Assembly (NCBI GenBank): GCA_033856915.1
Contig: JAWVEB010000002.1
Span: 24,672-88,671 of the forward strand
From: Blastocatellia bacterium
GTDB taxonomy: Bacteria > Acidobacteriota > Blastocatellia > Pyrinomonadales > Pyrinomonadaceae
Length of the DNA: 64,000 nt
Direction: 5' to 3'
Positions 1 through 64,000 of the stretch are shown here, piece after piece. The translations under genes were made by a program, and so were the position numbers. How positions within the stretch are numbered: the stretch's first letter is position 1; each line of letters begins with the position of its first letter. The notes beneath the pieces are model-generated. The model was not told the DNA's origin. It saw only the letters and a list, made by a program, of their open reading frames with translations, and did no database searches.

Positions 1-956
1 AGGACAACTTTCTCTATCATAACCGCGGCGACGGGACGTTTGAGGAAGTCGCGACCCAACTCGGCGTCGAGAAGCCGAAGTGGAGCTTCCCAACCTGGTT
101 CTTCGATTACGACAACGACGGGCATCTCGATCTGTTCGTCGGCAGCTATTATTTTGCCGGCGGCGAGTGGGTGCGTCCCTACCTGGGATTGCCCAGGCAG
201 GGAGATTCGATGAAGCTTTACCGCAACACCGGCAAGGGGACATTCGTCGACGTCACACATGAGACCGGTCTCGACCGATCGGTCGCGGCGATGGGTGCAA
301 ATTTTGGAGATGTCGACAACGATGGGTTTCTCGACTTCTATCTCGGCACCGGCGCTCCGACTTACACGGCTCTAATGCCGAACCTTCTTTATCATAATCA
401 CGAAGGAAAATATTTCGTCGACATCAGCTCCTCGAGTGGAACCGGACATTTACAGAAAGGGCACGGAGTCTCCTTCGCGGATTTGGATAACGACGGCAAT
501 GAAGATCTGTTCGAGAATCTGGGTGGTGCGGTCCCGGGCGACAAGTACAACAGCGTCCTTTTCATGAACCCCGGGCACACAAACCGTTGGATCTCTATCA
601 AGCTGGTCGGCGTAAAGAGCAACCGGGCGGCGATTGGAGCCAAGATCAAGCTGACGCTTGCTGGCGCTGGGCCAGAGAGCGCAATTCGGTATCGCGAAGT
701 CTCGAGCGGCGGCTCGTTCGGCGCGTCACCGCTGATGCAACACATCGGCATTGGCAAGGCCCAGATCGCTTCCATCGAAGTGACCTGGCCTGCGAGCCGA
801 ACCCAGCAGGTGTTCAAGAACGTAGCACCTAATCAGTTCATCGAGATCAAAGAGTTCGAGAAGATCTTTACCAAACGACGCGTTCGACCCGTCACCTTCA
901 AACGACCGGCCGTCACTGACCCGCGTATGCCCCACCGCCACCCGGCAGGCGAGTAG
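1..956 (+). CDS. FG-GAP/VCBS-repeat protein with ASPIC/UnbV C-terminal domain (CRTAC1-like); 5' end lies outside the window
   Basis: The frame is open from base 3 (DNFLYHNRGDGTFEEV). It has repeated DxDxDG calcium-loop motifs (DYDNDGHLDLF, GDVDNDGFLDFYLG, FADLDNDGNEDLF). The tail NRWISIKLVGVKSNRAAIGAKI...YREVSSGGSFGASP is typical of ASPIC/UnbV. It is a paralogue of 1726..3477. Confidence 0.85.
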   Translation, partial: DNFLYHNRGDGTFEEVATQLGVEKPKWSFPTWFFDYDNDGHLDLFVGSYYFAGGEWVRPYLGLPRQGDSMKLYRNTGKGTFVDVTHETGLDRSVAAMGANFGDVDNDGFLDFYLGTGAPTYTALMPNLLYHNHEGKYFVDISSSSGTGHLQKGHGVSFADLDNDGNEDLFENLGGAVPGDKYNSVLFMNPGHTNRWISIKLVGVKSNRAAIGAKIKLTLAGAGPESAIRYREVSSGGSFGASPLMQHIGIGKAQIASIEVTWPASRTQQVFKNVAPNQFIEIKEFEKIFTKRRVRPVTFKRPAVTDPRMPHRHPAGE

Positions 957-987
957 GTAACTGTGCGTTGCCGGTTTGCCGTTCTCG

Positions 988-1392
988 CTAACGGGGACAA
1001 TTGAAATATCGAATAGGATTTTGGGTGTGTCGCACAGGCATGAGTTTGTCGACATATTTCTCGCGGATGTGCTCCGGGGCGACGTTGCCGGTAAATTCCG
1101 AGCGGCCTTCGTTTTTCGCTCCGCTGATTATGCGACCCTGAGATTTCAATTTCTCAACCCACCAATCGCTTTTGGATTGGCTGCCCGGAGCCCATTCAAC
1201 CACCTCGTAAACTTCCTTAATCACGCCCTTGTAAACGGCAAGAGCATAGCGCACCTTTCCTCCGCGTTTCCTGTCGACATGCCATAGGCCGCGCGTGCAG
1301 TTGTATAAGTCAGAGGCGCTTCTACAAAACGGGAACTGCTCGTTAATGCAGATCGCGATCACAGGATCGTCAATGGTAGCTATGTTGTTCAT
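988..1392 (-). CDS. hypothetical protein (134 aa)
   Basis: It is the longest ORF in this interval, with no overlapping competitor of better quality. I recognise no motif. Confidence 0.5.
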   Translation of the reverse strand: MNNIATIDDPVIAICINEQFPFCRSASDLYNCTRGLWHVDRKRGGKVRYALAVYKGVIKEVYEVVEWAPGSQSKSDWWVEKLKSQGRIISGAKNEGRSEFTGNVAPEHIREKYVDKLMPVRHTQNPIRYFNCPR

Positions 1393-1438
1393 TTGGTGGA
1401 AGCCTTCTGCGTCGGACTCATATCACCTATCGCCTTGA

Positions 1439-1457
1439 CTTGCTAGACGGTTGCCAA
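1439..1457 (-). promoter_or_regulatory. possible sigma-54 type -24/-12 element upstream of 988..1392
   Basis: The minus strand reads TTGGCAACCGTCTAGCAAG, which gives GG-N10-GC spacing (TGGCAa-N5-TaGCA). It sits ~45 nt upstream of the ATG at 1392. GCAACCGTCT occurs twice in tandem here. Confidence 0.3.
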
Positions 1458-1521
1458 CAACAGACGGTTGCTAATTAATGGGTTTACGAACGAGTCCTGG
1501 AAAGGACGCTGAAGTTGCCGG

Positions 1522-1644
1522 TACGGAACCGCGAGCGGTAGCGAGCGGGATAAGGACTCAACTTGCGCGAAAGTGCTCTTAAGGATAATTAACTTTTGGT
1601 GACGTTGAGTCTTTATTCCGCTCGCTACCGCTCGCGGTTCTGTA
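1522..1644. repeat. long imperfect inverted repeat (~41-nt arms, ~41-nt spacer), GAGCGGTAGCGA-core family
   Basis: The left arm is tacggaaccgcgagcggtagcgagcgggataaggactcaac. The right arm is gttgagtctttattccgctcgctaccgctcgcggttctgta. It lies just downstream of the stop of 1726..3477, so it could act as a terminator or REP-like element. Confidence 0.8.
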
Positions 1645-1725
1645 TCATTCAGAGCTTCACGGACTACAAATCCTCAGCTCTTCATCCCAGCAGTAAAACT
1701 GCTGGGCTACAATCATTCGTCCGCG

Positions 1726-3477
1726 TTAGCGGACTGATAAACCTACTCTTTGTGCAAAGCCATTGCGCGCGGTACTCTTCTTAATCCCGGCAAAGTCCTT
1801 CTGCTCAATCAAACCCTTCCCTTCTTTAATCGTCACAATCTTATTCACGCCGATGCCGGTCGCGGTGTCGACAACGCCGCTGGGCCAGCGCACCTCGATT
1901 GTGTCGACTGTAGTCCGCTTCTCGATGCCGAAGTGCAGTCTCAGATCGTTCTGCGAGAGATAACTGCCGCCGCTGCGGACCTCGTCTACCTGGGTCAGGC
2001 CGCCCGAGACGACCTTCACGCGCGCGCCGATGCCGTCCCGATTACTCTTCACACCGATCGTTTTCACGAGCACCGAGTTATTCCGGTTTCCACCGTCATT
2101 GCGCAATAGTTGTGGAGGCCCGTCCAGATCGTTAACGACGATATCGATGTCACCATCATTATCGATATCACCAAAAGCGGTCCCTCTGCTCGCGCGTTCT
2201 TCCGCCAGGGCGCTGCCGCACTGCATCGCAACCTCCGAAAAGGTTCCATCGCGATTGTTTCTGTGCAACAACTTGCGCTGACGATAGTGATCTCTCTGCG
2301 GGTAGGCGTGGCCGTTGGCAACGAACAGATCGACCCAGCCGTCGTTGTCGTAATCGAAGAACTTAGTTCCCCATCCAACGTAGGACAGGCTTACCGCGGC
2401 TACGCCGGCATTGTAGGAAACGTCCGTGAAAGAATTGCGAGCAACGTTGTGGTAAAGCACATTGTATTCATCGTCAAAGTTGGTGATGAATAGATCGAGT
2501 CTGCCATCGTGATCATAGTCACCCAGCGTGACACCCATGCAGCCCTGCTCGGCGCCGTTGCCGTTGACCGCCACGCCCGATTCAAATCCGATCTCGCTAA
2601 AGGTGCCGTTCCCGTTGTTATGGTAGAGATAATTCGGCGTCGAGTCGTTGGCGACGAAAATATCTACCCGGCCGTCTCCATCAAAATCACTGGCGACGAC
2701 GTCCAGCCCGTAGTAACCAATCGAGTCGTCAACGCCAGCCTTTTTCGAAACGTCGGTAAATGTCCCGTCGCCGTTATTGTGGTAGAGCGAGTCACCGGCT
2801 CCAGGCAGGCCTCTCGGACCACACTGCACCGGAACACCCTTGAACTGGCACGTCGGGCCCTCGCCGAATGCAGGTAGATGATTGACATCAAAGCCAACGT
2901 AATTCGTTACGAACAGGTCGAGCTTGCCGTCATTATCGTAATCCAGAAACGCCGCTCCAGTTGACCATCGCGGGTCGCCCACGCCGGCTTTCGAAGTCAC
3001 CTCGGTAAAGGTGCCGTTGCCGTTATTCTTTAAGAGATGGTTGGGACCTAAGCAGGTTACATACAGGTCGTCGAAGCCGTCGTTGTTGTAGTCGCCAACT
3101 GCCACCCCCATACCCCACCCGATATCGGCAACTCCCGCCTTGTCTGTAACGTCAGTAAACGTCCCGTCACCATTGTTGTGATAGAGAGCACTCCTGGTTC
3201 GCTTAGTCGACTTGAGCAGATCTACAGTCAAAGAGTTGACCAGAAAAATGTCCAGATAGCCGTCGTTGTCATAATCAAAGAGCGCCACCCCGCCGCTCAT
3301 TGACTCGACGATGTATTTCTTTTCCGGCGATGAAACGTGTTTGAAGGTGATACCGGCTTGGGCCGTGACATCGACGAACTGAACCGCATTCGACTGGCCA
3401 TGGATTATCTTGCAGGGCGCGATCATCAGCAGGGCGATTAGCGTTCTGATCAGAAACTTTTTCGGTTTAAATCCCAT
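1726..3477 (-). CDS. secreted FG-GAP/VCBS-repeat protein with ASPIC/UnbV C-terminal domain (CRTAC1-like)
   Basis: It has an N-terminal signal-like segment ([19 protein letters not shown]). There are at least 8 FG-GAP-like repeats ([60 protein letters not shown]) with recurrent [13 protein letters not shown]. The tail is [14 protein letters not shown]...[12 protein letters not shown]. Confidence 0.9.
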
Positions 3478-3502
3478 AGGTTTGATTTTAGGATGCCTTG
3501 AG

Positions 3503-3612
3503 TGATGAAGTCAGTACCGGGAGCGGTAGCGACCGGGTTATCGTCCAACTGAGCTCGACCATCGCGTGAGTTGAGAACCCGGTCGCTACCGCTCCCGGTA
3601 CTGACCTCATCA
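3503..3612. repeat. inverted repeat (37-nt arms, 1 mismatch, 36-nt spacer), same core family as 1522..1644
   Basis: The arms are tgatgaagtcagtaccgggagcggtagcgaccgggtt and aacccggtcgctaccgctcccggtactgacctcatca. It is intergenic between the TPR gene stop (3645) and the CRTAC1-like start (3477). Confidence 0.85.
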
Positions 3613-3644
3613 TACGCGGCGTCCCGCTGCGCTTGCCGCCGCAC

Positions 3645-5408
3645 TTACTGATCCTTCCGGCCCGGCGCGGTCTTTCTGAGCTGATTCAACATCTCAAGAA
3701 GAGCGTGGAGCTGGGGCGAATCGCCGGTAACTTTTGCCATCCGCTGAATTGCCTGGTCAGCGAGATCAGTCTTCCCCTGCTTGATCAGAGAAAAACCGAG
3801 CGCGTAATAGAGATCGATGTTAGTTGATTCGGAAGTGACCAGGTCCGCCAGGAGTTCGGAGGCCTTGGGATAGTCGGAGGTCTTGAAATAGCTCAAGCCT
3901 AACAGCCAACGGGCACGGATATTTTGTGGGTGAGTCTTTACTTCTGTCTCCAACGGCGGCACCGCGTCCTTGTAGGATTCTGATCGAAAGTATGCGAGGC
4001 CGAGGTTGTAGTCAACATCCTCCTGTTGCGGGTTCCAGTTCGCCGCCAGCCGAAACTGCTCGGCCGCCGCTCGGAAGTCGCCTCGGTCCGCTCGCAGCAA
4101 TCCGATACTGCTGTGAGTCGCCGCAAGTATCTTCGCATAGTAATCTTCGGCGGTCTCCAATTCTCGTCTCGCCTTTTCATCCGGCACGTTCGAGGCCGTT
4201 GTCGTGCTGACGACTGAGCCCATGCCGGGCAGCTTATCCTCTTGCTCGGGCAATTGAGACGTGCCCATCGCCGATGGGCCCGCGCCCGACGTTTGCGCCA
4301 TCTTGAAGGCTGCGGCTTTCAGTTCCGAGCTTAACCGCAACTCTTTTTGGGCCGCTTCTGCCTGCCCAACTTTGAGCAAAGACTGTGCGAGCCGATAATG
4401 CGCAGTCGTCACCTGGAATTTGTTGTGGGCCAAGTCCGGATTAAGAACAATGGATTTCTTGAGTGCCTCTATTGCCTGATCGTGCTTCTCTAACTCCTGA
4501 TAAGCCTGGCCGAGCTGAAAATACGGATCCGGATTGTCGGCCTGGACTCGGGAGGCGTTCTTTAGAAAGGCAATCGCAAGGTCCCACTTTCGTTGGAAGA
4601 TATAAACGATACCGAGATAATAGTTGGCAAAGTATTCGTCCGGGTTTGAAGCCAACTCAGTTTTGAACTCTCGCTCCGCGTCGTCCAGGCGCGAGGCGCC
4701 CTCGTTCATTAGATAAGCGAGCGCCAGGTTGTCGTGAACGCGGGCCAGAGTGGGATTGAGCGCGATGGCTTTCTTGAACTCATCTATTGCCTCGGGCAGA
4801 CGGCCGGCCACTCGGAACGCCCGGCCGATCACGACATGAAGCTCCGGCTGGTCGCCGAGGTGCTGAAGCATCCAATCAAAGACTTGCCTAGCATCATTGA
4901 ACTGGCGCTGCTGCAGGTACGCTATCGCAAGCGTGAAACTGGTATCGAAGTCATTCGAGCCGAGATCCACGGCCACTTTGAGTTCAGCGGCAGCCTTGTC
5001 GTATTCGCGCAGGGCAAAATAGGTCTTACCCAGCATGCTGTGAGCGCTGAGACTTTTCGGGTTGATGCCGATGGCTTTGTGTAAGGGTTCAAGAGCTTTA
5101 TCAAACAGGCCTGCCTCGAAGTATGTGACTGCAAGTTCTGACAAAGTCTCGTCGGAAGCAGGTTGATAGAGAGAGGCATCCTCGAGTGCCGCGATTGCCT
5201 GTTTATGCTTCTGCTGCGCCGAATAGATTTTTCCCACCGCGCGGTATCCCTCCGCCAGGATTGCAGTGTATTCGGCTTCCGCTCCAGCGAAATTGCCCGC
5301 GCGAGCTTGCGCTTCCGCAGCCTCAGAATGTTGTTTGAGCTTATCTTGCGGCGACTGGAATACGAGAGGTAGCAGTAAAAGCGATAGGAATCTCAAACCT
5401 ACATTCAT
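3645..5408 (-). CDS. secreted tetratricopeptide (TPR) repeat protein
   Basis: It has a signal-like N-terminus (MNVGLRFLSLLLLPLVFQ). Many 34-aa TPR-like units follow (AxxxYxxAL..xP motifs such as FDKALEPLHKAIGINP, YDKAAAELKVAVDLGS, LPEAIDEFKKAIALNP, HDQAIEALKKSIVLNP). Confidence 0.85.
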   Translation of the reverse strand: MNVGLRFLSLLLLPLVFQSPQDKLKQHSEAAEAQARAGNFAGAEAEYTAILAEGYRAVGKIYSAQQKHKQAIAALEDASLYQPASDETLSELAVTYFEAGLFDKALEPLHKAIGINPKSLSAHSMLGKTYFALREYDKAAAELKVAVDLGSNDFDTSFTLAIAYLQQRQFNDARQVFDWMLQHLGDQPELHVVIGRAFRVAGRLPEAIDEFKKAIALNPTLARVHDNLALAYLMNEGASRLDDAEREFKTELASNPDEYFANYYLGIVYIFQRKWDLAIAFLKNASRVQADNPDPYFQLGQAYQELEKHDQAIEALKKSIVLNPDLAHNKFQVTTAHYRLAQSLLKVGQAEAAQKELRLSSELKAAAFKMAQTSGAGPSAMGTSQLPEQEDKLPGMGSVVSTTTASNVPDEKARRELETAEDYYAKILAATHSSIGLLRADRGDFRAAAEQFRLAANWNPQQEDVDYNLGLAYFRSESYKDAVPPLETEVKTHPQNIRARWLLGLSYFKTSDYPKASELLADLVTSESTNIDLYYALGFSLIKQGKTDLADQAIQRMAKVTGDSPQLHALLEMLNQLRKTAPGRKDQ

Positions 5409-5977
5409 CGCTTTGTTCTCTAGCGTGATGTCTCAGATATTCGTTTCATCGATTAATCAACGGGCCCGAGCCTGAACGTAAAGGGAAGCCTCAGGCTTGA
5501 CCCATCGCTAACACATGAGCCCTCCCTCGTGGTCGGGCGAGCGCCTCGTATGGCAGGCGCAGATCTTATGAGCTGACTTTAGGCACCATACGCGCGAAGC
5601 TCAGAACGATGTGGCCGATTTGTCCTACGCAATTGCTAAACAGAGAGGCAATCAACGCCATACTCTCCTATCCGCTAATCCTGGAGGCGCTATGGCTAAA
5701 GTTAACATCGACCTTCTTGCTGCGGAGAAATCAAATGGAAACGACCTCTTAGTTTGGCACACAGAATAGCATGCGCTGCTTCCTGGGCTACAACGTAAAA
5801 GGCGCACTGGTAGATATGTTGAAAGGCAAGCGGCTGATTATTGGACGAGCAATCAGGAACAGATCCTTACGCCGCTCTTAGAGGCACTTCACACGCTATC
5901 GACGCCACCCGAGATTCACCGTTCTAAGTTCAAATGCGGCCGCTCTCCCTCCCAGTTCTGTAACAACCGTCCATCTT

Positions 5978-6406
5978 TCACCCCGTGTTCCGTAAGCCCG
6001 CGGCGATGCCGTTGATAGTCGCGGCCAGTGCGTAATCTAAATTCACGTCGTCTTCGCCGCCTCGCTTGCGGCGGAGCAGAGCCACCTGAATCATGCTTAG
6101 CGGATCGACGAACGGGTTACGCAAACGAATCGACCGCGCCAACACGGGATTCTTCTCGAGCAAACGGGTCTGCCCGGTCAGGCGCAACACCGCGCGCTTG
6201 CTCCTTTCGAACTCTTCAACGACCATGCCGAACACACGCTCGCGCAACGAACTGAGGAATGAAGGCATGAGCGAAAGGGAGCCACAGTTTCTCGTAGGAC
6301 CAGGAATTCGGATCGGATCGCGGGCATCCCTGTCGGCCTGCGCGCACAGCGCGCTCAGCCACCAACTCCATGGCAATGAAGTTTGTGCGGTGATCCTCGT
6401 AGCCAA
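5978..6406 (-). pseudogene. ppc: C-terminal remnant of phosphoenolpyruvate carboxylase
   Basis: The ORF ends ...LLEKNPVLARSIRLRNPFVDPLSMIQVALLRRKR...ATINGIAAGLRNTG, the hallmark Ppc C-terminus. Only ~100 aa look Ppc-like, and the other ~800 aa expected upstream are absent because the next gene starts at 6520. Confidence 0.75.
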
Positions 6407-6519
6407 AGATTAGAGTCAGAGATCAGGAGGCACTAAAGACGCGCGGATGAACTGTGGCAGCGCAGAATGAAAACCAAAGTAATGATCATATCACCGTAAC
6501 TGGGCGCCAAAAGGCCCGA

Positions 6520-7689
6520 TCAAGGATTCGTCGGCTGGCCGTCTTCTTTCCTCTTATCCAGCGGCACCACTTGCACGGTGGCATCGCGAACTTCACGCAA
6601 GAAGCGGTTAATAACTGAGCCACGCAGCAGAATGTCCCAGCGTGAACGCGCTGACTGCCCAAAGATGACGTGGGTGATCCCTTCGCGCCGCGCAAACTCG
6701 ATGAGCGCGTCAGCAACCCTGCGTCCGCTCAGCTTGACGACCTTCGCTCCTAATTGTTCCGCGAAGCGAATGTTCTCGACCAGATGAGCATGGTCCTCCG
6801 GCTTGATGCGTCCGGGCTCTTCGCTTGGTGTTTCGACGTACACGGCATACCACTCGCCGACAAATCGTGCCGCAACCCGTGAGCCCACGCGCAATAGTTT
6901 TTTGGCGCTGCCACGAGAGGCTATGCAGGCCATCACCTTTTCGGGAATGCATGCTTGCTCCAAGCCCTCGCGCTCGCGATAGTCGTGCGCTTTCGCGGCC
7001 TGGTCGGCGGCGACTTGTCTGAGCGCAAGCTCGCGCAGCGCCGTGAGGTTACCTTTGCGGAAAAAATTATTCAGGGCCTGCTGGATTTTTTCGACGCCGT
7101 AAATTTTGCCTTGCCGCAGGCGTGTGCGCAGCGTCTCGACCGAAACGTCAATGTCGATCACTTCATCGGCGCGTTTCAGAAAAGTGTCAGGTATGGTCTC
7201 TCTAACCTTGACGCCGGTGATGCGTGCGATGGCATCGTTGAGTGACTCGATGTGTTGGATGTTTACAGCGGTGATTACAGAAATGCCCGCTGCCAGCAAT
7301 TCCAGGACGTTCTGGTAACGCTTCTCATGCTTTGAACCGGGCACATTGGTGTGGGCCAGCTCGTCCACTATCGCTACCGCTGGACGCCGTGCGATCACAG
7401 CGTCGACATCAATCTCCTCAAATGTCGCACCGCAATATTCGATTCGTTTTAAGGGCACTAGTTCGAGCCCTTTGACGAGCGCTTCGGTGTCGATGCGATC
7501 ATGCGGTTCGATCAAGGCGAGTACGACATCAACGCCCTGGCGCCTGAGGTCGTGAGCTTCCTCCAGCATCCGGAATGTCTTGCCTACGCCCGCCGCCGCT
7601 CCGATATAGACGCGCAGACGCGCCTGTCCCTCCGCTTTGAGTTTAGCGAGCAGGGATTCAGGAGACCGTCTGCGAATGACTTCTTGCAT
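6520..7689 (-). CDS. kdpD: stand-alone KdpD N-terminal sensor module (KdpD domain + USP-like domain), no kinase part
   Basis: Motifs seen are RVYIGAAAGVGKTFRMLEEA, VDELAHTNVPGSKHEKRYQNVLELLAAGISVITAVNIQHIESLND and a USP-like tail (KVMACIASRGSAKKLL...). It lies directly downstream of kdpC. It lacks any TM, HisKA or HATPase region. Confidence 0.85.
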   Translation of the reverse strand: MQEVIRRRSPESLLAKLKAEGQARLRVYIGAAAGVGKTFRMLEEAHDLRRQGVDVVLALIEPHDRIDTEALVKGLELVPLKRIEYCGATFEEIDVDAVIARRPAVAIVDELAHTNVPGSKHEKRYQNVLELLAAGISVITAVNIQHIESLNDAIARITGVKVRETIPDTFLKRADEVIDIDVSVETLRTRLRQGKIYGVEKIQQALNNFFRKGNLTALRELALRQVAADQAAKAHDYREREGLEQACIPEKVMACIASRGSAKKLLRVGSRVAARFVGEWYAVYVETPSEEPGRIKPEDHAHLVENIRFAEQLGAKVVKLSGRRVADALIEFARREGITHVIFGQSARSRWDILLRGSVINRFLREVRDATVQVVPLDKRKEDGQPTNP

Positions 7690-7704
7690 AGTTCTTGAGC
7701 AGGA

Positions 7705-8283
7705 CTATTTCTTTGTCATGGGCTTGCGCTCATCAAGCTCCAGATTCAATAGCAGGACATTTACGCTCGGTTCACCTAACAATCCGAGCGTCCTTCCTTC
7801 GGTGTGCTTTGCAACTAACCAATCAACTTCACTTTCACTCATCCCACGCTCACGCGCCACGCGCGGTATCTGAAAATCAGCCCCTGCCGGCGAAATGTGC
7901 GGATCGAGTCCGGATGCTGAAGTAGTTACGAGATCGATGGGAATGGCCTTGCCCGGATTTTCGGCTTGCAACTTCGCCACGTCGGCTTTGACGCGGTCGA
8001 TCAACTTCTGATTGGTTGGCCCGAGGTTCGATCCCGAAGATGCTCCGGCGTCATAACCGGTGCCCGCGGCACTTGGGCGTGGATGAAAATAACCCGGACC
8101 GGAGAATTGTTGGCCAATGATTCTTGAGCCAATGATTGTGCCGTCGCTGCCCTTGATGAGTTGGCCGTTGGCTTTGTCCGGAAAAGCAAGTTGCGCGATG
8201 CCCGTGACAGCGAGTGGGTAGACTAAGCCGACCAAAATCGTGGTTACGATCGTCATTAAGATTGCTGTTAGAAGATTCTTCAT
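7705..8283 (-). CDS. kdpC: K+-transporting ATPase subunit C
   Basis: It has an N-terminal TM helix plus SGSNLGPTNQKLIDRV and TTSASGLDPHISPAGA motifs. Its position after kdpB fits. Confidence 0.93.
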   Translation of the reverse strand: MKNLLTAILMTIVTTILVGLVYPLAVTGIAQLAFPDKANGQLIKGSDGTIIGSRIIGQQFSGPGYFHPRPSAAGTGYDAGASSGSNLGPTNQKLIDRVKADVAKLQAENPGKAIPIDLVTTSASGLDPHISPAGADFQIPRVARERGMSESEVDWLVAKHTEGRTLGLLGEPSVNVLLLNLELDERKPMTKK

Positions 8284-8375
8284 ATTGTTTTCCTCGGCAT
8301 CGATGTCAGAAGGCCGACCTTCTGGGAGGCCCCGCTTCCATTAGTAGCCCTCCCTAACGGCCGTGCTTCTGACAC

Positions 8376-10427
8376 TCATGCCAACCCGATCGCGTGGACT
8401 ATCACATCGATGATCTTGATGCCAACAAACGGTGCAATCAGACCACCGAATCCGTAGATAAACAGATTGCGTCGCAGTAGCGCGGCTGCGCTCATCGCCC
8501 GATACTTGACGCCTCGCAAGGCCAGCGGGATTAGCGCGATAATCACCAGGGCGTTAAAGATGACGGCTGAAAGAATTGCCGACTGAGGAGTGCGCAGGCC
8601 CATGATGTTCAGCGCATTCAAGACAGGAAAAGCGACCGCGAACATGGCCGGAATGATTGCGAAATACTTCGCCACGTCATTGGCAATCGAAAAAGTCGTC
8701 AGCGCTCCGCGCGTCATCAGGAGTTGCTTTCCGATCTCGACAACCTCGATCAACTTCGTCGGATTGGAATCCAGGTCAACCATATTACCGGCTTCTTTCG
8801 CCGCCTGGGTTCCAGTGTTCATGGCGACGCCAACATCAGCTTGCGCCAAAGCCGGCGCATCATTCGTTCCGTCGCCTGTCATTGCTACCAACTTGCCGCC
8901 TGCCTGCTCATCTTTGATCAATTTCATTTTGTCTTCCGGCGTTGCTTGTGCGAGAAAGTCATCCACTCCGGCTTCACGAGCAATGGTCGCCGCCGTCAGT
9001 GGATTGTCGCCCGTGATCATCACGGTCTTGATTCCCATTTGTCGCAGTTGCGCGAATCGCTCCTTCATTCCGCCCTTCACAATGTCCTTCAGGTAAATTG
9101 CTCCCAGAGCGCGCTTGTCATAAGCAACAACGAGCGGCGTGCCGCCCTCCGTTGAGATTCTTTCCACGATACTGGTTAGTTCGGCCGACGGGCCTTGACC
9201 ATTGCCGGCCGTATATCTCGCAATTGCATCCACCGCGCCTTTGCGGATCTCAACCCCATTAACATCGACGCCTGACATCCTTGTCTGCGCGGTAAAAGGA
9301 ATGAAGGTCGCTTCATGCATCCCGAGTTCCCGCCCTCGCAGTCCGTACCTTTCTTTCGCCAGAACAACGATCGAACGGCCTTCCGGAGTTTCATCCGCGA
9401 GCGACGAAAGTTGTGCGGCATCAGCCAGGATATTCTCGTCCACTCCAATCAGGGGAATGAACTCCGTCGCCTGTCTGTTGCCGAGCGTGATGGTCCCGGT
9501 CTTATCCAGCAGGAGAGTGTTCACGTCGCCCGCCGCCTCGACGGCGCGGCCGGACATCGCCAGCACGTTATGTTGAATCAGCCGATCCATACCGGCGATG
9601 CCGATCGCTGAAAGCAGACCGCCAATGGTTGTCGGAATCAGGCAGACCAGCAGTGATACCAGCACAAAGATTGTTTGCGGCGCACTCGAATAGATAGCGA
9701 ACGGCTGTAGCGTCACAACTGCGAGCAGGAAGATAATCGTTAGGCCTGCCAGGAGAATGTTGAGTGCGATCTCGTTCGGTGTCTTTTGTCGTTCGGCGCC
9801 TTCCACCAGCGCGATCATGCGATCGATGAATGTTTCACCGGGATTCGAAGTGATGCGGATTTTGATCTGGTCAGACAACACGCGTGTACCGCCGGTGACG
9901 GCCGAACGATCACCGCCCGCTTCACGAATCACGGGCGCCGATTCCCCTGTGATGGCCGACTCGTCGACCGACGCCACTCCTTCGATGATTTCACCATCGC
10001 CAGGAATGAACTCTCCCGCCACCACCAGCACCACATCCTCTTTGCGCAGTTCTGTCGCGCCGACGACCTCAGTCTTGCCATTGGTCAACAGGCGCGTGGC
10101 CGTTGTCTCGGTTCTGCTCTTGCGCAAATTGTCGGCTTGCGCCTTGCCTCTTCCTTCGGCCATCGCTTCGGCGAAGTTGGCAAACAGAACCGTGAACCAC
10201 AGCCATAGGGTGATTTGTAATTCAAACTTGGTATTGGTTACGCCGGGAATTGGTGCGACTAATCCGCGCATGAGTTGGAGCGTCGTCAGAAAGCTGCCGA
10301 CTTCGACAACAAACATGACGGGATTTTTCATCATCGAGCGCGGGTTCAACTTCACGATTGAGTCTACGATCGCACGCTTAACGATTTGCGAGTTCCAGAT
10401 TGCTTTAGTTTTCGTTTGTTTGATCAT
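8376..10427 (-). CDS. kdpB: K+-transporting P-type ATPase subunit B
   Basis: It has the phosphorylation motif [13 protein letters not shown], the hinge [18 protein letters not shown], and ITGDNPLTA. The 683-aa length is typical. Confidence 0.96.
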
Positions 10428-10435
10428 GACTCTTC

Positions 10436-10512
10436 AATTTCGGATTGCGAATTTCGGATTGCGAAATCAAGACCAAATCCTTCTGCAAATTCGAAATTCG
10501 CAGTTCGCAATT
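10436..10512. repeat. imperfect inverted repeat built from TTCGGATTGCGAA-like units, between kdpA stop and kdpB start
   Basis: The left part is aatttcggattgcgaatttcggattgcgaaat (a tandem unit x2). The right part is gcaaattcgaaattcgcagttcgcaatt, its approximate reverse complement. Confidence 0.65.
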
Positions 10513-10514
10513 CT

Positions 10515-12353
10515 TCAAAATGTCTTTCCTGTACTCATCAACAAATGTTCTACGATTGGCCCCAGGCTTAGCGCCGGGAAAAAAGTCAACGCGCCCACGA
10601 TCACTATTACGCTGACCAACAAAGTAGTGAACAGTGGTGTGGTAACGGGAAATGTTCCCAACGACGGCGGCACGATCTTCTTGCGCGCGAGATTGCCGGC
10701 AATGGCCAGCATCGGAATGATCATCATGAAACGCCCGATCAGCATCGTGATGCCGGTAGTCGTGTTGTACCAGAGCGTGTTCGCAGAAATGCCCGCGAAG
10801 GCCGATCCGTTGTTGCCCGCGCCAGAGGTGTAGGCGTAAAGAATCTCAGACAAGCCATGCGGGCCCATATTGTTCAACTGCGACGCGCCGAAGGATGGTT
10901 CGACCACCGAGATCGCTGCGAAGATTAGAATTACCAGCGGGAACACCAGGACTACGAGCATCGCCATCTTCACGTCGTAAGATTCGAGTTTCTTCCCAAG
11001 ATATTCAGGCGTGCGCCCAACCATCAATCCGGCAATGAAGACTGCCAGCACCACGTAAATCAAAATGCCATACATGCCGGCACCGACACCTCCGAAAATC
11101 GTTTCACTCAACATGATGTTTGCTAGGGGAACGAGACCGCCGAGCGGCGTAAAGCTGTCATGCATTGAGTTGACTGCGCCGCATGAAGCGTCTGTTGTCG
11201 CTGTCGCAAAGAGCGCCGAGTTAGCGATGCCGAAGCGCACCTCTTTACCTTCCATGTTGCCGCCCGGAGCCAGCGCGCTTACGGTTTGGTCCGTTCCCGC
11301 AAGCAGCGGATTGCCACGCGCCTCTGCCCAGTAGGCAACGATCACGCCGGCGAAAAACAGCACCGACATAGCCGCGAACACGGCCCATCCGTGTTTCTGT
11401 GATCCGGTCATCCTGCCGAGCGTATAGGTCAGTCCAGCGGAGATGGCGAAGATGCCGAGCAGCTCGATGAGATTCGAGAAAGGTGTCGGGTTCTCAAACG
11501 GGTGCGCGCTGTTGGCGTTGAAGAAGCCGCCGCCGTTGGTGCCAAATTGCTTGATGGCTTCCTGCGATGCCACCGGCCCCTGCGCGATTGATTGCGTCTC
11601 GACCACTTGCGTCTCCTTGACAGTCGTGCCGTCGGGATTGCTGATGACATTTCCGGCCGCGTCCTTCTTGTCAACTTCAATCGTCTGCTTCTCAACCAAC
11701 TGTGCCGTGTCGTAGGGTCTTAAGTTCTGCACGACCCCCTGAGATACGAGCAGCAAAGCGACCACAATGCAGATCGGCAAGAGCACCCACAACATCGAAC
11801 GCACCACATCAACCCAGAAGTTTCCGATGGTTTGCATTTCGCGGCGCGCGATCCCGCGAATGAACGCGATGGCGAGCGCGATACCGACCGCCGCCGAGGC
11901 GAAGTTGTGATAAGCCAGACCAGCCATCTGAGTCAGATAGCTCATCGTCGTTTCGGGAACGTAAGATTGCCAGTTGGTGTTGGTAGTAAACGATGCTGCC
12001 GTATTGAACGCCGAACCGACATAGCCGCTGGTGGTGCTGCCGCTCGAATCGATACCCGCCAAGTGCCGTGGGTTGAACGGCAAGTAGCCCTGCAAACGCT
12101 GAAGCAAATAGAGGACAAGCATCGAAACAGCGCTGAACAGGAGCATTGCGACGGCGTATTCCGTCCAGCGCATCTCGCGCTGCTCGTCAACACCGGTCAG
12201 TTTGTAGATCAGCCGTTCGATTGGCCGGAGCACGGGATCGAGAAAAGTCTTCTCACGATTGAAGACATGGGCCATAAAGATGCCCAGTGGCTTCGTGACC
12301 GCCAGCACCAGCGCGAAGAAGATCAGGATTTGTAACCAACCGTTCAGTGTCAT
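10515..12353 (-). CDS. kdpA: K+-transporting ATPase subunit A
   Basis: It is a polytopic membrane protein. The N-terminus [31 protein letters not shown] and [26 protein letters not shown] selectivity-filter-like motifs fit KdpA. It lies upstream of kdpB. Confidence 0.95.
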
Positions 12354-12364
12354 AAGAAAACTCG

Positions 12365-12449
12365 GAGGGTCAGACGTCAGAGATCAGAGGTCAGAACACG
12401 GGGAACTGCCTGGAATTTTTCTGACATCTGATCTCTGACCGCCGACCTC
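12365..12449. repeat. inverted repeat (~31-nt arms) between kdpF and kdpA
   Basis: The arms are gagggtcagacgtcagagatcagaggtcagaa and ttctgacatctgatctctgaccgccgacctc. A related single arm (gtcagagatcagg) occurs near 6415. Confidence 0.7.
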
Positions 12450-12456
12450 TGTCCTT

Positions 12457-12546
12457 TCAAAACTTCTCCGGACGCAGCAGCGCGTAAACGAGGTAAATCA
12501 GTAGTAGAGCGGAAACCGCCATGGTCAAGATCGTTTCGAGACTCAT
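12457..12546 (-). CDS. kdpF: K+-transporting ATPase small subunit F (29 aa; below the ORF-track cutoff)
   Basis: Hand translation gives MSLETILTMAVSALLLIYLVYALLRPEKF, with the characteristic YLxYALLRPEKF end. An AGGAGG sits 8 nt upstream of the ATG. It lies immediately upstream of kdpA. Confidence 0.85.
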   Translation of the reverse strand: MSLETILTMAVSALLLIYLVYALLRPEKF

Positions 12547-12559
12547 CTGGTAACCCTCC

Positions 12560-12646
12560 TCACTGTAACTTTTCGCAACCACGCACATAGGCGAGCGCGA
12601 TCAGAAAGAAAAGAATCGTTGCGCCAATAAAAATTAGATCGAGCAT
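12560..12646 (-). CDS. 28-aa hydrophobic peptide upstream of kdpF (unknown function)
   Basis: Hand translation gives MLDLIFIGATILFFLIALAYVRGCEKLQ, a single TM-like helix. An AAGGA sits upstream of the ATG. It is wedged between the porin stop and kdpF. Confidence 0.45.
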   Translation of the reverse strand: MLDLIFIGATILFFLIALAYVRGCEKLQ

Positions 12647-12656
12647 ACATTCATCC

Positions 12657-13991
12657 TTAACGGTCTAAAGTAAATATCGTCGCGAAGATCAAAAGGTGCT
12701 GGCCCGGAGTCAAACCAATCACGCCAGGACTCACTGCCCGCCCTCTGAAGAAACCGCCATCGGGCCCGGTCGAGCGGTCATAGCGATGCTCCAACCGAAA
12801 GATTGTGTTACTGGATTTGTAGGGGAGCTTGTATTCGAGCGTAGTCGTCAGCGCGACGACCGTTTGCTTTGCCAGCGTCCATCGACCTTGAGTGTCCTTC
12901 GCAACTTCTGGACGAACTGCAACTGCCCAACGCGGATTCAGAGTCCAGCGCATCGGTAACTGGGCCGAAAACCACCACGCTCGTGGAGTATTCGGAGTCT
13001 CAACATTCTCGGTCGAGAAATTAGTCTCGAAGGCTATCGTGCGTTTGTCTGTCTTGTGCTCGACGATCGTGTCCGAAAGAAAGCGCCAGAACTTGAATGC
13101 AGTGTGCGACTGATGTGGACCCACGAGGACTGTCTGCTTCACTGTTAGATGTGAGGTCGTAGCGATAGCTGCCTGCCCACCCCAACTCGGAACATTGTTG
13201 GCGTGCGCCAGATGCCAGTATCCATTCACGACAAAAAATGTTCCGATGAGTTTCTTAGTGAACGGGTAACTCACGTTCACGCCCATCATGAAGTACGGCG
13301 TGAAGTCGGCGCCCCACGGTCTCGTGTAGTTGAAATTGTCTTTGGCGTAGAGGGAATCGTACCCGATAAGACTGCTGAAGATTCCGCCCTGGATTGTCAG
13401 ACCCTTACCGACCGGCGCGAGGTATGAAACGTTCGTTGGTCCGAGTTGACGCAGGAATTTGTAACCGCCGATGTTTGGAGCCGTTGCCGAAAAGCCAAAC
13501 AGCTCAGCATCCTTTCCCGCCTGCGCAGTCAACTCTACGCCCCAGCGGGACTCTTCATTAGCCTTCTTTCTGAGATAAAAGGCGGCCATGTTTAGCTGAG
13601 GTCGATCAACGTGCCAGACCGTGCCACGACTACGAAAGACCCGATTCGCTGGGTGGTTGAAGTCGAGCAAGTAGCCAATATCAATGAATCCGCCATAATG
13701 CCATTTGGAATCTGTTGATTGAGTTTGAGGCGTTGGAGACGGCGTCTCTTGAGGAACAGCACTATCGATCGTCGTACTCATCATCGTGTCCGACTGCGAA
13801 GCCTTCGTGTTTTCCTCTTCCGTGTTGGCGCGCTCTTTTGTGCTCGGACCAGTCTGTTGCGCTTGACCCTTGATAGTTAGAGCGGTTATCAGCAGCACAA
13901 ATAACACGAGTCCCAATACAGCTCTCCAGATAAATTCGAAAGTATCTCGGTCAATAACCATTTTCTTACTTCTGCCCATGTTCAAACTCAT
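12657..13991 (-). CDS. putative outer-membrane beta-barrel porin leading the kdp operon
   Basis: It has an N-terminal TM/signal segment, then a low-complexity T/S/P/Q linker. Alternating aromatic/polar beta-strand patterns follow (WHYGGFIDIGYLLDF, GVELTAQAG, NVSYPF, ends ...IFATIFTLDR). This resembles OmpL-like bbp2 porins from memory only. Confidence 0.5.
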   Translation of the reverse strand: MSLNMGRSKKMVIDRDTFEFIWRAVLGLVLFVLLITALTIKGQAQQTGPSTKERANTEEENTKASQSDTMMSTTIDSAVPQETPSPTPQTQSTDSKWHYGGFIDIGYLLDFNHPANRVFRSRGTVWHVDRPQLNMAAFYLRKKANEESRWGVELTAQAGKDAELFGFSATAPNIGGYKFLRQLGPTNVSYLAPVGKGLTIQGGIFSSLIGYDSLYAKDNFNYTRPWGADFTPYFMMGVNVSYPFTKKLIGTFFVVNGYWHLAHANNVPSWGGQAAIATTSHLTVKQTVLVGPHQSHTAFKFWRFLSDTIVEHKTDKRTIAFETNFSTENVETPNTPRAWWFSAQLPMRWTLNPRWAVAVRPEVAKDTQGRWTLAKQTVVALTTTLEYKLPYKSSNTIFRLEHRYDRSTGPDGGFFRGRAVSPGVIGLTPGQHLLIFATIFTLDR

Positions 13992-14039
13992 TACTCTCCT
14001 TCTTCAAAAACACCGTTCGCTTCCTGGCGCAGCGACTTG

Positions 14040-14441
14040 TCACGTATCGCAATCCCAACGTCTGGCCAGATCAATGTCCTCAATGGTTAAGTCGTCGACT
14101 TGAAGCTTTGCATCCGGCGGGTAATCGTCGTTTTCCCACAAATACATAGCCAGGTGTCGTTCCGCAAAAGAGAGCCAGTAGGAGCTCTCATTCGAGATAC
14201 GGTTTCGGGAGCGCCTACCAATCTCCCCCATTGCGTCGCGCGAAACTTGAACCGTGATATCTAGTTCATATTCGTGTGGGTCGCGTACCAGGAACTCGTG
14301 CGTCGCCCCCACTGCCTTAATCGATTTATCGATATCGCTAAGCCGGATGATGCTGAATCCATTGTCGGTGAGGAACTCGATTGGTCGCTGTGGTTGCACA
14401 GAAGTATTTGGGAAAGCCCCCTTGTCAATCATCGCCAACAT
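14040..14441 (-). CDS. unknown-function protein, paralogue family member 1 of 3
   Basis: It shares the blocks (D/E)NGFSI(I/V)RL.DIDKS, F(L/V)VR(D/N), YW...AE(R/Q).LA.YLWE(N/K)D..P and (A/T)(R/H)W(D/S) with 14476..14928 and 17715..18107. Confidence 0.7.
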   Translation of the reverse strand: MLAMIDKGAFPNTSVQPQRPIEFLTDNGFSIIRLSDIDKSIKAVGATHEFLVRDPHEYELDITVQVSRDAMGEIGRRSRNRISNESSYWLSFAERHLAMYLWENDDYPPDAKLQVDDLTIEDIDLARRWDCDT

Positions 14442-14475
14442 TCAATTCCACATACTTTCTCAGCGCCAACAGTCG

Positions 14476-14928
14476 CTAGTCATCTCGCTGGTCGCTCCAG
14501 TGGGTTGCGAGTAGTAACTCGTCAACCGGTAGCTCGCTGATCACCAACTGTCGGCCCTCAGGGTGATCGTCGTTTTCCCATAGATATGTCGCGAGGCGCT
14601 GTTCCGCACAAACCAGCCAAAACACGCTGCTGTCCAATAGACGACTACGCCTGCGATTCTGTATTTGCGCGATAAGACTCTCTTCAAAGGCGACTGAAAC
14701 TTCACGTTCCCATCCACGTTCGTTGCGGACCAGGAACCGACATTCGCGCGATGTGGCAGTCACCGATTTATCAATGTCACACAGACGAATAATGCTGAAG
14801 CCGTTCTCCGTGACGTATTGGATTGGCGATGCTTTCTTCGCCAAACTGTCGGGAATAACTTGTCTTCTGTTTACTGCCATCGCTCCACGATCAAATCTGC
14901 AACGCTCTTTTTCGGTTACGCTTGTCAA
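14476..14928 (-). CDS. unknown-function protein, paralogue family member 2 of 3 (likely start at 14880, MAVNRRQV)
   Basis: It has the same conserved blocks (PIQYVTENGFSIIRLCDIDKS...YLWENDDHP...ATHWS). The N-terminus MAVNRRQV parallels MAVSRGQV of member 3. Confidence 0.7.
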   Translation of the reverse strand: MTSVTEKERCRFDRGAMAVNRRQVIPDSLAKKASPIQYVTENGFSIIRLCDIDKSVTATSRECRFLVRNERGWEREVSVAFEESLIAQIQNRRRSRLLDSSVFWLVCAEQRLATYLWENDDHPEGRQLVISELPVDELLLATHWSDQRDD

Positions 14929-15204
14929 CAGACTGGATGATAGAGAGGTTGGCGTAAAAAAGGGCTTAAAGGTTTATAAAAAGTTCGTTAACGAGTACGG
15001 GTCCATCGAACGTGAAAATAGTCCGACAATGGTTTGCCCTAACCACAAGGGCGTTGCTTGCACGACGAGCCATGCTCGACGCGTTTTGTGAAGAATAAAA
15101 TGGTCGGGTCGCTTAGCGGATACTTACAAGCAAACGGTGGCGAGGCTTTTTGAGTGGTTCACCTGCGGTATTGAAACCGTTGGGTTCACCTCGGGATCTA
15201 CCGT

Positions 15205-17640
15205 CTAATCTTTACTAGCCGGCTTCTCAGTTTTTGTAACTCCTTCTACAGCTTTCTCTTTCTTTTCGGCAGGAGGTTGCTTGTCTGCCGCCTGAATCTT
15301 TTCGCCCTTCTTTAAGGTGCGTAGAAATTCAAGCACTTGGGAGCGCCGGTCCTGGTGCAATTCGTCGGCGAGGCGTACCAGCGCCGCGATCACAATCTCC
15401 TTATGCCGGATATCTTCCAAGCCCCGTTCACTTCTCACATTCAGCCAGAGCTTGTGAATGAAGTTGATCTCCTCATCCGTAAGTTCCGGCGCATGGGCGC
15501 CCAGATAAAAGTCTTTGATGTCCCCGTCCGGGCTAATCACGCGAAAGCGCACTCTCTCGTGGGTTTTGTTCGGCAGACGCTCCCAGGCATCACCTAGAAG
15601 TTTGGCTTGATGTTCCGGCGTCATCACTGATGAGGAACCCGCGATTACTTCGGCCGAGCGCAATTGCGACGCCGTGAGAGCAATGGCCTGAAAGATGTCG
15701 GACGAAGGAACGACCAGCAGATGCACGGTCTTGCCGGCCTTTTCGGCCAGTGCCACAACCTTGCTGAATAAATACTGCTCGTATTTGCTGAACAGCCGGT
15801 CTTCGGCGATGCCTTCATAGCCCGTGTCCGGACCGCGCAGCAAATGTACAGTCATCACCACCAAATCTTTTTTGCCGGTATGAGTAACCTCCAGGGCTTT
15901 ACGCAGGTGGCTGAGCGTGTTGTAGTCACGCACCAAACAAATTGTGTTGCCGGGACGCACGGCAACGGTCTCGTTGGAAACCGCTTCGTTAGCGTTCAAA
16001 CGAAACTGATCCATCGCGGAGGTGGTGTGGATTTCTTCCGCGCGTCGTCGCTCGTTGATTCGTTCCGATATCAGGAACAGAGTGAAGAAGACGATCGTGA
16101 ATGCCAGGCCCGAGATTGTGGCTATTTCTTTCGTGAGCAGATTGATCCCAGCAACGGCGAAAAGGAGTGCCGTGATTAGCCCCAGCCCGATAGGCAGCTC
16201 ATTACCATCGAGCCTGATATTAAAAGGCACCTTCCATTCACGCGTAGATTTGTCTTTGAAGCGCAAGACCAGGACCGCCAGGCCCTTGAACGCGAAAGAC
16301 CAGACGACGCCGAACGCGTAGGCCTCGCCGAGACTGTAGGTATTGCCACGTGAGCCAATGATCGCCACGAGTTGCAATACCACGATCAGATTGATCATGC
16401 GGAAGGTTGTGCCGAAGCGCTTGTGGGGCGCCCGAAACCAATCCGTCATCACGCCATCTTCGCTGACCCGATTGAGGACGCCGTTAGCGCCGACGATCGC
16501 GGTGTTAATGGCGCCGGCCAACATCAGAAAGCCAACGATGACGATAAACGCCTGAAATACCAGTTTCAGAGGCATCGGACCGGCAAGATGGAGGGCGATG
16601 CCACTAATTAGGTTATCGAAATACTGCGGACGATTCTTGTCCGGAATGATGGCATAGGCAAAGAATGAAACCAGTGAAGTAAAGAGCATTGAGTAGAGGA
16701 AGATTACAAAACCCGCCCGCATCAGGTTCTTGTGTTTCGGAAACTCCAGCTCGCGATTAACCTGCGCCAGCGATTCCTCGCCCGACATCGCGAGGATCGA
16801 ATGACCAAAAGCCATCAGAATTCCTATCAAGCCAATTAGCGTGCCTACATTGGCGGGAATCTTAAAACGAGGCTCGGAAGGTTGCTCGGCGGAGGCCGTT
16901 GGCAAATCCTCCGGCTTTGCTGGTACGAACGCACGAGGCAGTAGTCTGGGCATCCAACCGACCGCGTCACCATTGAAGACCAGGTTGTGGGGCGTGGGCG
17001 ATGGCGGCAGGCGTTGTGCCGACGGTCGGGTCACGATGGTGAAGGTGCACCAGCCTATCAGCAGCACGACCATGACTGTCGTGACATACATTATTCGCAA
17101 AGCATCTTCTGAAGACTCGTGAATGCCGCGCGTGTTGCGTCGCCAAAAATAAATTGTGACGAGCCCCGCGATCCCCGCCGCCAAGTAGTTCACAGTTTCA
17201 GTGGAGGGAACCCACGGATGACCAAAGTAAACGCTGGTTTGCGAGATCAGGCCCACAATATATTGGCCGGCAGATACACCGGAAATCGGGCCCGTGAGAA
17301 TGTAGTCAAACATCAAGGCCGAGACGGAAAGCTTCGCCAGCGTGCCGCCCATGGCTTCTTTGACGACTCGATAGACGCCCCCGCGCGTAAACATCGCGCA
17401 GGACTCAACGTAGATAGCGCGCACGGCGTACGAGAAAAGCATGACGCCGAAAATGAACCAAGGTGCCGCTTGACCAACGGCCTTCTCTGCAATACCGCCG
17501 ACGTAGTAAGCGGACGAGCCGAGATCGTTTAAGACGATTGCCGCCGCTCTCCAGAAAGAAATGAACGACAGCATCACCGACGTTGCTACGATTACCTGTG
17601 TACGGCCGTTAGTCTTCTGGTTATCAGTGGTTGCCACCAT
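15205..17640 (-). CDS. APC-superfamily permease fused to a C-terminal USP-like cytoplasmic domain
   Basis: About 12 TM segments span the first ~530 aa in an amino-acid/polyamine permease-like pattern. A soluble tail follows (ICLVRDYNTLSHLRKALEVTHTGKKDLVVMTVHLL...VHLLVVPSSD...AGSS) that resembles a universal stress protein fold. Confidence 0.7.
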   Translation of the reverse strand: MVATTDNQKTNGRTQVIVATSVMLSFISFWRAAAIVLNDLGSSAYYVGGIAEKAVGQAAPWFIFGVMLFSYAVRAIYVESCAMFTRGGVYRVVKEAMGGTLAKLSVSALMFDYILTGPISGVSAGQYIVGLISQTSVYFGHPWVPSTETVNYLAAGIAGLVTIYFWRRNTRGIHESSEDALRIMYVTTVMVVLLIGWCTFTIVTRPSAQRLPPSPTPHNLVFNGDAVGWMPRLLPRAFVPAKPEDLPTASAEQPSEPRFKIPANVGTLIGLIGILMAFGHSILAMSGEESLAQVNRELEFPKHKNLMRAGFVIFLYSMLFTSLVSFFAYAIIPDKNRPQYFDNLISGIALHLAGPMPLKLVFQAFIVIVGFLMLAGAINTAIVGANGVLNRVSEDGVMTDWFRAPHKRFGTTFRMINLIVVLQLVAIIGSRGNTYSLGEAYAFGVVWSFAFKGLAVLVLRFKDKSTREWKVPFNIRLDGNELPIGLGLITALLFAVAGINLLTKEIATISGLAFTIVFFTLFLISERINERRRAEEIHTTSAMDQFRLNANEAVSNETVAVRPGNTICLVRDYNTLSHLRKALEVTHTGKKDLVVMTVHLLRGPDTGYEGIAEDRLFSKYEQYLFSKVVALAEKAGKTVHLLVVPSSDIFQAIALTASQLRSAEVIAGSSSVMTPEHQAKLLGDAWERLPNKTHERVRFRVISPDGDIKDFYLGAHAPELTDEEINFIHKLWLNVRSERGLEDIRHKEIVIAALVRLADELHQDRRSQVLEFLRTLKKGEKIQAADKQPPAEKKEKAVEGVTKTEKPASKD

Positions 17641-17714
17641 CGCTCCTTAGTCGTTCCTGATTGTTGGGATTGATCGTCTGCCTAAATTATTCCCGTACAC
17701 TCAATGTCTTTCCT

Positions 17715-18107
17715 TCAGTTGCTCCAGTGCCGCGCCAAATTGAGATCGTCAAGAGTCAGCACCTCGACCTCGAGCCTTGCCTCTGGTGGATAGCCATCCT
17801 TTTCCCAGAGATAATCAGCCAGGTGTCGTTCAGCGCAGTAGATCCAATAAGAGCTATTGAGGGACAGTCGCCATCTGCTGCGGCTGACGATTTCTGCTAC
17901 CGCAGAGTCAGAGATATCAACGGTTATCTCCAGTTCATGTCCGCGCGGATCGCGAACGACGAAGTCGTGTTTGGTTCCCTTCGAGGTAATCGATTTGTCG
18001 ATGTCGCAGAGTCGGACGATACTGAAACCGTTCTCCGTCACGTACTGGATTGGACAGTACCCATTCGCCATGCAGTCGGAATTGACTTGTCCTCTACTTA
18101 CAGCCAT
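17715..18107 (-). CDS. unknown-function protein, paralogue family member 3 of 3
   Basis: It reads PIQYVTENGFSIVRLCDIDKSI...YWIYCAERHLADYLWEKDGYPPEARLEV...LARHWSN. The upstream DNA is also homologous to that of member 2. Confidence 0.7.
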   Translation of the reverse strand: MAVSRGQVNSDCMANGYCPIQYVTENGFSIVRLCDIDKSITSKGTKHDFVVRDPRGHELEITVDISDSAVAEIVSRSRWRLSLNSSYWIYCAERHLADYLWEKDGYPPEARLEVEVLTLDDLNLARHWSN

Positions 18108-18310
18108 CGCGTTTGCTAAGTCTGGCCTTTGTTCGGGCAGGCGGTTGCCAACAGACTGAATGGTAATGACGGCGGGATAAGAAAGGTCTTAAAGGTTCAT
18201 TAAAATTTCGTAAAGATCGGTCGATTAGCCTTAGAAAGGAGGGAAGAAGGCGCGACGGGCGTAGGACCCGTACTTGATCATATCTGTTAAAGGCTCAGCT
18301 CCGAACGGCT

Positions 18311-19003
18311 TCAGGCGCCCGAAACGAACCGGTAGCCAACCCAAGGGTCGGTTATGATGTAGCGAGGTTTTGCGGGATCGGACTCAATCTTCTTACGCAA
18401 GTGTCGGATGAAGACGCGAAGATATTCGGTCTGGTCGGTATAGTTTCCGCCCCAAATGTTTGAGAGCAGCGTTCGATGAGTTAAGACCTTGCCAGAATGA
18501 CGAACGAGATAGACCAGCAGATCGAATTCCTTTGGCGAAAGGCGTATTTCTCGCCCCGCAACAAGAACCTTGCGGGTCTCAAGGTCAATTCGAAAGTCTC
18601 CCTCCTCGACTACTGTTGTTTCTTCGGTGGCTTCAGGTGCACGGCGTAAAGTCGCTCTAACTCTGGCGAGCAACTCACTCATACCAAATGGTTTCGTCAC
18701 ATAATCATCAGCGCCTGCGTCAAGAGCTTCTACTTTGGTAGCTTCATCGCCTTTGACTGATAGGACGATTATGGGAACGCTCGAAAACTCTCGCAGGCGT
18801 TGACAAAGTTTCAGGCCGTTCATGTTGGGCATGGAAAGATCAGTAACGACCAAATCCGGCGTCCAGGCTTGAAACAATTCCAAAGCTGCTTCACCCTCAC
18901 CTGCAACCCTTACCTCATAGCCATGCTTTGCGAGTCCGCTGCGTAGGACCAAAGTAATTTCCTGTTCGTCGTCAACAACGAGGATGCGTTTCTTATTCTC
19001 CAT
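18311..19003 (-). CDS. kdpE: OmpR-family response regulator KdpE
   Basis: It has a receiver domain (ILVVDDE, DLVVTDLSMPNMNG, KPF) plus a winged-helix output (LSPKEFDLLVYLVRH...GYRF). It overlaps the kdpD kinase gene stop by 11 nt. Confidence 0.85.
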   Translation of the reverse strand: MENKKRILVVDDEQEITLVLRSGLAKHGYEVRVAGEGEAALELFQAWTPDLVVTDLSMPNMNGLKLCQRLREFSSVPIIVLSVKGDEATKVEALDAGADDYVTKPFGMSELLARVRATLRRAPEATEETTVVEEGDFRIDLETRKVLVAGREIRLSPKEFDLLVYLVRHSGKVLTHRTLLSNIWGGNYTDQTEYLRVFIRHLRKKIESDPAKPRYIITDPWVGYRFVSGA

Positions 19004-20240
19004 CGCGATTCAAATCTTCCATTGTGTTGTCGGAGGTTATGGAATGTTGAGTATCTCCATTGCTACCGCGAGCCAAATCATCATCGCCCACCGGGACCGT
19101 AAAGATGATGCGCGCACCGCGATCTGCGGGGGCGTCCGCAATCCAGATTCGTCCGTTGTGAGCTTCGACAATTCCCTTGGCGATCGCGAGCCCCATGCCT
19201 ATTCCCCCGCTATGACCGGCCGCTGGTTCATTGCTGGTGTCACGATAGAATCTTTCGAAAACGCGCTCGCGCAAGGATGTGGGAATTCCCGGCCCCTGAT
19301 CTCCCACCGCGATCTCTATCATGTCATCGGCCACGCGAGTAGCCTCAATGACGATTGGTGTATCAGGCGGAGCGTATTTGCTGGCGTTATCTATCAGTGT
19401 GTAGATCACTTCCGCGACTGCTCGTGCATCGACACGGACCACCGGCAGTTCGTCTTCCACCGAGACCCGAATTTGATGTTGTCGGGTCAGAGGCTCCGCC
19501 TGCGCCAACGCGGCATCAATGATGTCATCCACTGCGCCCCAGTTGCGATACAACTTCATGTCGCCCGCTTCGATTCGCGCGAGATCAACGATGCCTTCGA
19601 CAAATCGGTCGAGCCTGTCCGCGCCGTGCGTGATCACTCTCAACATCGCCTGCTGCTCTTCGGCACTCAATTTCTCTATCTCCTCGCCTGCCTCACGATC
19701 TTCGAGTAATAAAGTAGCCGACGCCTTTATTGAAGTTAGCGGCGTTCGAATATCATGAGTCACGGCGTCAAGCAGTGCTGATTTCAGACGCTCACTACGC
19801 TTGACTGCCTCAGCTTCACTTGCGCGTTCAAAAGCCTGTTGCAGATCTTCGTAGAGCTGCTTGATTTCGCTCCTTTGCGCTTCCGCTTCCGTGGCGCGTT
19901 GCCGCGCGCGCGCTGAAAGCTGACCAACAGTAAGGGCTGTAATGAAGAAAACCGCGAGCGCCACCCAGTTCTGCGGGTCGGCAATGGTAAATGTATGGAT
20001 CGGTGGAATGAAGAAGAAGTTGAAACAGACTACGCCTAATACTGAGGCTAAGAGTGCCGGTCTGCTTCCACAGAGGATTGCGGTGAAGAGGACAACCAGC
20101 AAAAAGGCCAGCGCGACTGTCGTGGAGTTGATGTGGCCACGAAACGGAATAAGGAAAGCGGTAACGGCGGCAGTGCCTAGAAGAGCGCCGCCATATCGTA
20201 CCCATCTGTTCCTGAATAGCTTCTCGCGCACGCTGTTCAT
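18993..20240 (-). CDS. kdpD: KdpD-type sensor histidine kinase lacking the N-terminal KdpD/USP sensor (membrane DUF4118-like + HisKA + HATPase)
   Basis: It has a 4-TM block (TVALAFLLVVLFTAILCG...FFFIPPIHTFTIADPQNWVAL). The H-box is AVTHDIRTPLTSI, the N-box IDNASKYAP, and the G-boxes GDQGPGI and GGIGMGLAIAKG. Confidence 0.85.
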   Translation of the reverse strand: MNSVREKLFRNRWVRYGGALLGTAAVTAFLIPFRGHINSTTVALAFLLVVLFTAILCGSRPALLASVLGVVCFNFFFIPPIHTFTIADPQNWVALAVFFITALTVGQLSARARQRATEAEAQRSEIKQLYEDLQQAFERASEAEAVKRSERLKSALLDAVTHDIRTPLTSIKASATLLLEDREAGEEIEKLSAEEQQAMLRVITHGADRLDRFVEGIVDLARIEAGDMKLYRNWGAVDDIIDAALAQAEPLTRQHQIRVSVEDELPVVRVDARAVAEVIYTLIDNASKYAPPDTPIVIEATRVADDMIEIAVGDQGPGIPTSLRERVFERFYRDTSNEPAAGHSGGIGMGLAIAKGIVEAHNGRIWIADAPADRGARIIFTVPVGDDDLARGSNGDTQHSITSDNTMEDLNRDGE

Positions 20241-20445
20241 TGTAAGACACTGACATCATTCAAGTGTATCGGGAGGGCTAACCCAGGACACACGTTCGCT
20301 CTTGCTCGGCTTCGAGCAGGAAGCCATGACGAGCAGGTAAACAAGCAAAACTTGAATCGGCGCTGCGGCCAATTACCTATCCCAAAAACACGCGGACTCT
20401 GCGCAGAGCGCTTCTCACAAAAGTGCCGGCTTTAGATTCGGCTGA

Positions 20446-21462
20446 TCACAGTTTACTGGCGGGGTCGACGACGAGCTTGCTTCCCTTTGTGTCGGCGACG
20501 ATCGTGATTCGCATTTCGTACGGCGGGTCCGAGTGCGCCTCGCACCAGCCTCGGAAGGTGATGACGCCATCTTTAGTGGTTAACGCCGGCGCGGTAAGCT
20601 TGTCTCCTCTGGCGGTTCGAGGTGCAGCGGTCGGGACGAGACCATCGGCATTGAACAGCCAGGCAACTCGTTTGAGAGCGCTGGCGGCGTCTAGACCGCT
20701 GGTGCTGAGCAAAGCGAACCAGTCGCCATTTTCACTCTCTGTCACTGCTTGGCCCGAACGATCAACTGCGGTCCGATCCTGCAGCGGCCTCCAACTGCCC
20801 ACGGGCCTCTCGCCGTGATAGAAAAAGCCCCAGTCGCCGATGCGCAGCGACACAACCTCGTGGGGTTTATCGTTGAGTGGCTTTCCTTGCTTCTCCATCC
20901 ATGCGACGTAGCGGGCAGTGTCCTCGGCCGGCGTAGGTGCGGGAGTCGGCGGCCCTTGAATCGCACTCGCATGATCCTGCGATTCTTTTAACCATGAATG
21001 TACCGTGAGCACAAAACGCCTTCCCTCGCACTTGTCTGCCACCAGTTTGAACGTCAACGTCTTGTCCTGATAACTTAACTTATAACTTCCGGTCTCCATT
21101 TCGGGTTCTTGAGTGCAAGCGAGGTCTCCTCGTTCATCCTTAAACTTTATTTGTTCTGTTGAGGAAGTGAGATGTCCTTCAACCAGAACTCTGCCATCCT
21201 TTGAGATTTGATACGCATCCTCTTTCGCGAAGATCATCTGCCACTTGCCGACGAAGTTATTCCTGGCCTCATCAGGAACGTTCGCAGGAAGATCTTGAGC
21301 TACGATTGACATGGAGTACGCGCCAAGTTGCGGAGTTGAGGGGCCAACTGTAAAGGCCGCCGGCACGAACAACAGCAACGATGTTACTGCGGCCATAGCG
21401 CACCGTGCAGCTCGTCTCGGCATAATTCTCCTTTTCAACCTATTCGAGATCTTCATAAGCAT
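20446..21462 (-). CDS. hypothetical secreted protein
   Basis: It has a signal-like segment (AAVTSLLLFVPAAFTVG) and no recognised motif. It lies downstream of, and co-directional with, the CHAT gene. Confidence 0.55.
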   Translation of the reverse strand: MLMKISNRLKRRIMPRRAARCAMAAVTSLLLFVPAAFTVGPSTPQLGAYSMSIVAQDLPANVPDEARNNFVGKWQMIFAKEDAYQISKDGRVLVEGHLTSSTEQIKFKDERGDLACTQEPEMETGSYKLSYQDKTLTFKLVADKCEGRRFVLTVHSWLKESQDHASAIQGPPTPAPTPAEDTARYVAWMEKQGKPLNDKPHEVVSLRIGDWGFFYHGERPVGSWRPLQDRTAVDRSGQAVTESENGDWFALLSTSGLDAASALKRVAWLFNADGLVPTAAPRTARGDKLTAPALTTKDGVITFRGWCEAHSDPPYEMRITIVADTKGSKLVVDPASKL

Positions 21463-21529
21463 TGTTCCATTCGTCGCTGCCTCAGGTTAATAAGCGAATT
21501 CGAGAAAAACATTTCGGATCACCGCTCAA

Positions 21530-24500
21530 TCAACGCTTGCCATCGAGGTTGGTCCAGTCTCCGGATTGAATGAAGTTCGCCCAATAGAAGGGATGAAGTT
21601 TTGGGTCGTGGCGGAGCATGTCGAGTTGCACTTGTCGCAGGGCTTCGCCGCGACCCACGCCTTGTTTGAGGTTTCGATAGTACTGGGTCATCAATCCGCG
21701 GGTCGTGAAATCGCTGATGGGCCAGAGGCTCATAACCAGAGACTCGGCGCCGGCCAAAACGAAAGCGCGGCGCAAACCATAAACGCCTTCACCGTTTCGC
21801 ACCTCGCCGACTCCGGTATCGCAGGCGGACAGGACGACCAGTTTCGTACCCCACAGATTCAGGCGCGATGCTTCAAGTGCCGTAAGTATTCCATCGTCGT
21901 TACCGTTGCCGCGGCGAAGATTAGCGCCGGAGAAAGCAAGACCCGAACGTAATAACGGATTGGCGATCTGCGGAGTCGCGTTGATGCTGCGCGTTGCGCT
22001 GTTGACGGTATCCGGCGCTCCGAGAAAAAAACCATGTGTGGCAATATGCAGAACGCGCGGTCCTACTGTTTGCTTGAGCGCAGCCTCAGTGGCCTGAGGC
22101 CCGCTTAACAAGCTGGCGTCGGGAAACAGCAACTGAATTGAGCGAGCCTCCAGCACCGTGCCGCCGAGCTGGGCGAAATAAAGCTGGGACAGCTCCTCTC
22201 CCGCGGTGACGCTGGGGCGCTCGGTCCTGCGTGTAGACGGACTCATGACTGATTTTGCTTTACCTGGCAAGTCCGTGGCTTCGCCAAACGATGGGTTAGC
22301 TAAGACGACTGGGCCGCTTTTGCTTTCGCGCTCAATCTTCATCCGCAGGAGATCCCGACCGCTCGTCAGGTACGTAAGCGAATAGCGCTGAATCAAGAAA
22401 TCTCCCTGCTCATCCACGAGCGCGGCAAAGGGAATTAGATTCAACTGGCCGTCAGGCGAGACGAGCAGTTGTGTCGCATCGCCCAGCCACTCTCGGATCG
22501 GTCCGATTACTCTTTCGTAGACTACGCGCCCTAATTCTTGCGCATCGCTTCGCTGTGGATCGCGCAAGGACTGACGCAAAGCACCGATCGCGTCGTCAAT
22601 CGCTTTGGCCTCACCCAGGTCCTTGCCGCGAGATCCGCTCCCATGGCGCACGACATAGGCGACGTAGTGAGGTTTGCCGAAGGCTTCGTCAGAGTTAACC
22701 GCTTTGGGATCGAACGGACGATAGGTAGCGAACTCAATCAGCGCCGCATTGTTGGGAATCGCAGCCTGGACGGCGGCAATCGTCACTGGCTGTGATTGCG
22801 CGCGAAATTCCGCGCTGCGTTCGCTGATTTCGGATTCAAGTCTCTCTTTTTCTTCTTCCCGGGACGTGAGTTCCTTCTGATATTCTTCCCGCGCCATTTT
22901 TCCCGGCCCGTCGAGCGCCAGGTTGGCGAGCCGCTCTACGGCTGAGTTCAACTGGCCGAGCAGTTTTTGGTCTTCGGGATTCGATCGTTGGCGCAGAGCT
23001 TTGAAACTGTCGGACATCGCGTCAAGGACCCGCCCTTTGCGCTGCAAAAGAACCAGCGTGGCCAGGTTAGCTGCCCTCTGATCATTCGGCGCAAAGCTGA
23101 GATGCAAAGAGATCGTGCGCGCGGAGGCCTCCGCCAGATCATCGACATAGGCAAGCTTTTGACGTTCGGATCCGATTACTAGATCCAAAGCGACGGCGAC
23201 TTCCTGGCCCGTCTCTGCCCGGGTCTGAAATTGAATGGCGCTGGTGATGTCGCCGATTGCCATATAAGTCCTGGCAATATTTGCCAGCAAGGTCAATGTT
23301 AGACCGTGATATGGCCCGACGGCTTTTTCAGCGATGCTGAGTGCGCGTTGTTGCAACTCAAGCGCCTTCGCGTAATCGTGTTCGGCGTGATAGATGTTGG
23401 CGATGTTATTCTGCAACGCGGCGACATTCGGGTGTTCAGGCCCGACCGTTTCTTCTCTGATAGCCAGAGCACGCTCGTACAACTCCACGGCCCGCGCATA
23501 ATCTTTTCTTTGTCGAGCGAGAACACCCAGGTTTTGCAGCGTGTCACCGACCCTGGGATTCTCCGGACCAAACTTCTTTTCGTAGATTGCCAGCGCTCGC
23601 AGTAATAGCGGCTCGGCCCGTGCGTATTCACCGCGGGCGCGATAAAGATTCCCAAGGTTGTTGAGTAGCCGCGCCTGGTCAACGTTATCGGGCTCGAGTA
23701 CTTTCGCGGCGATGGCCAAGGCGCGTTCGAGATCGTGTTCAGCTTGCACCAGATCGCCCAGGTCGAACTCAACCGCCTCGAGGTTGTCCAGAAACGCCAC
23801 CACTCTCGGGTGTTCCGGGCCAAGCGTTCGCTCGGTAATCTCCAGTGATTGCCGCAACAGCCGTTCTGCTTTTGGGTAATCGTTCATCGCTCGGTACACC
23901 AGTCCAAGCCGATTCAGAGAGTCAGCAGTCTGGGTATGGTCCGGGCCCAGCGCTTTCTCATTGACGGCCAGCGCGCGTTGGAGTGTCGCTTCAGCCTTCG
24001 CATACTCTCCGCCGTTCCGTTGGTAGGCTCCCAGATCATTAAGCAGATAACCGACAAAGCCGTCATTCGGCCCCAGCGCTTTTTCCCCCGCTAAGACCGC
24101 TTGCGTTGCCAGCGCAGCCGCCTCTTTATACTTGCCTGCCGTTCCGAGGGTGAAAGCTTCCGTGCTGAGGCGGCGGGCCGCATCCAGCCAGCGATCATGT
24201 TCAGTAGACGCGCGAATTTCCTCGATCTGAATTTCATAGCGCCCGGCGGATCCTCTCAAGCTCGCTTTGATATCCAACCGATACGCGCCTGCTGTTTCAG
24301 CCACGAACCCGACACTCTCGGTAACCACCGGGCGCCACTCTGAGGCGAACCTCGCAATCAAATTGCCGTTCGGCGCGAAGAATTGCTCGACAACATTGAT
24401 CCCGTGGCGTTGAATAGTGACCTCGACAAACTGATCTTTGGCCAGCGTAAACTGATAACTCTCCGTCTGTCCTCCAGTGATTTCACGCTCAAGTGGCTTG

Positions 24501-24685
24501 CCTAATTCAAGTGCCGTGGCCGCCGGCAGATTTTGCGGACCGCCATAGTACGCGAGCGCGCTTTTGGCGTGAGCGAGTTGAGTGCCGAACGCGATTATTA
24601 ACAGCGCGGCAAACCGCAGACTTAGCCGGGTCGATATCTTTGGTTGTGGGTGATCAACGAGTCGCTTGAACATATCGCGCCCCAA
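21530..24685 (-). CDS. secreted TPR-repeat protein with C-terminal CHAT (caspase-like) protease domain
   Basis: It has a signal-like N-terminus. About 8 TPR units of the YxxAExLxxRALAIxEKxLGPxHP type follow. The C-terminal CHAT dyad context is VLHIATHGFF and LVVLSACDTGVGEV. Confidence 0.88.
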   Translation of the reverse strand: MGRDMFKRLVDHPQPKISTRLSLRFAALLIIAFGTQLAHAKSALAYYGGPQNLPAATALELGKPLEREITGGQTESYQFTLAKDQFVEVTIQRHGINVVEQFFAPNGNLIARFASEWRPVVTESVGFVAETAGAYRLDIKASLRGSAGRYEIQIEEIRASTEHDRWLDAARRLSTEAFTLGTAGKYKEAAALATQAVLAGEKALGPNDGFVGYLLNDLGAYQRNGGEYAKAEATLQRALAVNEKALGPDHTQTADSLNRLGLVYRAMNDYPKAERLLRQSLEITERTLGPEHPRVVAFLDNLEAVEFDLGDLVQAEHDLERALAIAAKVLEPDNVDQARLLNNLGNLYRARGEYARAEPLLLRALAIYEKKFGPENPRVGDTLQNLGVLARQRKDYARAVELYERALAIREETVGPEHPNVAALQNNIANIYHAEHDYAKALELQQRALSIAEKAVGPYHGLTLTLLANIARTYMAIGDITSAIQFQTRAETGQEVAVALDLVIGSERQKLAYVDDLAEASARTISLHLSFAPNDQRAANLATLVLLQRKGRVLDAMSDSFKALRQRSNPEDQKLLGQLNSAVERLANLALDGPGKMAREEYQKELTSREEEKERLESEISERSAEFRAQSQPVTIAAVQAAIPNNAALIEFATYRPFDPKAVNSDEAFGKPHYVAYVVRHGSGSRGKDLGEAKAIDDAIGALRQSLRDPQRSDAQELGRVVYERVIGPIREWLGDATQLLVSPDGQLNLIPFAALVDEQGDFLIQRYSLTYLTSGRDLLRMKIERESKSGPVVLANPSFGEATDLPGKAKSVMSPSTRRTERPSVTAGEELSQLYFAQLGGTVLEARSIQLLFPDASLLSGPQATEAALKQTVGPRVLHIATHGFFLGAPDTVNSATRSINATPQIANPLLRSGLAFSGANLRRGNGNDDGILTALEASRLNLWGTKLVVLSACDTGVGEVRNGEGVYGLRRAFVLAGAESLVMSLWPISDFTTRGLMTQYYRNLKQGVGRGEALRQVQLDMLRHDPKLHPFYWANFIQSGDWTNLDGKR

Positions 24686-24719
24686 GATTGCCAGATTGGC
24701 TGTTCGGGTTGAGGCGCTA

Positions 24720-25721
24720 TTATTTCACGACTTTGAATGGATAGTCACTCATTACCTCGGTCTTGCCGTTCGCGGAAACACCAGAGACTTGCATGAGGTA
24801 GGTTTGAGGTTTGAGCAGACCAGACGAAAAACCTACGCTGACTACTTGGCCGTTGTTTGCAGATCGGGCTCGGAGTTTGCCACTCTGCCAAAGGGTTTGA
24901 TGATTGGATTGATCGATCAAAGCCACACGGTAAGCCTGGTAATCATTGGGTTCCATTTTCAACTGCAGAGCGACGCGACCAGAGCCTGGCGGAATATTAA
25001 GTGTCTGGATTTGGCCCGCACCGCGTAGCCCTGGACTAAGAATAAAGGAAGCAATACTCGTTTGACCTGGACCTGGCGGGGCCTGTGATTGCGTCGCCCG
25101 TTCCTGCCCATTTTGCTTCTTTGATTCCCGGTCTAAACGCTCGCGCTCCGCGCGCACTTGCGCGAGTTCCTGTTCGGCTTTTGATTTCGCTGCGTGCTCA
25201 GCTTCCCGTTGCTGCCGCAATGCCAGTTCGCGCTGCTGCAGTTCATCTCGTCGGATCTGCGCTTGCGACATCTGTTGACGCACTCGCAGGTTGTCGATCA
25301 AAAACCAACCGCCAACGAAAAGCAGGAGCAGTACGCCAGCGGCAACACCCCAACGCAATGCCGGTCTCGGCGCGAGGAACAATGCTGCAAACCATCCTTG
25401 TCTGCTCGCGCCATCGGGTAAATCTTTGCCTCGGACTTCTGCCACACTCCGTTCCGCAAAGACCTGCAACGCTTTCGCTAAGGTGACCTTGTCACGCCTG
25501 GTTGGCGAAGCGAGATAATGTAACTTGAACTCTTCCAGCATCCGTCCGGAGAGATCTCCCCGCACATAGGCGTCGACCAGATCTTTCTCGCAGGCGGTGA
25601 GGGCGGCCGCAAACTCATCGTCAGCAACACTCAATTCATCGTATCGCTCAGCGTCCGCCTCGGGCAGACAGCCAAGCAGATAATCGGTCATTACTTGTTC
25701 GTTGTAGGTCGCTTCGCTCAT
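24720..25721 (-). CDS. membrane anti-sigma factor (single TM, coiled-coil, extracytoplasmic beta-rich domain)
   Basis: Its position directly downstream of the ECF sigma gene fits. The N-terminal helical segment is VMTDYLLGCLPEADAERYDE. The TM is WGVAAGVLLLLFVGGWFLI. An R/Q/E-rich coiled coil follows. Confidence 0.65.
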   Translation of the reverse strand: MSEATYNEQVMTDYLLGCLPEADAERYDELSVADDEFAAALTACEKDLVDAYVRGDLSGRMLEEFKLHYLASPTRRDKVTLAKALQVFAERSVAEVRGKDLPDGASRQGWFAALFLAPRPALRWGVAAGVLLLLFVGGWFLIDNLRVRQQMSQAQIRRDELQQRELALRQQREAEHAAKSKAEQELAQVRAERERLDRESKKQNGQERATQSQAPPGPGQTSIASFILSPGLRGAGQIQTLNIPPGSGRVALQLKMEPNDYQAYRVALIDQSNHQTLWQSGKLRARSANNGQVVSVGFSSGLLKPQTYLMQVSGVSANGKTEVMSDYPFKVVK

Positions 25722-25772
25722 TTCAGACTCACGCTACTTCCAAATCTTTTAGACAAAACTGGGGAAAACATT

Positions 25773-26465
25773 TCATTCGCTACCGGCACACTCTTTAACG
25801 CAGGCCTCAATCTTATCGCGTATGCGACACGCGCGGATGCTCAAGGCATTCACTGTTATTTCTAAATCTCTTGCCAGAGCGAGCCGGTTGTCGATCTTGA
25901 CTCGTCGCTCACCATAATAGTAGCGAACGATTAGTTCTCGATGCTTCGGATCCAACTTTTCTGTGCATTGGTCCAGGCAAATCAGCATACGCTCGCGGTG
26001 AAGGCTTTCATCCTCGGCTTCAGAAATAGCGGGCTGATTCGTGGCAGCGAGAGCGTTTATTGCGTCGAGTGGTACTTCCTCATTTCGCTCGCGCAAGGAC
26101 TCCAAAAATACAAAGCGAGCCACGATGTAACAATAACGGGCCGCAGCCTCGCTGACGATCTGTCCCTCTTCTTCCAGCCGGCGAGCTACGCGGTTCAGAG
26201 TTTCGTCCGCCAGGTCGTCAGGTACGGGGCAGTTCTTACGATCGAAGTAAGCTATTAAACGCCGCCGCATCTCGAGGTATTTTTCGCCCTCGGAATTGGT
26301 ACCTTCATCCAGCCAGTTGAGCAGCCCCTCAAATACATGCGGAGTAAGGGTCCAGTTTTTCTTCTGCTCTACCTGTCTCAACGAAGGCTCATTCATTATC
26401 TGATCAATCCTGGACCAGTGGCTGTTGCTGTTCGAGAGCATAAGACTTCTTGCGCTTAGCATCAA
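25773..26465 (-). CDS. ECF-type sigma-70 family RNA polymerase sigma factor
   Basis: Region-2-like helices are DLADETLNRVARRLEE and YCYIVARFVFLESLR. The region-4 HTH is REL...YYYGE...IDNRLALARDLEITVNALSIRACRIRDKI. The true start is probably internal (MNEPSL...). Confidence 0.75.
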   Translation of the reverse strand: MMLSARSLMLSNSNSHWSRIDQIMNEPSLRQVEQKKNWTLTPHVFEGLLNWLDEGTNSEGEKYLEMRRRLIAYFDRKNCPVPDDLADETLNRVARRLEEEGQIVSEAAARYCYIVARFVFLESLRERNEEVPLDAINALAATNQPAISEAEDESLHRERMLICLDQCTEKLDPKHRELIVRYYYGERRVKIDNRLALARDLEITVNALSIRACRIRDKIEACVKECAGSE

Positions 26466-26751
26466 TCAGCCCTCGTTCAAGCTCAGGTGAAGGGGTGATA
26501 GGTAGCTTTGACTTTCCGTTTGGGGCCATCCGCAGCGAAATCCCAGCTGCTCTTAGTGGAAGTGCATCAGTGCCGATCCCGTTGGAGCTAAAGTCAACGG
26601 AAAGTTTCTCCATACGACCGACATGAAATGTTTTTCCGAAAACCTCTTATCAAGGTGAATTACTCGGCGCCGATTGGTTGAAACGCGAGATCGATCGCGC
26701 GTTAACAGGTCGAAACGCTGTAAACCAAGAGACAAGTTTTCAGGAGGGATC

Positions 26752-27585
26752 ATGACACCTTTGCGAGCCACGAGAAACAGATGGATGAGCGTTTGCCTGG
26801 CAGCTGCAGCCTTACTGCTAACGGCGCACATTGCTTCCGGTCAAATCCGAATCGGAGGCCTCACGATCGCTAAGCCTAACCGCGCGAACCCCGCGAAGAC
26901 GGAAAAAACTCAACCTCAACCCGAAAATACATCGCGACCGTCTGACGCCAAGACCGAGCCGGCTGCCAGATCGGAAAGCTCGGCGACTGCGGCTGTGCAA
27001 CAAGATCCGCCGGGCTTGTTGAACTATTTTCTTCACGAAATCGCCGAAGCCAAAAACGACGTCGATATTTATGACCCGGCCGAGAGACAGTACTTAGTCA
27101 AAGCCGTACAAGAAGAATGGGTCCTGCGTGCGGTGTCGCCGCGCGCGCGAGCAGAACACGCGACAAGCGACCATTACGCTGAATGGCGGAAAGCCAATCC
27201 GGGAAATCAACTCGACACCGCGCTCGATGAGCTGGCCGTATCCGTCGCAAAAAAGCTTCCGAGTTACAAACCGGCCGCAAGCGCTTTCCAATTCCGTAAT
27301 CCGGTTGCCGAGAAACTCTTGATGAGTGAATTCAAGAATACCGCGACGATGAAGATCCACCGTATAGGCGTGGCCAGCGCCGGCTGGTTGATCCAAAAAG
27401 ATAGCGATGGACTCCCCAGTTACCGTTTCAAGTTCGCCAACATCTATTTCCGCGATAGCAGCGACGACCATCCGTACTGCCATTTCATTTCAGTAAGGGT
27501 GAAACAGGACTATGCGGGCGGCGGGACTTATAGCACCGAAATCTACCGCTCGAGTGCTCAGGACGAGCTGTTTGGATGTCCTTGA
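26752..27585 (+). CDS. hypothetical secreted protein
   Basis: The ATG at 26752 is preceded by GGAGGG. The signal peptide is MSVCLAAAALLLTAHIASG, followed by a low-complexity linker. The track ORF begins earlier, at 26674. Confidence 0.6.
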   Translation: MTPLRATRNRWMSVCLAAAALLLTAHIASGQIRIGGLTIAKPNRANPAKTEKTQPQPENTSRPSDAKTEPAARSESSATAAVQQDPPGLLNYFLHEIAEAKNDVDIYDPAERQYLVKAVQEEWVLRAVSPRARAEHATSDHYAEWRKANPGNQLDTALDELAVSVAKKLPSYKPAASAFQFRNPVAEKLLMSEFKNTATMKIHRIGVASAGWLIQKDSDGLPSYRFKFANIYFRDSSDDHPYCHFISVRVKQDYAGGGTYSTEIYRSSAQDELFGCP

Positions 27586-28262
27586 TCACAGAAGCCAAAG
27601 GTTTTCGTCCATTTTATGAAGACTCAGGGAGATTACTCATGAACAATCTGGCTTACAATTCGCAGGATGCCGCTTCCGTAGGGCCCAGGGTGGAAGAGAA
27701 AGTCCGCGAAGAATTGGGCGCGAGCGCGCCGCTTTCTTATCAGGTCGAAACTGGAGAGGCCGCGACCGCGACGATTGGGTCGGTTCTGGGCGACATCGGG
27801 AGCGCGCTGATGGGCGGCGCAGAGAGTATGCTCTTTCGCTTGAATTTTGATCTACCGCAACCTCGACCGGCGAATTTGCACGTCAACGTCAACCGTCAGG
27901 GAATCGGCTCGTACGTTGGGATGTTGGTCTACTCCGCGCAGCTTTCAAAACCGATCACTGGCGAGGTCATGCTTGAAGAGCCGAAGTTTTTCGGCAAATC
28001 CAAGTTTACCGGCGACGCGGCATCGGCGAAGTTAAATGCCAATGGTGATCTCATCAAGCGCGCCAACACTTTTGCCCGCACGGAGTCTCAATCCGGTGGG
28101 TTGACTCTCAAGATCAAACGTAGCTTTCGGCTCGTGCCGCACGAAAGTGGCTCGCTGCTGATTATTGGCACATTGCCCCGACCCACCAAAATGGGTTTGA
28201 GTGCGACCGTTGACGCCAAAGACTTTTTTGACATCGCCGACATGATCGAAAAAGCACTCTGA
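27576..28262 (+). CDS. hypothetical protein (alternative start 27639 after a GGGAG)
   Basis: The ORF is co-directional with, and abuts, the previous gene. I recognise no motif. Confidence 0.5.
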   Translation: MSLITEAKGFRPFYEDSGRLLMNNLAYNSQDAASVGPRVEEKVREELGASAPLSYQVETGEAATATIGSVLGDIGSALMGGAESMLFRLNFDLPQPRPANLHVNVNRQGIGSYVGMLVYSAQLSKPITGEVMLEEPKFFGKSKFTGDAASAKLNANGDLIKRANTFARTESQSGGLTLKIKRSFRLVPHESGSLLIIGTLPRPTKMGLSATVDAKDFFDIADMIEKAL

Positions 28263-28435
28263 TTTCGAACGCAGACTTGCAGAAATCCTTCCCATTGCTG
28301 GTGCGGCCGCCTTGTAGTTCCAGAGTCTCGGCACAAGTTGTCTCGATTTTTGGGAGGCTGCCCAAGGACGGAAACCGACGGAAAGTTGACGTTCTACGTG
28401 GGGCACTACAACATTGACACGATTCGACGTAAAAA

Positions 28436-28480
28436 TGGTAGGCGCGTGGGGATTTGAACCCCAGACCCCTACCGTGTCAA
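28436..28480 (-). pseudogene. tRNA-Val(GAC)-like 3' fragment (anticodon loop, T-arm, acceptor 3' strand, CCA), not a complete tRNA
   Basis: The minus strand reads ttgacacggtaggggtc-tgggg-ttcaaat-cccca-cgcgcct-a-cca. The T stem-loop is perfect and the GAC is in loop context. No complementary 5' anticodon stem, D-arm or 5' acceptor strand follows. Confidence 0.7.
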
Positions 28481-28570
28481 TCCGCGAACCAGCGCCGCGT
28501 ATAATGCGTAATGCGTTTTTACGGCGTACTTTTTTATCGAAGCGGCTAGAGAGGTCACTTTACGCTGCTA
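28436..28570. repeat. direct repeat copy A (~135 bp: tRNA-like fragment + spacer + atcgaagcggctagagaggtcac block)
   Basis: It is colinear with 32683..32814. The tRNA-like block and a second conserved block lie 97-98 nt further on in both copies. Confidence 0.7.
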
Positions 28571-28853
28571 AAACTGAATAAGAGCCAGGCGCATTCCGGC
28601 AAAATTCCGGCAAAGATATCCACCTAACTTTTCAAGCGGCTCGGGCCGAGCAGAATGGTCCACCCTTGCCTTGCTTTATCTTCTCAGCGTTACCATTTGA
28701 AATCCAATCTATGGCAATGCCGCTGCAGATGTCGGGAAGTCTCATTCATCCGCGCGCGCAACCCTGAGTTCCGGGCCTAGTGACGTCCCTCGTGCACATG
28801 GTTCGGGGTGAGGCGATCAATTGCCAAGTCTCAACTCACCGCGCTCGAAGTCG

Positions 28854-31800
28854 TTAGTTTTGCTTGGAAGGAGCTTCCAACTGTCTCAACAGAATCGTGT
28901 CGACAGTATCTTTCTCGATTTTCTCAGCAAGCTCCTGGTATCTTTTCTTTGCCTCCTCAAAGAACCCCCATTTGGCATACTCATAAACCAATGAAAGCCT
29001 TGAGTTCATATCTGATTGAGGTATCTTCTGCCAGTTATGATCGAGTTCGGACCTCAACGAAGTGATATCGATGGCTACCAGCCACGAGTTTTGCGCCTGG
29101 TGAAGAATTGTTAGATTTTCGTCACCACGATTTTTGATAAACGCGGTGAGCGAGCTGTCTACGATCTTAACGCAACCACCCTTACTCGGCTGGGGGTCAG
29201 CGCACGGCAAGGCCGCTTTATTCCAAATCAAGGAACCATCGGAGCCGTGCCACGCGGCAACCCATTCCCCGCCTTTCATGAAATCGTCCTTGTGGCCGAC
29301 GCGCGCCTCGCTTCGGACAATTGAACCGTCCTTTGTCTCGACTTCGAAAAACAGATACCCAGAGTCGGCATAAGCTCTTTTCACAACGGCATCACTAATC
29401 GACAAGTGTTGGCCGACTGACACGGCCCCGTTCTTAGTCTCGACGAAATTCCAGAAGTGAAGATTGCTACCGTCGCGCTGGAATAACGGTTTTCTCGTCG
29501 GACTTAAAAGCAAGCCCCTATCACGGGCCGCCTCCAAAAATCCTTGCTTAACCCCGAGCAAGACGCCTCCGTGCATATGAATCGATTGAGTGTGCGGAAT
29601 AATGCCGATCTCCGCCCCGCCTTCACCGCCGCCTGACGATTGGAGTTTGCGAGCCCCGCCGATCATGGGCCGCAAGTAGCCACCTGAGCAATCAGCGATT
29701 TTTCTTGCTAGGTCGTTCATCCAGGAATCAATGAAAGGATACTTGTCGGGTGGAATAACCCATTCACCCTTTATTTCGTCAAACCTCAGGCCGTTTGCGG
29801 GAAAATCAGACACGTGCGCGTTCCAATATGGATCGATACATCTTACGGAACCAGCGATCTCGGCAAAATTAACGTGCACAAATTCGACGAGCTTGCGGCC
29901 GGCGAACCCTCGTTGTAGTTGAACCCACACGCGTGGTTCGGTTTGAATACCCGAAGTCCAATCCGGGACCTGATAGTCGGAGGCCACTCTTTGAGGAGCT
30001 AAACTGTCGCGGCACGCGCCGGTGCAGGTTAAGCCGTTATCCCGAGCCCAGCGGACAAAGTTCTGAATTTCGGCCAACTCCCGTAATTGACTGAGCACGG
30101 CGAGAGTTGTTCGGCCGCTATTTGCTGCCTGTTGCAGATAAGCGGCTACACGTTTGCTTTCGCCGCACCAACGCCCTCTGGGTTCGTCCACGAGATCTCC
30201 CGCCTGCATTTTCATCGCTTCCGAACGCGCAATGACTGCGTCTCCTGCGAACCTTATGGCGTTGGAACCCTTGTCGACCTCGAAGCGTTGCTCGCCACTG
30301 GTCCAGTACAAGCGACACCATCTTTGCTGGTAAGGAACCGTAGCGCCCGTGCCGGGCGAGTCTTCCGACACTCTGCCGGCAACAGCATCGACAAACGGGC
30401 TGGCCCTGCCGGTCAGGACATTAAAACCCAGGCTCGCGGACTTAAATGCTACGTCCGATTCCCATAGTATTCTGCCGATTTCCGAGTTTTCGATATCGCC
30501 CGCCGTCACCACCTCATGCGTTCGAAGTCCGACGCCGGTAACACCGCCACCGTACTTTAGCTTATCGGACGGGACTTGTCGCAAACCTCGATTGAAGTTA
30601 TGCAGGAATTCTTTCGTGGGGTTAATGCTCAAATAGAAAGAATCGATCCGCCGGTCATATACGCGCGTCCAAATCTCAGAGAACAGCCGACCCGGCGAGA
30701 AAGGCAGCTCGTACGATGTTCCGCCCGCGCCAATCACACAATACCGCGTGCCACAAACTTGAAGGTTCCCTCCTAAGAGTTCACTCGCTTCTCCAACGGG
30801 AAACAATTTGTTTCCCCGAAGGAATACCATCCCTCCCCGCGGGATCGGCTCTGCCGGGTTGAGCGGAGGCTTGAACGTAGTACCCGGCACTCGTCGGGTC
30901 GGCCTTGAACCGGTAACGCGAGGCCGCGTCAAAAGTCTCGAGAGTTCGTCCTCACTGGTCACAAGATCCGGCTGCAGTACATCTAGAGATCCAATTGGAC
31001 TCGAAAAAGAGACGACGATCTCTTTGGCCTTATCGGCATTTGTGCCGAGCATTCGAAGTTGCTGAAGTATGCCCTGTGCTTCAGCTTTCGTCAGACCGGT
31101 GCGCGATTCGGGCGCGTCACTGTCCCTCTCGATCCTGACGGCTACGCTCATTCCGGTTAGATCATTGGTGGCCGAAAGATTAGAGGCGAATACTTTGTGA
31201 TTCTGGAGCGTGTTAGGTCCATCGTTCCCGTACGAGACCGCCCCCAATTCGAAATCCGCCGGAAGTATCGAACCGTTCGCGCGAATATCCGCCTCAAACA
31301 ACTTTCCGGCTCCGCCTCTTTGCGGTGTTGTTATCGAAGGTCCTTTGACGTCCTCACCCATCATCATCTTCTCTATTATGGCGAGGTCTCCGAGGTCTTC
31401 CTTGTTTCCCCGGGATTCGGCCCTGACTCGGTTCTGCGCCACAAAGAGTGCATAGCTGTCTTTGTCGGCGGCCGTAAACTCGACGGACCTCACTCCCTTC
31501 GAATCAAACACAACATCCCCAACCGAGCCGGTAAATATCACGTTATCATTGCCAAGTTGCTCCATCAGTTTTCGAAGGATCGATGGTGATGGGTGCCCAT
31601 ACCTGTTCTCGGGGTTGACGGCAATCACCGCATAGCGCGGTCTCAAGCTGAGGAGCGGTTCGATGTCGTGGTATTTGGAACCGTGGTGGGGAACGACGAA
31701 AACAGTAATGCGATTAACGCCGCGACCTTTCAGTGTTTCAGCGACTTTCGCGATCACGTTTGAATCAGCATCATCAGGATCAAGGATGACTGTGTCTCCA

Positions 31801-32393
31801 AGCTTTATCAAGGTGACCACAGCTCTGCCGTGGACTCCCGGTTTCGCGGCAATCTGATAAGGAATAGTCTCGATGTTAACGTCATCTGCTTTGCTGGAAA
31901 TGCCGGCAAAAGCATTGCGGCCACTTGCGCTAAGGTAATTGGTTCTTATGAGCGTGTTGCCGCCCATCGCTTGCTTCAATAGTGGGTACAAGCCATTTGG
32001 CACTCCGTCGTCAATTACGGAGATTGACTTGAACTTCGGATTCGTCCACTCCTTATCGCGAAAGAACACACCCGGATTTTTGAATAAAGCCCGAATCCCT
32101 CCCATGTGATCTGAATGCGGGTGAGAACAGACAAAGAAAAGATCTTCAATTCCCAATCCTGACAACTTGTCGAGTATTGGGACGTTGTCGATTTTTATTT
32201 GATCACCATCTCCGCCGCGTCCCAAGTCTACGACGTATGCCGCTTTCTTCTTTTCATCGATGGCGACGCTGGCCTGGCCTTCCCTTTGCAGCGAAGGGTA
32301 GATCACCTCGCTCGCTATTAGGTTCGACCCGAATAGCAGTAAACAGAGTGTGAGGATGCAGACTCTAAATGCCCAAAGCCATTTGCTCAGCAC
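28854..32393 (-). CDS. large secreted protein: N-terminal ComEC-like metallo-beta-lactamase fold + ~850 aa of unknown domains
   Basis: The likely start is the GTG at 32393, after AAGGAG (the track ORF extends to 32576). The signal/TM segment is WLWAFRVCILTLCLLLFGSNLIA. MBL motifs are FFVCSHPHSDHMGG and VFVVPHHGS. I do not recognise the rest. Confidence 0.75.
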   Translation of the reverse strand: MLSKWLWAFRVCILTLCLLLFGSNLIASEVIYPSLQREGQASVAIDEKKKAAYVVDLGRGGDGDQIKIDNVPILDKLSGLGIEDLFFVCSHPHSDHMGGIRALFKNPGVFFRDKEWTNPKFKSISVIDDGVPNGLYPLLKQAMGGNTLIRTNYLSASGRNAFAGISSKADDVNIETIPYQIAAKPGVHGRAVVTLIKLGDTVILDPDDADSNVIAKVAETLKGRGVNRITVFVVPHHGSKYHDIEPLLSLRPRYAVIAVNPENRYGHPSPSILRKLMEQLGNDNVIFTGSVGDVVFDSKGVRSVEFTAADKDSYALFVAQNRVRAESRGNKEDLGDLAIIEKMMMGEDVKGPSITTPQRGGAGKLFEADIRANGSILPADFELGAVSYGNDGPNTLQNHKVFASNLSATNDLTGMSVAVRIERDSDAPESRTGLTKAEAQGILQQLRMLGTNADKAKEIVVSFSSPIGSLDVLQPDLVTSEDELSRLLTRPRVTGSRPTRRVPGTTFKPPLNPAEPIPRGGMVFLRGNKLFPVGEASELLGGNLQVCGTRYCVIGAGGTSYELPFSPGRLFSEIWTRVYDRRIDSFYLSINPTKEFLHNFNRGLRQVPSDKLKYGGGVTGVGLRTHEVVTAGDIENSEIGRILWESDVAFKSASLGFNVLTGRASPFVDAVAGRVSEDSPGTGATVPYQQRWCRLYWTSGEQRFEVDKGSNAIRFAGDAVIARSEAMKMQAGDLVDEPRGRWCGESKRVAAYLQQAANSGRTTLAVLSQLRELAEIQNFVRWARDNGLTCTGACRDSLAPQRVASDYQVPDWTSGIQTEPRVWVQLQRGFAGRKLVEFVHVNFAEIAGSVRCIDPYWNAHVSDFPANGLRFDEIKGEWVIPPDKYPFIDSWMNDLARKIADCSGGYLRPMIGGARKLQSSGGGEGGAEIGIIPHTQSIHMHGGVLLGVKQGFLEAARDRGLLLSPTRKPLFQRDGSNLHFWNFVETKNGAVSVGQHLSISDAVVKRAYADSGYLFFEVETKDGSIVRSEARVGHKDDFMKGGEWVAAWHGSDGSLIWNKAALPCADPQPSKGGCVKIVDSSLTAFIKNRGDENLTILHQAQNSWLVAIDITSLRSELDHNWQKIPQSDMNSRLSLVYEYAKWGFFEEAKKRYQELAEKIEKDTVDTILLRQLEAPSKQN

Positions 32394-32682
32394 TTTCTTC
32401 TCCTTCCGCAGTGAGGCGCGCCAAACTAGAACCGAAGCCCTACAATTTGAATGCCGAAATTGTTTAATCTGTTTCGCATGATGCCAGCGAGGTGGCAACG
32501 TTGAAATGTGAACGACTCTTGAGCGATTGAATCCTACGCCAAGCATTTCTTGGCCGTCAATAACAAAACACACCAAAAAAACATGGTCATTTGAGGTGCG
32601 CTGAGGGGAACAGCTCTCGTGCCAAGGATCGTTCGGATCAGCGAAAAACGCGGTTCGTACCGCTGCGTTATTGAGAGGATTC

Positions 32683-32814
32683 GTAGGCGCGTGGGGATTT
32701 GAACTCCGGACCCCTACGTGTTAACGCAGTCCCCAGTCACCTCGCATAGCACGTAATCGTTTCTGTCGCTATAGACTGGATCGAAGCGGCTAGAAAAGTC
32801 ACGTACCGCTGTAC
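32683..32814. repeat. direct repeat copy B (degenerate tRNA-Val-like 3' fragment + atcgaagcggctagaaaagtcac block)
   Basis: It reads gtaggcgcgtggggatttgaactccggacccctacgtgttaa. Compared with copy A, the T-stem is broken by 2 substitutions, there is a 1-nt deletion, and there is no CCA. Confidence 0.7.
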
Positions 32815-34192
32815 AGATTAATTGAGGCGTAAGCGTAGTCTGCCGAAAGATGCCTTGCTCGGACGGGCGCGTTTCACGTTCCTTATTATGTGGTGGCTCG
32901 CCGGCCTCAACTCGGGACTACGATTCAAAAATCGTGGGTTTGCGGCGTGCCGGCGCCTATGACCTTTGTGACGACATTTACCGACATTTCCTGCGGAACG
33001 CAGCCCGTTGCTTTTGCAGCTGCACACACCTATTACCTGTTTCGGTTTAAGACCGCCGACACAGTTTTCTCCGCAGTGAATTCTTCCTAATCGTTCATCA
33101 ACCCAATTTTGACAGATCCGGCTCCGCTGGTAGGACCCGAATACGATCAACACTTGTCTAATGTTTTCGCACTATTCTGCATTTTGTTGAGGATTCTGCT
33201 CGGTTGGTGTTTGACGCCGTTTTACACTCTCTACACCCTTAGCACCCCATTGTGCCTTAGTTGTGACAGGCATTGAAGACCGTTATAAACCGTTACATCT
33301 ATCACATCCTCTACGAGGCGGCCGAGTCATAGGCAAGACATCCTTCAGGTCCATTTGGTAAAAATGGCGCGCACAACTTCAGCAACTAAGTCTCTGCTTT
33401 CGCGCAGGCTCCGGCATCTATTCGGCAAAACCAGATCGTCATCAATTAGGACATCCGTCGACACTCTCACTGAGCGCGCATATCTTAACAGTACCGGCGC
33501 GGGGGTTCTCGCGTTCCCAACTCATAGCCCGAGATAGCCGCTTCCTGTAACGAATTATGTGTGACGATGCGATTCGAGCAGCCGACTGTGCATGCTCTTA
33601 CTTGGACACTGATCTGGAGCGACGAGTCTAATGGTTCCGGCCGCGTGGGTGCGGACTGGATATATGACGAGGGCTCGGGGTTTTGGCTGCTCACTTTGTC
33701 CCGCCAGTTGGGCACCGGTGAAGTCGAGACGATGAGCAGTGGTTACAGTGACGAGACCTGCCAATAATACCAGGGTCTTTGGTTTAAAAAGCGGAAATGT
33801 CTTGTACTGGTTTGCCATATATAAATGATAAAGCTTTCAATGAAACTTGGCTGAATTCCCACGAGTCGCTGCTTCCTGCATACGTGCCCGATCCAGCCAC
33901 TTCAGCTCAAAGGAGAAAGACCTATGGCAGGGGCGGAAAACCGATTTTCGATAAGGACTACGGTGCAAAGAAGACGATCACGGTCCATTTACCCGTGGGT
34001 GCGGGGCCGGATCTATAAGGAAATCCTCACCGACCGGTAGCTCCTGAAAAGGAGGTGGGGGCGTCCGAAGCCCCTGCCTCGTAAATTTTTGTCCTCTACT
34101 TATGCAATTGGCAACCTTGGGAAAAGTTCGATGCTCGCCCAACTCTCCGAAGATCAGGCGCTCGCGCTTGTCGAACAATTCTCACGCATTGG

Positions 34193-35176
34193 GTGAGCTC
34201 GTCGCTAACCAGCGGCATTAAACCGCACCCTCCCATCAGGAGTTGCAAGAGCGTTTGGCTGTTACCGCTGGAGACGATCAGCGTTCGAAGCGAAACTGGA
34301 ACTATTGCAGTGGCTATAACCAGAAACTTTTCAGTAACCACGGATATCTCGTTGCTGCCCGAAATTGCGAACTCGCTCGGAGTTCACCTTGCCGCAAAGT
34401 TACAGGGCTTTGCCTCCGATGAGCGCACACTAACTGATGAGTTTTGCGACATGATTTGCATTTGGGCCACGCATGGTCATTTCATGACTGCAAAGTCTCA
34501 ATCTGCGGGCTCCACAACCCCTATCGTTCTCGATATTGAAAAGGTTTCCTCCCAACGTGAAATAGTAGTTGGAGCGGATCTCGAGTTCATAGTCCGCTCG
34601 CCACTGGGAGCCAAGCGCGTACTGGCCCAGGCGAAGGTCCTGGATCCACAAAGTCTCAAGTTGCGCTGTGACTTCGTAGCGGGCTGGGAAAAATTGCGAG
34701 TGCAACTCGCTAAGTGTCGAGCGCATGCCGGACCGTTGGCCTATTTATTGGTCTATGTTCCCGAAGGCGAATTGAATGGGATGAGGTACACGTTCGAGAC
34801 TTGGGAGCAGCATTCTGTTACCCGGCGATCCGGTGCGGATTCGCGATTCGGAGCAACATTTATTGATGTTGATAAGCTGCTCGACAAAGACGACTCTTGG
34901 TCGAACAAACCACCTCTGAGTTACCTTGGCGCCGGACGATTCCGACCCGCTGGCGTGAGTTTCACACAGCTTATGCTGGAATTGTTAACGTGTGCGCGTG
35001 GTGTTTGGAGTTTGACCTCCCCTTCTTTGTCCAAGTCGAGCGTAGGGCGCGGCGACGATGAGCGGGGACCTTACCGCGTCTTGGACATGAATATCGGCGG
35101 GGTAGAACGCAGCGCTTGGGTAGAAACGCTGGTTCCATATCTCCGGGGAATCCTCAACGAAGTCGGCGAGGGTTGA
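34193..35176 (+). CDS. hypothetical protein (start uncertain); weak restriction-endonuclease-like D...QxK pattern
   Basis: It is a long ORF, first of four co-directional genes. The segment VVGADLEFIVRSPLGAKRVLAQAKVLD could be a PD-(D/E)xK-like core. That is only a guess. Confidence 0.45.
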   Translation: MSSSLTSGIKPHPPIRSCKSVWLLPLETISVRSETGTIAVAITRNFSVTTDISLLPEIANSLGVHLAAKLQGFASDERTLTDEFCDMICIWATHGHFMTAKSQSAGSTTPIVLDIEKVSSQREIVVGADLEFIVRSPLGAKRVLAQAKVLDPQSLKLRCDFVAGWEKLRVQLAKCRAHAGPLAYLLVYVPEGELNGMRYTFETWEQHSVTRRSGADSRFGATFIDVDKLLDKDDSWSNKPPLSYLGAGRFRPAGVSFTQLMLELLTCARGVWSLTSPSLSKSSVGRGDDERGPYRVLDMNIGGVERSAWVETLVPYLRGILNEVGEG

Positions 35177-35244
35177 GGTAGGATCTATGCCAAGTAGCCT
35201 GCCGATAACGGAGGACTCAACGACGGTCTAAGAAGCGAATCACT

Positions 35245-36768
35245 ATGGCTACAGATCACACCCCTCCCTCTACGCAGATAACGGGCTCTATGCTGTACGA
35301 CCTCGTTGCCTGCCCTCATCGTGTAACGATGGACTTGCTAGGCAATCCTGCCGAACGCGACGCAGTTAGCCCGTTTGTTCAGTTACTTTGGGAGCGTGGT
35401 GCAGCGCACGAGAAGGCAGTCGTCGGAGGAATCGGCGACCCTTATCTTGATCTCTCTTCGTATGAAGGCCCCGAGAAAGAGCGACTGACTCTACAAGCAA
35501 TGGATCGTGGTGAGCCACTCATCTACAGCGGCCGCATTAGTAGCGACGACTTGCTTGGTGAGCCCGACTTACTGCGACAGGAGGGTCGTGATTATGTTGC
35601 CGGCGACATCAAGTCGGGTGCGGGGGAGGAGGGCGCTTCGCACGAGCATCAGGGAAAGCCGAAAGTACATTACGCAGTGCAACTCGCTCTCTACACCGAC
35701 ATTCTGGAGCACCTCGGCCGCTCGGCTGGTCGCAAACCATTCGTGTGGGACATCCATGGCGCAGAGATTCCTTATGATTTGATGGCGGCTAAGGGTAAGA
35801 AGAATCCGCGTCGGCTTTGGGATGATTATGAGACATGCTTGAGTACCGCGCGCAAAATTGTGAACCGCACACTTGAAACTCTGCCCGCCTACAGTACGAG
35901 TATCTGCAAGAACTGTGTGTGGTACTCGACCTGTATAAGAAAGTTGGAAGCGACAAACGACCTCACATTGATTCCCGAGTTGGGTCGCTCGAAGCGCGAT
36001 GCCATGATGGGAAGGATAAGCTCTATCCGTGAGCTGGCATCAATAAATGAGGCCGATTTTCAGGGTGAGGGGAGAATTGCGGGCATTGGTCATTCTACTC
36101 TCGTAAAGATGCAGGAACGTGCCAAGTTGCTCAATTCAGAAGACCCAAGGCCTTATCTGACTGCCGCAATAAACCTGCCACTGGAAGATAAGGAATTGTT
36201 CTTCGACATTGAAGTAGACCCGTGGCGTGAGTTCTGTTATCTGCATGGTTTCATAGAGCGACAAAACGGCGACAACGAAACCGAGCAGTTTGTTGGATTT
36301 TTCGCTGACGCTTTGACACCAGAAGCGGAGAAACAGGCGTTCGCCCAGGCGCTGCAATACATCAAGGAGTCTCAACCTTGTGCCATCTACTACTATTCAA
36401 AATACGAACGAACGATCTACCGCAATTTGTGCAAGAAGTATCCTGATGTCTGCGCTCCGGCACAGATCGAGGATATCTTCGACCCAGCACATTCAATCGA
36501 TCTATATAACGACGTAGTGAAGAAGGCAACGGAGTGGCCGACGCGAGACTTTTCGATTAAGACGCTGGCCCAATATCTCGGCTTCAAGTGGAAGGACCCT
36601 CACCCTTCTGGAGCCGCCTCAATCGAATGGTTTTATCGCTGGAGTGAAAGCGGTGATCCTGAGGTCCGGGAGCGGATCCTCAAGTACAATGAAGACGATT
36701 GCCGCGCGACTCGAGTCCTACTGGATGGCATCAAAGGACTATCAATACCCCATCGCACGCGGACTTAA
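35245..36768 (+). CDS. RecB/Cas4-like PD-(D/E)xK nuclease fused to an RNase H-like exonuclease domain (TM0106-family type)
   Basis: The N-terminus is MLYDLVACPHRV. The nuclease core is GEPDLLRQEG..YVAGDIKSG. The Cys cluster is ICKNCVWYSTC. The C-terminal part is FFDIEVDPW...YLHGF...YSKYE...YNEDDCRAT. Confidence 0.75.
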   Translation: MATDHTPPSTQITGSMLYDLVACPHRVTMDLLGNPAERDAVSPFVQLLWERGAAHEKAVVGGIGDPYLDLSSYEGPEKERLTLQAMDRGEPLIYSGRISSDDLLGEPDLLRQEGRDYVAGDIKSGAGEEGASHEHQGKPKVHYAVQLALYTDILEHLGRSAGRKPFVWDIHGAEIPYDLMAAKGKKNPRRLWDDYETCLSTARKIVNRTLETLPAYSTSICKNCVWYSTCIRKLEATNDLTLIPELGRSKRDAMMGRISSIRELASINEADFQGEGRIAGIGHSTLVKMQERAKLLNSEDPRPYLTAAINLPLEDKELFFDIEVDPWREFCYLHGFIERQNGDNETEQFVGFFADALTPEAEKQAFAQALQYIKESQPCAIYYYSKYERTIYRNLCKKYPDVCAPAQIEDIFDPAHSIDLYNDVVKKATEWPTRDFSIKTLAQYLGFKWKDPHPSGAASIEWFYRWSESGDPEVRERILKYNEDDCRATRVLLDGIKGLSIPHRTRT

Positions 36769-36821
36769 ACTTTTGTGCACGAAACATGGTGAGCCTTCAC
36801 AAACCTCAGGAGGTGCGGACA

Positions 36822-38783
36822 ATGCCAAATACCCGACGAAACCCGGGTGGTTCCAGTACAACATCCACGCCGAATATTAATACCAGCGGAACGTCTTCGC
36901 ACCTATCTTCAGAGCCGTCACGTCCCACCCATCGTCTACTACGCGGATACGCGTTTGACCCGAGCATGGCCACCCAGCTTGAGACAGCCCTAGTTAGCGA
37001 AATCATGTACAAGATCCCTTGGGAAGATCTCCATCCCGGTCCGGTTGGCGAGTACGTTGAGGTGGTGGACTACGATCCGCCCAGCGGCTGCTTTTATGTA
37101 CCGGTGGATCTGAATGACGCACGGGTGCTAGCCCAAAACGGCTTAGCACCTTCCGAAGGAAATCCTCAGTTTCACCAGCAGATGGTCTACGCCGTCGCCA
37201 TGACCACAATAGACCGCTTTGAGCGAGCGCTGGGCCGCAAGGCATTTTGGACAGATCACTATGAGCGGCAAAGCAGGCCGACGCCTGACCAGTTTGTGCG
37301 GCGCTTGCGCATCTACCCACACGCTCTGCGAATGGCCAACGCGTATTACAGTCGAAGGAAGGGAGCGCTGCTCTTTGGATATTTCCCGGGCACTGAGGAT
37401 CGCACCTCAGGTCAGTTCCCGGGCGGCATGGTTTTCACCTGTCTCTCGCATGACGTCGTGGCCCACGAAACCACGCATGCGCTGCTTGACGGTTTTCATG
37501 AGCACTTTATGGAAGCGACGAATCCTGACGTGCTTGCATTTCACGAAGCCTTTGCCGACATCGTGGCGCTATTTCAGCATTTTACTTTCGCCGAGGTACT
37601 CGCGCACCAGATTGCAAAAACCCGCGGGGACCTCCAAAGCGAGAACCTGTTGGCTCAGTTAGCATCTCAGTTTGGTCATGCGCGCGGAACTCACGGTGCA
37701 TTGCGAGATGCCATTGGCAAGTACGATGAAGTGAGCAAGAAGTGGATCAAACACGAACCGGATCCAACCGAACTGGATCAAACTATGGAAGTTCATGGGC
37801 GTGGCGCGATTCTGGTGGCAGCTGTGTTCGACGCTTTCTTATCGATCTACAAAAACCGATCCCGCGACCTGCTTCGCCTTGCTAGTGGCGGTACCGGAGT
37901 GCTTCCTCAGGGAGAACTTCATCCTGACCTGGTGAACCGTCTGGCCCAAGAAGCGGCCAAGTCCGCTGGCCACGTGCTGAACATGTGTTTCCGGGCTCTG
38001 GATTATTGTCCGCCGGTCGATCTGACGTTCGGTGATTACCTACGTGCACTGATTACTGCGGATCTGGATTTGATGCCGGAAGACGAGCATCGATACCGCG
38101 TCGCATTTATCGAGGCATTCCGTCGTCGCGGTATTTATCCGCGTGACGTACGCACTCTTTCGGAAGATAGCTTGAGGTGGGCACGGCCCGGTGAGGATCC
38201 CACTCTGCCGCCAGGTGAAATGGAGGAAAGGCTCAGACATTTCATTAAGGACATTCGCTTGCGCAGCCAGGTCGACAAACTACGGTACTTGAGAACCCGG
38301 CGGGAGATCTGGGATGCGACCCGACTAATCAAAATTGATCTGCATGAAGGGATTAGTTCGCAGGTAGTCAAAGCCGAGATCCTGCAGAGGCTCACCGGCC
38401 TCGCGTTAGCCGAGTATCAGGCGCCTTCTGGCGTGAAGGTACACCGTGACGGCGTACCCGTTTTTAGTGTTCAGGCGATACGTGAGGCGCGGCGAGAGCG
38501 AGGAGACGGACGGGTGCTCAACCAGGTATTCATAACCATTCTTCAAAAAATGAGGATGGAGCACGAGGGTCAGATGCACACTATCCGCTGCGGCAGCATC
38601 CTGGTCCTCGATCTCGACGAACAACGGATCAGCTACGTCATCCGTAAAGGGCTCCATGATCAGGAGCGTCTTCTGGGAATCATCCAATTTCAAGACAGCC
38701 AAGCTTCGACGTCGTCCCTGAGCGCTACGTATTTTGGCGCGAGCAACGAACCCTTTGCGGCCCTTCACAATATGGGTGCCTGA
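36822..38783 (+). CDS. cytoplasmic thermolysin-like (gluzincin) metallopeptidase homologue
   Basis: The ATG at 36822 follows AGGAGG by 8 nt (the track ORF starts at 36699). Zinc motifs are VVAHETTHALLDG and, 24 aa later, AFHEAFADIVALF (HExxH + ExxxD spacing as in M4). No signal peptide is present. Confidence 0.7.
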   Translation: MPNTRRNPGGSSTTSTPNINTSGTSSHLSSEPSRPTHRLLRGYAFDPSMATQLETALVSEIMYKIPWEDLHPGPVGEYVEVVDYDPPSGCFYVPVDLNDARVLAQNGLAPSEGNPQFHQQMVYAVAMTTIDRFERALGRKAFWTDHYERQSRPTPDQFVRRLRIYPHALRMANAYYSRRKGALLFGYFPGTEDRTSGQFPGGMVFTCLSHDVVAHETTHALLDGFHEHFMEATNPDVLAFHEAFADIVALFQHFTFAEVLAHQIAKTRGDLQSENLLAQLASQFGHARGTHGALRDAIGKYDEVSKKWIKHEPDPTELDQTMEVHGRGAILVAAVFDAFLSIYKNRSRDLLRLASGGTGVLPQGELHPDLVNRLAQEAAKSAGHVLNMCFRALDYCPPVDLTFGDYLRALITADLDLMPEDEHRYRVAFIEAFRRRGIYPRDVRTLSEDSLRWARPGEDPTLPPGEMEERLRHFIKDIRLRSQVDKLRYLRTRREIWDATRLIKIDLHEGISSQVVKAEILQRLTGLALAEYQAPSGVKVHRDGVPVFSVQAIREARRERGDGRVLNQVFITILQKMRMEHEGQMHTIRCGSILVLDLDEQRISYVIRKGLHDQERLLGIIQFQDSQASTSSLSATYFGASNEPFAALHNMGA

Positions 38784-38804
38784 TACTACGGAGCAATAAC
38801 GATC

Positions 38805-40331
38805 ATGCCAACCACCATGAAAAAGACCACCAAAGCCTCCGCCAAAAAGAAGAAGGTGGTAAAGGTAAAAACGTCTCCTCTTTCCCTCGCCCCGATCATC
38901 GCCAAGGGCAGCCCGGCCAAGTTTCGCGCCCGTGTCCGAATGTATCGCCACGGTCTGGGCGATTGTTTCCTGGTCACATTTCCACGAAAGAACCAAGACC
39001 CGTTCAATATGCTCATCGATTGCGGGGCATTAGCTCGCGATAAGCCTTTCATGACCCGAATCGTCGAGCACATCCGCGACACTGTTAGGGCAGGAAAAAC
39101 CAAAGGCAAAGCGAAACTCGACGTGGTGGTAGCAACTCACGAACACAAGGACCACGTTTCCGGCTTTAACCAGGCGCGAGACGTATTCAACAACGATTTT
39201 GATTTCGGAGCGGTCTGGCTGGGCTGGACCGAGAATCTTACCAAGCCGGAGATCAAAAAGCTTAAAGAGGCGAAAGCTAAAGCCGTGGCCAAACTTCAAT
39301 TGGCTCTCACCAGTCGACTCGCCGCCACTGCAGGTCTCCAGGGAATAGGGTCACTGCTGAACTTCAGCCAGGACGATGATACGACTGGCTCTGGCAAAGT
39401 GGCGGAGGCAATGGAATACCTCAAGCTCCGCGGAAAGGAGGCCGGAGAATTGCGATACTGCGAACCCGGCGAAGATCCTTTCGAACTGGATGGCGTATCA
39501 GACGTGCGTGTTTATGTGCTGGGGCCATCGCATGATGTGGGCTTTATGAAGATCAGCGAGGTGACCAAGCAGATGGAGAAGGACGACATCGTCTACCACC
39601 TCACAGCCACTGGTGATGCCGGAATGGATGCGCTGGGTGCCGCGATACCTACAATCGCGGGAGCGGCAGGCGGAGATCCGACACGCTACCTCCCTTTTGC
39701 AGATGAGCATCGCATCACGCGCCAAAAGGCAGATGGCGGATCTAATCCTTATTTCGGGGGCATCCAAGAATTCGTGTCCGCCACCTACGACGATAAGCAA
39801 CAGGAGTGGCGGCAGATCGAAGAAGATTGGCTTAGCGCTTTTGGACAACTCGCCCTCGACCTCGATAACGACACTAACAACACCAGTCTCGTGCTCGCGT
39901 TTGAATTTGTGAAGACTGGCGAAGTTCTTCTGTTTGTAGGAGACGCACAGATAGGTAACTGGAAATCATGGGCTAATGTCGAATTCAAAATTCCCGGACG
40001 TACCACGCCGCGGCCCGCCCATGATCTGCTTAGCCATACGGTTTTTTACAAAGTCGGTCACCATTGCAGTCACAATGCTACCCTGAAGAAAGGAGGGCTT
40101 GAACTCATGAATCGTGAGGACCTTGTCGCCTTCATTCCGCTGGATAAGACTACGGCCAGCAAACAGGGCTCGAAAGGCTGGGAAATGCCGGCCCCACCAT
40201 TATTCAAGGCTCTGAAGCAGAAAGCCGGCGACCGAGTGGCTATTTCTGACGTAAACGAAAAACTGACTGATAACGCCAAGAAGGCAGGTATCCTTTCCAC
40301 GGAAAGCTATATCGATTATTTCCTTATTTGA
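38805..40331 (+). CDS. metallo-beta-lactamase fold protein with lysine-rich N-terminal tail
   Basis: The N-terminus is KKTTKASAKKKKVVKVK. MBL motifs are VVATHEHKDHVSGF, LFVGDAQIGNW and YKVGHHCSHNAT. It starts 22 nt after the peptidase gene. Confidence 0.8.
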   Translation: MPTTMKKTTKASAKKKKVVKVKTSPLSLAPIIAKGSPAKFRARVRMYRHGLGDCFLVTFPRKNQDPFNMLIDCGALARDKPFMTRIVEHIRDTVRAGKTKGKAKLDVVVATHEHKDHVSGFNQARDVFNNDFDFGAVWLGWTENLTKPEIKKLKEAKAKAVAKLQLALTSRLAATAGLQGIGSLLNFSQDDDTTGSGKVAEAMEYLKLRGKEAGELRYCEPGEDPFELDGVSDVRVYVLGPSHDVGFMKISEVTKQMEKDDIVYHLTATGDAGMDALGAAIPTIAGAAGGDPTRYLPFADEHRITRQKADGGSNPYFGGIQEFVSATYDDKQQEWRQIEEDWLSAFGQLALDLDNDTNNTSLVLAFEFVKTGEVLLFVGDAQIGNWKSWANVEFKIPGRTTPRPAHDLLSHTVFYKVGHHCSHNATLKKGGLELMNREDLVAFIPLDKTTASKQGSKGWEMPAPPLFKALKQKAGDRVAISDVNEKLTDNAKKAGILSTESYIDYFLI

Positions 40332-40411
40332 GATCGATGAAGCCCATTACTTTCAAGCGCGGACAGATCGGAATGCTTCAGCAAAATAATGAAACGAAGA
40401 ATACCAGCGGG

Positions 40412-42502
40412 TTAATTCAGCGATACGAACTTTCCATTCAACCAACCACGATCGCTCGAGGACTGGTCTTCCTTAGCGCGTCCGTGCTGCATGATCTGAA
40501 TCTCATACCAACTGCCATCGGAACTGAGATTAAGAATGCGCACGCGCGAGTTACGTTCGGCCAGGCCGACCTTGCGGTAATTTGATCCAACGCCTTCCCG
40601 TAGATTCACATCCGTCGACGTGACGCCGGTCCTTCCCACCAGCGAGGGGGCTGGGGGCGGCATGGGAGATGCTGTTGGAGTGTTTCGATTGAAATTAAAG
40701 CCGTTCCACCAGGGCTGCGCGGCAACCAACCAACTCACAATCGAATACATAAGGACTGTGCTGGCAATCAGCCAGAGGGCGGAGACCACCATGCCGTTGA
40801 TGGAATGGGTACTCGTAGATGGAGCAAAAACCCTCGCCGGCCTACTCGCGCGAGACGGCAGGACACCAACAGATCCGTGCCCGTTCAGGTCTAGTCGGTA
40901 GTGTTTGAGAATCCAATCAAGTGGTTCCAGTACGCCTTCCGGGTTGAACGGTGCCACTCGGCCATCGGGCAACCGGCCAAGCGCACTGCAATAGAAGTAA
41001 TGCATATCTTTAAAGTCATGCTCGATGCTGCGCACAAGATTGCCCTCGCCATGGCTTATAAGCCACGCGCGCACTGCCTGCGATTCTGGATCACCTTTTC
41101 GGTGCCCGCCTTTGTTATTACCATCGCCGCTGGTTGCTGTTACCTCTTCGCCAGCCGATTGAATATCCACGGAGAGGCCGAATGCGTCCGCTTTCGTAAC
41201 CACGACCGCGACTGGCACGCTGCCAAAGCGGCTGCCCATGCCGGAATGCTCGCGCAAGGTTCCGATCATGCGGGCATACACATCTTGCGGCTGCTCCTCA
41301 CACGGCTTGATGAGTGTCTCCGCAGCTTTCAGGTCCGAGGCGAAATCCGTTTGGACTCGCGCCAACGAAAAAGGATCGAGAAGGAAGAGAATACCGTGGG
41401 TGTATTCATAATAAGCGTGGCTCCGCAGCACATCGGTTCGCTGGTACAACTCTCCGGCAGCATCATAGACATACATTAGTCCCTCATGCCCGCTGCCATT
41501 TTTGAGATTTACCAGAAAGGCGTCGGGAGAATCCGAGGCCGTTTTATCAAGCAGTATTCCGCGACCAAAGTTTTGCCGACTCTTTTCGAACAAGGTTTGA
41601 TGTTTCTTTTCCGGGAACTCCAGACTTAGAGTTCCGCCGTCCGCGCGTTGCTGTAACTCGCACATGTTAGCCATCAGGAAACTGGTCTTTCCGGCGGCCG
41701 GCCCTCCGACAATAGGTATGTGCAGATTACGGACGACGCCCATTGCCGTGCTTAGCGGCTGCCCACATTCTTTATGTGGACAAATACTAGGCAAGTCATT
41801 GCGGCCAAACAAAAACAGTGTAGGCAGCTTCGTACCGCACTGGCATTGCCGGCGAAGAATGCCGTAACTACCCGGAATCAGTCGCTTATGTTGAACTCCG
41901 CAATGTGGACAAATATAGACAGGGAGGCTGATTTTTTTATAGCATCCGGCATTAGGACAAACGAGAAAGATTCGCCGCCAAAGCATCGAAACGTACTCGA
42001 CGAAACGCAGAAGAAGGCCAAGGCAAAAGGCAAGGGCAGCGCAACTGACCACGATCAAAAGGTGAACGATACCGAAGATGAGATAGGCAATGGCGGCCGA
42101 GACCGCACCCGCGGCGGCCAGCGCGAAGAAGGTAATGCCAAGCGGCCAGGTAAACCAAACACCGCCATTGGTAAAAAACCACGTTCCCGTTTTGACCACC
42201 CACTCAGCAGCAGCGAGATTAGGAACCCAGCTCTGGCGCACGACCAACTCGTAGTCTCGGTATGCCTTACGAAAATAATACTGGCGATACGCCGGCTCCG
42301 GTCCTTCCGGGCCGTCCTTCCAGCCTGTACCAACAAACAACTCTGTCCACATTGTGTGGATGTAGTGGTAAAGGACGACACAGATGAAGGCGACGCAACC
42401 TAATGGGAACAGTATGAACGAGAGCCAAAACAGTACGTAGATATACAGCAGGTAAAGCGCAATCGCTGCAACAATGAGGATGAGGTAAATAACTGCAGCC
42501 AT
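40412..42502 (-). CDS. membrane-anchored zinc-ribbon P-loop GTPase-like protein with C-terminal TM + SH3b-like domain
   Basis: It has ~5 N-terminal TM helices. Zinc ribbons are CPNAGCYKKISLPVYICPHCG and CQCGTKL...CPHKECG. The Walker A is VGGPAAGKTSF, with DxxG at YVYDAAGE and VVVTKAD. A late TM (VVSALWLIASTVLMYSIVSWLVA) follows, then the tail TDVNLREGVGSNYRKVGLAERNSRVRILNLSSDGSWYEIQI. Confidence 0.75.
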   Translation of the reverse strand: MAAVIYLILIVAAIALYLLYIYVLFWLSFILFPLGCVAFICVVLYHYIHTMWTELFVGTGWKDGPEGPEPAYRQYYFRKAYRDYELVVRQSWVPNLAAAEWVVKTGTWFFTNGGVWFTWPLGITFFALAAAGAVSAAIAYLIFGIVHLLIVVSCAALAFCLGLLLRFVEYVSMLWRRIFLVCPNAGCYKKISLPVYICPHCGVQHKRLIPGSYGILRRQCQCGTKLPTLFLFGRNDLPSICPHKECGQPLSTAMGVVRNLHIPIVGGPAAGKTSFLMANMCELQQRADGGTLSLEFPEKKHQTLFEKSRQNFGRGILLDKTASDSPDAFLVNLKNGSGHEGLMYVYDAAGELYQRTDVLRSHAYYEYTHGILFLLDPFSLARVQTDFASDLKAAETLIKPCEEQPQDVYARMIGTLREHSGMGSRFGSVPVAVVVTKADAFGLSVDIQSAGEEVTATSGDGNNKGGHRKGDPESQAVRAWLISHGEGNLVRSIEHDFKDMHYFYCSALGRLPDGRVAPFNPEGVLEPLDWILKHYRLDLNGHGSVGVLPSRASRPARVFAPSTSTHSINGMVVSALWLIASTVLMYSIVSWLVAAQPWWNGFNFNRNTPTASPMPPPAPSLVGRTGVTSTDVNLREGVGSNYRKVGLAERNSRVRILNLSSDGSWYEIQIMQHGRAKEDQSSSDRGWLNGKFVSLN

Positions 42503-42512
42503 GATTTTACAT

Positions 42513-44588
42513 TTAACGCCTCCACCGCATTAAGAGCCCTGAATCGCCGCCGGCTTGGCTGCCGACTAGTTCCTGGGCGATGTTTCCAAAAGTTGAGGTA
42601 AGATCACCTGTTTTGACCAACAGGGCTGCCTGATCGGACGTAGCAATTTCGCGAAGGAACTTTTCATCGGCGCTGCCAAAGCCGATGGCTATGATCTCAA
42701 TTCCTGCTTGATGACATACTTTCGCCTGCTGGATCGCACTCGCTTGACAGGACCAGACTCCATCCGTGAGCACGACGAAATATCGAGATCCTTCGACACC
42801 TTTGAGTTGCTCCAGGGCATGACCAAAGGGGTGCGCAGAATTGCCGCCACCGAGTCCGACCTCCAGTGAGTCAATCGCATGGCTCAGTTTCTTTCCGTCC
42901 TGGGTAGCAAGCTGATCTATGCGCACGGAGTTAGCGAAGGAGACCAGACCAATCGATGTGTGCGATAGATCGCTGCTGCGCACAAATTCATGCATCGCCT
43001 GCTTGGCTTCCGCGAGTGGTGCGCCGCTCATGCTGCCCGAGAGATCAACGGAGAGGTATACGGCCTTATGCGCAATGGCGAGATCCTTCGGCGATTTATA
43101 GATCCAGGACATATCTTCAGGTATGGCTTCCTTGACAACCGTGAGCGAGCGACCCGTGCTCTTCTCGGTGGCCGTCACGCTGATTACGTCGCTGCGGTCG
43201 GACTCGTACGAAATATTCAGTACTGCCAGACCTTTCTTCCCGTGGGGGATGTCACCTATTACGTACTTCCCGACAAACGAACTGTTAGCCGGATCGTCAC
43301 CTTCGCCTTGGGTGACGAAGACCGCAGTGGAGTTATCCCCTTTTTCACGCGTGCGGACCTGGTAAGGACGAACTTCGCTGCATGGTATGGATCGATTCTT
43401 GGGAATCAAAATGCTGTTGAGGTAACGCTCGCCGTCAGCGCTAACCGCTATCATTCCCATGCTGTGGCTCATCACGTCGCGAATACGCGCACTTTTGAGA
43501 AAAGCCAGACCGCCTTTTGCCCTTTTATCTTCGCCATACTCAGCGGCCTGAAGGGCTGCACCCAGGGCAACGCATTCGTCCGGGTTGAGAGCGGTATTGG
43601 CAGGCTTGCAGCTCAATCGTCCGATCAATTTAAGACAGGCCGGCATCCGGGTTGAGCCGCCAACCATAAGCACGCTGCCAATCCGCGAATAGTCAAAGTT
43701 TGTCTCTTCGATTACCTTGCCGATCAGTAGTTCCGTCTGCGAGAGCAAGTCAGCGGTCAGGCTTTCAAACAAATCGCGCGTGATCTCGATCCGATCCATC
43801 TTGCCCTGGCAGTTGATCGCGACGATTGCGTTAGTGCGCGCCGATAAGCTTTTCTTCGCTTCCTCGGCGCGGATTAAGATCTCTTGGAAGGTGTATGGGT
43901 CGTCCAGCGGATTGATGCCATGGCGTTGTTCGAACTGCTCACAAAGATACTGAACGAGGCGGTCATCCCAATCCTTGCCGCCGAGATTGTGATTACCATC
44001 CGAGCCAATCACTTCAATGCCGTCGGGAGAAACCCGCACCAGCGAGATGTCAAAGGTGCCACCGCCGAGGTCGTACACCATTACCGTCTCTTCCCGCGTG
44101 TTCTGCTTCAAACCATAAGCAATGGCCGCCGCCGTGGGCTCATTGATCATTTGCACAACTTCCAGTCCGGCCAGCTCTCCGGCATCTTTTGTGGCCAGCC
44201 GCGCGGCATCCTGGAAATACGCCGGTACAGTGATAACGGCGCGCCGGATTGGTTTGTTGAGTTCCGCCTCACCATCGGTCTTAAGTTTTTTGAGCACTTC
44301 GGCTGAGAGTTCTGACGGCGTGTAGTTGCGGCCCTGATAGCTATAAACGGCCGCCGTACCCATGTCGCGCTTAAAGAATTGCGCGGTGTTCTCCTTTTCC
44401 AGAGCCATTTCCTGCTTGGCTGCCTCACCAACTATCGCACTTCCATCCGGGCGCAGTTGCACAACCGACGGCGTTATCTTGGTCCCCTCGCTGTTTGCCA
44501 GGACCTCGGGTCTGTCATAGTCGTTGATGTAAGCGATGGCCGAGTTGGTGGTGCCCAAGTCAATGCCGACGAGAACTTCTGTATTCAT
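42513..44588 (-). CDS. Hsp70-family ATPase (NBD + beta-SBD) fused to a C-terminal von Willebrand A domain
   Basis: Hsp70 motifs are VGIDLGTTNSAIA, VITVPAYF...MINEPTAAAIAYG, VMVYDLGGGTFDISLV and VLMVGGSTRMPA. The vWA MIDAS context is VYLSVDLSGSMSG...IGLVSFANS...YFVVLTDG. Confidence 0.88.
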   Translation of the reverse strand: MNTEVLVGIDLGTTNSAIAYINDYDRPEVLANSEGTKITPSVVQLRPDGSAIVGEAAKQEMALEKENTAQFFKRDMGTAAVYSYQGRNYTPSELSAEVLKKLKTDGEAELNKPIRRAVITVPAYFQDAARLATKDAGELAGLEVVQMINEPTAAAIAYGLKQNTREETVMVYDLGGGTFDISLVRVSPDGIEVIGSDGNHNLGGKDWDDRLVQYLCEQFEQRHGINPLDDPYTFQEILIRAEEAKKSLSARTNAIVAINCQGKMDRIEITRDLFESLTADLLSQTELLIGKVIEETNFDYSRIGSVLMVGGSTRMPACLKLIGRLSCKPANTALNPDECVALGAALQAAEYGEDKRAKGGLAFLKSARIRDVMSHSMGMIAVSADGERYLNSILIPKNRSIPCSEVRPYQVRTREKGDNSTAVFVTQGEGDDPANSSFVGKYVIGDIPHGKKGLAVLNISYESDRSDVISVTATEKSTGRSLTVVKEAIPEDMSWIYKSPKDLAIAHKAVYLSVDLSGSMSGAPLAEAKQAMHEFVRSSDLSHTSIGLVSFANSVRIDQLATQDGKKLSHAIDSLEVGLGGGNSAHPFGHALEQLKGVEGSRYFVVLTDGVWSCQASAIQQAKVCHQAGIEIIAIGFGSADEKFLREIATSDQAALLVKTGDLTSTFGNIAQELVGSQAGGDSGLLMRWRR

Positions 44589-44638
44589 CCAATCTCCTCA
44601 CGCGATAACCTGCTGTTGTCGTTTCACGTCATGCGGAT

Positions 44639-47188
44639 TCAACGCAATCCAAACCATTGTTTGATACGTACCAGGCCACCTGGCTCCTGGAACATGGTCC
44701 GCCACTTGATCCAACGCAGATGAGCGTTATGACTTTCCATCAGACCTTTCTCAACGGCCTCCAAATCCCTCGCGCGCCAGCTGTGCAGCGCCTTCGGAAG
44801 GACATCGATCAACAGGTAGTTAGCTATTTCGCCGCCCTGCGTCCTTTCGGTGGCGATCCAGATTCTGAACAAGCGAGCCACTTCTCGCGCTTTTCCGGAG
44901 GTATGCCTGGCCAATGAGGCCGCAATCTCCTGCCCATACCAACCTAGAAAAGGTCCGGCTCGTTGACTCCCGTAGGTCCTGATTAACAGGTGGTAGTGTG
45001 CGTCTTCATCTTTGACGTTAATGAGACGACGGGCGAGCAATCTGTAAATGGTGGTCTTGGCTTGTTCGTCCAGGCCGACGCCACGCTGCTTGAGAAACAC
45101 CAGCGCATCCTCGATGGCAACTACCGCGTCACGCCCCTCAAGCAGACCGCTGGCGAAATGACAAGCAACAACGGTTAACGACTTGTCTCCCAGAGTCTCG
45201 AAAATCTCTTTGGAGCTCAGCCGATCTTTCAACTCTTTTTGTTTCGGATCCGACAAGCCCTCGTCGGTGACGACCAGCAGGGGGACCAGGGAGCGCGTTA
45301 TACCCGGGTCCAACACTCGCAGGGCCTGCATCTGATCAAGTAGCCAGGCAGCCTCAGCTAGTGTAGGCATGCACTGCTGCCAGACTGCCACAAACGCATT
45401 GCTAATATTTTCAGCCGACAAAGTCAGGCCAAAACGCTGCGCTGCGGCCAGACATTGCTGGAAAGCCTGGAGGCGCGCATCCGGACCGGCCGATGACAGC
45501 GACGCCTGTGCAGCCATTAAACGAAAATACAGAGCCAGGTTCTTTTGCTCGGTGGCATAGGTCACAAGAGTATTGAAGAGTTCTGGCTGGCTCAGCCATT
45601 GCGCCGCGCCAGTGAACGCGTTTGGCTGACTTACTTGAATCGCGAGATACTCACCGATGCCATAAACGATATCGCGCATTCCCACTCGATGAATAAGCCC
45701 GGCCACAATCTGCCGCACTGGAACGTTGGACAGCGCCGGAGCGACAATTGTCTTGCCCAGGTGGCGCAACATCTCGTCTGGCTCATTAAGAAAGCCCAGT
45801 TTGTCACCAAGTTGCAGAAGCACGCATAAGCGTCTGGGTTCCTCCGTTTGACGAACTTGCTTCATCCAAAGCAGGCGCAGCGGTTGCAATTCGCTATCGA
45901 GCTCAGTCGACAACTGCAGCTGGGATAGCGCGGCCAATATGACTTCCGTTGCAGCACTGACGCTTACGTCCCTGATGAGCCATTCAAGATACGGACGCTC
46001 AATCAGTTCCCTGACCTCAGCATGAGTTTCCTCGTTGCCCGCGGCTAGGAAGAGATCCGTATATGCCTCAACCACCTCGCGGCTGAACCCGACCTTGCTC
46101 ATTCGATCAGAGAGTAGGGTTCGAATCTGTTCGGCCTTGAAATGAGCAAGGTGGCCGGCGCACCACTTAATAATCCGGGCGGTATCGGTGCCGGGCGTAG
46201 CGAACCCTGAAACCAGCGCATGACAGGCGAAAGCCGTATCGAGTTCCTCAAGCGGCACGTCAGCCGCAACCTGCTCAGCAAAGCCGCTGAACCCGGCAAC
46301 GCCTTCCGCATTATTGTCGCGATAGGCGGCTGCGATCTGCGCGGCAAACCCTGAGACATGCACCATTGGAGTAAAACGCTCACCCTGAAAGTCGAAGACA
46401 GAGTATTGATGTTCGATCTCATGCGGCGCGAATTTGAAGTCAGAGTCAGACGTGGTACCAACTATTAGAAACTCACTCTGGTATGGATTCTTGACGTAGG
46501 TGTTGAACGTCAATCGCAATGCGAGATGAGACGGCAGGGAGTACGAGGCGGCGGCGATCCAGAGGGTGATGGTTTCGTCGTCATCAACAATGACGATGCG
46601 CCGGCCTGTGCCGAGCGCGTCCTCAACCGCAGTCAGGAAACGCGGCAGATGTGGCAGGCGATTGTTCTCACGCAAAAACTCTTCGACTGCCTCAAGGTTG
46701 ATGACGCCTCCTGCTCTTGGTTCATCCAATGGGGGCAACGACTTTGCAGAGCTCTCGCTTGTTTCCCACGTTTCGGACCGCCAGAGTTCGACAGGGAGAA
46801 GGCCTTTGCCTTTGATATCCCTTACCGGGTCGAGAGCAACAAGTGTGTGTGTAAAGTAGTTGCCGAACCGTCCGGAGTAATCCGCGCCCAGGTACTTCGC
46901 CTGCGCCAGCAAAGCGCATCCATCGCTAAGACGCTGGTAGAGTAATGATATCGGGAATCGCTCGATCTCTTCCGCCGTGGGCCGGCTCGGCGCACTGATC
47001 GGCGGCACGTACAAACCGAGGCGTTCAATCTGCTGCAACACTGACGGGTTGATGGTGTCGCTGGCTGCATTGATCTGGAACCCCTTGCTGCCGCGCAGGC
47101 CAATCTCGCACGATGTGTAGTAGGCTTGCAAAAAGCTCATCCTCAGTTCCTCCGGCCACGCACGACGTTGAGTTTGTGGAGAATCCAC
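44639..47188 (-). CDS. large alpha-helical protein, GAP1-like (GTPase-associated protein); probable start at 47140
   Basis: The probable N-terminus is MSFLQAYYTSCEIGLRGSKGFQINAASD. I recall this YTSC..G..GFQ motif from GAP1-N type domains, from memory and unverified. The remainder is helical. The ATG at 47140 lies 2 nt after the stop of the upstream GTPase gene. Confidence 0.55.
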   Translation of the reverse strand: MDSPQTQRRAWPEELRMSFLQAYYTSCEIGLRGSKGFQINAASDTINPSVLQQIERLGLYVPPISAPSRPTAEEIERFPISLLYQRLSDGCALLAQAKYLGADYSGRFGNYFTHTLVALDPVRDIKGKGLLPVELWRSETWETSESSAKSLPPLDEPRAGGVINLEAVEEFLRENNRLPHLPRFLTAVEDALGTGRRIVIVDDDETITLWIAAASYSLPSHLALRLTFNTYVKNPYQSEFLIVGTTSDSDFKFAPHEIEHQYSVFDFQGERFTPMVHVSGFAAQIAAAYRDNNAEGVAGFSGFAEQVAADVPLEELDTAFACHALVSGFATPGTDTARIIKWCAGHLAHFKAEQIRTLLSDRMSKVGFSREVVEAYTDLFLAAGNEETHAEVRELIERPYLEWLIRDVSVSAATEVILAALSQLQLSTELDSELQPLRLLWMKQVRQTEEPRRLCVLLQLGDKLGFLNEPDEMLRHLGKTIVAPALSNVPVRQIVAGLIHRVGMRDIVYGIGEYLAIQVSQPNAFTGAAQWLSQPELFNTLVTYATEQKNLALYFRLMAAQASLSSAGPDARLQAFQQCLAAAQRFGLTLSAENISNAFVAVWQQCMPTLAEAAWLLDQMQALRVLDPGITRSLVPLLVVTDEGLSDPKQKELKDRLSSKEIFETLGDKSLTVVACHFASGLLEGRDAVVAIEDALVFLKQRGVGLDEQAKTTIYRLLARRLINVKDEDAHYHLLIRTYGSQRAGPFLGWYGQEIAASLARHTSGKAREVARLFRIWIATERTQGGEIANYLLIDVLPKALHSWRARDLEAVEKGLMESHNAHLRWIKWRTMFQEPGGLVRIKQWFGLR

Positions 47189-48318
47189 AGCAGCGGGTCT
47201 TCCACGCGAAACGGCGCGACACCCATCGGCAAGCGGCCCTGGGAATCGGGCGGCGATCCGAGCGCAGAGACTCCAAAGTAAGAGAAGGTTTCAAAGTTGT
47301 GCTGCAAGAACAGATCAAGCCCTGGCCCCACCCACTGGGCCACATGGGCGCGCATGCTGTCGTTCACCTGCTGAGCGTCGGCGGTATTGAAATAGCCGTC
47401 ATGATCGGCCGCATGGTGTACCGGCGAACCGGGTTCGAAGAGGTCATGCATCTCGTCAACTTTGGAGAAGGCAAGCGCGACCGGCGTCTGGATTTTCTCG
47501 TTATGACTCAACCCGTGGGATTGACGAATCAGTTGTGAAACGCGCCCGATGATCTCTTGTGGCTCGGTGTTTTCCGATGGCAGCGCGGTCGTAGTCTTGA
47601 GCTGGTCGCGCACTGCACGGATCTGCAGCGGGTCCAGCAGGAAGATGATCCCATGTGAGTTCGCCAAATACTTCGTCTCTGTCGACATCAGATCAAGATG
47701 CGTCAGATCTTCGCCAGCAGTGTCAAAGAAAACGAGATTACTCTTGCTCAAGCCTTTGAAAAGAGTTCTGCGCTTTTGCAGACTAAGGCGATAAACAAGC
47801 GGATATCGAACGCTGATGTCCTGGCGACCAGATTTTGTAAATGGAATCACTATCCGCTCGTCGTAGATATATCGCTTAAACTCCTTTTTGTAACGGTCGC
47901 GAGTCTGATCGTCCAGTTCGTAAAAGGAGGCGTCGAAGCTTTGGCCCACACGGTTCTTGAGTTCATTAATTAGAACGGCAATATAGTGACTCTTGCCTGC
48001 CTCTTTAGCTCCGATCAGTGCAACGGTGTAGCTGTCTGTCGTACCGAAGTTCCACGGCAACTCGTTGTGGCAATGATGGCAAACCATTTTTGTTGTTTCC
48101 ATTCCACAGTTGCATGTTGCTCGCACAGCCGGTCGGAGCCAGTTGCTCTTTGGTCTAAAAACGCGCTGCATTAATGGCGGCGGATCCACACGTTGATAAG
48201 CGCCGAAGGGTGCATCTTTTTCCAAAGCGCAACGACTCGCATTAGGATTGATACAGCGAAAGGCCACCTGATGGGGCGGATATCTCTCAAAACAGTAAGG
48301 ACAGATCAGTTGGCGCAT
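47143..48318 (-). CDS. soluble zinc-ribbon P-loop GTPase-like protein
   Basis: Zinc ribbons are CPYCFERY...FRCINPNASRC and CNCGMETTKMVCHHCHNELP. The Walker A is LIGAKEAGKSHYI, with DxxG at VFFDTAGED and an (N/S)KxD-like AFSKVDE. Confidence 0.75.
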   Translation of the reverse strand: MRQLICPYCFERYPPHQVAFRCINPNASRCALEKDAPFGAYQRVDPPPLMQRVFRPKSNWLRPAVRATCNCGMETTKMVCHHCHNELPWNFGTTDSYTVALIGAKEAGKSHYIAVLINELKNRVGQSFDASFYELDDQTRDRYKKEFKRYIYDERIVIPFTKSGRQDISVRYPLVYRLSLQKRRTLFKGLSKSNLVFFDTAGEDLTHLDLMSTETKYLANSHGIIFLLDPLQIRAVRDQLKTTTALPSENTEPQEIIGRVSQLIRQSHGLSHNEKIQTPVALAFSKVDEMHDLFEPGSPVHHAADHDGYFNTADAQQVNDSMRAHVAQWVGPGLDLFLQHNFETFSYFGVSALGSPPDSQGRLPMGVAPFRVEDPLLWILHKLNVVRGRRN

Positions 48319-48319
48319 C

Positions 48320-51300
48320 CTAAGTGATCCTTAGTTGTTGAGGCGGCGGATCGATCAAACGAAAGGTGTGCGCCTGAGGCCCATCGCGAAAGAAGGCGCG
48401 CAAGTAACAAGGACGACGCACGGCGTCCAGAGTGAACTCATGTGAAACCGGAGTTCCACTGTGCAAGCTTAGGTCACTGATAGTAGCGAGCAGAATGCCG
48501 TTATTGTTAGGTAGCGGCTGAATGTCGCCGCGCTTGGCAATTACTACAATTTCGGGGAGGTGCTTAGCCTCTCTCTCCGCGTTAAAGGTGATAGTTATAC
48601 GGTTGCGATGTAACCAGTTACCGCGCGAAATCGAGTAGGAAATAGAAAGAGGTAAACTCGTGCGCAGTAAATCGTGCGCTCCTGGACTGATACCCGAGCT
48701 GTAGATGTCTTCGCCGTCGACCTGGGTAACCGCAAAGACGACTACGTAATAAGGAGCTTTCGCCGGATCATTGATACGAAAACCACCCTCGCCATCATAC
48801 TCTCCCCGCGAGATGCGGTGCGTAGTCGCGCGAGCGTCCAGTGGATCATGGGGATACGCATCATGCCGCCAGGCCACAACGGCCAATCGAGAGTCCTCGG
48901 GCCAGCGCCATTGCAACTGCAAGTACCGACCGAAATCCACCGCTTTAAGGTGTGATACGTCCTGAGTGGTCAGATAGCGGCGAGCATTGCCAATCACAGC
49001 CACATCCCCAGCTATAGTCACTGGCACATAGAACGCAGGCTGAGTCGAGGGAGCAAAATCAACCGCAAGGTTATTCAATTCAATGCGCAGCGGTACGCCC
49101 AGAGCGGCCAGTTTTGCGGCCGGAATCTGCTCACCGATCCGCCACTCTGGCTTTTGAAACGTGCGGTAGAAACTGACCGCGCCATGCTTAGGTGGAACCC
49201 ATGAGACATGCACCACGCCCTCTTCAAGAGTGATCTGAAACTCGTCGATTGCCGGTGGGGGCTGCTCAGGCCTCACGCTCCGGACAATGCCGGATGTAAA
49301 GACCGGCTGTCCCTTCGCGTCTCGATACTCAACCACCACCCGGTAGTAATAGAGATGACCGTTGCTCACTCCCCGGTCCAGGAGATTGTGTGGCCCGGTG
49401 GGCGCGATTTCTAGACCATCGCCGGCTCTGCTCGGTGGCCTGCTTTCCTGCCTGAAGACACGCACGCGCCCTTCAGGCACATCAAATTCCCAGGAACAGT
49501 TGACCAGGCCGCCGCTCGCTTCGACGCTGAGGTTGCTTACTTCTTGCATCACCAGCATGCCGGCGGAAGAAACTCCCTTGGAAAGCACACCTGTACGTTC
49601 AGTAAACACTGTGTAAAAGACATGGCTGGCGGGACGCGCCCTTTGATCAAGGCATGAGGTGGTAGCGACCCTCGCAACCACGTCGCCGTCGGCAAGCGAC
49701 AACGCCGCTCGTCCTTCACGACGAACGATGATGTACTCGCTTCCCCCTACCGCCGGACTGGGCTGCCACTCGACCTGCACCTTTCCCTCGTGCGATTGAG
49801 CGAGCACGTTCGCGGCCGGTTCCGGTGGACAGCGTTGAAGCCCTCTTTGTGCTTCTTCAGCGTCAGCGACAATCTGAAGGGCGTCCTGGTAGGCAAAAAC
49901 TGCTTCGTTCAACCTTCCCTTTTGTTCACACTCTCGGGCCTTCGTCAAGAGCCCCTTACACAGTTTCAGCTTTTCCTCTACTTCGCCTTTCAGTTGCGGG
50001 AGATCTTTGCCGTCAAGCCCTAGATAGTTCGGTGCGACCGTGGCCAGAGAGGCGAGCTTGGTTCGTGCGGCAAAGAACCGGCGAGCCGCCACGGTTTCAT
50101 CAATTTCTCGCCGCAGGCCGCGGACCTGTTCGACGGCAACTTCAATTCGGTCGAGCAGCTTAGCCACATCACCCGAGCGTTCCCACAACCTCTCGGCTTC
50201 GCGTGCCGTCTCATGCGATTCTTCGATCCGACCTTCACCAAGTTCCAGTTGGGCCTGGCGTACGAGCAGGCGAACGCGCGGCAAGTCGCCGGTTTTGAAC
50301 CCACATTTGGCGCAGGCAGGATCACTGGCCGCCGCGCGCGAAGAGCACCTGGGACAGGTGGTCCATAGCTCCGCCCCGCAGGTTGTACAGCTCTGCGCGT
50401 TTGTCTTAAGGGGCACCAGGGCCAGGCATTTCGCGCAACGAACTGTCTCTTCGTCGGTGGACCATTCGACAGCAGCGCCGTACTCTCGCGCCAGAGTCAG
50501 AATGTATTCGGCAGCGGTCTCCTGCGCCAGACCGTGACTCAGGGCCACACCGAGCAACTGCTTGAACTCAGCTTTCGTGATCAGTTTGTCGCCCGCCGCC
50601 AATCGCACTTCCGGTCGCAGTACTTCAACAGCTTCATAGGCCAGAGCGGCGTCATACTTCGCGGCATCGCCGTCAACCATGTGCGTCTTAATCAGACCCA
50701 GCAGCAGATTGGCGTTGGTTAAGGTAAAGTCGCTTTTCTTTTGCCGCCACTCCAACTCGCGTTTGCGAAGACTTTCGGTCAGTCGGTCTTTCGAACAGCC
50801 CCGGTCGACTCCCAGGAACTCATATAGGTCGCGCTTCTGTAAGACATTGAGCCCGCTTCTGATCTGTTCGCGGGTCCCCTTGGGCAGTCCTTCGTTTGTC
50901 GGCAGTCGTACCGAAGATTCCCTGATCGGCACGCGCACCCGCGATCGGATCTCCTGTTCCGTCAAACTCTCGCACCGGTGTTGGGCCAATAGCACACTAA
51001 GTTCACCTGGGTCGATATAGCCTTTCGAGGCGACCATTCGGATTGACCTATCCAGTGCAGCGAAACGCTTCTCTCGGGATTTCTTACGCTCTGCCTCGAC
51101 AAGTTCGCGTACCGCTTTGCGAGCTTCCGAATCCAGCAGATTACGCCTGGCATCCTGCTGTTCTTTTGGCGCCAGCAAGACTGACAACACTTTGCCAAAG
51201 CGCGGATTCTGTTTACTTTTGTTCCAGTAGGCGTGGACAGTCGTGATCGCGGTCTCGATCTCTTTCGGGTCTGAGACTGTGATCGGCAGATCATAGCGCT

Positions 51301-51394
51301 CAAAGCAGTCGGGTAACCGGCTCTCACTCTTGAAAGCGTCCACGGCCGGGCTCAGCACCCGTTTGATATAATCAGCTTCGTCGAATTTCCACAT
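48320..51394 (-). CDS. J-like / double zinc-ribbon protein with helical (TPR-like) middle and C-terminal beta-rich (FN3/Ig-like) repeats; paralogue of 51610..53349
   Basis: The first ~375 aa are homologous to the next gene, and aa 1-67 are identical. The J-helix-like segment is RDLYEFLGVDRGCSKDRLTESLRKRELEWRQKK, with no HPD. The zinc ribbons are VRCAKCLALV...CTTCGAELWTTCPRCSS...CAKCGF. The C-terminal ~500 aa are rich in short beta-strand patterns. Confidence 0.7.
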   Translation of the reverse strand: MWKFDEADYIKRVLSPAVDAFKSESRLPDCFERYDLPITVSDPKEIETAITTVHAYWNKSKQNPRFGKVLSVLLAPKEQQDARRNLLDSEARKAVRELVEAERKKSREKRFAALDRSIRMVASKGYIDPGELSVLLAQHRCESLTEQEIRSRVRVPIRESSVRLPTNEGLPKGTREQIRSGLNVLQKRDLYEFLGVDRGCSKDRLTESLRKRELEWRQKKSDFTLTNANLLLGLIKTHMVDGDAAKYDAALAYEAVEVLRPEVRLAAGDKLITKAEFKQLLGVALSHGLAQETAAEYILTLAREYGAAVEWSTDEETVRCAKCLALVPLKTNAQSCTTCGAELWTTCPRCSSRAAASDPACAKCGFKTGDLPRVRLLVRQAQLELGEGRIEESHETAREAERLWERSGDVAKLLDRIEVAVEQVRGLRREIDETVAARRFFAARTKLASLATVAPNYLGLDGKDLPQLKGEVEEKLKLCKGLLTKARECEQKGRLNEAVFAYQDALQIVADAEEAQRGLQRCPPEPAANVLAQSHEGKVQVEWQPSPAVGGSEYIIVRREGRAALSLADGDVVARVATTSCLDQRARPASHVFYTVFTERTGVLSKGVSSAGMLVMQEVSNLSVEASGGLVNCSWEFDVPEGRVRVFRQESRPPSRAGDGLEIAPTGPHNLLDRGVSNGHLYYYRVVVEYRDAKGQPVFTSGIVRSVRPEQPPPAIDEFQITLEEGVVHVSWVPPKHGAVSFYRTFQKPEWRIGEQIPAAKLAALGVPLRIELNNLAVDFAPSTQPAFYVPVTIAGDVAVIGNARRYLTTQDVSHLKAVDFGRYLQLQWRWPEDSRLAVVAWRHDAYPHDPLDARATTHRISRGEYDGEGGFRINDPAKAPYYVVVFAVTQVDGEDIYSSGISPGAHDLLRTSLPLSISYSISRGNWLHRNRITITFNAEREAKHLPEIVVIAKRGDIQPLPNNNGILLATISDLSLHSGTPVSHEFTLDAVRRPCYLRAFFRDGPQAHTFRLIDPPPQQLRIT
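50270..51394. repeat. paralogous 5' module, copy 1 (matches 52225..53349)
   Basis: The ~315 nt at the 5' ends are near-identical between copies (1 aa change in the first ~105 aa). There are further identical patches, e.g. gcttgaactcagctttcgtgatcagtttgtcgcccgccgccaatcgcacttccggtcgcag. Overall identity is ~80% aa over ~375 aa. Confidence 0.85.
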
Positions 51395-51609
51395 CGCCTA
51401 GATTCCGGCAGAGTACTCATGAGACGTTTGACCCGCCTGACTGTTGCATAACCGGCAGGTAGACACCCTGTTGATTGGCCTTTTCCGTGACAAACCTAGT
51501 TTCAGTCATTTACATACGCACCGGCGTGTTGTTGTGAATCAGTTAGACGAATCACCTATCACCGTGATCTGAGTTCATGGCTACAATGCCCAATCCGTTG
51601 GAGCAGACA

Positions 51610-53349
51610 TTAGTGACCTAGCGATTTCGCGGACTGGTGTGACACAAAGGAATGCGATTCGGACCAAGCCGCCTCCTTACTTCTCAACGCCCAAAGTGTA
51701 AAGGTTCCCTTAAAGCCCTTCATCTCCACGTCGTCATGCCGCACCCAATTGAGGCTCCGATGGTGCTTCGCCCAATAATCATCTACGTGTTCTTTCGCTT
51801 GGTTACTCAACCAAATTTCACTCGCTTCTTTGATGGCGCCGAGCACCCGAGCGGCAAAGTTCACAGTTCCGCCAAAGACGTCATTATCTTCAACCTGCAT
51901 CGGACCGATATGAATGCCCGCGCGAATTTGCACGTGCGAGTGACCAGTCTCCGCTTGCAACGCCATGCCGTAGTCCAACGCCTTATCCACAGACTTAAAC
52001 GTCACCATGAAGCTGTCGCCGATGGTTTTGACTTCCCGCCCGCTGTATTCATTAATTAGTTTGCGGCTTTGCCCGAAGTGCGCGCGCCGGACTTCGTTCA
52101 TGCTCTCTCCCTTAAGTTCTTCACCGAGAGATGTCGAGCCGACGACATCCGTGAAGATAATCGCCAACACGACGCGATCGCCCCCGGCCCAGGCAGAAAA
52201 ACTCGGACCGCTTATTCCGCTGCGCGCCGACTCCACGAACATTCCCATTTTGAATCCACATTTGGAGCAGGCAGGATCGTCTACCGGCATGCGTGCAGAG
52301 CACTTTGGACAGTTGGCCCATAGACCTTCTCCGCACGTTGTGCAACTCTCCGCTTTGGTCTGGAGGCGTACCTGAGCAAGGCAGTTCGCACAATGAACTA
52401 CATCTTCGTCGATAAACCATTCGACGACAGCGTCGTACTCTCGCGCCAGGGTCAGAATGTATTCCGCGGCAGTTCCCCTCGCCAGACCGTGGCTCAGTGC
52501 AACACGCAGTAACTGCTTGAACTCAGCTTTCGTGATCAGTTTGTCGCCCGCCGCCAATCGCACTTCCGGTCGCAGAACCTCGAGAGTCTCGTACGCGAGC
52601 GCGGCATCGTACTTCGCGGGATCGCCGTCAATCAGGTACGCCTTAATGAGACCTAGCAGCAGATTCGCCGCAGTCAAGTTAAAGTCGCTTTTCTTTTGCC
52701 GCCACTCCAACGCACGTTTGCGAAGACTCTCAGTCAGTCGCTCTTTCGAACCACCTCGCTCGACTCCGAGGAAATCGTACAGGTCGCGCTTCTGCAGAAC
52801 GGCGAGCGCGCTCCTGATCTGTTCCCGCGTCCTCTTGGGCAGCCCCTCAGAAATCGGAGAGCGCAAGGAAGATTCCCGGATCGGAACGCGCACCCGCGAC
52901 TTGATCTCATCTTCCGTCAAACTCTCGCGCTGGAAACGAGCCACTAGGTCATTGAACTCACCGGGACCGATATAGCCCTTCGAAGCGATCACTTCGATCG
53001 ACCTGTCCAGAGCCGCGACTCGCTTTTCACGGATCTTCTTACGCTCCGCCTCGACAAGTTCGCGTACCGCTTTGCGAGCTTCCGAATCCAGCAGATTACG
53101 CCGGGCATCCTGCTGTTCTTTTGGCGCCAGCAAGACTGACAACAACTTGCCAAAGCGCGGATTCTGTTTACTTTTATTCCAGTAGGCGTGGACAGTCGTG
53201 ATCGCGGTCTCGATCTCCTTCGGGTCGGAGACTGTGATCGGCAGATCATAACGCTCAAAGCAGTCCGGTAACCGGCTCTCACTCTTGAAAGCGTCCACGG
53301 CCGGGCTCAGCACCCGTTTGATATAATCAGCTTCGTCGAATTTCCACAT
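51610..53349 (-). CDS. J-like / double zinc-ribbon protein fused to a class III nucleotidyl (adenylate/guanylate-type) cyclase domain
   Basis: It has the same N-terminal module as 48320..51394 (DLYDFLGVERGGSKERLTESLRKRALEWRQKK; CANCLAQV...CTTCGEGLWANCPKCSA...CSKCGF). Cyclase motifs are VLAIIFTDVVGSTSL, REVKTIGDSFMVTF, IRAGIHIGP, FGGTVNFAARV and VEMKGFKGTFTLWAL. Confidence 0.85.
   Translation of the reverse strand: MWKFDEADYIKRVLSPAVDAFKSESRLPDCFERYDLPITVSDPKEIETAITTVHAYWNKSKQNPRFGKLLSVLLAPKEQQDARRNLLDSEARKAVRELVEAERKKIREKRVAALDRSIEVIASKGYIGPGEFNDLVARFQRESLTEDEIKSRVRVPIRESSLRSPISEGLPKRTREQIRSALAVLQKRDLYDFLGVERGGSKERLTESLRKRALEWRQKKSDFNLTAANLLLGLIKAYLIDGDPAKYDAALAYETLEVLRPEVRLAAGDKLITKAEFKQLLRVALSHGLARGTAAEYILTLAREYDAVVEWFIDEDVVHCANCLAQVRLQTKAESCTTCGEGLWANCPKCSARMPVDDPACSKCGFKMGMFVESARSGISGPSFSAWAGGDRVVLAIIFTDVVGSTSLGEELKGESMNEVRRAHFGQSRKLINEYSGREVKTIGDSFMVTFKSVDKALDYGMALQAETGHSHVQIRAGIHIGPMQVEDNDVFGGTVNFAARVLGAIKEASEIWLSNQAKEHVDDYWAKHHRSLNWVRHDDVEMKGFKGTFTLWALRSKEAAWSESHSFVSHQSAKSLGH
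52225..53349. repeat. paralogous 5' module, copy 2 (matches 50270..51394)
   Basis: See copy 1. Confidence 0.85.
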
Positions 53350-53373
53350 CGCCCGATGCCCTTGCGGCGCAAG

Positions 53374-55056
53374 CTACGAGACGGTCTGTTTCAACAGCAT
53401 TCCCTTGCTGGCTTCGATTTCCTGTTGGCTCATAACGCCTTCAACCTTTACTTCCAAATTCAAATCTCTACCTGAAGAGGGCTCCACCGCTGTAACACTC
53501 AGCGTCCCGTCCTCCGCGAGGCGAAAAGTGACGTGAATCGGCGAACCCGCAGGCAGGTTGGCTGGCAAAGGCGCGATCTCGCCCTCGCTGATCAACCTGT
53601 TGTCTTCAGGTGACGGAGATTGCGTCTGGCCGGCCTGCTCCATGACGCGCACCGAGACCTGCTGTTGGTTTGGCCTGAGCGTGCCAAATCCAGTCTCGGT
53701 AACTTCGACGGGAACCGGTGTGTTGTTCTGGATTAGATATGCCACATACTCCTTTTCACCGTCCTCAGCATCAACCGCAACTACGCCGAAACCCTTGGAA
53801 CAAACGTTGATGATTTTTCGCGTAGCCATGTCGGCGAGATCTTTGCTCGGCAGACGAAACTTCCCGCCGGCCGTAGCAGTTGCTTTCTTTGCAGCCTCCG
53901 CGATAGTTCCCTGATCGATCTCCGCCAGATCAACCTCCTCGATCGTCGTTCCCGTCTCGTTGGCAATGATCTCCCTGATCATTTCGCCCGCCATGATCTT
54001 CTGGCCCATTAAGGCCGCGCCCTTCGCCACTGACAAATCGGGTTCGAAAAGATTAGTCTCGATCCCAAACTCCTCTTGCATTCTCCGGGCAACAGCGGGC
54101 ATTTTACTTAGGCCTCCGACCAGCAGGATCTGATCGATTTTGCCGATGCCTTTTCCCTTGGCTTCTTCCAATACATGTCGCGTCAGATCAATCGTCTGTT
54201 GCAAGAGATCGGCGGTCAACTCTTCCAGTTTCTCTCGCGTTACCTCGACACGCGCCCGCTTGCCGTTGTGGGAAACCATCAGCGGATATTTCTCTTTCGC
54301 GGACAATCCCTTCTTGATCTCTTCTGCCGATTTGGCAAGCTCTTGCATCGAATAGGGGTCGTCGAGAGGATTGCTCTCACCGGCGTTCTCAGTCATGAAC
54401 TGTTCCGCCAAATATTCGATCAGCCGATCGTCCCAATCTTTGCCCCCCAGATTGTGATTGCCGCCTGTAACCACGACGCGAATATCTCCTTGTTCCATGG
54501 CGATCACCGTGATGTCAAAAGTGCCGCCGCCCAAATCGTAAACGAGCACAACCTCATCACCTTTTGTTTTGTCGTCGCCGTAGCAGATTGCCGCCGCCGT
54601 TGGCTCATTGAGAATATTGACGACGTTCAGGTCAGCCAGGATCCCGGCATTCTTGGTCGCTTCGCGTTCGTTGATCCCGAAGTATGCGGGGCAAGTGATC
54701 ACCACATCTTTGATCTGGTCGCCGACCGTCTGCGAGGCGTCGCTGGCCAGCTTGCGCAAAATGTAGGAAGAGATTTCCTCAGGCCGATAGCTTTTGCCGT
54801 CTATCTCGCGGCTGAACGTCGCGTCACCCATATTGCGCTTCACGAATTCCACGACCCGCCCGGGATCAACCTTACTGGCATTCTTTGCTTCCTTGCCCAC
54901 GACAATGTTGTCCGCACTTTCAAAATGAACGACCGAAGGCGTGGTCAGGTCTCCCTCGAAGTTTGGCACCACGACGGGCTTGCCCCACTCGTCCACATAG
55001 GAGATACATGAATAGGTTGTGCCAAGATCAATTCCGTAGATACGACTCGCGGTCAT
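53374..55056 (-). CDS. non-canonical short Hsp70-family chaperone (NBD + beta-SBD, no helical lid or EEVD tail)
   Basis: Motifs are YGIDLGTTYSCISY, VITCPAYF...ILNEPTAAAICYG, VLVYDLGGGTFDITV and ILLVGGLSKMPAV. The SBD-like part is IHVTFRLAEDGTLSVTAVE. Its ATG overlaps the stop of the GrpE-like gene (ATGA). Confidence 0.9.
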   Translation of the reverse strand: MTASRIYGIDLGTTYSCISYVDEWGKPVVVPNFEGDLTTPSVVHFESADNIVVGKEAKNASKVDPGRVVEFVKRNMGDATFSREIDGKSYRPEEISSYILRKLASDASQTVGDQIKDVVITCPAYFGINEREATKNAGILADLNVVNILNEPTAAAICYGDDKTKGDEVVLVYDLGGGTFDITVIAMEQGDIRVVVTGGNHNLGGKDWDDRLIEYLAEQFMTENAGESNPLDDPYSMQELAKSAEEIKKGLSAKEKYPLMVSHNGKRARVEVTREKLEELTADLLQQTIDLTRHVLEEAKGKGIGKIDQILLVGGLSKMPAVARRMQEEFGIETNLFEPDLSVAKGAALMGQKIMAGEMIREIIANETGTTIEEVDLAEIDQGTIAEAAKKATATAGGKFRLPSKDLADMATRKIINVCSKGFGVVAVDAEDGEKEYVAYLIQNNTPVPVEVTETGFGTLRPNQQQVSVRVMEQAGQTQSPSPEDNRLISEGEIAPLPANLPAGSPIHVTFRLAEDGTLSVTAVEPSSGRDLNLEVKVEGVMSQQEIEASKGMLLKQTVS

Positions 55057-55832
55057 TTCCCTGTTTCCTCCGTTGGTTGATCGGCACTCACGGCCTTTTC
55101 GTTGTCTGTTGCCTCATCCAGGGCGGCGCCCCGTGTGAAGCGAAACACCTCAGCCTCTAAAATGCGAATGATCTTTGTGTCAGTGCGGAAGCCTACGCGC
55201 ACGACACGCGCAATTGCCCTATCAAAGCCAGCGTTCTGCGTGGGAACGACGCCAAGAGCCTTCTGTTCTTTGGAATTGAATGGTGAGCCCTCTAGAGCTT
55301 CGTACCGCTCAACTCCGTGCCGGTAGAGGACATCCTCGACGGCATCGCAGAAAGACTTGAAATCACGTGAGATCTCTTTCATGTCTGCGTCGGCGCGCTC
55401 TTCAAATCTTTTCCCGGTCTGCTTGAGGTCGTCGTAGAGCCTTATGAGATCACGAAATAGCGGAGCGACGGCTTGCGAAATCTCACCGGCACGGAGCTGC
55501 TGATTCTCCTGGTGCAAACGGTCAATTATGCGTTCGCGATCGCTGGAAAGAACGTTAGCTTCCTCGAGAAGGGCGGCTAGCTGCTCGACACGTTGACTCA
55601 AAATCTGAATACCCTCGTTATGCTGGTCCGTGGCAGCCTCAACCTGTTGGTTGGGGACGACCTCTGCTGTAACAACTTGTTCTACTGAAGGGACGTCAGT
55701 GGGTTCTTCTGACACAACTGAATTCGTCGGCGTAATCTCGGAAGCGGGCGGCTGCTCGCCTTCCGGTTCGTTCTGTTCTGCGAGACCCGTGCTTGTTTCA
55801 TCTACACTCATGAAAGTTCCCTCTACAGTCAA
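55053..55832 (-). CDS. GrpE-like nucleotide exchange factor (probable start ATG at 55811)
   Basis: It has an acidic N-terminus and a long coiled coil (VEQLAALLEEANVLSSDRERIIDRLHQENQQL). The C-terminal beta domain is GVERYEALEGSPFNSKEQKALGVVPT...IARVVRVGFRTDTKIIRILEAEV. GAGGGA precedes the ATG at 55811. Confidence 0.7.
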   Translation of the reverse strand: MTVEGTFMSVDETSTGLAEQNEPEGEQPPASEITPTNSVVSEEPTDVPSVEQVVTAEVVPNQQVEAATDQHNEGIQILSQRVEQLAALLEEANVLSSDRERIIDRLHQENQQLRAGEISQAVAPLFRDLIRLYDDLKQTGKRFEERADADMKEISRDFKSFCDAVEDVLYRHGVERYEALEGSPFNSKEQKALGVVPTQNAGFDRAIARVVRVGFRTDTKIIRILEAEVFRFTRGAALDEATDNEKAVSADQPTEETGK

Positions 55833-56055
55833 TCGCCTGACGACGCATTCCGAAGGTGAATCCTAGGGTGCCCGCGGTGAAGCCAATCCCAATACAACAG
55901 GTATTCCCACGAGCCCTGCCGGTGGAGGTCAGCACCACTAAATTGGTATCAAAACTTGGCGAAAACCGGCTGAGTGAAGTTGAAGAGAAGTTCGGTTCTC
56001 GTCTCTGGCAGAAATACCGATCCTTCGTACGGCGCGGCACCTGCTACAACAGCTG

Positions 56056-56247
56056 CTATCGTGACTTGAACACATCACTGATCGCATCAACGCTTCCTCG
56101 ACCCAAATACCCGAAAGCGTCCGCAATCTTGTCAGGCTTTCCACTCACTGCATAAACGATGCTTTGCACCAGACAGACCACAAAGTAGCCGGAGATTTTG
56201 AAGCTGGCTAAGAGTAGGTTTCCGAAAAGCTCGAAGGGTCCTGGCAT
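56056..56247 (-). CDS. 63-aa small membrane protein (unknown)
   Basis: AGGAAGG lies 7 nt upstream of the ATG. It has one hydrophobic helix (GYFVVCLVQSIVYAV). It has the same orientation as the Hsp70 cluster. Confidence 0.45.
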   Translation of the reverse strand: MPGPFELFGNLLLASFKISGYFVVCLVQSIVYAVSGKPDKIADAFGYLGRGSVDAISDVFKSR

Positions 56248-56406
56248 TTAGCACCTTCCTAACAAGTCGAAGCGAACTGTCCTAGGAGATCGCATCCGGG
56301 TTGCACACCAAAGAGCGGACACGGGCCTACGTCAAATTCGCTGTCTCGACATTAAGGCAGACAACCGCGCGCGGGCCCGAGTTCAAGTCAACCCCGTAGG
56401 AAGAGG

Positions 56407-56574
56407 CTATAACCAGCCTTTTCCATGGCACACCCCGCACTTAACGACGCCGGAGCCATGACAATTCTTGCACTGGGATGAAGAAGTTAAGAGGCTACCG
56501 CTTAGCCTGCCTTTACCATGACACTTCGGGCACTTTACGGAGCCTTTTCCGCTGCAGGTGTTGCACTTTGGCAT
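56407..56574 (-). CDS. 55-aa DnaJ-type cysteine-rich zinc-finger mini-protein (below the ORF-track cutoff)
   Basis: Hand translation gives MPKCNTCSGKGSVKCPKCHGKGRLSGSLLTSSSQCKNCHGSGVVKCGVCHGKGWL, which contains four CxxCxGxG repeats. AAGGAGG lies 9 nt upstream of the ATG. Confidence 0.7.
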   Translation of the reverse strand: MPKCNTCSGKGSVKCPKCHGKGRLSGSLLTSSSQCKNCHGSGVVKCGVCHGKGWL

Positions 56575-56752
56575 AGAGAGACTCCTCCTTCAGATCTAAA
56601 ACGTCGAAGAGCAGTTCCTTCATAGGATTTCGACTGGTACGGGAGAATGCGATGTTCGCGGGTTCTGAGGACCAGCCATGTTTATAGCAAAGCCCGCGCA
56701 CGATAATTCAAACAAGGGGTTGGAGTCAAGGATTTTCGGGTGTCGTGTCGTT

Positions 56753-56802
56753 AGCACATGATATGTCCGGTTGAGTCAGCACATGAACTGCCCGCTTTGA
56801 GT
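56753..56802. repeat. two tandem ~25-nt direct repeats upstream of the zinc-finger mini-gene
   Basis: The repeats are agcacatgatatgtccggttgagtc and agcacatgaactgcccgctttgagt (~19/25 identity, 1 indel). They are intergenic, ~180-230 nt upstream of the ATG at 56574 on the minus strand. Confidence 0.5.
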
Positions 56803-56850
56803 GGTGAGGTGATCGAGGTGCCAGTATGGGTCGTGGTACTGCTCGAAGTC

Positions 56851-57168
56851 TCAGACCTGGAATTCGCTATCCAAGTTGTCATTGAGAATGAGATCAATAC
56901 GATTGTGTAACTCATCAATATTCTCAAGGGCTAAAGCGACCATTTCCGCCGGAGCGCCCGATTGATCCTGCCTGACGCCGTACAGGATGACACCGCCGTC
57001 CGCATTTGCCATCGACGAGACGTCCTTGAGAAATTCAAATTTCCTGTCATCGCTTAGGGGCAGAAGCGCAAGTTTGTATTCGATCTGCGGCCCTTCCCGT
57101 ACAGCTCTCGTCTGAAGGTTTTCAATATCGGCGCAAGAGATTGACGCGATGTCTTCCAAGAGTCTCAT
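56851..57168 (-). pseudogene. truncated AlbA_2/Schlafen-type (divergent AAA_4) DNA-binding domain gene, only ~105 aa
   Basis: EGPQIEYKLAL...KFEFLKDVSSMANADGGVILYGV matches the E.K...AfANt.GG.l..GV pattern of AlbA_2 N-termini. Normal family members are 400+ aa. An in-frame stop sits at 56851, and no continuation is seen downstream. Confidence 0.5.
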
Positions 57169-57471
57169 ATTAATAGGCAGCGATTGGGCTCACAGGTCTA
57201 TCCCGCATGATAGCATTGCGCATTCTGGGGAAACAGGAATAGTCTAGGTCAGTTTCGGTCGGACACGGACCCATCAGAAACAGTTTAGGTCTATCGAAAA
57301 CTATGTGCCTCGCATCAAGAACAACTCACAGGTCCGTAGCAGGTCCGTTGGCTTAAAGAGGAGACCGAGCAAGGGCCACAAAAGTAGGACAGCGTAGGCC
57401 CGTCCAGCAGGTACATTAACGTTTCGATTTGCTGTAGTTGGAATGTCAATTTTAGCGATCTTGATTCGACC

Positions 57472-59163
57472 ATGAGACTTCAAAGAGTTGAAATCTCACA
57501 TCTCTGGAGCTTCGGCTCGGTAAACCCGGTCGTAGTTGATGAATTTGATAAGCTTAATGTCATTATTGGGAAGAACAATGTTGGAAAGTCTAACCTACTG
57601 AGGGCTATCAAGTGGATCAGAGAGGAGTTCGAGTGCTTTGGACAAGATTGGTTGAGCTACTCTTCGAAAAAGGCCTGCCATTACATTCCAAGTAAGGCGC
57701 AGACACTTGTAAAGCCCGCGTTACGCCTCACTTTCTCTCTTGATGTCCGCGATTGGGAAAGCATGACTTATCAAGGTTCCGTCGCGTCCCTCATTGAGAC
57801 GGATGTCGCAGCGTTGCAATGCAAAATCGATGTCGGTTTTCATCCCCCAGGAGGCACGGGAAGCCTGAAGGGACTTTTTGCAAATGTCCAACCTTACGAC
57901 GAGAAAAGGTTTCAGAACTGTTGTGAGAACACTGGCATCTCACAACAAGATGCGATGGACAGCCTCAGGAAAGCAGCTCTCAATCATATTATCGAGCGTT
58001 TGATCGTCTTGGATGGGTGGCGACGTTTGGCGGATCCTGTCGAATCGGATTCAAATTTCTACGAGTTTATGCACAATCTGAAAGCAGCTACTCTTGATGA
58101 GAACAGACACTATCAAATTTTTAGACACGTACAAGATTTTTTTTGCGAACTGACTTATCTGAAAGGAGCAGAAATCAATGTCCGCGAGGACAGGAAAGGG
58201 TTCAACGTAACCTTTAACGAAAGAACTCTTTCGTTATCAAATTTTGGCGATGGCATCTCTCATCTTCTGATGATAGCTGCAAAGGTTGCTCTTCACGATG
58301 GCTGCATAATATTAATCGAAGAGCCTGAGACGCACCTTCACCCCCATTTGCAACGCCACCTACTCCGCTTTCTTGCGACGCGACAAGCGCAGGTGGTCTT
58401 GACAACTCACTCGCCCACCCTGCTGGATACCAGTTTGGTCAACCGAATTATTCGGATCGAGAATAATGGAGATAACTCGATCGTCAGTGCCGTCAACACG
58501 CCTAAGAATATCTACGCCGTTCTCGATGATCTTGGCGCGCGCGCAAGCGACATTTTGCAGGCTAATGTTGTAATTTGGGTGGAAGGGCCGAGCGATCGAA
58601 TTTTTCTCAAGAGGTGCCTGGACTTTGCCAAAGAGTTCCAGGAGGGAATCCACTTTCAAATTGTTTGCTACGGAGGCGCGCTTCGATCTCACCTCACGGT
58701 TGATCAAAGGTTGGAGTCGTTAATAAACCTGCTCAGACTGTCACGGACTGCAATCATGGTTTGCGACAGCGATAGAAAAAAGGAAGGCGACCAAATAAAC
58801 GCGTCCAAGAAACGTCTTGAGCAAGAGTTCAAGCAAATCGGCGGAATGTACTGGATCACAGAGGGACGTGAGATTGAGAACTACATCAGAGACGAGGTTC
58901 TAACAAGGTCGTACAGGGGATTATTGAATGACGAGAACATTGAAATCAAACTGGATCAATACGAACAACTCGGACCGGTCATAAAAAAGCTCGGCAAGAA
59001 CCTTAAGAGAGGCGACAAATGGAAAGCGAACTACGATGCCCATAAAGTTGAGTTGATGAATCTTTTTGTGGAGAACATCCGGGTGGAGGAAGACTTGGAT
59101 CGGTATGACTTACGAAGTCGATTGGATGAAGTTAAGAGAGTGATCGCGCGAGCAAATAATTAA
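57472..59163 (+). CDS. OLD-family ATP-dependent nuclease (ABC-type ATPase + Toprim)
   Basis: The N-terminus is MRLQRVEISHLWSF...VIIGKNNVGKSNLLRAI (Walker A). It has ILIEEPETHLHPHLQ (Walker B / D-loop). The Toprim motifs are VIWVEGPSDRIFL and MVCDSDRK. Confidence 0.85.
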   Translation: MRLQRVEISHLWSFGSVNPVVVDEFDKLNVIIGKNNVGKSNLLRAIKWIREEFECFGQDWLSYSSKKACHYIPSKAQTLVKPALRLTFSLDVRDWESMTYQGSVASLIETDVAALQCKIDVGFHPPGGTGSLKGLFANVQPYDEKRFQNCCENTGISQQDAMDSLRKAALNHIIERLIVLDGWRRLADPVESDSNFYEFMHNLKAATLDENRHYQIFRHVQDFFCELTYLKGAEINVREDRKGFNVTFNERTLSLSNFGDGISHLLMIAAKVALHDGCIILIEEPETHLHPHLQRHLLRFLATRQAQVVLTTHSPTLLDTSLVNRIIRIENNGDNSIVSAVNTPKNIYAVLDDLGARASDILQANVVIWVEGPSDRIFLKRCLDFAKEFQEGIHFQIVCYGGALRSHLTVDQRLESLINLLRLSRTAIMVCDSDRKKEGDQINASKKRLEQEFKQIGGMYWITEGREIENYIRDEVLTRSYRGLLNDENIEIKLDQYEQLGPVIKKLGKNLKRGDKWKANYDAHKVELMNLFVENIRVEEDLDRYDLRSRLDEVKRVIARANN

Positions 59164-59182
59164 AGCAAGGTCTCGACAGAAC

Positions 59183-62100
59183 ATGACACAAGCATTTCAG
59201 TATGATGTGTTTATTAGCTACGGCTTCAAGGACAGAGTTGTAGTCTCTGAACTCGCTGAGCGGATGAAGGTTGATGGTTTCCGGGTTTGGTTAGCGGAGT
59301 GGGAGATTCAGCCCGGCGACGGAATAGCCGACAAAATCAATCAAGGCCTAGCTCTGTCACGCACACTAATATTAGCCACATCATCGAACATCGCAGAATT
59401 AGAATGGGTGACTTTTGAACGTCAAATAGCTCTCTTTACTGACCCATCTTCTCCGGATCGTCGATTTATCCTCTTGCGGTTAGATGATTCGAAGATCAAA
59501 GAATCGTTGAAGCAGTTCGCCTATGTAGACTGGCGACAGACGGCCCTTGAAGAGTACGCAAAACTTCGGGCGGTTTGCTCTGAGCCGAACGAAACGAACG
59601 ACGCGGAGGCGATAAAGCAACAGCGACCGCAATCAAATAGAATTCTCAGAGGGCATACCGAATACGTTGGGGCCGTCTCGATCACAGCAAACGGAAAGTT
59701 TGCTATCTCGGGCTCCGGTGACAAAACCGTGCGGGTCTGGGATGTCAGCACTGGCAAGTGTCTGAACGTCCTCAAAGGGCATACCGATTCAGTAAACGGA
59801 GTTGCTATAACACCTAACGGAAAGCGCGCGGTCTCCGGATCGAACGATCAAAGTCTACGCGTCTGGGATGTCAAAACCGGAGAGTGTCTTAAGGTCCTCA
59901 ACGGACATATTGGCCGCGTTTATGGAGTGGCAGTTAGCGCGGACGGTAGATACGCTGTGTCCGGCTCCAACGATAAGACTGTTCGCGTTTGGGATACCAG
60001 GACGGGCAAATGCCTTGCGACTCTCGAAGGGCATACAAGTGTAGTAAGTAGCGTTGCTATTACAGCCCCCGGGCAAATCGTTTCTGGCTCTGACGACAAA
60101 ACGCTCCGCGTTTGGGATGTGAACACAGGAAGTTGTATTGCAGTTCTTGAAGGTCATACCGGTCCCGTATTTGCAGTAGCTGTAACGGACGATGGGCGAC
60201 GGGCCATCTCCGGCTCGGGCGACAAGGATATGACTGTTAGAGTTTGGGACCTTCAAGTTGGCAAGTGTCTCGGAACGCTCGAGGGGCAAACTAGTCCGGT
60301 AAACGGAGTTGCCATAACACCGGATGGGCGGCGTGCCATATCCGGCTCGGATGACGATACGGTGGGAGTGTGGGACGTCGAAACGGGTAAGTGCCTCACC
60401 ATATTTAAGGGCCACGCCAATCCCGTGAATGGCGTCGCAGTGGCGGCAGATGGAAGATGCGCAGCTTCCGGCTCTGTCGACAAGACCGTTAGACTATGGA
60501 GACTTCCCCAGTATGACCACGAAGTTTCTGAACAGTTGACGACGACTCACTATACAAATGCGAAGGTACTTTTAGTAGGTGACAGTGGGGTAGGTAAGTC
60601 AGGATTGGCATATCGTCTCGCACAGAATCGATTTGTCTCAACGATTTCAACCGATGGCGTATGGGCCACACAACTGAAGCTTCCTCGAGAGGGGCGAAAT
60701 ACTACAGTCGAAAAAGAAATCTGGTTGTGGGATTTTGCTGGTCAAGCCGACTATAGATTAATCCACCAGCTTTTCATGGACGAAACTGCATTGGCCGTAC
60801 TCGTATTCGACCCCCAAAGTGAAAACCCATTCGCGGGTCTTGGTGAATGGGACCGCGATCTGCAAACGGCCGCACGGAGAACGTTTAAGAAATTATTGGT
60901 TGCCGGCCGATGTGATCGAGGCGGCCTGATTGTGAGTCGCGCCAGCATCGATCGTTTTCGTAAAGAGCGCAACTATACAAACTTTCTTGAAACCAGCGCC
61001 TACACTGGCGAGGGCTGCGACGAACTACTCACTGCCATAGTCCGTGGCATCCCTTGGGATGACGTTCCATGGACCGCCTCGCCCCGTATATTCAAACTTC
61101 TCAAGGACGAAATCATAAAGCTTAAAGACGAAGGGAAGGCGCTCCTTCGAATAACTGAGCTCAAACAGCAATTGGAAATGCGACTCTTAGGCGCGACATT
61201 TACGCTAGAGCAATTGCGGGCGGTGATAGGACTTTTGGCAGGGCCGGGGATTGTATGGCAATTGGAGTTCGGGGACTTCGTGCTTCTTCAACCCGAGCGT
61301 GCCAACTCGTATGCTGCAGCTGTGATTAGAAGGGTTCGCGCCCATACGGAAGAGATCGGCGTCATTCTTGAAGAGGACGTTCTGGCCGGGAGGCTAGACT
61401 ATCAGAATATGAAAAGACTGGCGCCAGATGACGAGCAAATCGTATTGCGAGCGATGCACCAGACATTTCTAGAACGCGGACTGTGCCTGCGCCAACCAAC
61501 TGAGAAAGGCGCGCTTTTGGTTTTCCCGTCGTATTTCAAGCGAGAGCGGCCGGAACTGGAAGGCCATCCCGCTGTCTTTGTGACTTACCGCTTCGAAGGC
61601 TCCAGCCAGCAAATCTATTCGACGTTAGTGGTGAAGTTACACCACACACTCGCGTTTGAGACGGATCAGCTTTGGCGGTTTGCTGCCGATTTCAGAACTC
61701 CAGCTGGCGCGCGCGTCGGTTTAAAGATGACTGAACTCACTGAGGGGACGGCGGAGATCGCAGTTTACTTTGAGCCGGGAGTCGCTGATGACATGAAGGT
61801 TACCTTTATTCGGTATGTTCATGATCATTTACAGACATATGCGCAAGACGTTAGGCGACTTCGACATTATGTTTGCCCACACTGCCATACGCCCGTCGAA
61901 AACCGTAACACAGCCGGTGAGCGCCTAAATCGCGGATTGGATAATATTCTCTGTGTTAACTGCGAGAAGCGTGTACCACTATGGGACTTAATTGAGCAAA
62001 AATTTGCGTCTGAAGAACTTCAGCGTGACGTCCTTAAGTTGAAAGAACAGGTTGAGAAAAAAATAGATAATGAGAGTAAGGAATTGATCTTAGTAGGTCA

Positions 62101-62500
62101 CGCTTTTGCAATCGCAGGAGAAGCTGGACAGATTTTTCGTCCAACGCCTAATTCTGATTGGGGAATTGACGGTGAGATAGAATTTAAGGATGACAAAGGC
62201 GAAGCGAGCGGGAAACGAGTTTATCTCCAACTCAAATCTGGTGACTCCAACATTTATAAACGGAAGACTGACGACAAAGAGATTTTCAGTATTAAGAAGC
62301 CGCGGCACACTGATTATTGGAAGGCTCAGGCTTATCCAGTAATGCTTGTGATTCGAACTGAGGATCGCCAAATCCGGTGGATGAACGTAACGGACTATCT
62401 CCGTCAGCATCCAAATACTCGGCAAATAGTTTTCGAAGGAGAGGCTTTCACGGCAACGGATGTTCTTAGACTGAGAGACAAATTGTTAAGGGAAGCATGA
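59183..62500 (+). CDS. multidomain TIR - 7x WD40 - Roc GTPase/COR - zinc ribbon - DUF4365 (PD-(D/E)xK-like) protein
   Basis: The TIR part is YDVFISYGFKDR...FRVWLAEWEIQPGD...LEWVTFE. Seven GH..V..VA....G..A.SGS.D.T.RVWD repeats follow. The Roc part is KVLLVGDSGVGKSGLAYRL, LWDFAGQADY and LLVAGRCD. The zinc ribbon is CPHCHTPV...CVNCEKRV. The tail is SDWGIDGEIEFKDDKGEASGKRVYLQLKSG. Confidence 0.85.
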   Translation: MTQAFQYDVFISYGFKDRVVVSELAERMKVDGFRVWLAEWEIQPGDGIADKINQGLALSRTLILATSSNIAELEWVTFERQIALFTDPSSPDRRFILLRLDDSKIKESLKQFAYVDWRQTALEEYAKLRAVCSEPNETNDAEAIKQQRPQSNRILRGHTEYVGAVSITANGKFAISGSGDKTVRVWDVSTGKCLNVLKGHTDSVNGVAITPNGKRAVSGSNDQSLRVWDVKTGECLKVLNGHIGRVYGVAVSADGRYAVSGSNDKTVRVWDTRTGKCLATLEGHTSVVSSVAITAPGQIVSGSDDKTLRVWDVNTGSCIAVLEGHTGPVFAVAVTDDGRRAISGSGDKDMTVRVWDLQVGKCLGTLEGQTSPVNGVAITPDGRRAISGSDDDTVGVWDVETGKCLTIFKGHANPVNGVAVAADGRCAASGSVDKTVRLWRLPQYDHEVSEQLTTTHYTNAKVLLVGDSGVGKSGLAYRLAQNRFVSTISTDGVWATQLKLPREGRNTTVEKEIWLWDFAGQADYRLIHQLFMDETALAVLVFDPQSENPFAGLGEWDRDLQTAARRTFKKLLVAGRCDRGGLIVSRASIDRFRKERNYTNFLETSAYTGEGCDELLTAIVRGIPWDDVPWTASPRIFKLLKDEIIKLKDEGKALLRITELKQQLEMRLLGATFTLEQLRAVIGLLAGPGIVWQLEFGDFVLLQPERANSYAAAVIRRVRAHTEEIGVILEEDVLAGRLDYQNMKRLAPDDEQIVLRAMHQTFLERGLCLRQPTEKGALLVFPSYFKRERPELEGHPAVFVTYRFEGSSQQIYSTLVVKLHHTLAFETDQLWRFAADFRTPAGARVGLKMTELTEGTAEIAVYFEPGVADDMKVTFIRYVHDHLQTYAQDVRRLRHYVCPHCHTPVENRNTAGERLNRGLDNILCVNCEKRVPLWDLIEQKFASEELQRDVLKLKEQVEKKIDNESKELILVGHAFAIAGEAGQIFRPTPNSDWGIDGEIEFKDDKGEASGKRVYLQLKSGDSNIYKRKTDDKEIFSIKKPRHTDYWKAQAYPVMLVIRTEDRQIRWMNVTDYLRQHPNTRQIVFEGEAFTATDVLRLRDKLLREA

Positions 62501-62559
62501 ACTCTCACGGCAAGGGTTTGTAGCCAGCCCCGCATTCGCTGTTATTCCGTAGAGGAAAT

Positions 62560-63339
62560 ATGAACACCTTGCGAAATTCAATCACGAGCGCATGGATCCG
62601 GGAGGTTCGCGACGGCTTGCGCAATCGTGGGTACTACTATGAGTCAGGATTTTGGCCCGATTCGGATAAATCATTGTTAGCCGTGGCTCAGTTGTTGGGC
62701 GAAATATACATCGTTGCAGGTACCAAAGAGCCGCTGCCTGTGATCAAGACTCAGCCTGCGCGCTCTGCTCCCCCATGGCGTCCCTTTGATCGCCCCGTTC
62801 CAATTCGATGGCACAACGACTTCTCAACGCGCGCGCGAAGGCCCGAACTGAGTTTGTCGTGGATTCAGAGAGAAGATCCGGCCGGGCCAAACAATGGCGC
62901 ATGGTGGGTTGCTTCCTCGGCAGCCGTTCTGGCGAAACTTTGTCAGGCCCGCGAGGGAAAGCGCGTGGCCGCTGACCTCAGACAACGAGCGCAACCGTTC
63001 GGCTATCGTGACGCAGGTAGCTGGCACCCGTTTCGTGTAATCGGCAGTGGGAATCGCGGATTTGGCAAGGATCGATTACGTTTCTATGGGCCGGCGCTCG
63101 AAGACGGCGCGTTGCTTCGTTTTGGCAATGTCCCTGAATACACCAAAGAAATTGTTTCACGAATCGAAGAAGCGGCCGATGCGGTTCGTGAGGTGCTACC
63201 AGCCACAACTGGATCACTTCTGATCGTTCACAATGGATTGAGTTTGCACGACAGATCACCTCAGACCGTGACTGGTCCGGCAAAGCGTCGGCGACAGGCG
63301 TTGCTCTGTTTCGTTAAGCGACTTCACCATCCACTGTGA
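62560..63339 (+). CDS. hypothetical protein, possibly Fe(II)/2-oxoglutarate (TauD/TfdA-like) dioxygenase fold
   Basis: A possible HxD (IRWHNDFS) and a distal His (LLIVHNGLSLHDRS) are present. The assignment is weak. Confidence 0.4.
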   Translation: MNTLRNSITSAWIREVRDGLRNRGYYYESGFWPDSDKSLLAVAQLLGEIYIVAGTKEPLPVIKTQPARSAPPWRPFDRPVPIRWHNDFSTRARRPELSLSWIQREDPAGPNNGAWWVASSAAVLAKLCQAREGKRVAADLRQRAQPFGYRDAGSWHPFRVIGSGNRGFGKDRLRFYGPALEDGALLRFGNVPEYTKEIVSRIEEAADAVREVLPATTGSLLIVHNGLSLHDRSPQTVTGPAKRRRQALLCFVKRLHHPL

Positions 63340-63361
63340 TGAGTTAAACTGACAAATGGAA

Positions 63362-64000
63362 TTAAGGGCGGACAGCCAGGAGAAAGACATTGATCGACTG
63401 GGCCAGGGGCTCGCCACGCCAGGAGTCAAAGAGTTCTACTTCTTGGAAACCAACTTGAGATGCCCAGGCCGCAACCTCATTTGCATCGGCGGCAGCGAGT
63501 TGGTGTTCTTCAAACAATAACTCTCCGCTGCTCTTACAACCATACACGTACTCTGCCCTCATCTCACCCGGACTCTCATTGACCTGATTGAAACGATAAA
63601 GAAACAAGACGTCATCCGGTTGTCCGTCAGGTCCGGGTTCTCGATCTTCTTTGAGCGCTCCCATAGCGTTAGGAGCATGCGCGATCTGAAGAATCAGTCG
63701 TCCTCCCGGCTTCAACGCTTTGAAGAAGCGAGTCAAAACGTCTGCAGCCTCAACGAAGGAACCCACATAGTTGAAGGACCAACTCAGGGAGATTATGCCA
63801 TCGTAGCTTTCGCATTCTTCTAACTCCTGCATTCGAGCGACACAGAGGCGATCCGCGCTTACACGCTTCGAGGCGATAGCTATCATTTCCGGGGAGATAT
63901 CAATTCCGGTGCCGTCGAAACCAGCATTAACGGCCTTTTCAAGAAAGACTCCTGTACCGCATCCGACGTCGAGAATGCGACAGGGAGGTCTAGGAAGACG
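63362..64000 (-). CDS. class I SAM-dependent methyltransferase; 5' end (N-terminus) outside the window
   Basis: The frame is open to the window edge. The minus-strand translation of 63887..64000 gives RILDVGCGTGVFLEKAVNAGFDGTGIDISPEMI (motif I). It continues ...FKALKPGGRLILQ (post-II/III). Confidence 0.8.
   Translation of the reverse strand, partial: RLPRPPCRILDVGCGTGVFLEKAVNAGFDGTGIDISPEMIAIASKRVSADRLCVARMQELEECESYDGIISLSWSFNYVGSFVEAADVLTRFFKALKPGGRLILQIAHAPNAMGALKEDREPGPDGQPDDVLFLYRFNQVNESPGEMRAEYVYGCKSSGELLFEEHQLAAADANEVAAWASQVGFQEVELFDSWRGEPLAQSINVFLLAVRP

Follow-up and report, generated by a model that had tools for sequence, protein, structure and literature searches.

GAP1-N2-type DO-GTPase systems with an HSP70/GrpE theme were described computationally by Kaur, Burroughs, Iyer and Aravind (2020, eLife 9:e52696, PMC7159879), and they are the closest described relatives of the locus analyzed here. 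In the portions of that paper drawn on here, the HSP70/GrpE theme is the second 'theme' of the GAP1-N2 systems, accounts for ∼14% of neighbourhoods, and comprises a soluble GTPase with two Zn ribbons, a GTPase of 4TM+1TM architecture with an SH3b tail, GAP1-N2/M/C, an FNIII-repeat protein with a DnaJ-like domain, an Hsp70 and a GrpE; the class is predicted there, by comparative genomics, to be an NTP-gated, membrane-proximal conflict/surveillance system (PMC7159879). Our literature search recovered no other paper naming GAP1 or DO-GTPases and no experimental study, and PADLOC has no model for the locus.

A sequence-only reading of the DNA had cited the computational prediction of GAP1 with paired TRAFAC GTPases, and the 2020 paper agrees with it. 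The same reading did not recognise the combination as an experimentally characterised system, which stands as far as experimental studies and PADLOC models are concerned, but the association of Hsp70, GrpE and a J-protein with GAP1 and paired GTPases had already been described computationally (PMC7159879). We consider it very probable that the locus is a member of this GAP1-N2-type DO-GTPase class, HSP70/GrpE theme.

Layout and gene order of the locus

The window, by which we mean the whole 64-kb stretch of DNA that was analyzed, comes from a Blastocatellia (Acidobacteriota) MAG. Between positions 40412 and 56574 it contains ten open reading frames, all on the minus strand and co-directional, present at the coordinates assigned to them by the sequence-only reading; all of its domain calls were correct when checked by Pfam and motif searches. 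The junctions had been described as very short or overlapping, and six of them are, ranging from a 4-nt overlap to 50 nt. The GrpE stop lies over the Hsp70 start (the 4-nt overlap), 24 nt separate Hsp70 from the cyclase gene, 1 nt separates the gene of the FNIII protein (the FN3 gene) from that of the soluble GTPase, 2 nt lie between the soluble GTPase stop and the GAP1 start, 50 nt between GAP1 and Hsp70-vWA, and 10 nt between Hsp70-vWA and the membrane GTPase. The other three are longer, at 215 nt (cyclase gene to FN3 gene), ∼223-244 nt (TM63 to GrpE) and 159 nt (CxxC gene to TM63).

A comparison of gene neighbourhoods, proposed in the earlier reading, shows that 43 loci of reference genomes, spread over at least eight phyla, keep this order, and it is identical in Pyrinomonadaceae, Eisenbacteria and Solirubrobacterales as well as in three close metagenomic loci. 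The soluble GTPase and GAP1 are present in all 43 reference loci, the FNIII protein in 41, the transmembrane GTPase in 40, the first Hsp70 in 32 and GrpE in 30. Dozens of unrelated genomes share the order, which puts the arrangement far beyond chance; the locus is therefore not a fortuitous grouping of genes, and it is not a housekeeping dnaK operon either. Outside the conserved core are two of the cluster's genes: the cyclase gene, which is found in only one other locus, and the gene for the CxxC mini-protein, found in three others.

GTPases, GAP1 and chaperones

The soluble DO-GTPase (47143-48318; Pfam DO-GTPase2, 1.9e-7) lies immediately upstream of GAP1 in every one of the reference loci. 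Motif checks identify its Walker A (GAKEAGKS), a Walker B with the family Glu (FDTAGE) and SKVD, together with two N-terminal Zn ribbons bearing the Cys pairs CPYC and CHHC. The membrane DO-GTPase (40412-42502; Pfam DO-GTPase2, 1.5e-9) carries GGPAAGKT, YDAAGE and TKAD by the same kind of check, and is laid out as four N-terminal TM helices, Zn ribbons, the GTPase domain, one further TM helix and an SH3b-like extracytoplasmic tail, with hydrophobic blocks at residues 1-49, 120-175 and 567-596. The SH3_3 match of the tail is borderline, at 25.8 bits just under the curated cutoff of 27 (1.3e-5).

GAP1 (44639-47140) exceeds the curated Pfam cutoffs in all of its domains: PF20013 (GAP1-N2, 7.5e-34), PF20014 (GAP1-M, 3.7e-20) and PF20052 (GAP1-C, 1.6e-16). 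AF2 models have a pLDDT of 89 over the full length and 93 over residues 1-262; the latter are modelled as a longin-like domain (ββαβββ) and then an α/β domain. In a Foldseek search of the PDB with the N2+M model the top matches were TagF, FLCN-FNIP2 and DENND10, with GATOR1 and C9orf72-SMCR8 also listed; probabilities are 0.94-0.99, but TM-scores are low (0.23-0.41) and identity is 10-12%. The N2+M half is predicted, from its model, to be a longin+DENN-like GTPase-regulator module, and the C part, for which generic HEAT/ARM solenoids are the sole structural matches, is predicted to be a fast-evolving α-solenoid. GAP1 is the fastest-evolving gene of the locus (58-73% identity, against 80-92% for its neighbours), and its invariant residues cluster in the first 250 aa.

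The FNIII protein (1024 aa; 48320-51394), a candidate adaptor/sensor, consists of one or more HPD-less J-like domains, a double Zn ribbon (a weak Pfam match), a short TPR-like helical region, where a weak TPR is detected after the ribbon, and an array of FNIII repeats. A profile of its N-module finds J-domains in the PDB at positions 190-250, namely DNAJC5 at 2.3e-4 and ∼25 other J-domain chains, over a range of 2e-4 to 1e-3. The HPD motif is replaced in the J-like domain of all homologues, in agreement with the sequence-only reading. HPD-less J-domains are normally unable to stimulate the Hsp70 ATPase, and the J-like domain of the locus may therefore tether Hsp70 rather than activate it. The FNIII region of the window protein alone has no Pfam match. 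A profile of the C-terminal 495 aa built from this protein and 23 syntenic homologues matches titin and fibronectin FN3 at 1e-9 to 1e-4, Pfam fn3 (PF00041) is matched by four of the 24 homologues, and the FN3 part is present in 41 of the 43 reference loci.

Both Hsp70s are shown by Pfam coverage and by phmmer against the PDB to be dedicated lidless paralogues, as had been claimed from sequence. The first (560 aa; 53374-55056; Pfam HSP70, 5e-104) consists of a nucleotide-binding domain (NBD), a ∼60-aa insertion and SBDβ, with DnaK NBD matches at residues 4-361, SBDβ matches at 439-548 and no match beyond; its ATPase motifs DLGTT, DLGGGT and GGLSKMP are intact. In the second (42513-44588; Pfam HSP70, 9e-118; VWA, 1e-17) a C-terminal vWA domain is fused to an NBD and SBDβ without a lid, the HSP70 profile being covered to position 494 of 599; the MIDAS motif DLSGS is intact, as are the Hsp70 ATPase motifs. 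The vWA part was detected in 17 of the 43 loci, in Acidobacteriota, Solirubrobacterales, Bacillota, Aminicenantes and Myxococcota. The GrpE-like nucleotide exchange factor (55053-55832; Pfam GrpE, 6.3e-14) has syntenic homologues in 30 of the 43; their alignments start at residue 8, and the true start is likely the ATG at 55811.

Two small accessory genes lie upstream of GrpE. The first gene of the cluster encodes a CxxC mini-protein (55 aa; 56407-56574) whose match to Pfam DnaJ_CXXCXGXG is under the curated cutoff (3.5e-6), yet it has four exact, DnaJ zinc-finger-like CxxCxGxG motifs. A similar mini-ORF with four such motifs is present on the same strand upstream of the TM63 homologue in loci L001, L004 and L005, and absent from L044 and L047. 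TM63 (63 aa; 56056-56247) has a single hydrophobic TM-like segment at about residues 9-36 and no Pfam family, and is a conserved accessory gene: by tblastn, its homologues occupy the corresponding place in L001, L004 and L005 (63-72% identity), L047 (87%) and L044 (95%).

A working model and its alternatives

The best overall explanation, and one that we hold to be probable, is that the locus is a complete GAP1-N2 double-GTPase system of the HSP70/GrpE theme, with a predicted NTP-gated, membrane-proximal role in conflict or surveillance; whether that role is directed against invaders we judge to be evenly balanced. In our working model, the specific order of events in which is doubtful, the membrane GTPase, with its GTPase domain inside and its SH3b tail outside, would pair with the soluble Zn-ribbon GTPase, and the longin/DENN-like N-terminal half of GAP1 would act on the pair and set its nucleotide state, much like FLCN-FNIP or GATOR1 on the Rag heterodimer. 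The fast-evolving GAP1 solenoid and the FNIII array would provide variable recognition surfaces. A switch in GTP state would be relayed to the FNIII protein, whose J-like domain would tether the lidless Hsp70, with GrpE recycling nucleotide, and Hsp70-vWA would clamp a partner via its MIDAS site; the output would be ATP-driven remodelling or the assembly of a higher-order complex. In the genome studied here and in one relative, the duplicated J-like/Zn-ribbon module would let a class III cyclase dock at the same place, and dimerisation of the cyclase induced by assembly would add a cNMP signal.

The system could instead be something other than immune, namely a conserved apparatus of the cell envelope, the cell surface or development. 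In it, the dedicated Hsp70s would build or reshape a structure that is tied to the envelope or resembles a cytoskeleton, under the direction of a GTPase switch that sits in the membrane and binds peptidoglycan through its tail. We give this alternative a minor share of our belief. It would account for the SH3b-like tail beyond the last TM helix and for the conserved membrane anchoring of one GTPase, and it agrees with the strong conservation of the core genes, which are under purifying selection (dN/dS 0.06-0.26). Other features of the evolution of the locus speak against it: dS forms a mosaic along the locus, from 0.24 to 2.5, a pattern suggestive of allelic recombination; evolution is fast in GAP1-C and in the FNIII array; and the patchy spread over at least eight phyla with near-identical gene order suggests horizontal mobility. 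The cyclase head, moreover, is a captured one, common to WD40-Ras/TIR/REase conflict proteins.

Genomic context divides in the same manner. The flanks within the window encode an OLD/GajA-like ATPase, a TIR-like/WD40/Ras/REase protein, an MBL LmuA-like protein and a CHAT-TPR, and these defence-type domains, which weigh against an envelope role, bear out the defence-island context noted in the sequence-only reading for this genome. In other genomes the system adjoins housekeeping genes such as dnaG, lpxC, polA and mutS2, so the island setting does not hold generally, a point for the envelope alternative. That no toxic effector can be recognised at the locus also favours this alternative, and none of the scanned ORFs of the window encodes a cNMP-binding receptor; the description of the locus as a 'self-contained ... 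effector system' thus exceeds the evidence.

The product of the cyclase gene is a chimeric paralogue (579 aa; 51610-53349; Guanylate_cyc, 2e-16, plus DZR) and has at residues 1-369 a J-like/Zn-ribbon N-module that is 82% identical to that of the FNIII protein in a BLASTP comparison of the two paralogues, followed at about residues 376-560 by a class III nucleotidyl cyclase domain. Its putative catalytic residues FTD, K..GD and VNFAAR align with those of the minimal adenylyl cyclase Ma1120, and all are kept. The head shares 72% identity with its counterpart at the C-terminus of WD40-Ras conflict-type proteins, in which REase and TIR heads alternate with it. The gene is a recent tandem-duplication chimera, with the J-like/Zn-ribbon module derived from the FNIII gene and the head from the WD40-Ras conflict-protein family, and its Hsp70-SBD tail has decayed. 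One relative, L048, encodes an intact cyclase-SBDβ fusion of 722 aa; in the window the 215-nt gap between the cyclase and FN3 genes is mostly filled by a decayed Hsp70 SBDβ coding copy with several in-frame stops. This remnant (51435-51626, minus strand) lies in a frame shifted from that of the cyclase ORF; by tblastn over 64 aa it matches the C-terminus of the L048 cyclase at 69% identity and that of the window Hsp70 at 48%.

It is improbable, in our estimation, that the cyclase gene is a mere by-product of tandem duplication on its way to loss that contributes nothing to the system. Its rarity would fit such an origin, as the architecture occurs in none of the 43 reference loci and in neither of the two closest relatives, L047 and L044, being found in L048 only, and the full-length chimera is covered by a single 50%-identity cluster among 1.84 billion representatives. 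The decay of the duplicated SBDβ tail to a pseudogene remnant and the lack of a cNMP receptor nearby, among the scanned window ORFs, point the same way, and given the decayed tail and an architecture limited to one protein cluster, the cyclase may be a transient add-on. The cyclase ORF itself, however, is intact with all catalytic-type residues, and the gene is under purifying selection, with a dN/dS against L048 of 0.25 overall and 0.32 in the cyclase domain. It has also been kept in the same slot as in L048, although GAP1 of the two loci is only 58% identical, and its first (5') 300 nt are 97-98% identical to the FN3 gene, an identity apparently kept by gene conversion, preserving the shared docking module.

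The chance of a housekeeping DnaK-GrpE-DnaJ operon merely adjoining unrelated GTPase genes is practically nil. In its favour, the genes for Hsp70, GrpE and the CxxCxGxG protein are neighbours, and DnaK gives the best PDB matches. Against it, both Hsp70s are lidless and no protein has an HPD J-domain. Synteny essentially refutes this explanation, since 30-32 of the 43 loci, in distant phyla, have Hsp70 and GrpE alongside GAP1 and the GTPases in an unchanged order.

Relation to known systems

With the housekeeping DnaK-DnaJ-GrpE cycle the locus shares intact Hsp70 ATPase motifs, a GrpE-family factor translationally coupled to Hsp70, and J-fold and CxxCxGxG zinc-finger elements. It differs in that J-like, zinc-finger and substrate-binding functions are spread over separate proteins, with the zinc-finger motifs on a 55-aa protein, in that its Hsp70s have no helical lid and its J-like domains no HPD, and in that its chaperone genes are embedded among, and syntenic with, GTPase and GAP1 genes across phyla, which upholds the earlier conclusion of an operon distinct from the housekeeping dnaK-grpE-dnaJ one. 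The canonical operon, whose DnaJ unites an HPD J-domain, a G/F region, a zinc finger and C-terminal domains in a single protein, was rejected as a candidate on the lid, the HPD and the separate zinc finger.

A vWA domain accompanies an NTP-driven remodeller in the MoxR-vWA 'ternary' conflict systems as it does here, and a class III cyclase serves as a signalling head in VMAP systems too, as the portions of PMC7159879 drawn on here describe them, but the locus has neither a MoxR AAA+ nor a VMAP. Pycsar was rejected as a candidate: the cyclase matches PycC models weakly (E 2e-4 over 65 residues), far under a family-level match, and no cNMP-binding effector gene lies beside it.

Across the top Foldseek hits, though at low TM-scores, the modelled GAP1 fold consistently resembles that of the longin-DENN regulators (FLCN-FNIP with RagA/C, GATOR1, C9orf72-SMCR8 and the DENND proteins) and of bacterial TagF, and paired paralogous GTPases are the partner both here and in the Rag system. 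The likeness is one of predicted fold only, as the sequences show no similarity (10-12% identity). The DO-GTPases, moreover, do not belong to the Ras/Rag-like kind, and neither a catalytic Arg finger nor a GEF surface was identified in GAP1 in this comparison. DENN modules are considered specific to eukaryotes (Zhang et al. 2012). We raise as an unlikely speculation that GAP1 is a bacterial longin+DENN-type regulator acting on a heterodimer whose two GTPases are paralogues, one with a membrane anchor. This would be a prokaryotic counterpart of FLCN-FNIP/GATOR1-Rag logic, and its switch would control the dedicated Hsp70/GrpE machine, with its lidless Hsp70, and in the present lineage the docked cyclase as well, with chaperone-driven assembly and a cNMP burst as an immune (or envelope-stress) output. 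If this were true, the DENN module would have a relative in a bacterial conflict system, and Hsp70 would be a signalling or effector engine and not a folding chaperone.

The closest correspondence is with the systems of Kaur et al. (2020). In the portions of that text drawn on here (PMC7159879), GAP1 N2+M+C is encoded directly downstream of a DO-GTPase, as it is at the locus, and the class has one or two paralogous TRAFAC GTPases with a Walker-B Glu, the locus having two (PF19993, 1.5e-9 and 1.9e-7). [quoted passage not shown] The theme also includes a protein of rapidly evolving FNIII repeats with an N-terminal DnaJ-like domain (or TPR), which the locus has with HPD replaced, and an Hsp70, a GrpE and a second Hsp70, all of which it has as well. 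The theme is reported there mainly from actinobacteria and firmicutes, with acidobacteria not named in those portions, whereas the locus is from Blastocatellia. In a subset of the theme the second Hsp70 is ATPase-only, without a peptide-binding domain, whereas that of the locus keeps SBDβ and a vWA; since the ATPase-only form defines a subset only, its lack here is a variant and not an exclusion. No cyclase is mentioned for GAP1-N2 systems in the same portions (PMC7159879), whereas the locus has the J-like/Zn-ribbon-cyclase paralogue, and the CxxCxGxG and small-TM accessory genes are likewise extra to the theme as set out there. The combination is not new as a class; the locus is a variant of it with a vWA fusion, a cyclase chimera and accessory genes.

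Gene content, motifs and genomic setting

ORF inspection of the window reveals ten co-directional genes, all on the minus strand, at 40412-56574, as a sequence-only reading had proposed, and nearly all of the domains that it named were confirmed by Pfam. Read in the direction of transcription, the cluster begins with a 55-aa mini-protein carrying four CxxCxGxG motifs (56407-56574) and TM63, a 63-aa protein with a single hydrophobic segment (56056-56247), followed by GrpE (55053-55832; 259 aa, Pfam GrpE), an Hsp70 (53374-55056; 560 aa, Pfam HSP70), a cyclase gene (51610-53349; 579 aa, class III cyclase and double zinc ribbon), an FNIII protein (48320-51394; 1024 aa, Pfam double zinc ribbon), a soluble GTPase (47143-48318; 391 aa, Pfam DO-GTPase2), GAP1 (44639-47140; 833 aa, Pfam GAP1-N2, GAP1-M and GAP1-C), an Hsp70-vWA fusion (42513-44588; 691 aa, Pfam HSP70 at 9e-118 and VWA at 1e-17), and a membrane (TM) GTPase (40412-42502; 696 aa, Pfam DO-GTPase2 and a borderline SH3_3). 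Six of the junctions overlap or measure at most 24 nt; another is 50 nt, and three span 159-244 nt.

Motif inspection finds Walker A, Walker B with the family's Glu, and (T/S)KxD all intact in both GTPases, as are the MIDAS motif DxSxS in the vWA domain and the phosphate-binding motifs in both Hsp70s; each Hsp70 stops after SBDβ, and the lid is absent. The cyclase retains FTD, K..GD and VNxAAR residues, which in an alignment fall on the catalytic positions of Ma1120, a minimal adenylyl cyclase. The parts list and the integrity of its motifs are, like the conservation of the locus, direct observations. A 278-aa ORF lies antisense within the Hsp70 gene (54175-55011, plus strand) and, the coding sequence being GC-rich, is most likely spurious. 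A promoter and terminator scan was uninformative, returning fewer sites than in shuffles, and neither tRNA genes nor Rfam elements were found on scanning the window.

Directly upstream of the cluster is a 105-aa ORF on the minus strand with a fragment of a Schlafen/AlbA_2 domain (56851-57168; 6e-8), which looks like a truncated gene. Two plus-strand genes lie beyond it: a 563-aa OLD/GajA/AriA-like ABC-type ATPase (57472-59163; AAA_21/AAA_15, PADLOC AriA at 1e-26 and GajA at 2e-25), and, starting 20 nt after it, a 1105-aa WD40-Ras protein (59183-62500) with WD40, a Ras/Roc-type GTPase, a zinc ribbon and a C-terminal REase-like DUF4365, whose N-terminal TIR-like region rests on weak PADLOC matches. 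The pair may form a two-gene defence module. Four co-directional plus-strand genes at 34193-40331 converge on the cluster, encoding an unknown 327-aa protein, a 507-aa protein with PD-(D/E)XK (Cas4-like) and RNase_H_2 domains, an unknown 694-aa protein, and a 508-aa LmuA-like protein of the MBL fold (PADLOC 2e-13), and no known system was matched among these four. Further off, both on the minus strand, are genes for a 1051-aa TPR-CHAT (caspase-like) protein (21530-24685) and a 1240-aa protein with weak metallo-β-lactamase/LmuA-like similarity only (28854-32576), kinds of gene that are typical of conflict islands. The chromosomal housekeeping context is represented by an ordinary kdpABC operon, accompanied by a KdpD-sensor-domain/Usp gene, and a separate histidine kinase/response regulator pair (6520-12353 and 18311-20240, minus strand), and by FG-GAP/UnbV_ASPIC and BBP2 porin genes nearby. 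A planctomycete origin, to which the FG-GAP/UnbV_ASPIC and BBP2 genes had pointed, was rejected because a protein with 100% identity carries the annotation Blastocatellia; the source is a Blastocatellia MAG. Systems in other genomes adjoin ordinary genes such as dnaG, lpxC, polA and mutS2. The main rival to an immune role is that the system serves a non-immune envelope or developmental one; should the role prove to be immune, no earlier immune system would have had a dedicated Hsp70 cycle as its core engine.

Conservation of the layout across genomes

A scan with a GAP1 profile, using one genome per species, recovered 43 loci, in Acidobacteriota (Pyrinomonadaceae), Eisenbacteria, Polyangia/Myxococcota, Brocadia, Sericytochromatia, Aminicenantes, Actinomycetota (Actinomadura, Streptosporangium, Nonomuraea, Solirubrobacterales) and Bacillota (Clostridium, Alkalihalobacterium, Sutcliffiella), with gene order shared across several phyla. 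When segments of the window's proteins were compared with these loci by tblastn, the soluble GTPase and GAP1 were present in all 43, the FNIII region in 41, the TM GTPase in 40, Hsp70 in 32, GrpE in 30, the vWA part of the Hsp70-vWA fusion in 17, the J-like module in 16 and TM63 in 3; the cyclase domain was found in none (0/43). Loci of Pyrinomonadaceae, Eisenbacteria and Solirubrobacterales carry GrpE, Hsp70, J/zinc-ribbon/FNIII, GTPase, GAP1, Hsp70-vWA and TM GTPase in the order seen in the window, a layout also present in three close metagenomic loci, L047, L044 and L048 (GAP1 identity 73%, 62% and 58%, respectively). This conserved order excludes both chance juxtaposition and a housekeeping chaperone operon, the latter having already been discounted in the sequence-only reading.

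The CxxC mini-protein had no tblastn match among the 43 loci, and a motif scan located a mini-ORF with four CxxCxGxG motifs upstream of TM63 in three of them (L001, L004 and L005); part of the family thus conserves the cluster's first two genes as accessories. Several loci show further variation. An extra Hsp70 gene is present at the far end of four actinomycete loci (L012, L014, L016 and L043), approximately 9 kb downstream of GAP1; it matches mostly the ATPase domain, with a full-length match in L016, and is probably the 'HSP70 without peptide-binding domain' of Kaur et al. The Hsp70-vWA gene is placed directly after the first Hsp70 in L022, L030, L031, L033 and L037. Two additional small ORFs of 95 and 110 aa lie between the CxxC mini-gene and TM63 in L001 (2321-2956), the 110-aa one carrying a YidD-like CxFxxTCS motif, and a Pfam YidD gene is located just downstream of the system in L047.

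Comparison with the close relatives shows GAP1 (58-73% identity), GrpE (60-64%) and the zinc-ribbon/helical segment downstream of the J-like module (65-73%) to be the most diverged, with the two GTPases and two Hsp70s at 80-92% identity. Values of dS against L048 spread about ten-fold along 40412-55056, from 0.24 for the cyclase gene, 0.37 for the soluble GTPase, 0.47 for the TM GTPase and 0.72 for the FNIII gene to 1.13 for Hsp70-vWA, 1.75 for Hsp70 and 2.47 for GAP1, a mosaic that suggests recombination between divergent alleles or allele replacement inside the system.

The J-like module and the origin of the cyclase gene

FNIII and J-domain features are not directly visible in Pfam and were tested with profiles against PDB. 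A word-index homologue search with the FNIII region returned two proteins only, and since these are too few for a structure-prediction alignment, a PDB profile was used instead; built from the C-terminal 495 aa and 23 syntenic homologues, it matches the FN3 domains of titin and fibronectin at 1e-9 to 1e-4. The N-module, the J-like/zinc-ribbon part common to the FNIII and cyclase proteins, yields a profile matching about 25 J-domain chains in PDB at positions 190-250 (best 2.3e-4), with HPD replaced by RQK, DRK, SPK and similar triplets in the window as in every homologue inspected. The alignment tentatively points to an additional, more degenerate J-like domain at residues ~27-95, without support in the PDB profile search.

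Residues 1-369 of the cyclase protein are 82% identical to the N-module of the FNIII protein. The two N-modules (50288-51394 and 52243-53349) are 97-98% identical over the first ~300 nt and 74-87% identical beyond, which suggests recent gene conversion restricted to their 5' ends. The cyclase gene is absent from L047 and L044 and present at the same slot in L048, where the 722-aa product has at its C-terminus a copy of the Hsp70 SBDβ with 64% identity to residues 411-560 of the upstream Hsp70. The resulting layout, Hsp70, [J-like-ZnR-cyclase-SBDβ'], [J-like-ZnR-FNIII], indicates a tandem duplication whose unit ran from the 3' end of the Hsp70 gene into the 5' end of the FNIII gene and in which a cyclase segment was acquired at the junction. 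The window's SBDβ' tail has lost the reading frame, contains several stops and has been shortened by a deletion of ~240 nt, and this decayed tail accounts for the 215-nt 'gap' after the cyclase gene.

Identity to the cyclase head is 60-73% across a very large group of cyclase domains that occur in fusions with a Roc/Ras GTPase, WD40 repeats or a TIR domain. Copying from the adjacent WD40-Ras gene (59183-62500) was rejected as the source of the head, since the product of that gene carries a DUF4365 REase head instead and lacks a cyclase; it is only in homologues elsewhere that a C-terminal cyclase head occurs, with 72% identity to the cluster's cyclase, as in P0094, a 34%-identical homologue with a cyclase head where the neighbour has the REase one. 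Among 1.84 billion representative proteins searched exhaustively with HMMER, the query's own cluster was the only one to cover residues 1-579, and dN/dS against L048 is 0.25 for the cyclase gene and 0.32 for the cyclase domain. By these measures the gene is constrained, rare and young; it is a recent chimera. No cNMP-binding receptor was found within the 64-kb window.

The chimera appears to be a natural domain-swap experiment showing the docking role of the J-like/zinc-ribbon module, which, being shared by two proteins, is an apparent handle for plugging outputs into the system. The cyclase head belongs to a pool on which WD40-Ras, TIR and REase conflict proteins also draw, and this ties the Hsp70/GTPase systems to the wider effector-sharing network.

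GAP1 fold, proposed mechanism and relation to described systems

AlphaFold2 models of GAP1 (pLDDT 89 at full length, 93 for residues 1-262) have a ββαβββ topology followed by short helices in residues 1-140, an α/β domain at 150-252, and an α-solenoid in the remainder; the invariant residues concentrate in the first 250 aa. The N-terminal half was modelled separately because Foldseek with the full-length model gave generic HEAT/ARM solenoid matches only. Its best PDB matches are TagF (2e-4), FLCN-FNIP2 (7e-4) and DENND10 (9e-4; TMq 0.41), followed by the FLCN GAP complex, GATOR1, C9orf72-SMCR8 and Pseudomonas TagF, a coherent enrichment in that all are longin(-DENN) GTPase regulators. A longin/DENN-like N-terminal half is a moderate-strength lead, the TM-scores being low. 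The words longin, DENN and roadblock are absent from the text of Kaur et al. (PMC7159879), which therefore assigns GAP1 no such fold; the predicted fold is a new lead, and suggests a testable biochemical role for GAP1 in regulating the GTPase pair.

The mechanism that we consider most likely is a membrane-proximal GTP switch; its interactions, sequence of steps and trigger, and the biological role it serves, are inferred. The TM GTPase, its SH3b tail outside, would pair with the soluble GTPase, and the longin/DENN-like half of GAP1 would regulate the pair, with GAP1's variable solenoid and the FNIII array as putative recognition surfaces. The lidless Hsp70 would be tethered by the J-like module, with GrpE as its exchange factor, the Hsp70-vWA fusion would act as a MIDAS-dependent clamp, and the output may be ATP-driven assembly or remodelling; in this lineage, the cyclase would be docked through a copy of the same J-like/zinc-ribbon handle.

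The arrangement reported in the sequence-only reading is real and was well described there, but its class had already been predicted in the very paper that this reading cited. A PADLOC scan of all ten proteins gave no meaningful match, and thus no catalogued defence system corresponds to the locus; nor did we find any experimental characterisation of the system in the literature. Of the bacterial conflict systems that have been predicted and never put to experiment, the GAP1/DO-GTPase systems form one of the largest families. The locus is compact and complete, and its catalytic motifs, all intact, make it a good template for reconstitution.

According to the computational survey of Kaur et al. 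(PMC7159879), GAP1-N2 is present in 904 organisms, and the systems described include a GTPase with two N-terminal zinc ribbons, a GAP1 gene downstream of a GTPase gene, and a linked protein with FNIII repeats. A second theme, seen in ~14% of neighbourhoods, adds genes for Hsp70 and GrpE and in some cases another Hsp70; here the FNIII protein carries a fused DnaJ domain or TPR (PMC7159879). The window locus agrees with this description feature by feature, and the cluster is a member of this predicted class; its Hsp70-vWA fusion, its cyclase chimera and its acidobacterial host are what set it apart as a variant.

What the first reader, a model, noticed from the sequence alone, without database searches (positions are those of the whole stretch)
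42513..44588. Hsp70 ATPase fused in one polypeptide to a vWA domain with a complete MIDAS motif
Seen: a full actin-fold Hsp70 NBD (all three signature motifs) and a beta-SBD are followed by DLSGSMSG...SFANS...LTDG, a DxSxS...T...D MIDAS. Established: vWA domains are usually driven by AAA+ MoxR-type chaperones in ternary conflict systems. Inference: Hsp70 may replace MoxR as the NTPase partner here, delivering or gating a metal-dependent protein-binding module. I do not know of a characterised Hsp70-vWA fusion.
Basis: partly seen in the sequence, partly recalled or inferred. Interest (0 to 1): 0.6.

Follow-up and report, generated by a model that had tools for sequence, protein, structure and literature searches.

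The report
Lidless Hsp70 fused to vWA domain
This gene really does encode one protein joining an Hsp70 chaperone motor to a vWA protein-binding domain. It is a conserved but untested part of a published, computationally predicted bacterial GTPase/Hsp70 "conflict" operon, not a one-off oddity.

Summary
Window 42513-44588 on the MINUS strand is one uninterrupted 691-aa ORF. It has an Hsp70 NBD and beta-SBD (Pfam 8.9e-118), no alpha-helical lid, a conserved 20-residue connector, and a vWA domain (Pfam 1e-17).

The AF2 model is confident (pLDDT 89). The same architecture occurs in at least 810 protein clusters across several phyla, so it is not a frameshift artefact.

The "complete MIDAS" is only partly right. 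DxSxS (D515/S517/S519) and D609 are invariant, but the canonical Thr is absent. An Asn (N583, 66/72) sits at or next to that position.

The gene lies in a GAP1-N2-type DO-GTPase system of the Hsp70/GrpE theme (Kaur, Burroughs, Iyer & Aravind, eLife 2020). Its neighbours are a lidless partner Hsp70, GrpE, J-like/Zn-ribbon/FN3 adaptors, two DO-GTPases and GAP1.

About 41 of 47 sampled fusion loci carry these neighbours. The other six keep only GrpE and the partner Hsp70, or sit next to another vWA protein, and four of them have a canonical Thr MIDAS.

The paper's text does not mention the fusion, and nothing in the system has been tested experimentally. The most likely role is an in-cis adaptor that tethers a private Hsp70 cycle to a specific partner. 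This is a new member of a known, predicted kind, of moderate interest.

The parts
42513..44588 (-). Whole gene: 691-aa Hsp70(NBD + SBD-beta)-connector-vWA fusion protein, including the stop codon
   Evidence: It is a single ORF. Pfam HSP70 scores 8.9e-118 and VWA 1e-17. The AF2 model has pLDDT 89.4.
43524..44588 (-). Hsp70 nucleotide-binding domain, residues 1-355, with intact catalytic-type residues (D10, K73, E150, D173, T178, D180)
   Evidence: These columns are invariant in alignment A1. The region aligns to M. tuberculosis DnaK. Foldseek hits NBD structures.
43128..43499 (-). Interdomain linker (ARIRDV, polar instead of DnaK's VLLLDV) plus beta-sandwich substrate-binding domain, residues 364-487
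   Evidence: Alignment with the genome's own DnaK, the column counts and the AF2 strands over 369-487 support this.
43068..43127 (-). Conserved connector (consensus P-x-D-M-S-W...S-P, residues 488-507) at the position where the alpha-helical lid of canonical Hsp70 begins. No lid is present.
   Evidence: D492 and P500 are invariant. The motif is kept in fusions from all contexts and in an L001 paralogue that has a different C-terminal domain. Alignment with DnaK shows the lid position.
42561..43067 (-). vWA domain, residues 508-676
   Evidence: Pfam VWA, VWA_2 and VWA_3 match. AF2 gives a b-a-b pattern with pLDDT 85-93. ArnB 8S05 hits at 4e-4.
43032..43046 (-). MIDAS DxSxS motif (D515-L-S517-G-S519)
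   Evidence: The stretch translates to DLSGS. D515, S517 and S519 are invariant in 72/72 homologues.
42840..42842 (-). N583, the residue at (or one after) the canonical MIDAS Thr position
   Evidence: HMMER aligns it to ArnB T110. The column is N in 66/72. It is N in 37 and T in 3 of 40 scorable GAP1-linked fusions, and non-GAP1 fusions have the canonical GST motif.
42762..42764 (-). D609, the MIDAS Asp of LTDG, followed by the clade-specific invariant W612
   Evidence: The stretch translated ends in ...VVLTD. D609, G610 and W612 are invariant.
40412..42502 (-). Downstream operon partner: multi-TM, Zn-ribbon DO-GTPase with a C-terminal TM segment and SH3b domain
   Evidence: Pfam DO-GTPase2 scores 1.5e-9, DO-GTPase1 6.8e-7 and SH3_3 1.3e-5.
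44639..47188 (-). GAP1 (GAP1-N2, GAP1-M and GAP1-C domains)
   Evidence: Pfam scores are 7.6e-34, 3.8e-20 and 1.7e-16.
47143..48318 (-). Soluble Zn-ribbon DO-GTPase
   Evidence: Pfam DO-GTPase2 scores 1.9e-7. Orthologues occupy the same position in related loci.
48320..51394 (-). 1024-aa J-like / double Zn-ribbon / FN3-repeat adaptor
   Evidence: Pfam DZR matches. Orthologues carry Fn3_SaeA hits. The gene is conserved next to the fusion in many loci.
51610..53349 (-). Paralogue of the adaptor's N-terminal module, fused to a class III nucleotidyl cyclase
   Evidence: Pfam Guanylate_cyc scores 2e-16. A cyclase-domain protein occupies the same position in L091.
53374..55056 (-). Partner Hsp70 (560 aa): an NBD, a ~65-aa insert, an SBD-beta and no lid
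   Evidence: Pfam HSP70 scores 5.3e-104. See also the alignment. Partner Hsp70s form their own clade with 100/100 support.
55053..55832 (-). Dedicated GrpE nucleotide-exchange factor
   Evidence: Pfam GrpE scores 6.3e-14.
56407..56574 (-). 55-aa DnaJ-type CxxCxGxG zinc-finger mini-protein at the head of the operon
   Evidence: The sequence shows the motif. The equivalent 55-aa gene in L085 carries PF00684.

Best explanation
The gene encodes a catalytically competent but lid-less Hsp70. Its alpha-helical lid has been replaced, through a conserved 20-residue connector, by a vWA domain with a modified MIDAS (DxSxS...N...D).

It is a conserved core subunit of the Hsp70/GrpE theme of the GAP1-N2-type DO-GTPase conflict systems. 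These are predicted anti-invader or abortive systems that have never been tested.

In that system it belongs to a private chaperone cycle. The other members are a paralogous lid-less Hsp70, a dedicated GrpE, a J-like/Zn-ribbon/FN3 adaptor (here duplicated, one copy carrying a cyclase) and a DnaJ-type Zn-finger mini-protein.

Proposed mechanism (inferred):
1. The vWA domain acts as a built-in adaptor. Through its MIDAS face it holds one specific partner, either a core component such as GAP1, a DO-GTPase or the FN3 adaptor, or an invader protein presented by them.
2. The ATP/ADP cycle of the attached NBD and SBD-beta is timed by the J-like adaptor and GrpE. It clamps, remodels or releases that partner.
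3. A sensing event is thereby converted into assembly or activation of the membrane-bound GTPase/effector arm.

This makes it the Hsp70 counterpart of AAA+-MIDAS machines (MoxR-vWA pairs, Rea1/midasin, VWA8).

Shown here: the architecture, residue conservation, operon membership and sporadic distribution. Inferred: every functional step. The confidence of 0.55 is for the whole statement. Identity and system membership alone would be ~0.95, and the adaptor-chaperone mechanism alone ~0.45.
For: - Architecture and fold are supported.
- The ATPase-type residues and the DxSxS and D of the MIDAS are invariant in 72 homologues.
- The fusion is kept as one ORF in at least 810 clusters. The representative search with the vWA part gave 71 clusters at E<1e-30, and most full-length hits among the 150 listed are ~690 aa with the vWA at ~485-690.
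- The operon content matches the published system: GAP1-N2/M/C, two DO-GTPases, Hsp70 and GrpE (PMC7159879).
- The same neighbours appear in Phaeospirillum, Zixibacteria, Ardenticatenales, Acidobacteriota, Metabacillus litoralis, Planctomycetaceae, a TARA metagenome and Pyrinomonadaceae. They also appear in ~31 further metagenome loci.
- Fusion NBDs form one clade (97/90) and partner Hsp70s another (100/100). Both are separate from housekeeping DnaK, including the genome's own.
- The GAP1-linked fusions share a derived MIDAS signature (G-x-[GC]-N...P-F and TDGxW). Four of the six fusions outside GAP1 systems keep the canonical GST...AL and TDGxP. This suggests the binding face adapted to a system-specific partner.
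- The whole system is present in only 1 of 301 sampled genomes of the phylum, and it sits among other defence-type genes. That pattern is typical of conflict systems.
Against: - No component of any DO-GTPase/GAP1 system has been tested experimentally. Only 4 papers in the library even mention them.
- No ligand of the vWA was identified. A scan of the partner Hsp70 tail for an invariant acidic residue found none.
- The canonical MIDAS Thr is missing, so metal-dependent binding may be weakened or altered.
- The interdomain linker is polar (ARIRDV) rather than VLLLDV, and the J-like module is not recognised by Pfam DnaJ. Canonical J-stimulated allostery is therefore not assured.
- Kaur et al. favour a different role for Hsp70, as multimeric assemblies.
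- Six of ~47 fusion loci lack GAP1 and DO-GTPases. The conserved minimal module may therefore be fusion + partner Hsp70 + GrpE, and the vWA partner need not be a GAP1-system protein.
- The orientation of the vWA relative to the SBD could not be inspected.
Confidence: 0.55

Rival explanations
1. Assembly or polymer model, the view of Kaur et al. The two lid-less Hsp70 paralogues form NTP-dependent multimeric assemblies, playing the role that tubulin plays in the sister GAP1-N2 theme. The vWA cross-links protomers or anchors the polymer, and does not present a client for remodelling.
For: - The paper proposes that tubulin and HSP70 form multimeric assemblies in DO-GTPase systems, and vWA proteins accompany tubulin in the sister theme.
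- Both Hsp70s lack the lid.
- Lid-truncated BiP crystallises as oligomers, and such entries are among the structural matches (7a4u, 7a4v).
- Extra Hsp70 paralogues occur in some loci (L001, L108, L120).
Against: - No filament-type interface was tested here.
- A dedicated GrpE and J-like adaptor argue for a turnover cycle rather than a static polymer.
- The invariant catalytic residues fit both models equally.
Confidence: 0.25
2. Intramolecular gate, the first reader's 'gating' idea. The vWA replaces the lid functionally as well as positionally. It closes over the SBD-beta cleft or binds the invariant Asp of the connector (D492) as a pseudo-ligand. Substrate access is then controlled by metal or nucleotide state.
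For: - The vWA starts where lid helix A would start.
- The connector is unusually conserved, with invariant D492 and P500.
- pTM 0.73 suggests a non-random domain arrangement.
Against: - No coordinates or PAE were available, so no contact was observed.
- A paralogue in L001 keeps the same connector but carries an unrelated C-terminal domain. The connector therefore belongs to the Hsp70 module, not to a vWA-specific latch.
- MIDAS faces normally bind partners in trans.
Confidence: 0.1
3. Not a conflict system. The module is a dedicated maturation chaperone, for example for metal-centre or complex assembly, as with CoxD/CoxE, NorQ/NorD and CbbQ/CbbO. It would serve a membrane complex built from the GTPases.
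For: - vWA/NTPase pairs are best known for such roles (established knowledge).
- No classical toxin-type effector is recognisable in the operon.
- PADLOC has no match.
Against: - The system is extremely patchy: 1 of 301 genomes in the phylum, and absent from both sampled genomes of the same genus.
- Some relatives are linked to DGR/FGE-sulfatase elements (L089) or lie next to an integrase (L081).
- The surroundings look like a defence island.
- The adaptor repeats vary between loci.
Confidence: 0.05
4. Assembly or sequencing artefact: two adjacent genes (Hsp70 and vWA) joined by a frameshift error.
For: One metagenome contig (L123) has the Hsp70 and the vWA in separate overlapping frames.
Against: The ORF is uninterrupted. 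The top 120 homologous clusters, from independent samples and several phyla, all carry both domains, and most are ~690 aa. The connector is itself conserved.
Confidence: 0.01

Closest known systems
GAP1-N2-type DO-GTPase conflict system, Hsp70/GrpE theme (Kaur, Burroughs, Iyer & Aravind, eLife 2020, PMC7159879)
   Same: The operon has GAP1 with the N2, M and C domains, and a soluble Zn-ribbon DO-GTPase. It also has a multi-TM DO-GTPase ending in a TM segment and SH3. Hsp70, GrpE and an FN3-repeat protein with a J-like module are present too. The distribution is sporadic.
   Different: The paper's text mentions HSP70, GrpE and 'a second gene with only the HSP70 domain'. It does not mention a vWA in this theme or any Hsp70-vWA fusion, and its figure could not be read. 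Here both Hsp70s keep the SBD-beta and both lack the lid. The paper says the theme is mainly in Actinobacteria and Firmicutes. The loci found here are mostly from Acidobacteriota, Chloroflexota, Planctomycetota, Pseudomonadota and Zixibacteria.
MoxR-vWA chaperone/adaptor pairs (RavA-ViaA, CbbQ-CbbO, NorQ-NorD, CoxD-CoxE) and single-chain AAA+-MIDAS proteins (Rea1/midasin, VWA8)
   Same: An NTP-driven remodelling motor is coupled to a vWA/MIDAS adaptor. In midasin and VWA8 the two are in one polypeptide, as here (established knowledge).
   Different: The motor here is an actin-fold Hsp70, not a P-loop AAA+ ring. No MoxR gene is in the operon. The MIDAS lacks the Thr.
Canonical DnaK-DnaJ-GrpE
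   Same: The NBD fold, the catalytic-type residues, the SBD-beta and a GrpE partner are shared. The best structural matches are ATP-state DnaK and BiP.
   Different: The protein scores far below the DnaK equivalog cut-offs. It has no alpha-lid and no C-terminal tail, and its interdomain linker is polar. It carries a 6-residue deletion in subdomain IIB that it shares with its partner paralogue. It forms a separate clade from the genome's own DnaK.
ArnB vWA protein of Sulfolobus (PDB 8S05; PMC12852372)
   Same: It is the closest solved vWA by sequence (4e-4). DxSxS and TD align with its MIDAS ligands D46, S50, T135 and D136.
   Different: ArnB has the MIDAS Thr (T110), a beta-sandwich and a phospho-regulated helical bundle, and it partners a ZnF/FHA protein. 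It has no Hsp70.
CoCoNuT CnuD/CnuCD: Hsp70-like NBD/SBD units fused to McrB/McrC, with separate TerY-type vWA genes (PMC11090510)
   Same: An Hsp70-like NBD/SBD is recruited into a GTPase-centred defence operon that also encodes vWA domains.
   Different: In CoCoNuTs the Hsp70-like ATPase motifs are degenerate and the vWA is a separate gene. Here the catalytic residues are invariant and the vWA is fused.

Membership tests
Hsp70 (PF00012) | Actin-fold NBD with phosphate-1/phosphate-2/adenosine motifs and catalytic-type residues | tested here: met
   Pfam scores 8.9e-118. D10, K73, E150, D173, T178 and D180 are invariant. Foldseek matches DnaK and BiP at E 1e-50.
Hsp70 (PF00012) | Beta-sandwich substrate-binding domain after the interdomain linker | tested here: met
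   The protein aligns to DnaK through residue 484. AF2 predicts strands over 369-487.
Hsp70 (PF00012) | Alpha-helical lid (SBD-alpha) | tested here: not met
   The Pfam match stops at profile position 494 of 599. No helices follow residue 487 before the vWA. Alignment with the genome's own DnaK confirms this.
DnaK equivalog (NCBIfam NF001413/TIGR02350) | Score above the curated equivalog cut-off | tested here: not met
   The scores are 394 bits vs 648 and 385 bits vs 823.
vWA domain (PF00092) | Rossmann-like beta-alpha-beta fold matching the family profile | tested here: met
   VWA scores 65 bits against a cut-off of 23.8. The AF2 secondary-structure order has pLDDT 85-93. ArnB, BatB and ANTXR2 are hit by sequence.
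vWA with perfect MIDAS (DxSxS...T...D) | DxSxS | tested here: met
   D515, S517 and S519 are invariant.
vWA with perfect MIDAS (DxSxS...T...D) | Middle Thr ligand | tested here: not met
   ArnB T110 aligns to N583. That column is N in 66/72. The alternative register gives G582.
vWA with perfect MIDAS (DxSxS...T...D) | Distal Asp | tested here: met
   D609 is invariant.
vWA with perfect MIDAS (DxSxS...T...D) | Actual metal binding | not testable with these tools
   This needs biochemistry or a structure.
GAP1-N2-type DO-GTPase system, Hsp70/GrpE theme | GAP1 with an N2-type N-terminal domain | tested here: met
   PF20013 scores 7.6e-34, with GAP1-M and GAP1-C also matching.
GAP1-N2-type DO-GTPase system, Hsp70/GrpE theme | One or two DO-GTPases, one with Zn ribbons and one with N-terminal TM helices and a C-terminal TM plus SH3-type domain | tested here: met
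   PF19993 and PF19975 match on 47143-48318 and 40412-42502, and SH3_3 matches on the latter.
GAP1-N2-type DO-GTPase system, Hsp70/GrpE theme | Linked Hsp70 and GrpE genes | tested here: met
   Two Hsp70 genes and GrpE lie on the same strand in the same cluster.
GAP1-N2-type DO-GTPase system, Hsp70/GrpE theme | FNIII-repeat protein fused to a DnaJ domain or TPR | tested here: inconclusive
   The 1024-aa protein has a J-like stretch by eye and a DZR, but no Pfam DnaJ hit at E<0.01. FN3 hits are seen only in orthologues.
GAP1-N2-type DO-GTPase system, Hsp70/GrpE theme | Function in biological conflict | not testable with these tools
   Only indirect evidence exists: 1 of 301 genomes carries it, and the neighbourhood looks like a defence island.
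MoxR-vWA ternary systems | MoxR-type AAA+ ATPase gene paired with the vWA gene | tested here: not met
   No AAA+/MoxR hit was found in any of the eight operon proteins scanned.

The most novel reading that the evidence does not exclude
The Hsp70-vWA fusion defines a new class of chaperone-adaptor machine. It would be an Hsp70 whose lid has been exchanged for a MIDAS-type docking domain. One specific client is then captured by the vWA and mechanically remodelled by the ATP cycle of the attached NBD/SBD. This step would act as the trigger or threshold switch of a bacterial immune system. That is the actin-fold counterpart of MoxR-vWA and midasin. The lid position would be a general 'adaptor slot', as suggested by paralogues with other C-terminal domains.
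Probability: 0.3. Interest if true: 0.7.

Novelty: new member of a known kind. Interest (0 to 1): 0.38.

Why it matters
Hsp70s are among the best-studied molecular machines, yet every characterised one closes its substrate pocket with an alpha-helical lid. Here a large natural family (hundreds of clusters in at least six phyla) has swapped the lid for a metal-dependent protein-docking domain. The family also runs on its own GrpE and J-like adaptor inside a predicted immune operon.

If the adaptor model is right, three things follow. Hsp70, like AAA+ MoxR, can be hard-wired to a single client through a vWA domain. The untested DO-GTPase/GAP1 systems gain a concrete entry point for mutation. And vWA becomes a common component of all three GAP1-N2 themes.

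If the model is wrong, the locus is still a well-annotated example of a published system.

Tried and rejected
1. The genome-contig scan with the full-length alignment chose generic Hsp70 peptides. It returned mostly housekeeping DnaK loci; only L001-L004 of 80 were fusions. I repeated the scan on metagenome contigs with a vWA-only alignment.
2. A single-sequence AF2 run of the vWA part alone gave pLDDT 42 and was discarded.
3. The 3D question, whether the vWA sits over the SBD cleft, could not be answered. No coordinates or PAE are returned, and the long Foldseek alignments with rmsd ~28 Å are not informative for the vWA.
4. PADLOC gave no meaningful hit for any operon protein.
5. The held supplement of Kaur et al. 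contains no 'HSP70' string, so I could not check whether their tables list the fusion.
6. I looked for an invariant acidic residue in the partner Hsp70's C-terminal tail as a candidate MIDAS ligand. None is conserved at 80%.
7. I considered loss of the DnaK Arg that contacts the J-domain HPD (numbering from memory) as a family signature. I rejected it because the position varies (Q, S, R) among fusions.
8. The frameshift-artefact reading was rejected.
9. The taxon of the window was not determined. The nearest named homologues are Pyrinomonadaceae MAGs. However, 300 other sampled genomes of the window's phylum lack the gene.
Full report
**1. Observation**

The finding's coordinates are exact, but the gene is on the minus strand. 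ORF 42513..44588(-) is a single 691-codon frame with an ATG start.
- Pfam gives HSP70 at 8.9e-118 (residues ~6-484, profile positions up to 494 of 599). It gives VWA at 1e-17 (510-662), with VWA_2 and VWA_3 in support.
- NCBIfam DnaK and HscA models hit strongly but far below their equivalog cut-offs (394 bits vs 648). This is an Hsp70 paralogue, not the housekeeping DnaK.
- The genome has separate Hsp70 genes on other contigs.
- The best solved relative is M. tuberculosis DnaK, aligned over residues 6-484.

**2. Structure**

I predicted the structure with AlphaFold2 using a 72-sequence alignment of homologues. Mean pLDDT was 89.4 and pTM 0.73. The model contains:
- an NBD (1-355);
- a short disordered loop (356-363);
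- a linker strand (369-372);
- a beta-sandwich SBD (377-487);
- two one-turn helices (494-503);
- a clean beta-alpha-beta Rossmann domain (508-676).

No lid helices are present. Foldseek's best matches are ATP-state, domain-docked DnaK and BiP structures and lid-truncated BiP, with TM up to 0.85 on the target.

Alignment with the genome's own DnaK shows the vWA begins where lid helix A would begin. It also shows the hydrophobic interdomain linker (D-[VI]-L-L-L-D-V) replaced by the polar ARIRDV.

**3. MIDAS**

D515, S517, S519 and D609 are invariant in all 72 homologues. The canonical Thr is absent.
- HMMER aligns the window's N583 to T110 of ArnB (PDB 8S05). T110 is a crystallographic MIDAS ligand, together with D46, S50, T135 and D136 (PMC12852372).
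- The column holds N in 66 of 72 homologues, and T or S in two.
- In a wider set, GAP1-linked fusions share G-x-[GC]-N-x-x-x-P-[FL] and T-D-G-x-W. The column holds N in 37 and T in 3 of 40 scorable.
- Four of the six fusions outside GAP1 systems (L003, L004, L121, L138) keep the canonical motifs G-S-T-[DN]-L..A-L and T-D-G-x-P-[DN].
- Spacing to the following helix allows an alternative register in which the Thr position falls on G582.

SFANS plays no part. The T of LTDG is the neighbour of the MIDAS Asp.

**4. Not an artefact**

A word-indexed search with residues 380-691 found 810 clusters at E<=1e-3.
- The best 120 all carry PF00012 plus PF00092, and most are ~690 aa.
- They come from independent JGI, ENA, NCBI and Logan samples.
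- Named members are from Pyrinomonadaceae, Blastocatellia, Thermoanaerobaculia, Ardenticatenales, Zixibacteria and Phaeospirillum.

An exhaustive phmmer search of the vWA part alone against 1.8 billion representatives gave 71 clusters at E<1e-30 and 564 at E<1e-10. Most full-length hits among the 150 listed are ~690 aa with the match at ~485-690. The vWA of this family is therefore a distinct clade that lives mostly on Hsp70.

The connector between the SBD and the vWA (P-x-D-M-S-W...S-P) is itself conserved, with invariant D492 and P500.

**5. Context**

All neighbours lie on the same strand with minimal gaps. In gene order they are:
- a 55-aa DnaJ-type CxxCxGxG mini-protein and a small TM protein;
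- GrpE;
- a 560-aa partner Hsp70, also lid-less, with a ~65-aa insert between the NBD and SBD;
- a J-like/Zn-ribbon module fused to a class III cyclase;
- its 1024-aa paralogue with FN3-type repeats;
- a Zn-ribbon DO-GTPase;
- GAP1 (N2, M and C domains);
- the Hsp70-vWA fusion;
- a multi-TM DO-GTPase ending in a TM segment and SH3.

This is the GAP1-N2-type GTPase-centric system, second (HSP70/GrpE) theme, of Kaur, Burroughs, Iyer & Aravind (eLife 2020).
- That paper's text mentions HSP70, GrpE, a DnaJ/TPR-FNIII protein and "a second gene with only the HSP70 domain".
- It describes vWA proteins only in the tubulin and kinase themes.
- No paper in the library contains "Hsp70-vWA" or its variants.
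- Only four papers mention DO-GTPases at all, and none is experimental.
- I could not see Figure 6B, so the fusion may be drawn there.

**6. Does the fusion always travel with the GTPases and GAP1?**

Neighbourhoods of diverse homologues show the same parts list. The usual order is GrpE, Hsp70, Hsp70-vWA, J/FN3, ZnR-GTPase, GAP1, TM-GTPase.
- This order is seen in Phaeospirillum, Zixibacteria, Ardenticatenales, Acidobacteriota and Metabacillus litoralis.
- The window's closer relatives (87% and 67% identity) share the window's variant order, with the fusion between GAP1 and the TM-GTPase.
- A TARA locus links the fusion to a GAP1-N2 system with bAvd and FGE-sulfatase (DGR-type) genes.

I then scanned metagenome contigs with a vWA-only alignment. 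I scored the loci with HMMs built from the operon proteins.
- About 31 further fusion loci carry DO-GTPase, GAP1 or J/FN3 neighbours.
- Six fusion loci do not. L004, L138, L113 and L111 have only GrpE and a partner Hsp70. L003 and L121 sit next to a ~1000-aa protein with its own vWA.
- In total roughly 41 of 47 loci are in-system. A few are duplicate contigs.

The conserved minimal module is therefore fusion + partner Hsp70 + GrpE, and most members are embedded in GAP1-N2 systems.

**7. Phylogeny and distribution**

In a maximum-likelihood tree of NBDs, eight of nine fusion NBDs form a clade with 97/90 support. That clade also holds the vWA-less third Hsp70 of L001. Seven of eight partner Hsp70s form a clade with 100/100 support.

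The two clades group weakly together (88/84), apart from housekeeping DnaKs, including the genome's own. In L004 the fusion and its partner are sisters.

In 301 genomes sampled evenly from the window's phylum, the fusion's vWA and GAP1-N2 were each found in-system only in the window's own genome. They were absent from both congeners and 15 genomes of the same family. This sporadic pattern and the defence-type neighbourhood fit a horizontally moving conflict system.

**8. Mechanism**

Shown here:
- an ATPase-competent Hsp70 core;
- an SBD-beta and no lid;
- a conserved rigid-looking connector;
- a vWA with a conserved but modified MIDAS;
- obligatory genetic linkage to a partner Hsp70, GrpE and (usually) a J-like adaptor, GAP1 and DO-GTPases.

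Inferred: the vWA is a built-in adaptor that docks one specific partner. The Hsp70 cycle, timed by the J-like adaptor and GrpE, then clamps, remodels or releases that partner to switch the system on. This is the Hsp70 analogue of MoxR-vWA pairs and of single-chain AAA+-MIDAS proteins.

The derived MIDAS signature is not seen in the fusions with canonical-MIDAS motifs outside GAP1 systems. This suggests adaptation of the binding face to a system-specific ligand.

Rival readings are:
- the assembly/polymer model of Kaur et al.;
- an intramolecular gate;
- a non-conflict maturation chaperone.

None could be excluded computationally here. A scan for a conserved acidic ligand in the partner's tail was negative.

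**9. Verdict**

The locus is a new member of a published, purely predicted system. The fusion is a conserved, widespread component of that system that is not described in the paper's text. Interest is moderate. It would rise if the adaptor-chaperone mechanism were demonstrated.

Noticed in passing
L001:7809-9947 (also L108:3106-5601 and L120:6873-8189): Some systems carry a third Hsp70 paralogue without a vWA. In L001 its NBD is almost identical to that of the neighbouring fusion, and it keeps the D-L-S-W..S-P connector. Its last ~220 aa form an unrelated alpha/beta domain with no Pfam hit. This suggests the lid position is a swappable adaptor slot.
   Followed up: partly
L003:9992-15380, L121:8051-13466; L004:9794-14570, L138, L113, L111: Hsp70-vWA fusions occur outside GAP1/DO-GTPase systems in two forms. 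One form sits next to a ~1000-aa protein with its own C-terminal vWA. The other has only GrpE and a partner Hsp70; L004 also has TPR, M14 peptidase and HEAT genes nearby. L003, L004 and L121 keep the canonical MIDAS Thr motif; L111 and L113 carry the derived Asn motif. These may be undescribed systems.
   Followed up: partly
L123:1301-3705 and L099:8454-10630: In L123 the Hsp70 and vWA parts lie in separate overlapping frames, which is either a split gene or a sequencing frameshift. In L099 the fusion is broken by a frameshift inside the NBD. Both are single metagenome contigs.
   Followed up: no
window 42513-44588 versus L081, L083, L084, L085 and L002: There are two operon orders. Most phyla place the fusion directly after the partner Hsp70. 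The window and its close relatives (L091, L092) place it between GAP1 and the TM-GTPase.
   Followed up: yes
window 56407-56574 (-) and 56056-56247 (-): A 55-aa protein made only of four DnaJ-type CxxCxGxG zinc-finger repeats and a 63-aa TM protein head the operon. The same mini-protein occurs in L085 (PF00684). The private Hsp70 cycle seems to use DnaJ parts split over several genes.
   Followed up: partly
window 53374-55056 (-): The partner Hsp70 is also lid-less and carries a ~65-aa insert between the NBD and SBD-beta. It ends in a short helix resembling the start of lid helix A ([MI]-S-x-E-E). Partner Hsp70s form their own clade with 100/100 support.
   Followed up: partly
L089:121-11450: This GAP1-N2/Hsp70-vWA system from a TARA ocean metagenome is flanked by a bAvd-like gene and an FGE-sulfatase (formylglycine-generating enzyme fold) protein. 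That is the signature of a diversity-generating retroelement target.
   Followed up: no
whole genome (G000) and 300 other genomes of its phylum: GAP1-N2 (PF20013) and the fusion's vWA were found in-system only in the window's genome, 1 of 301. The island is therefore a recent acquisition in this lineage.
   Followed up: yes
P0121 (2332 aa), P0161 (2044 aa), P0181 (1680 aa): The closest non-Hsp70 relatives of this vWA clade are giant proteins with 7-11 tandem vWA domains. Their nature was not examined.
   Followed up: no

What the first reader, a model, noticed from the sequence alone, without database searches (positions are those of the whole stretch)
48320..53349. Tandem paralogues share a near-identical N-terminal J-like/zinc-ribbon module but carry different C-terminal output domains, with gene-conversion-like patches
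Seen: the two adjacent genes encode identical residues 1-67, differ at only one position in the first ~105 aa, and are ~80% identical to about aa 375. At the DNA level the 5' ~315 nt and internal stretches are almost identical, e.g. the 60-nt run beginning gcttgaactcagctttcgtgatcag in both copies. After the double zinc ribbon they diverge completely, one into a class III cyclase and the other into ~650 aa of helical plus beta-sandwich-like sequence. Inference: a shared docking module, possibly for the adjacent Hsp70, is kept homogeneous by recombination while the sensor or output ends are swapped. That modular pattern is typical of conflict systems.
Basis: seen in the sequence. Interest (0 to 1): 0.7.

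Follow-up and report, generated by a model that had tools for sequence, protein, structure and literature searches.

The report
Duplicated chaperone adaptor fused to cyclase
Two neighbouring genes in a predicted bacterial immune operon share one 369-residue adaptor; one carries the usual fibronectin-type repeats, the other a borrowed adenylate cyclase, and recombination has re-homogenised their first ~315 bases.

Summary
Genes A (51610-53349, minus strand) and B (48320-51394, minus strand) align without gaps for 1107 nt. Nt 1-315 are 96.8% identical (dS 0.14). Nt 316-1104 are 79% identical (dS 0.67). Homology stops at codon 369, just after the double zinc ribbon.

The heterogeneity holds at silent sites: third-position differences are 8/105 versus 93/263 (p = 1e-8). 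Family-wide conservation does not explain it, so recombination is the best reading.

The operon is a known, computationally described system: the GAP1-N2 DO-GTPase system with Hsp70 and GrpE (Kaur et al. 2020). Gene B is its canonical component, made of a J-like adaptor and FNIII repeats.

Gene A is an extra copy. None of the 18 other distinct related loci examined has an adaptor-cyclase gene. Its cyclase is a portable cassette, 58-70% identical to more than 200 proteins with unrelated N-termini, spliced in directly after the zinc ribbon. The A-B spacer holds a decayed fragment of the Hsp70 substrate-binding domain. This points to a tandem duplication spanning the 3' end of Hsp70 and the 5' end of gene B.

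Two other loci have comparable tandem adaptor copies, and one of them shows its own homogenised tract. The J-like domain lacks the HPD motif, so docking to Hsp70 is inferred, not shown. Verdict: a new variant of a known kind, of moderate interest.

The parts
55053..55832 (-). GrpE-like nucleotide-exchange factor; first gene of the operon
   Evidence: PF01025 GrpE, E 6e-14. It is conserved at this position in related loci.
53374..55056 (-). Hsp70 (560 aa) with nucleotide-binding and substrate-binding domains, immediately upstream of gene A
   Evidence: PF00012, E 5e-104. An Hsp70 gene sits directly upstream of the adaptor gene in most related loci, including L023, where no GTPase or GAP1 was found downstream.
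51610..53349 (-). Gene A: adaptor (aa 1-369) plus class III adenylate-cyclase cassette (aa 370-~556) plus a 23-aa tail
   Evidence: It is identical to database protein P0001 from a Blastocatellia metagenome-assembled genome, on a 164,993-nt contig.
52243..53349 (-). Shared adaptor module in gene A (codons 1-369): N-terminal helical domain, J-like domain (aa ~187-255, window 52585-52791) and double zinc ribbon (aa 319-367, window 52249-52395)
   Evidence: 82% aa identity to gene B. The AlphaFold2 model of the gene B copy has pLDDT 86.7. J-domain matches. DZR Pfam hit.
53035..53353 (-). Homogenised (gene-conversion) tract, gene A copy: nt -4 to +315
   Evidence: 96.8% identity and dS 0.14, versus dS 0.67 downstream.
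51080..51398 (-). Homogenised (gene-conversion) tract, gene B copy: nt -4 to +315
52511..52575 (-). 65-nt exact-identity patch, gene A copy (gene nt 775-839); possible second short conversion tract
   Evidence: Codons 259-279 have no third-position differences, permutation p = 0.006.
50556..50620 (-). 65-nt exact-identity patch, gene B copy
51682..52242 (-). Portable class III cyclase cassette, including its linker 'MFVESARSGISGPSFSAWAGG'
   Evidence: 58-70% identical to more than 200 proteins with unrelated N-termini. Homology starts exactly at M370/F371. Conserved blocks aligned to Ma1120.
51435..51629 (-). Pseudogenised fragment of the Hsp70 substrate-binding domain (equivalent to Hsp70 aa 408-476). 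It overlaps the last 6 codons of gene A out of frame and fills most of the A-B spacer
   Evidence: blastx: 48% aa identity, 4 in-frame stops, E 3e-15. Local nucleotide alignment score 96 versus 22.8 +/- 2.7 in shuffles, 66% nt identity. It also matches the Hsp70 3' ends of L002-L005 and L014.
48320..51394 (-). Gene B: the canonical FNIII-repeat component, made of the adaptor (aa 1-369, window 50288-51394), a helical/TPR-like region (aa ~370-525) and tandem FNIII-like domains (aa ~527-1024)
   Evidence: Orthologues of about 1020 aa sit at this position in the related loci. About 1000 aa is the dominant length among the 150 best family representatives.
47143..48318 (-). DO-GTPase with N-terminal zinc ribbons
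   Evidence: PF19993 DO-GTPase2, E 1.9e-7. CxxC pairs are visible in the translation.
44639..47188 (-). GAP1 (GAP1-N2, GAP1-M and GAP1-C domains)
   Evidence: PF20013 E 7.6e-34, PF20014 E 3.8e-20, PF20052 E 1.7e-16.
42513..44588 (-). Second Hsp70, fused to a C-terminal vWA domain
   Evidence: PF00012 E 9e-118, PF00092 E 1e-17.
40412..42502 (-). Second DO-GTPase paralogue, with a hydrophobic (apparently transmembrane) N-terminus, zinc ribbons and a C-terminal bacterial SH3 domain
   Evidence: PF19993 E 1.5e-9, PF19975 E 6.8e-7; SH3_3 E 1.3e-5 (25.8 bits, just below Pfam's 27-bit cut-off). The hydrophobic N-terminus is visible in the translation.

Best explanation
What it is. The eight-gene minus-strand operon (40412-55832) is a GAP1-N2-type DO-GTPase conflict system of the Hsp70/GrpE theme. 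Gene B is its standard component. It has a 369-aa adaptor followed by a helical region and FNIII repeats. The adaptor consists of an N-terminal helical domain, an HPD-less J-like domain, a helical domain and a double zinc ribbon. Gene A is a lineage-specific extra copy of the adaptor alone.

How it arose (inferred from anatomy). A tandem duplication spanned the 3' part of the Hsp70 gene and the 5' 1.1 kb of gene B. This placed a second adaptor copy next to a copy of the Hsp70 substrate-binding domain. A portable class III adenylate-cyclase cassette was then joined directly after the zinc ribbon. The Hsp70 piece decayed into the present A-B spacer. Later, gene conversion between the two adaptors re-homogenised nt -4 to +315, and perhaps a 65-nt patch.

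Current state (shown). Both copies are intact. Divergence between them shows purifying selection, with dN/dS about 0.2.

How it probably works (inferred, not shown). Both proteins use the same adaptor to engage the same partner, most likely the adjacent Hsp70. Class III cyclases are active as dimers. Assembly of the system would therefore bring gene A molecules together and switch on cAMP synthesis as an added second-messenger output, alongside whatever the FNIII component does.
For: System identity:
- Pfam hits to GAP1-N2/M/C, DO-GTPase1/2, Hsp70, GrpE and vWA match the description in Kaur et al. 2020 (PMC7159879).
- FNIII repeats in gene B are confirmed by structure prediction and fold search.

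Gene A is the extra copy:
- Four Acidobacteriota/Pyrinomonadaceae loci are colinear with the window but have a single adaptor gene. So do the loci of the closest orthologues, P0004 and P0005.
- Among the 150 best family representatives, only P0001 (gene A itself) has a cyclase. Two cassette-centred searches found no other adaptor-cyclase fusion.

Duplication mechanism:
- The Hsp70 substrate-binding-domain fossil lies in the spacer.
- L014 has the intact analogue, adaptor aa 1-~311 fused to Hsp70 aa ~411-560, with the same Hsp70 breakpoint within about 5 aa.
- L022 is a third locus with tandem adaptor copies.

Cassette capture:
- Homology to more than 200 cyclases begins exactly where homology to gene B ends.

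Gene conversion:
- dS is 0.14 versus 0.67. Third-position differences give p = 1e-8, with a breakpoint near codon 100.
- The segment is not more conserved family-wide.
- In L014 a central tract (dS 0.35-0.6) is flanked by silent-site-saturated sequence, an independent replicate of the mosaic.

Both copies functional:
- dN/dS is about 0.2. All family-invariant residues are retained in both copies. The cyclase's conserved blocks are retained in the alignment to Ma1120.

Link to Hsp70:
- Adjacency to Hsp70 is conserved, even where no GTPase or GAP1 was found (L023).
- There are J-domain fold and profile matches at aa ~186-250.
Against: - The J-like domain lacks the HPD motif in 152 of 152 family members. 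Canonical stimulation of the Hsp70 ATPase is therefore unlikely, and binding to Hsp70 is unproven.
- J-domain matches are individually weak (Foldseek E about 0.6 with probability up to 0.98; HMM E 0.002-0.2).
- No cNMP receptor or effector was identified in the operon.
- The whole system has no experimental characterisation that I could find, and no component gave a meaningful PADLOC match (only three marginal hits, E 2e-4 to 9e-4).
- Gene A is unique to one metagenome-assembled genome, so selection on it is judged only from one pairwise comparison.
- No close relative carrying both genes is available. Conversion is therefore inferred from one pair, not from phylogenetic incongruence.
- The order of events (cassette capture versus decay of the Hsp70 piece) is not resolved.
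Confidence: 0.6

Rival explanations
1. The mosaic did not arise by conversion after a local duplication. Most of gene A's adaptor (nt 316-1106) was imported from a diverged homologous locus, either another strain or a second system copy. Only the 5' end is native, joined by homologous recombination.
For: The pattern is a sharp step near codon 100-105, as a single crossover would give. Kaur et al. report that organisms can carry up to three paralogous systems.
Against: The Hsp70 fossil downstream of gene A points to a local tandem duplication. Composition (GC3) of the gene A adaptor and cassette matches the neighbouring genes. A and B are each other's closest relatives in every segment. No second adaptor copy exists elsewhere in the 64-kb window.
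Confidence: 0.15
2. Gene A is a functionless by-product of a duplication-prone region and is on its way to decay. The identical tract is a neutral conversion event with no bearing on docking.
For: The adaptor-cyclase gene is unique to this genome among all loci and proteins examined. The same region carries a decayed Hsp70 fragment. In L014 the extra copy has a degenerate J-like region.
Against: The 579-aa ORF is intact. dN/dS is about 0.2 over the diverged 789 nt at dS 0.67, which is long enough for a neutral copy to collect stops, as the adjacent fossil did with 4 stops in 64 codons. All invariant adaptor residues and the cyclase's conserved blocks are retained.
Confidence: 0.12
3. The tandem arrangement is a metagenome assembly artefact, a chimeric join at the shared 83-nt exact repeat.
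For: The sequence comes from a metagenome-assembled genome. Exact repeats of 83 nt can mislead short-read assemblers. Reads are not available here.
Against: A unique spacer with its Hsp70 fossil connects the 3' end of gene A to the start of gene B, so the assembly path requires a true tandem. Both ORFs are intact with ordered junctions. Analogous tandem adaptor copies occur in two independent metagenomes, L014 and L022.
Confidence: 0.04
4. No recombination occurred. The 5' tract is near-identical because of unusually strong selection on the N-terminal 105 residues or on the mRNA 5' region.
For: The N-terminal domain is 99% identical at the protein level.
Against: Silent sites are also homogenised: dS 0.14 versus 0.67, with third-position p = 1e-8. 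Across 14 orthologues this segment is no more conserved than the others (0.37 versus 0.32-0.37). A constraint on mRNA would not be expected to span 315 nt.
Confidence: 0.03

Closest known systems
GAP1-N2-type GTPase-centric (DO-GTPase) conflict system, Hsp70/GrpE theme (Kaur, Burroughs, Iyer and Aravind, eLife 2020, PMC7159879)
   Same: The gene content matches: two DO-GTPase paralogues (one with zinc ribbons, one with a hydrophobic N-terminus and SH3), GAP1 with N2/M/C domains, an FNIII-repeat protein carrying a DnaJ-like/TPR N-terminal part, Hsp70, GrpE and a second Hsp70.
   Different: The lineage is an acidobacterium (Blastocatellia); the paper lists actinobacteria and firmicutes as predominant for this theme. 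The second Hsp70 is fused to vWA. An extra adaptor-only paralogue carries a cNMP cyclase. In the sections and text passages of the paper that I read, cyclases are mentioned for the VMAP ternary systems and System 4, not for the GTPase-centric systems (which showed 12 of 18 matching passages). The J-like domain has no HPD motif.
J-domain co-chaperones (DnaJ/Hsp40) and HPD-less J-like proteins such as Pam16/Tim16
   Same: A roughly 70-aa helical domain matches J-domains by fold (Foldseek probability up to 0.98, TM-score normalised to the target 0.45-0.67) and by profile (E 0.002-0.2). It is encoded next to an Hsp70 and a GrpE.
   Different: The HPD tripeptide is replaced by (W)R-P/Q-K in all 152 members. 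The domain is embedded between other helical domains and a double zinc ribbon. No G/F region or DnaJ-type C-terminal domains are present.
cNMP-cyclase effector or signalling domains of conflict systems (VMAP ternary systems in Kaur 2020; Pycsar PycC)
   Same: A class III cyclase domain is attached as a swappable module to a conflict-system scaffold. There is a weak PycC match (E 2e-4).
   Different: The specificity residues are the Lys/Asp pair typical of adenylate cyclases. No adjacent cNMP-binding effector was found. The scaffold is the Hsp70-associated adaptor, not VMAP/vWA.
Constant-N-terminus, variable-C-terminus cassette swapping and concerted evolution of tandem paralogues (for example Rhs/CDI polymorphic toxins; from general knowledge)
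   Same: A conserved N-terminal module is homogenised by recombination, C-terminal modules are exchanged at a precise junction, and a displaced fragment is left downstream.
   Different: The swapped ends here are a signalling enzyme and binding repeats, not toxins. There are only two copies. The downstream fossil is part of the neighbouring Hsp70 gene, not an orphan C-terminal cassette.

Membership tests
GAP1-N2 GTPase-centric system (Kaur 2020) | GAP1 protein with GAP1-N2, GAP1-M and GAP1-C domains | tested here: met
   PF20013 E 7.6e-34, PF20014 E 3.8e-20, PF20052 E 1.7e-16, all above the curated cut-offs.
GAP1-N2 GTPase-centric system (Kaur 2020) | One or two DO-GTPases. One has N-terminal zinc ribbons. 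If there are two, the other has transmembrane helices and often a peptidoglycan-binding domain | tested here: met
   ORF 47143-48318: DO-GTPase2, 31.4 bits against a cut-off of 27. ORF 40412-42502: DO-GTPase2 at 38.3 bits and DO-GTPase1 at 29.3 bits, a hydrophobic N-terminus, and SH3_3 at 25.8 bits (just below the 27-bit cut-off).
GAP1-N2 GTPase-centric system (Kaur 2020) | A protein with FNIII repeats, which in the Hsp70 theme is fused to DnaJ or TPR | tested here: met
   Model of the gene B C-terminus with pLDDT 91.1. Foldseek matches fibronectin FN7-10 at E 1.7e-14. Weak TPR hits. J-like domain.
GAP1-N2 GTPase-centric system (Kaur 2020) | Hsp70 plus GrpE, and in a subset of systems a second Hsp70 | tested here: met
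   The second Hsp70 here is full-length and fused to vWA, which differs from the 'Hsp70 domain only' variant described in the paper.
GAP1-N2 GTPase-centric system (Kaur 2020) | Role in biological conflict or defence | not testable with these tools
   This is a prediction of the paper only. No component gave a meaningful PADLOC match (three marginal hits, E 2e-4 to 9e-4). The neighbourhood contains other conflict-type genes.
J-domain (DnaJ, PF00226) | Four-helix J fold | tested here: inconclusive
   Many J-domain matches fall at aa ~186-250, but each is weak: Foldseek E about 0.6-3 with probability 0.6-0.98; profile versus PDB E 0.002-0.2; Pfam DnaJ E 0.075.
J-domain (DnaJ, PF00226) | HPD tripeptide between helices II and III, required to stimulate the Hsp70 ATPase | tested here: not met
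   The loop reads EWRQKKSD in both A and B, and HPD is absent in all 152 aligned family members. From the alignment, the commonest version of the loop is EWRPKPxD.
Class III nucleotidyl cyclase (PF00211) | Domain match above the curated threshold | tested here: met
   60.6 bits against a cut-off of 21.9. Match to the PDB entry for Ma1120 at E 4e-16.
Class III nucleotidyl cyclase (PF00211) | Catalytic residues: two metal-binding Asp, a Lys/Asp substrate pair, and transition-state Asn and Arg | tested here: met
   FTD, KTIGD, NDVFG and NFAAR align with the same residues of Ma1120. Assignment of roles to these residues rests on general knowledge of class III cyclases.
Gene conversion between tandem paralogues | Tracts of significantly lower silent divergence than the rest of the alignment | tested here: met
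   dS 0.14 versus 0.67. Third-position differences p = 1.2e-8. Longest-run permutation p = 5e-5.
Gene conversion between tandem paralogues | Phylogenetic incongruence between tract and flanks, using orthologous pairs from related genomes | not testable with these tools
   No relative carrying both genes was found. The nearest orthologues are only 46-55% identical in the adaptor.
Pycsar (PycC cyclase plus cNMP-activated effector) | PycC-type cyclase with an adjacent effector that has a cNMP-binding domain | tested here: not met
   The PycC match is marginal (E 2e-4, 18.7 bits, no separate domain hit). No cNMP-binding domain appeared among the Pfam hits for operon genes or neighbours.

The most novel reading that the evidence does not exclude
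The adaptor (N-terminal domain plus HPD-less J-like domain plus zinc ribbon) is a general plug that lets an immune-type Hsp70 recruit interchangeable outputs. In this genome, Hsp70-driven assembly directly gates an adenylate cyclase, so a chaperone-sensed event is converted into a cAMP alarm within a GTPase-centred conflict system. Recurrent gene conversion of the first ~100-195 codons, seen in two independent lineages, keeps both outputs matched to one fast-evolving docking partner.
Probability: 0.25. Interest if true: 0.7.

Novelty: new variant of a known kind. Interest (0 to 1): 0.45.

Why it matters
The GAP1-N2/DO-GTPase/Hsp70 systems are widespread. The adaptor family alone has 939 representative clusters at 50% identity. 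Even so, they are known only from comparative genomics.

This locus is a natural experiment. The same adaptor carries either the standard FNIII array or a catalytically competent-looking cyclase. This marks the 369-aa N-terminal part as the unit that connects to the rest of the machinery, and it supplies an enzymatic read-out (cAMP) for probing when the system fires.

The Hsp70 fossil and the parallel cases in L014 and L022 show how such variants arise. The Hsp70/adaptor gene boundary is prone to tandem duplication. Later conversion is concentrated on the adaptor's N-terminal domain, which makes that domain the prime candidate for the conserved interaction surface.

Tried and rejected
- The word-indexed protein search with the adaptor returned only gene A and one partial homologue, and did not return gene B itself. 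The exhaustive profile search was needed to see the family.
- The 16-sequence alignment was too divergent for locus retrieval. A 5-sequence alignment worked.
- I looked for a canonical J-domain. Pfam gives only E 0.075, and the HPD motif is absent family-wide. I therefore do not file it as DnaJ.
- I looked for other adaptor-cyclase fusions with two cassette-centred searches and found none.
- I looked for promoter-like or terminator-like sites in the A-B spacer and found none.
- PADLOC gave no meaningful hits.
- I tested whether gene A's Hsp70 fossil shares derived features with the L014 chimera, which would indicate common origin. It does not share L014X's deletions, so common versus independent origin stays open.
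- I compared silent divergence of the fossil (third-position p = 0.58, n = 67) with the adaptor (0.35). This hints that the duplication is older than the adaptor's apparent age, but the sample is too small for a conclusion.
- Composition gave no sign of recent foreign origin for the cassette.

Full report
**Observation**

ORF listing shows two adjacent minus-strand genes: A (51610-53349, 579 aa) and B (48320-51394, 1024 aa). An ungapped comparison of their first 1250 nt shows three zones.
- Nt 1-315 are 96.8% identical, with an 83-nt exact run.
- Nt 316-1104 are 79% identical, with a 65-nt exact run at nt 775-839.
- From about nt 1107 onwards, matches fall to chance level.

Identity starts 4 nt before the ATG, and the upstream sequences are unrelated. 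At the protein level, residues 1-68 are identical. The only difference in the first 105 residues is at position 69. Identity is 82% to G369.

**Is it more than chance or selection?**

Nei-Gojobori estimates give dS 0.14 and dN 0.004 for codons 1-105, against dS 0.67 and dN 0.147 for codons 106-368. Third-position differences are 8/105 versus 93/263 (Fisher p = 1.2e-8), and the maximum chi-square breakpoint is near codon 100. Codons 259-279 have no third-position difference (permutation p = 0.006).

In an alignment with 14 orthologues, the first 105 residues are not more conserved than the other segments (0.37 versus 0.32-0.37 mean pairwise identity). Protein-level constraint therefore does not explain the tract. 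Recombination, meaning gene conversion or an equivalent crossover, does.

**What the genes are**

Pfam identifies the operon as follows:
- GrpE (55053-55832).
- Hsp70 (53374-55056).
- Gene A, with a double zinc ribbon and a class III cyclase.
- Gene B, with a double zinc ribbon.
- A zinc-ribbon DO-GTPase (47143-48318).
- GAP1 with N2/M/C domains (44639-47188).
- Hsp70-vWA (42513-44588).
- A second DO-GTPase with a hydrophobic N-terminus and an SH3-like C-terminus (40412-42502).

This is the 'GAP1-N2-type GTPase-centric system', second theme, of Kaur et al. 2020. [quoted passage not shown]

An AlphaFold2 model of gene B residues 371-1024 (pLDDT 91.1) has about 150 aa of helices followed by tandem beta-sandwich domains, about five by inspection. 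Foldseek matches fibronectin FN7-10 at E 1.7e-14. Gene B is therefore the canonical FNIII component.

The source is a Blastocatellia (Acidobacteriota) metagenome-assembled genome. Gene A equals database protein P0001 on a 164,993-nt contig.

**The shared module**

An AlphaFold2 model of gene B residues 1-370 has pLDDT 86.7 and pTM 0.51. It is all-helical up to residue 304 and ends in a zinc-ribbon region.

Foldseek returns many J-domains for a 62-76-residue stretch. Probabilities reach 0.98, TM-scores normalised to the target are 0.45-0.67, and rmsd is 2.4-3.8 Å. E-values are poor for this multi-domain query. A family profile searched against PDB sequences hits J-domains at positions ~186-250, with E 0.002-0.2. 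Pfam DnaJ scores E 0.075.

The HPD motif is absent. The loop reads EWRQKKSD in A and B, and no HPD occurs in any of 152 aligned members. From the alignment, the commonest version of the loop is EWRPKPxD. I therefore call the domain J-like and do not file it as a J-domain.

**Family survey**

An exhaustive profile search finds 939 representative clusters with E ≤ 1e-3, and 616 with E ≤ 1e-10. Among the best 150, about 1000 aa is the dominant length, and 126 have a C-terminus homologous to gene B's. Only P0001 has a cyclase.

Rare alternative C-termini exist: Sel1+YARHG (P0017), TPR+LprI (P0028), TM2 (P0034) and Lcl_C (P0146). In L023 the Sel1+YARHG version sits next to an Hsp70, with no GTPase or GAP1 in the 4.5 kb downstream. 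Hsp70 plus adaptor thus appears to be the conserved pair.

**Gene A is an insertion into a conserved operon**

Four Acidobacteriota/Pyrinomonadaceae loci (L002-L005) are colinear with the window. Their order is GrpE, Hsp70, adaptor-FNIII, GTPase, GAP1, Hsp70-vWA, second GTPase, with one adaptor gene each. Seven more distant genome loci also have one adaptor gene. The loci of the closest orthologues, P0004 and P0005, also have one. Only the window has the adaptor-cyclase gene between Hsp70 and the FNIII gene.

**Origin of the cyclase**

Gene A residues 370-~556 are 58-70% identical to more than 200 metagenomic proteins. In the ten of these that I read, homology starts at the linker 'F(E/D)xFVxSA(R/K)GE...SF..WAG', and their N-termini are unrelated to each other. 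Those N-termini include WD40 ends, helical regions, and a zinc-ribbon region. That zinc-ribbon region is homologous (32% identity, E 2e-15) to residues 804-933 of the window's own neighbour ORF at 59183-62500.

In gene A the cassette begins at M370/F371, exactly where homology to gene B ends (G369). The conserved catalytic blocks align with the Ma1120 adenylate cyclase. GC3 matches that of neighbouring genes, so the capture is not recent.

**A fossil explains the duplication**

The last 6 codons of gene A plus most of the 215-nt A-B spacer (window 51435-51629, minus strand) are a decayed copy of Hsp70 residues 408-476.
- blastx gives 48% identity with 4 in-frame stops, E 3e-15.
- Nucleotide identity is 66%. 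The local alignment score is 96, against 22.8 +/- 2.7 in shuffles.
- The fragment also matches the Hsp70 3' ends of related loci.

This is what a tandem duplication running from about Hsp70 codon 408 into the adaptor gene would leave behind.

Metagenome locus L014 shows the intact analogue. Between its Hsp70 and its adaptor-FNIII gene lies a 458-aa gene (P0018). It encodes adaptor residues 1-~311 fused to Hsp70 residues ~411-560.

L022 has an Hsp70 substrate-binding domain fused to adaptor residues 2-310, followed by the start of a further adaptor copy. Counting the window, tandem adaptor duplication is therefore seen in 3 of 19 distinct loci examined.

The within-genome copies are each other's closest relatives. 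I cannot decide whether the events are independent or share an old origin later masked by concerted evolution.

**An independent replicate of the mosaic**

In L014 the repeat unit has a central tract covering the last 44 Hsp70 codons (dS 0.35) and adaptor codons 1-195 (dS 0.5-0.6). It is flanked on both sides by sequence saturated at silent sites (pS about 0.75).

Later homogenisation of an older duplication, again centred on the adaptor's N-terminal part, is the simplest reading.

**Function**

The following points are shown:
- Both copies are intact.
- dN/dS is about 0.2 over the diverged 789 nt.
- All family-invariant residues, including the eight zinc-ribbon cysteines, are present in both copies.
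- The cyclase's conserved catalytic blocks are present.

The following points are inferred:
- The adaptor engages the adjacent Hsp70 or another shared partner.
- Gene A adds a cAMP output whose activation would follow assembly-induced dimerisation, as class III cyclases act as dimers (general knowledge).

Several points count against a confident functional claim. There is no HPD motif, no identified cNMP receptor and no experimental work on this system, and PADLOC gave only three marginal hits.

**Rivals**

- Import of a diverged allele plus one crossover: cannot be excluded.
- A decaying by-product: unlikely given the intact ORF, while the neighbouring fossil collected 4 stops in 64 codons.
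- An assembly artefact: unlikely, because a unique spacer links A to B and similar tandems occur in other metagenomes. It is untestable without reads.
- Selection without recombination: rejected by the silent-site data.

**Verdict**

The thing is a new variant, an extra adaptor-cyclase paralogue with a conversion tract, of a known but uncharacterised system. Interest is moderate. It points to the adaptor, and especially its first ~105 residues, as the connector of the system, and it offers an enzymatic handle for experiments.

Noticed in passing
window 59183-62500 (+): An 1105-aa protein with seven WD40 repeats, a Ras/Roc-type GTPase, a zinc ribbon and a ~150-aa C-terminal domain. Its residues 804-933 are homologous (32% identity, E 2e-15) to the N-terminal region of many proteins that carry the same cyclase cassette as gene A. 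The cassette therefore sits behind a zinc ribbon in at least two unrelated scaffolds.
   Followed up: partly
window 57472-59163 (+): A 563-aa AAA_21/AAA_15 ATPase (families annotated as AbiEii-type toxin and related), directly upstream of the WD40-GTPase gene. It is possibly another defence gene pair.
   Followed up: no
window 21530-24685 (-): A 1051-aa TPR-CHAT (caspase-like) protein. Together with the GAP1 system and the WD40-GTPase, it suggests that window 21-63 kb is a conflict or defence island.
   Followed up: no
window 24720-40331 (both strands): Nine large ORFs, including one of 1240 aa at 28854-32576, were scanned. They have no Pfam hits at E ≤ 1e-5, except an RNase_H_2 domain in ORF 35245-36768. 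This is an uncharacterised block next to the GAP1 system.
   Followed up: no
window 6520-12353 (-): Ordinary housekeeping context: KdpD sensor domain, a P-type ATPase (KdpB-like) and KdpA. Nearby are a histidine kinase (18993-20240) and an OmpL-like porin (12657-13991).
   Followed up: no
L014 4838-6244 (= P0018): An intact chimeric gene encoding adaptor aa 1-~311 fused to the Hsp70 substrate-binding domain (aa ~411-560). Its J-like region is strongly diverged (32% identity to the neighbouring copy). Its last ~44 codons are nearly identical to the 3' end of the Hsp70 gene.
   Followed up: yes
L022 464-1961 (P0031): A single ORF fuses an Hsp70 substrate-binding-domain copy (aa 411-547) to adaptor aa 2-310. 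It is followed within about 40 nt by the start of another adaptor copy at the contig end. This is a third kind of rearrangement at the same gene boundary.
   Followed up: partly
L023 1273-4059 (P0017): The adaptor is fused to Sel1 repeats and a YARHG domain, next to an Hsp70 that is split into two ORFs. No GTPase or GAP1 lies in the 4.5 kb downstream. The Hsp70-adaptor pair may therefore occur outside GAP1-N2 systems.
   Followed up: partly
database searches: The word-indexed protein search never returned gene B, and in two searches did not return gene A (P0001) although the queries were parts of it. Absence from those lists is therefore weak evidence of absence.
   Followed up: no
window 47143-47188: As listed, the GAP1 ORF (GTG start at 47188) overlaps the end of the DO-GTPase gene by 46 nt. 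Gene B's stop lies 1 nt from the DO-GTPase ATG. The tight spacing suggests translational coupling along the operon, and the true GAP1 start may be further downstream.
   Followed up: no
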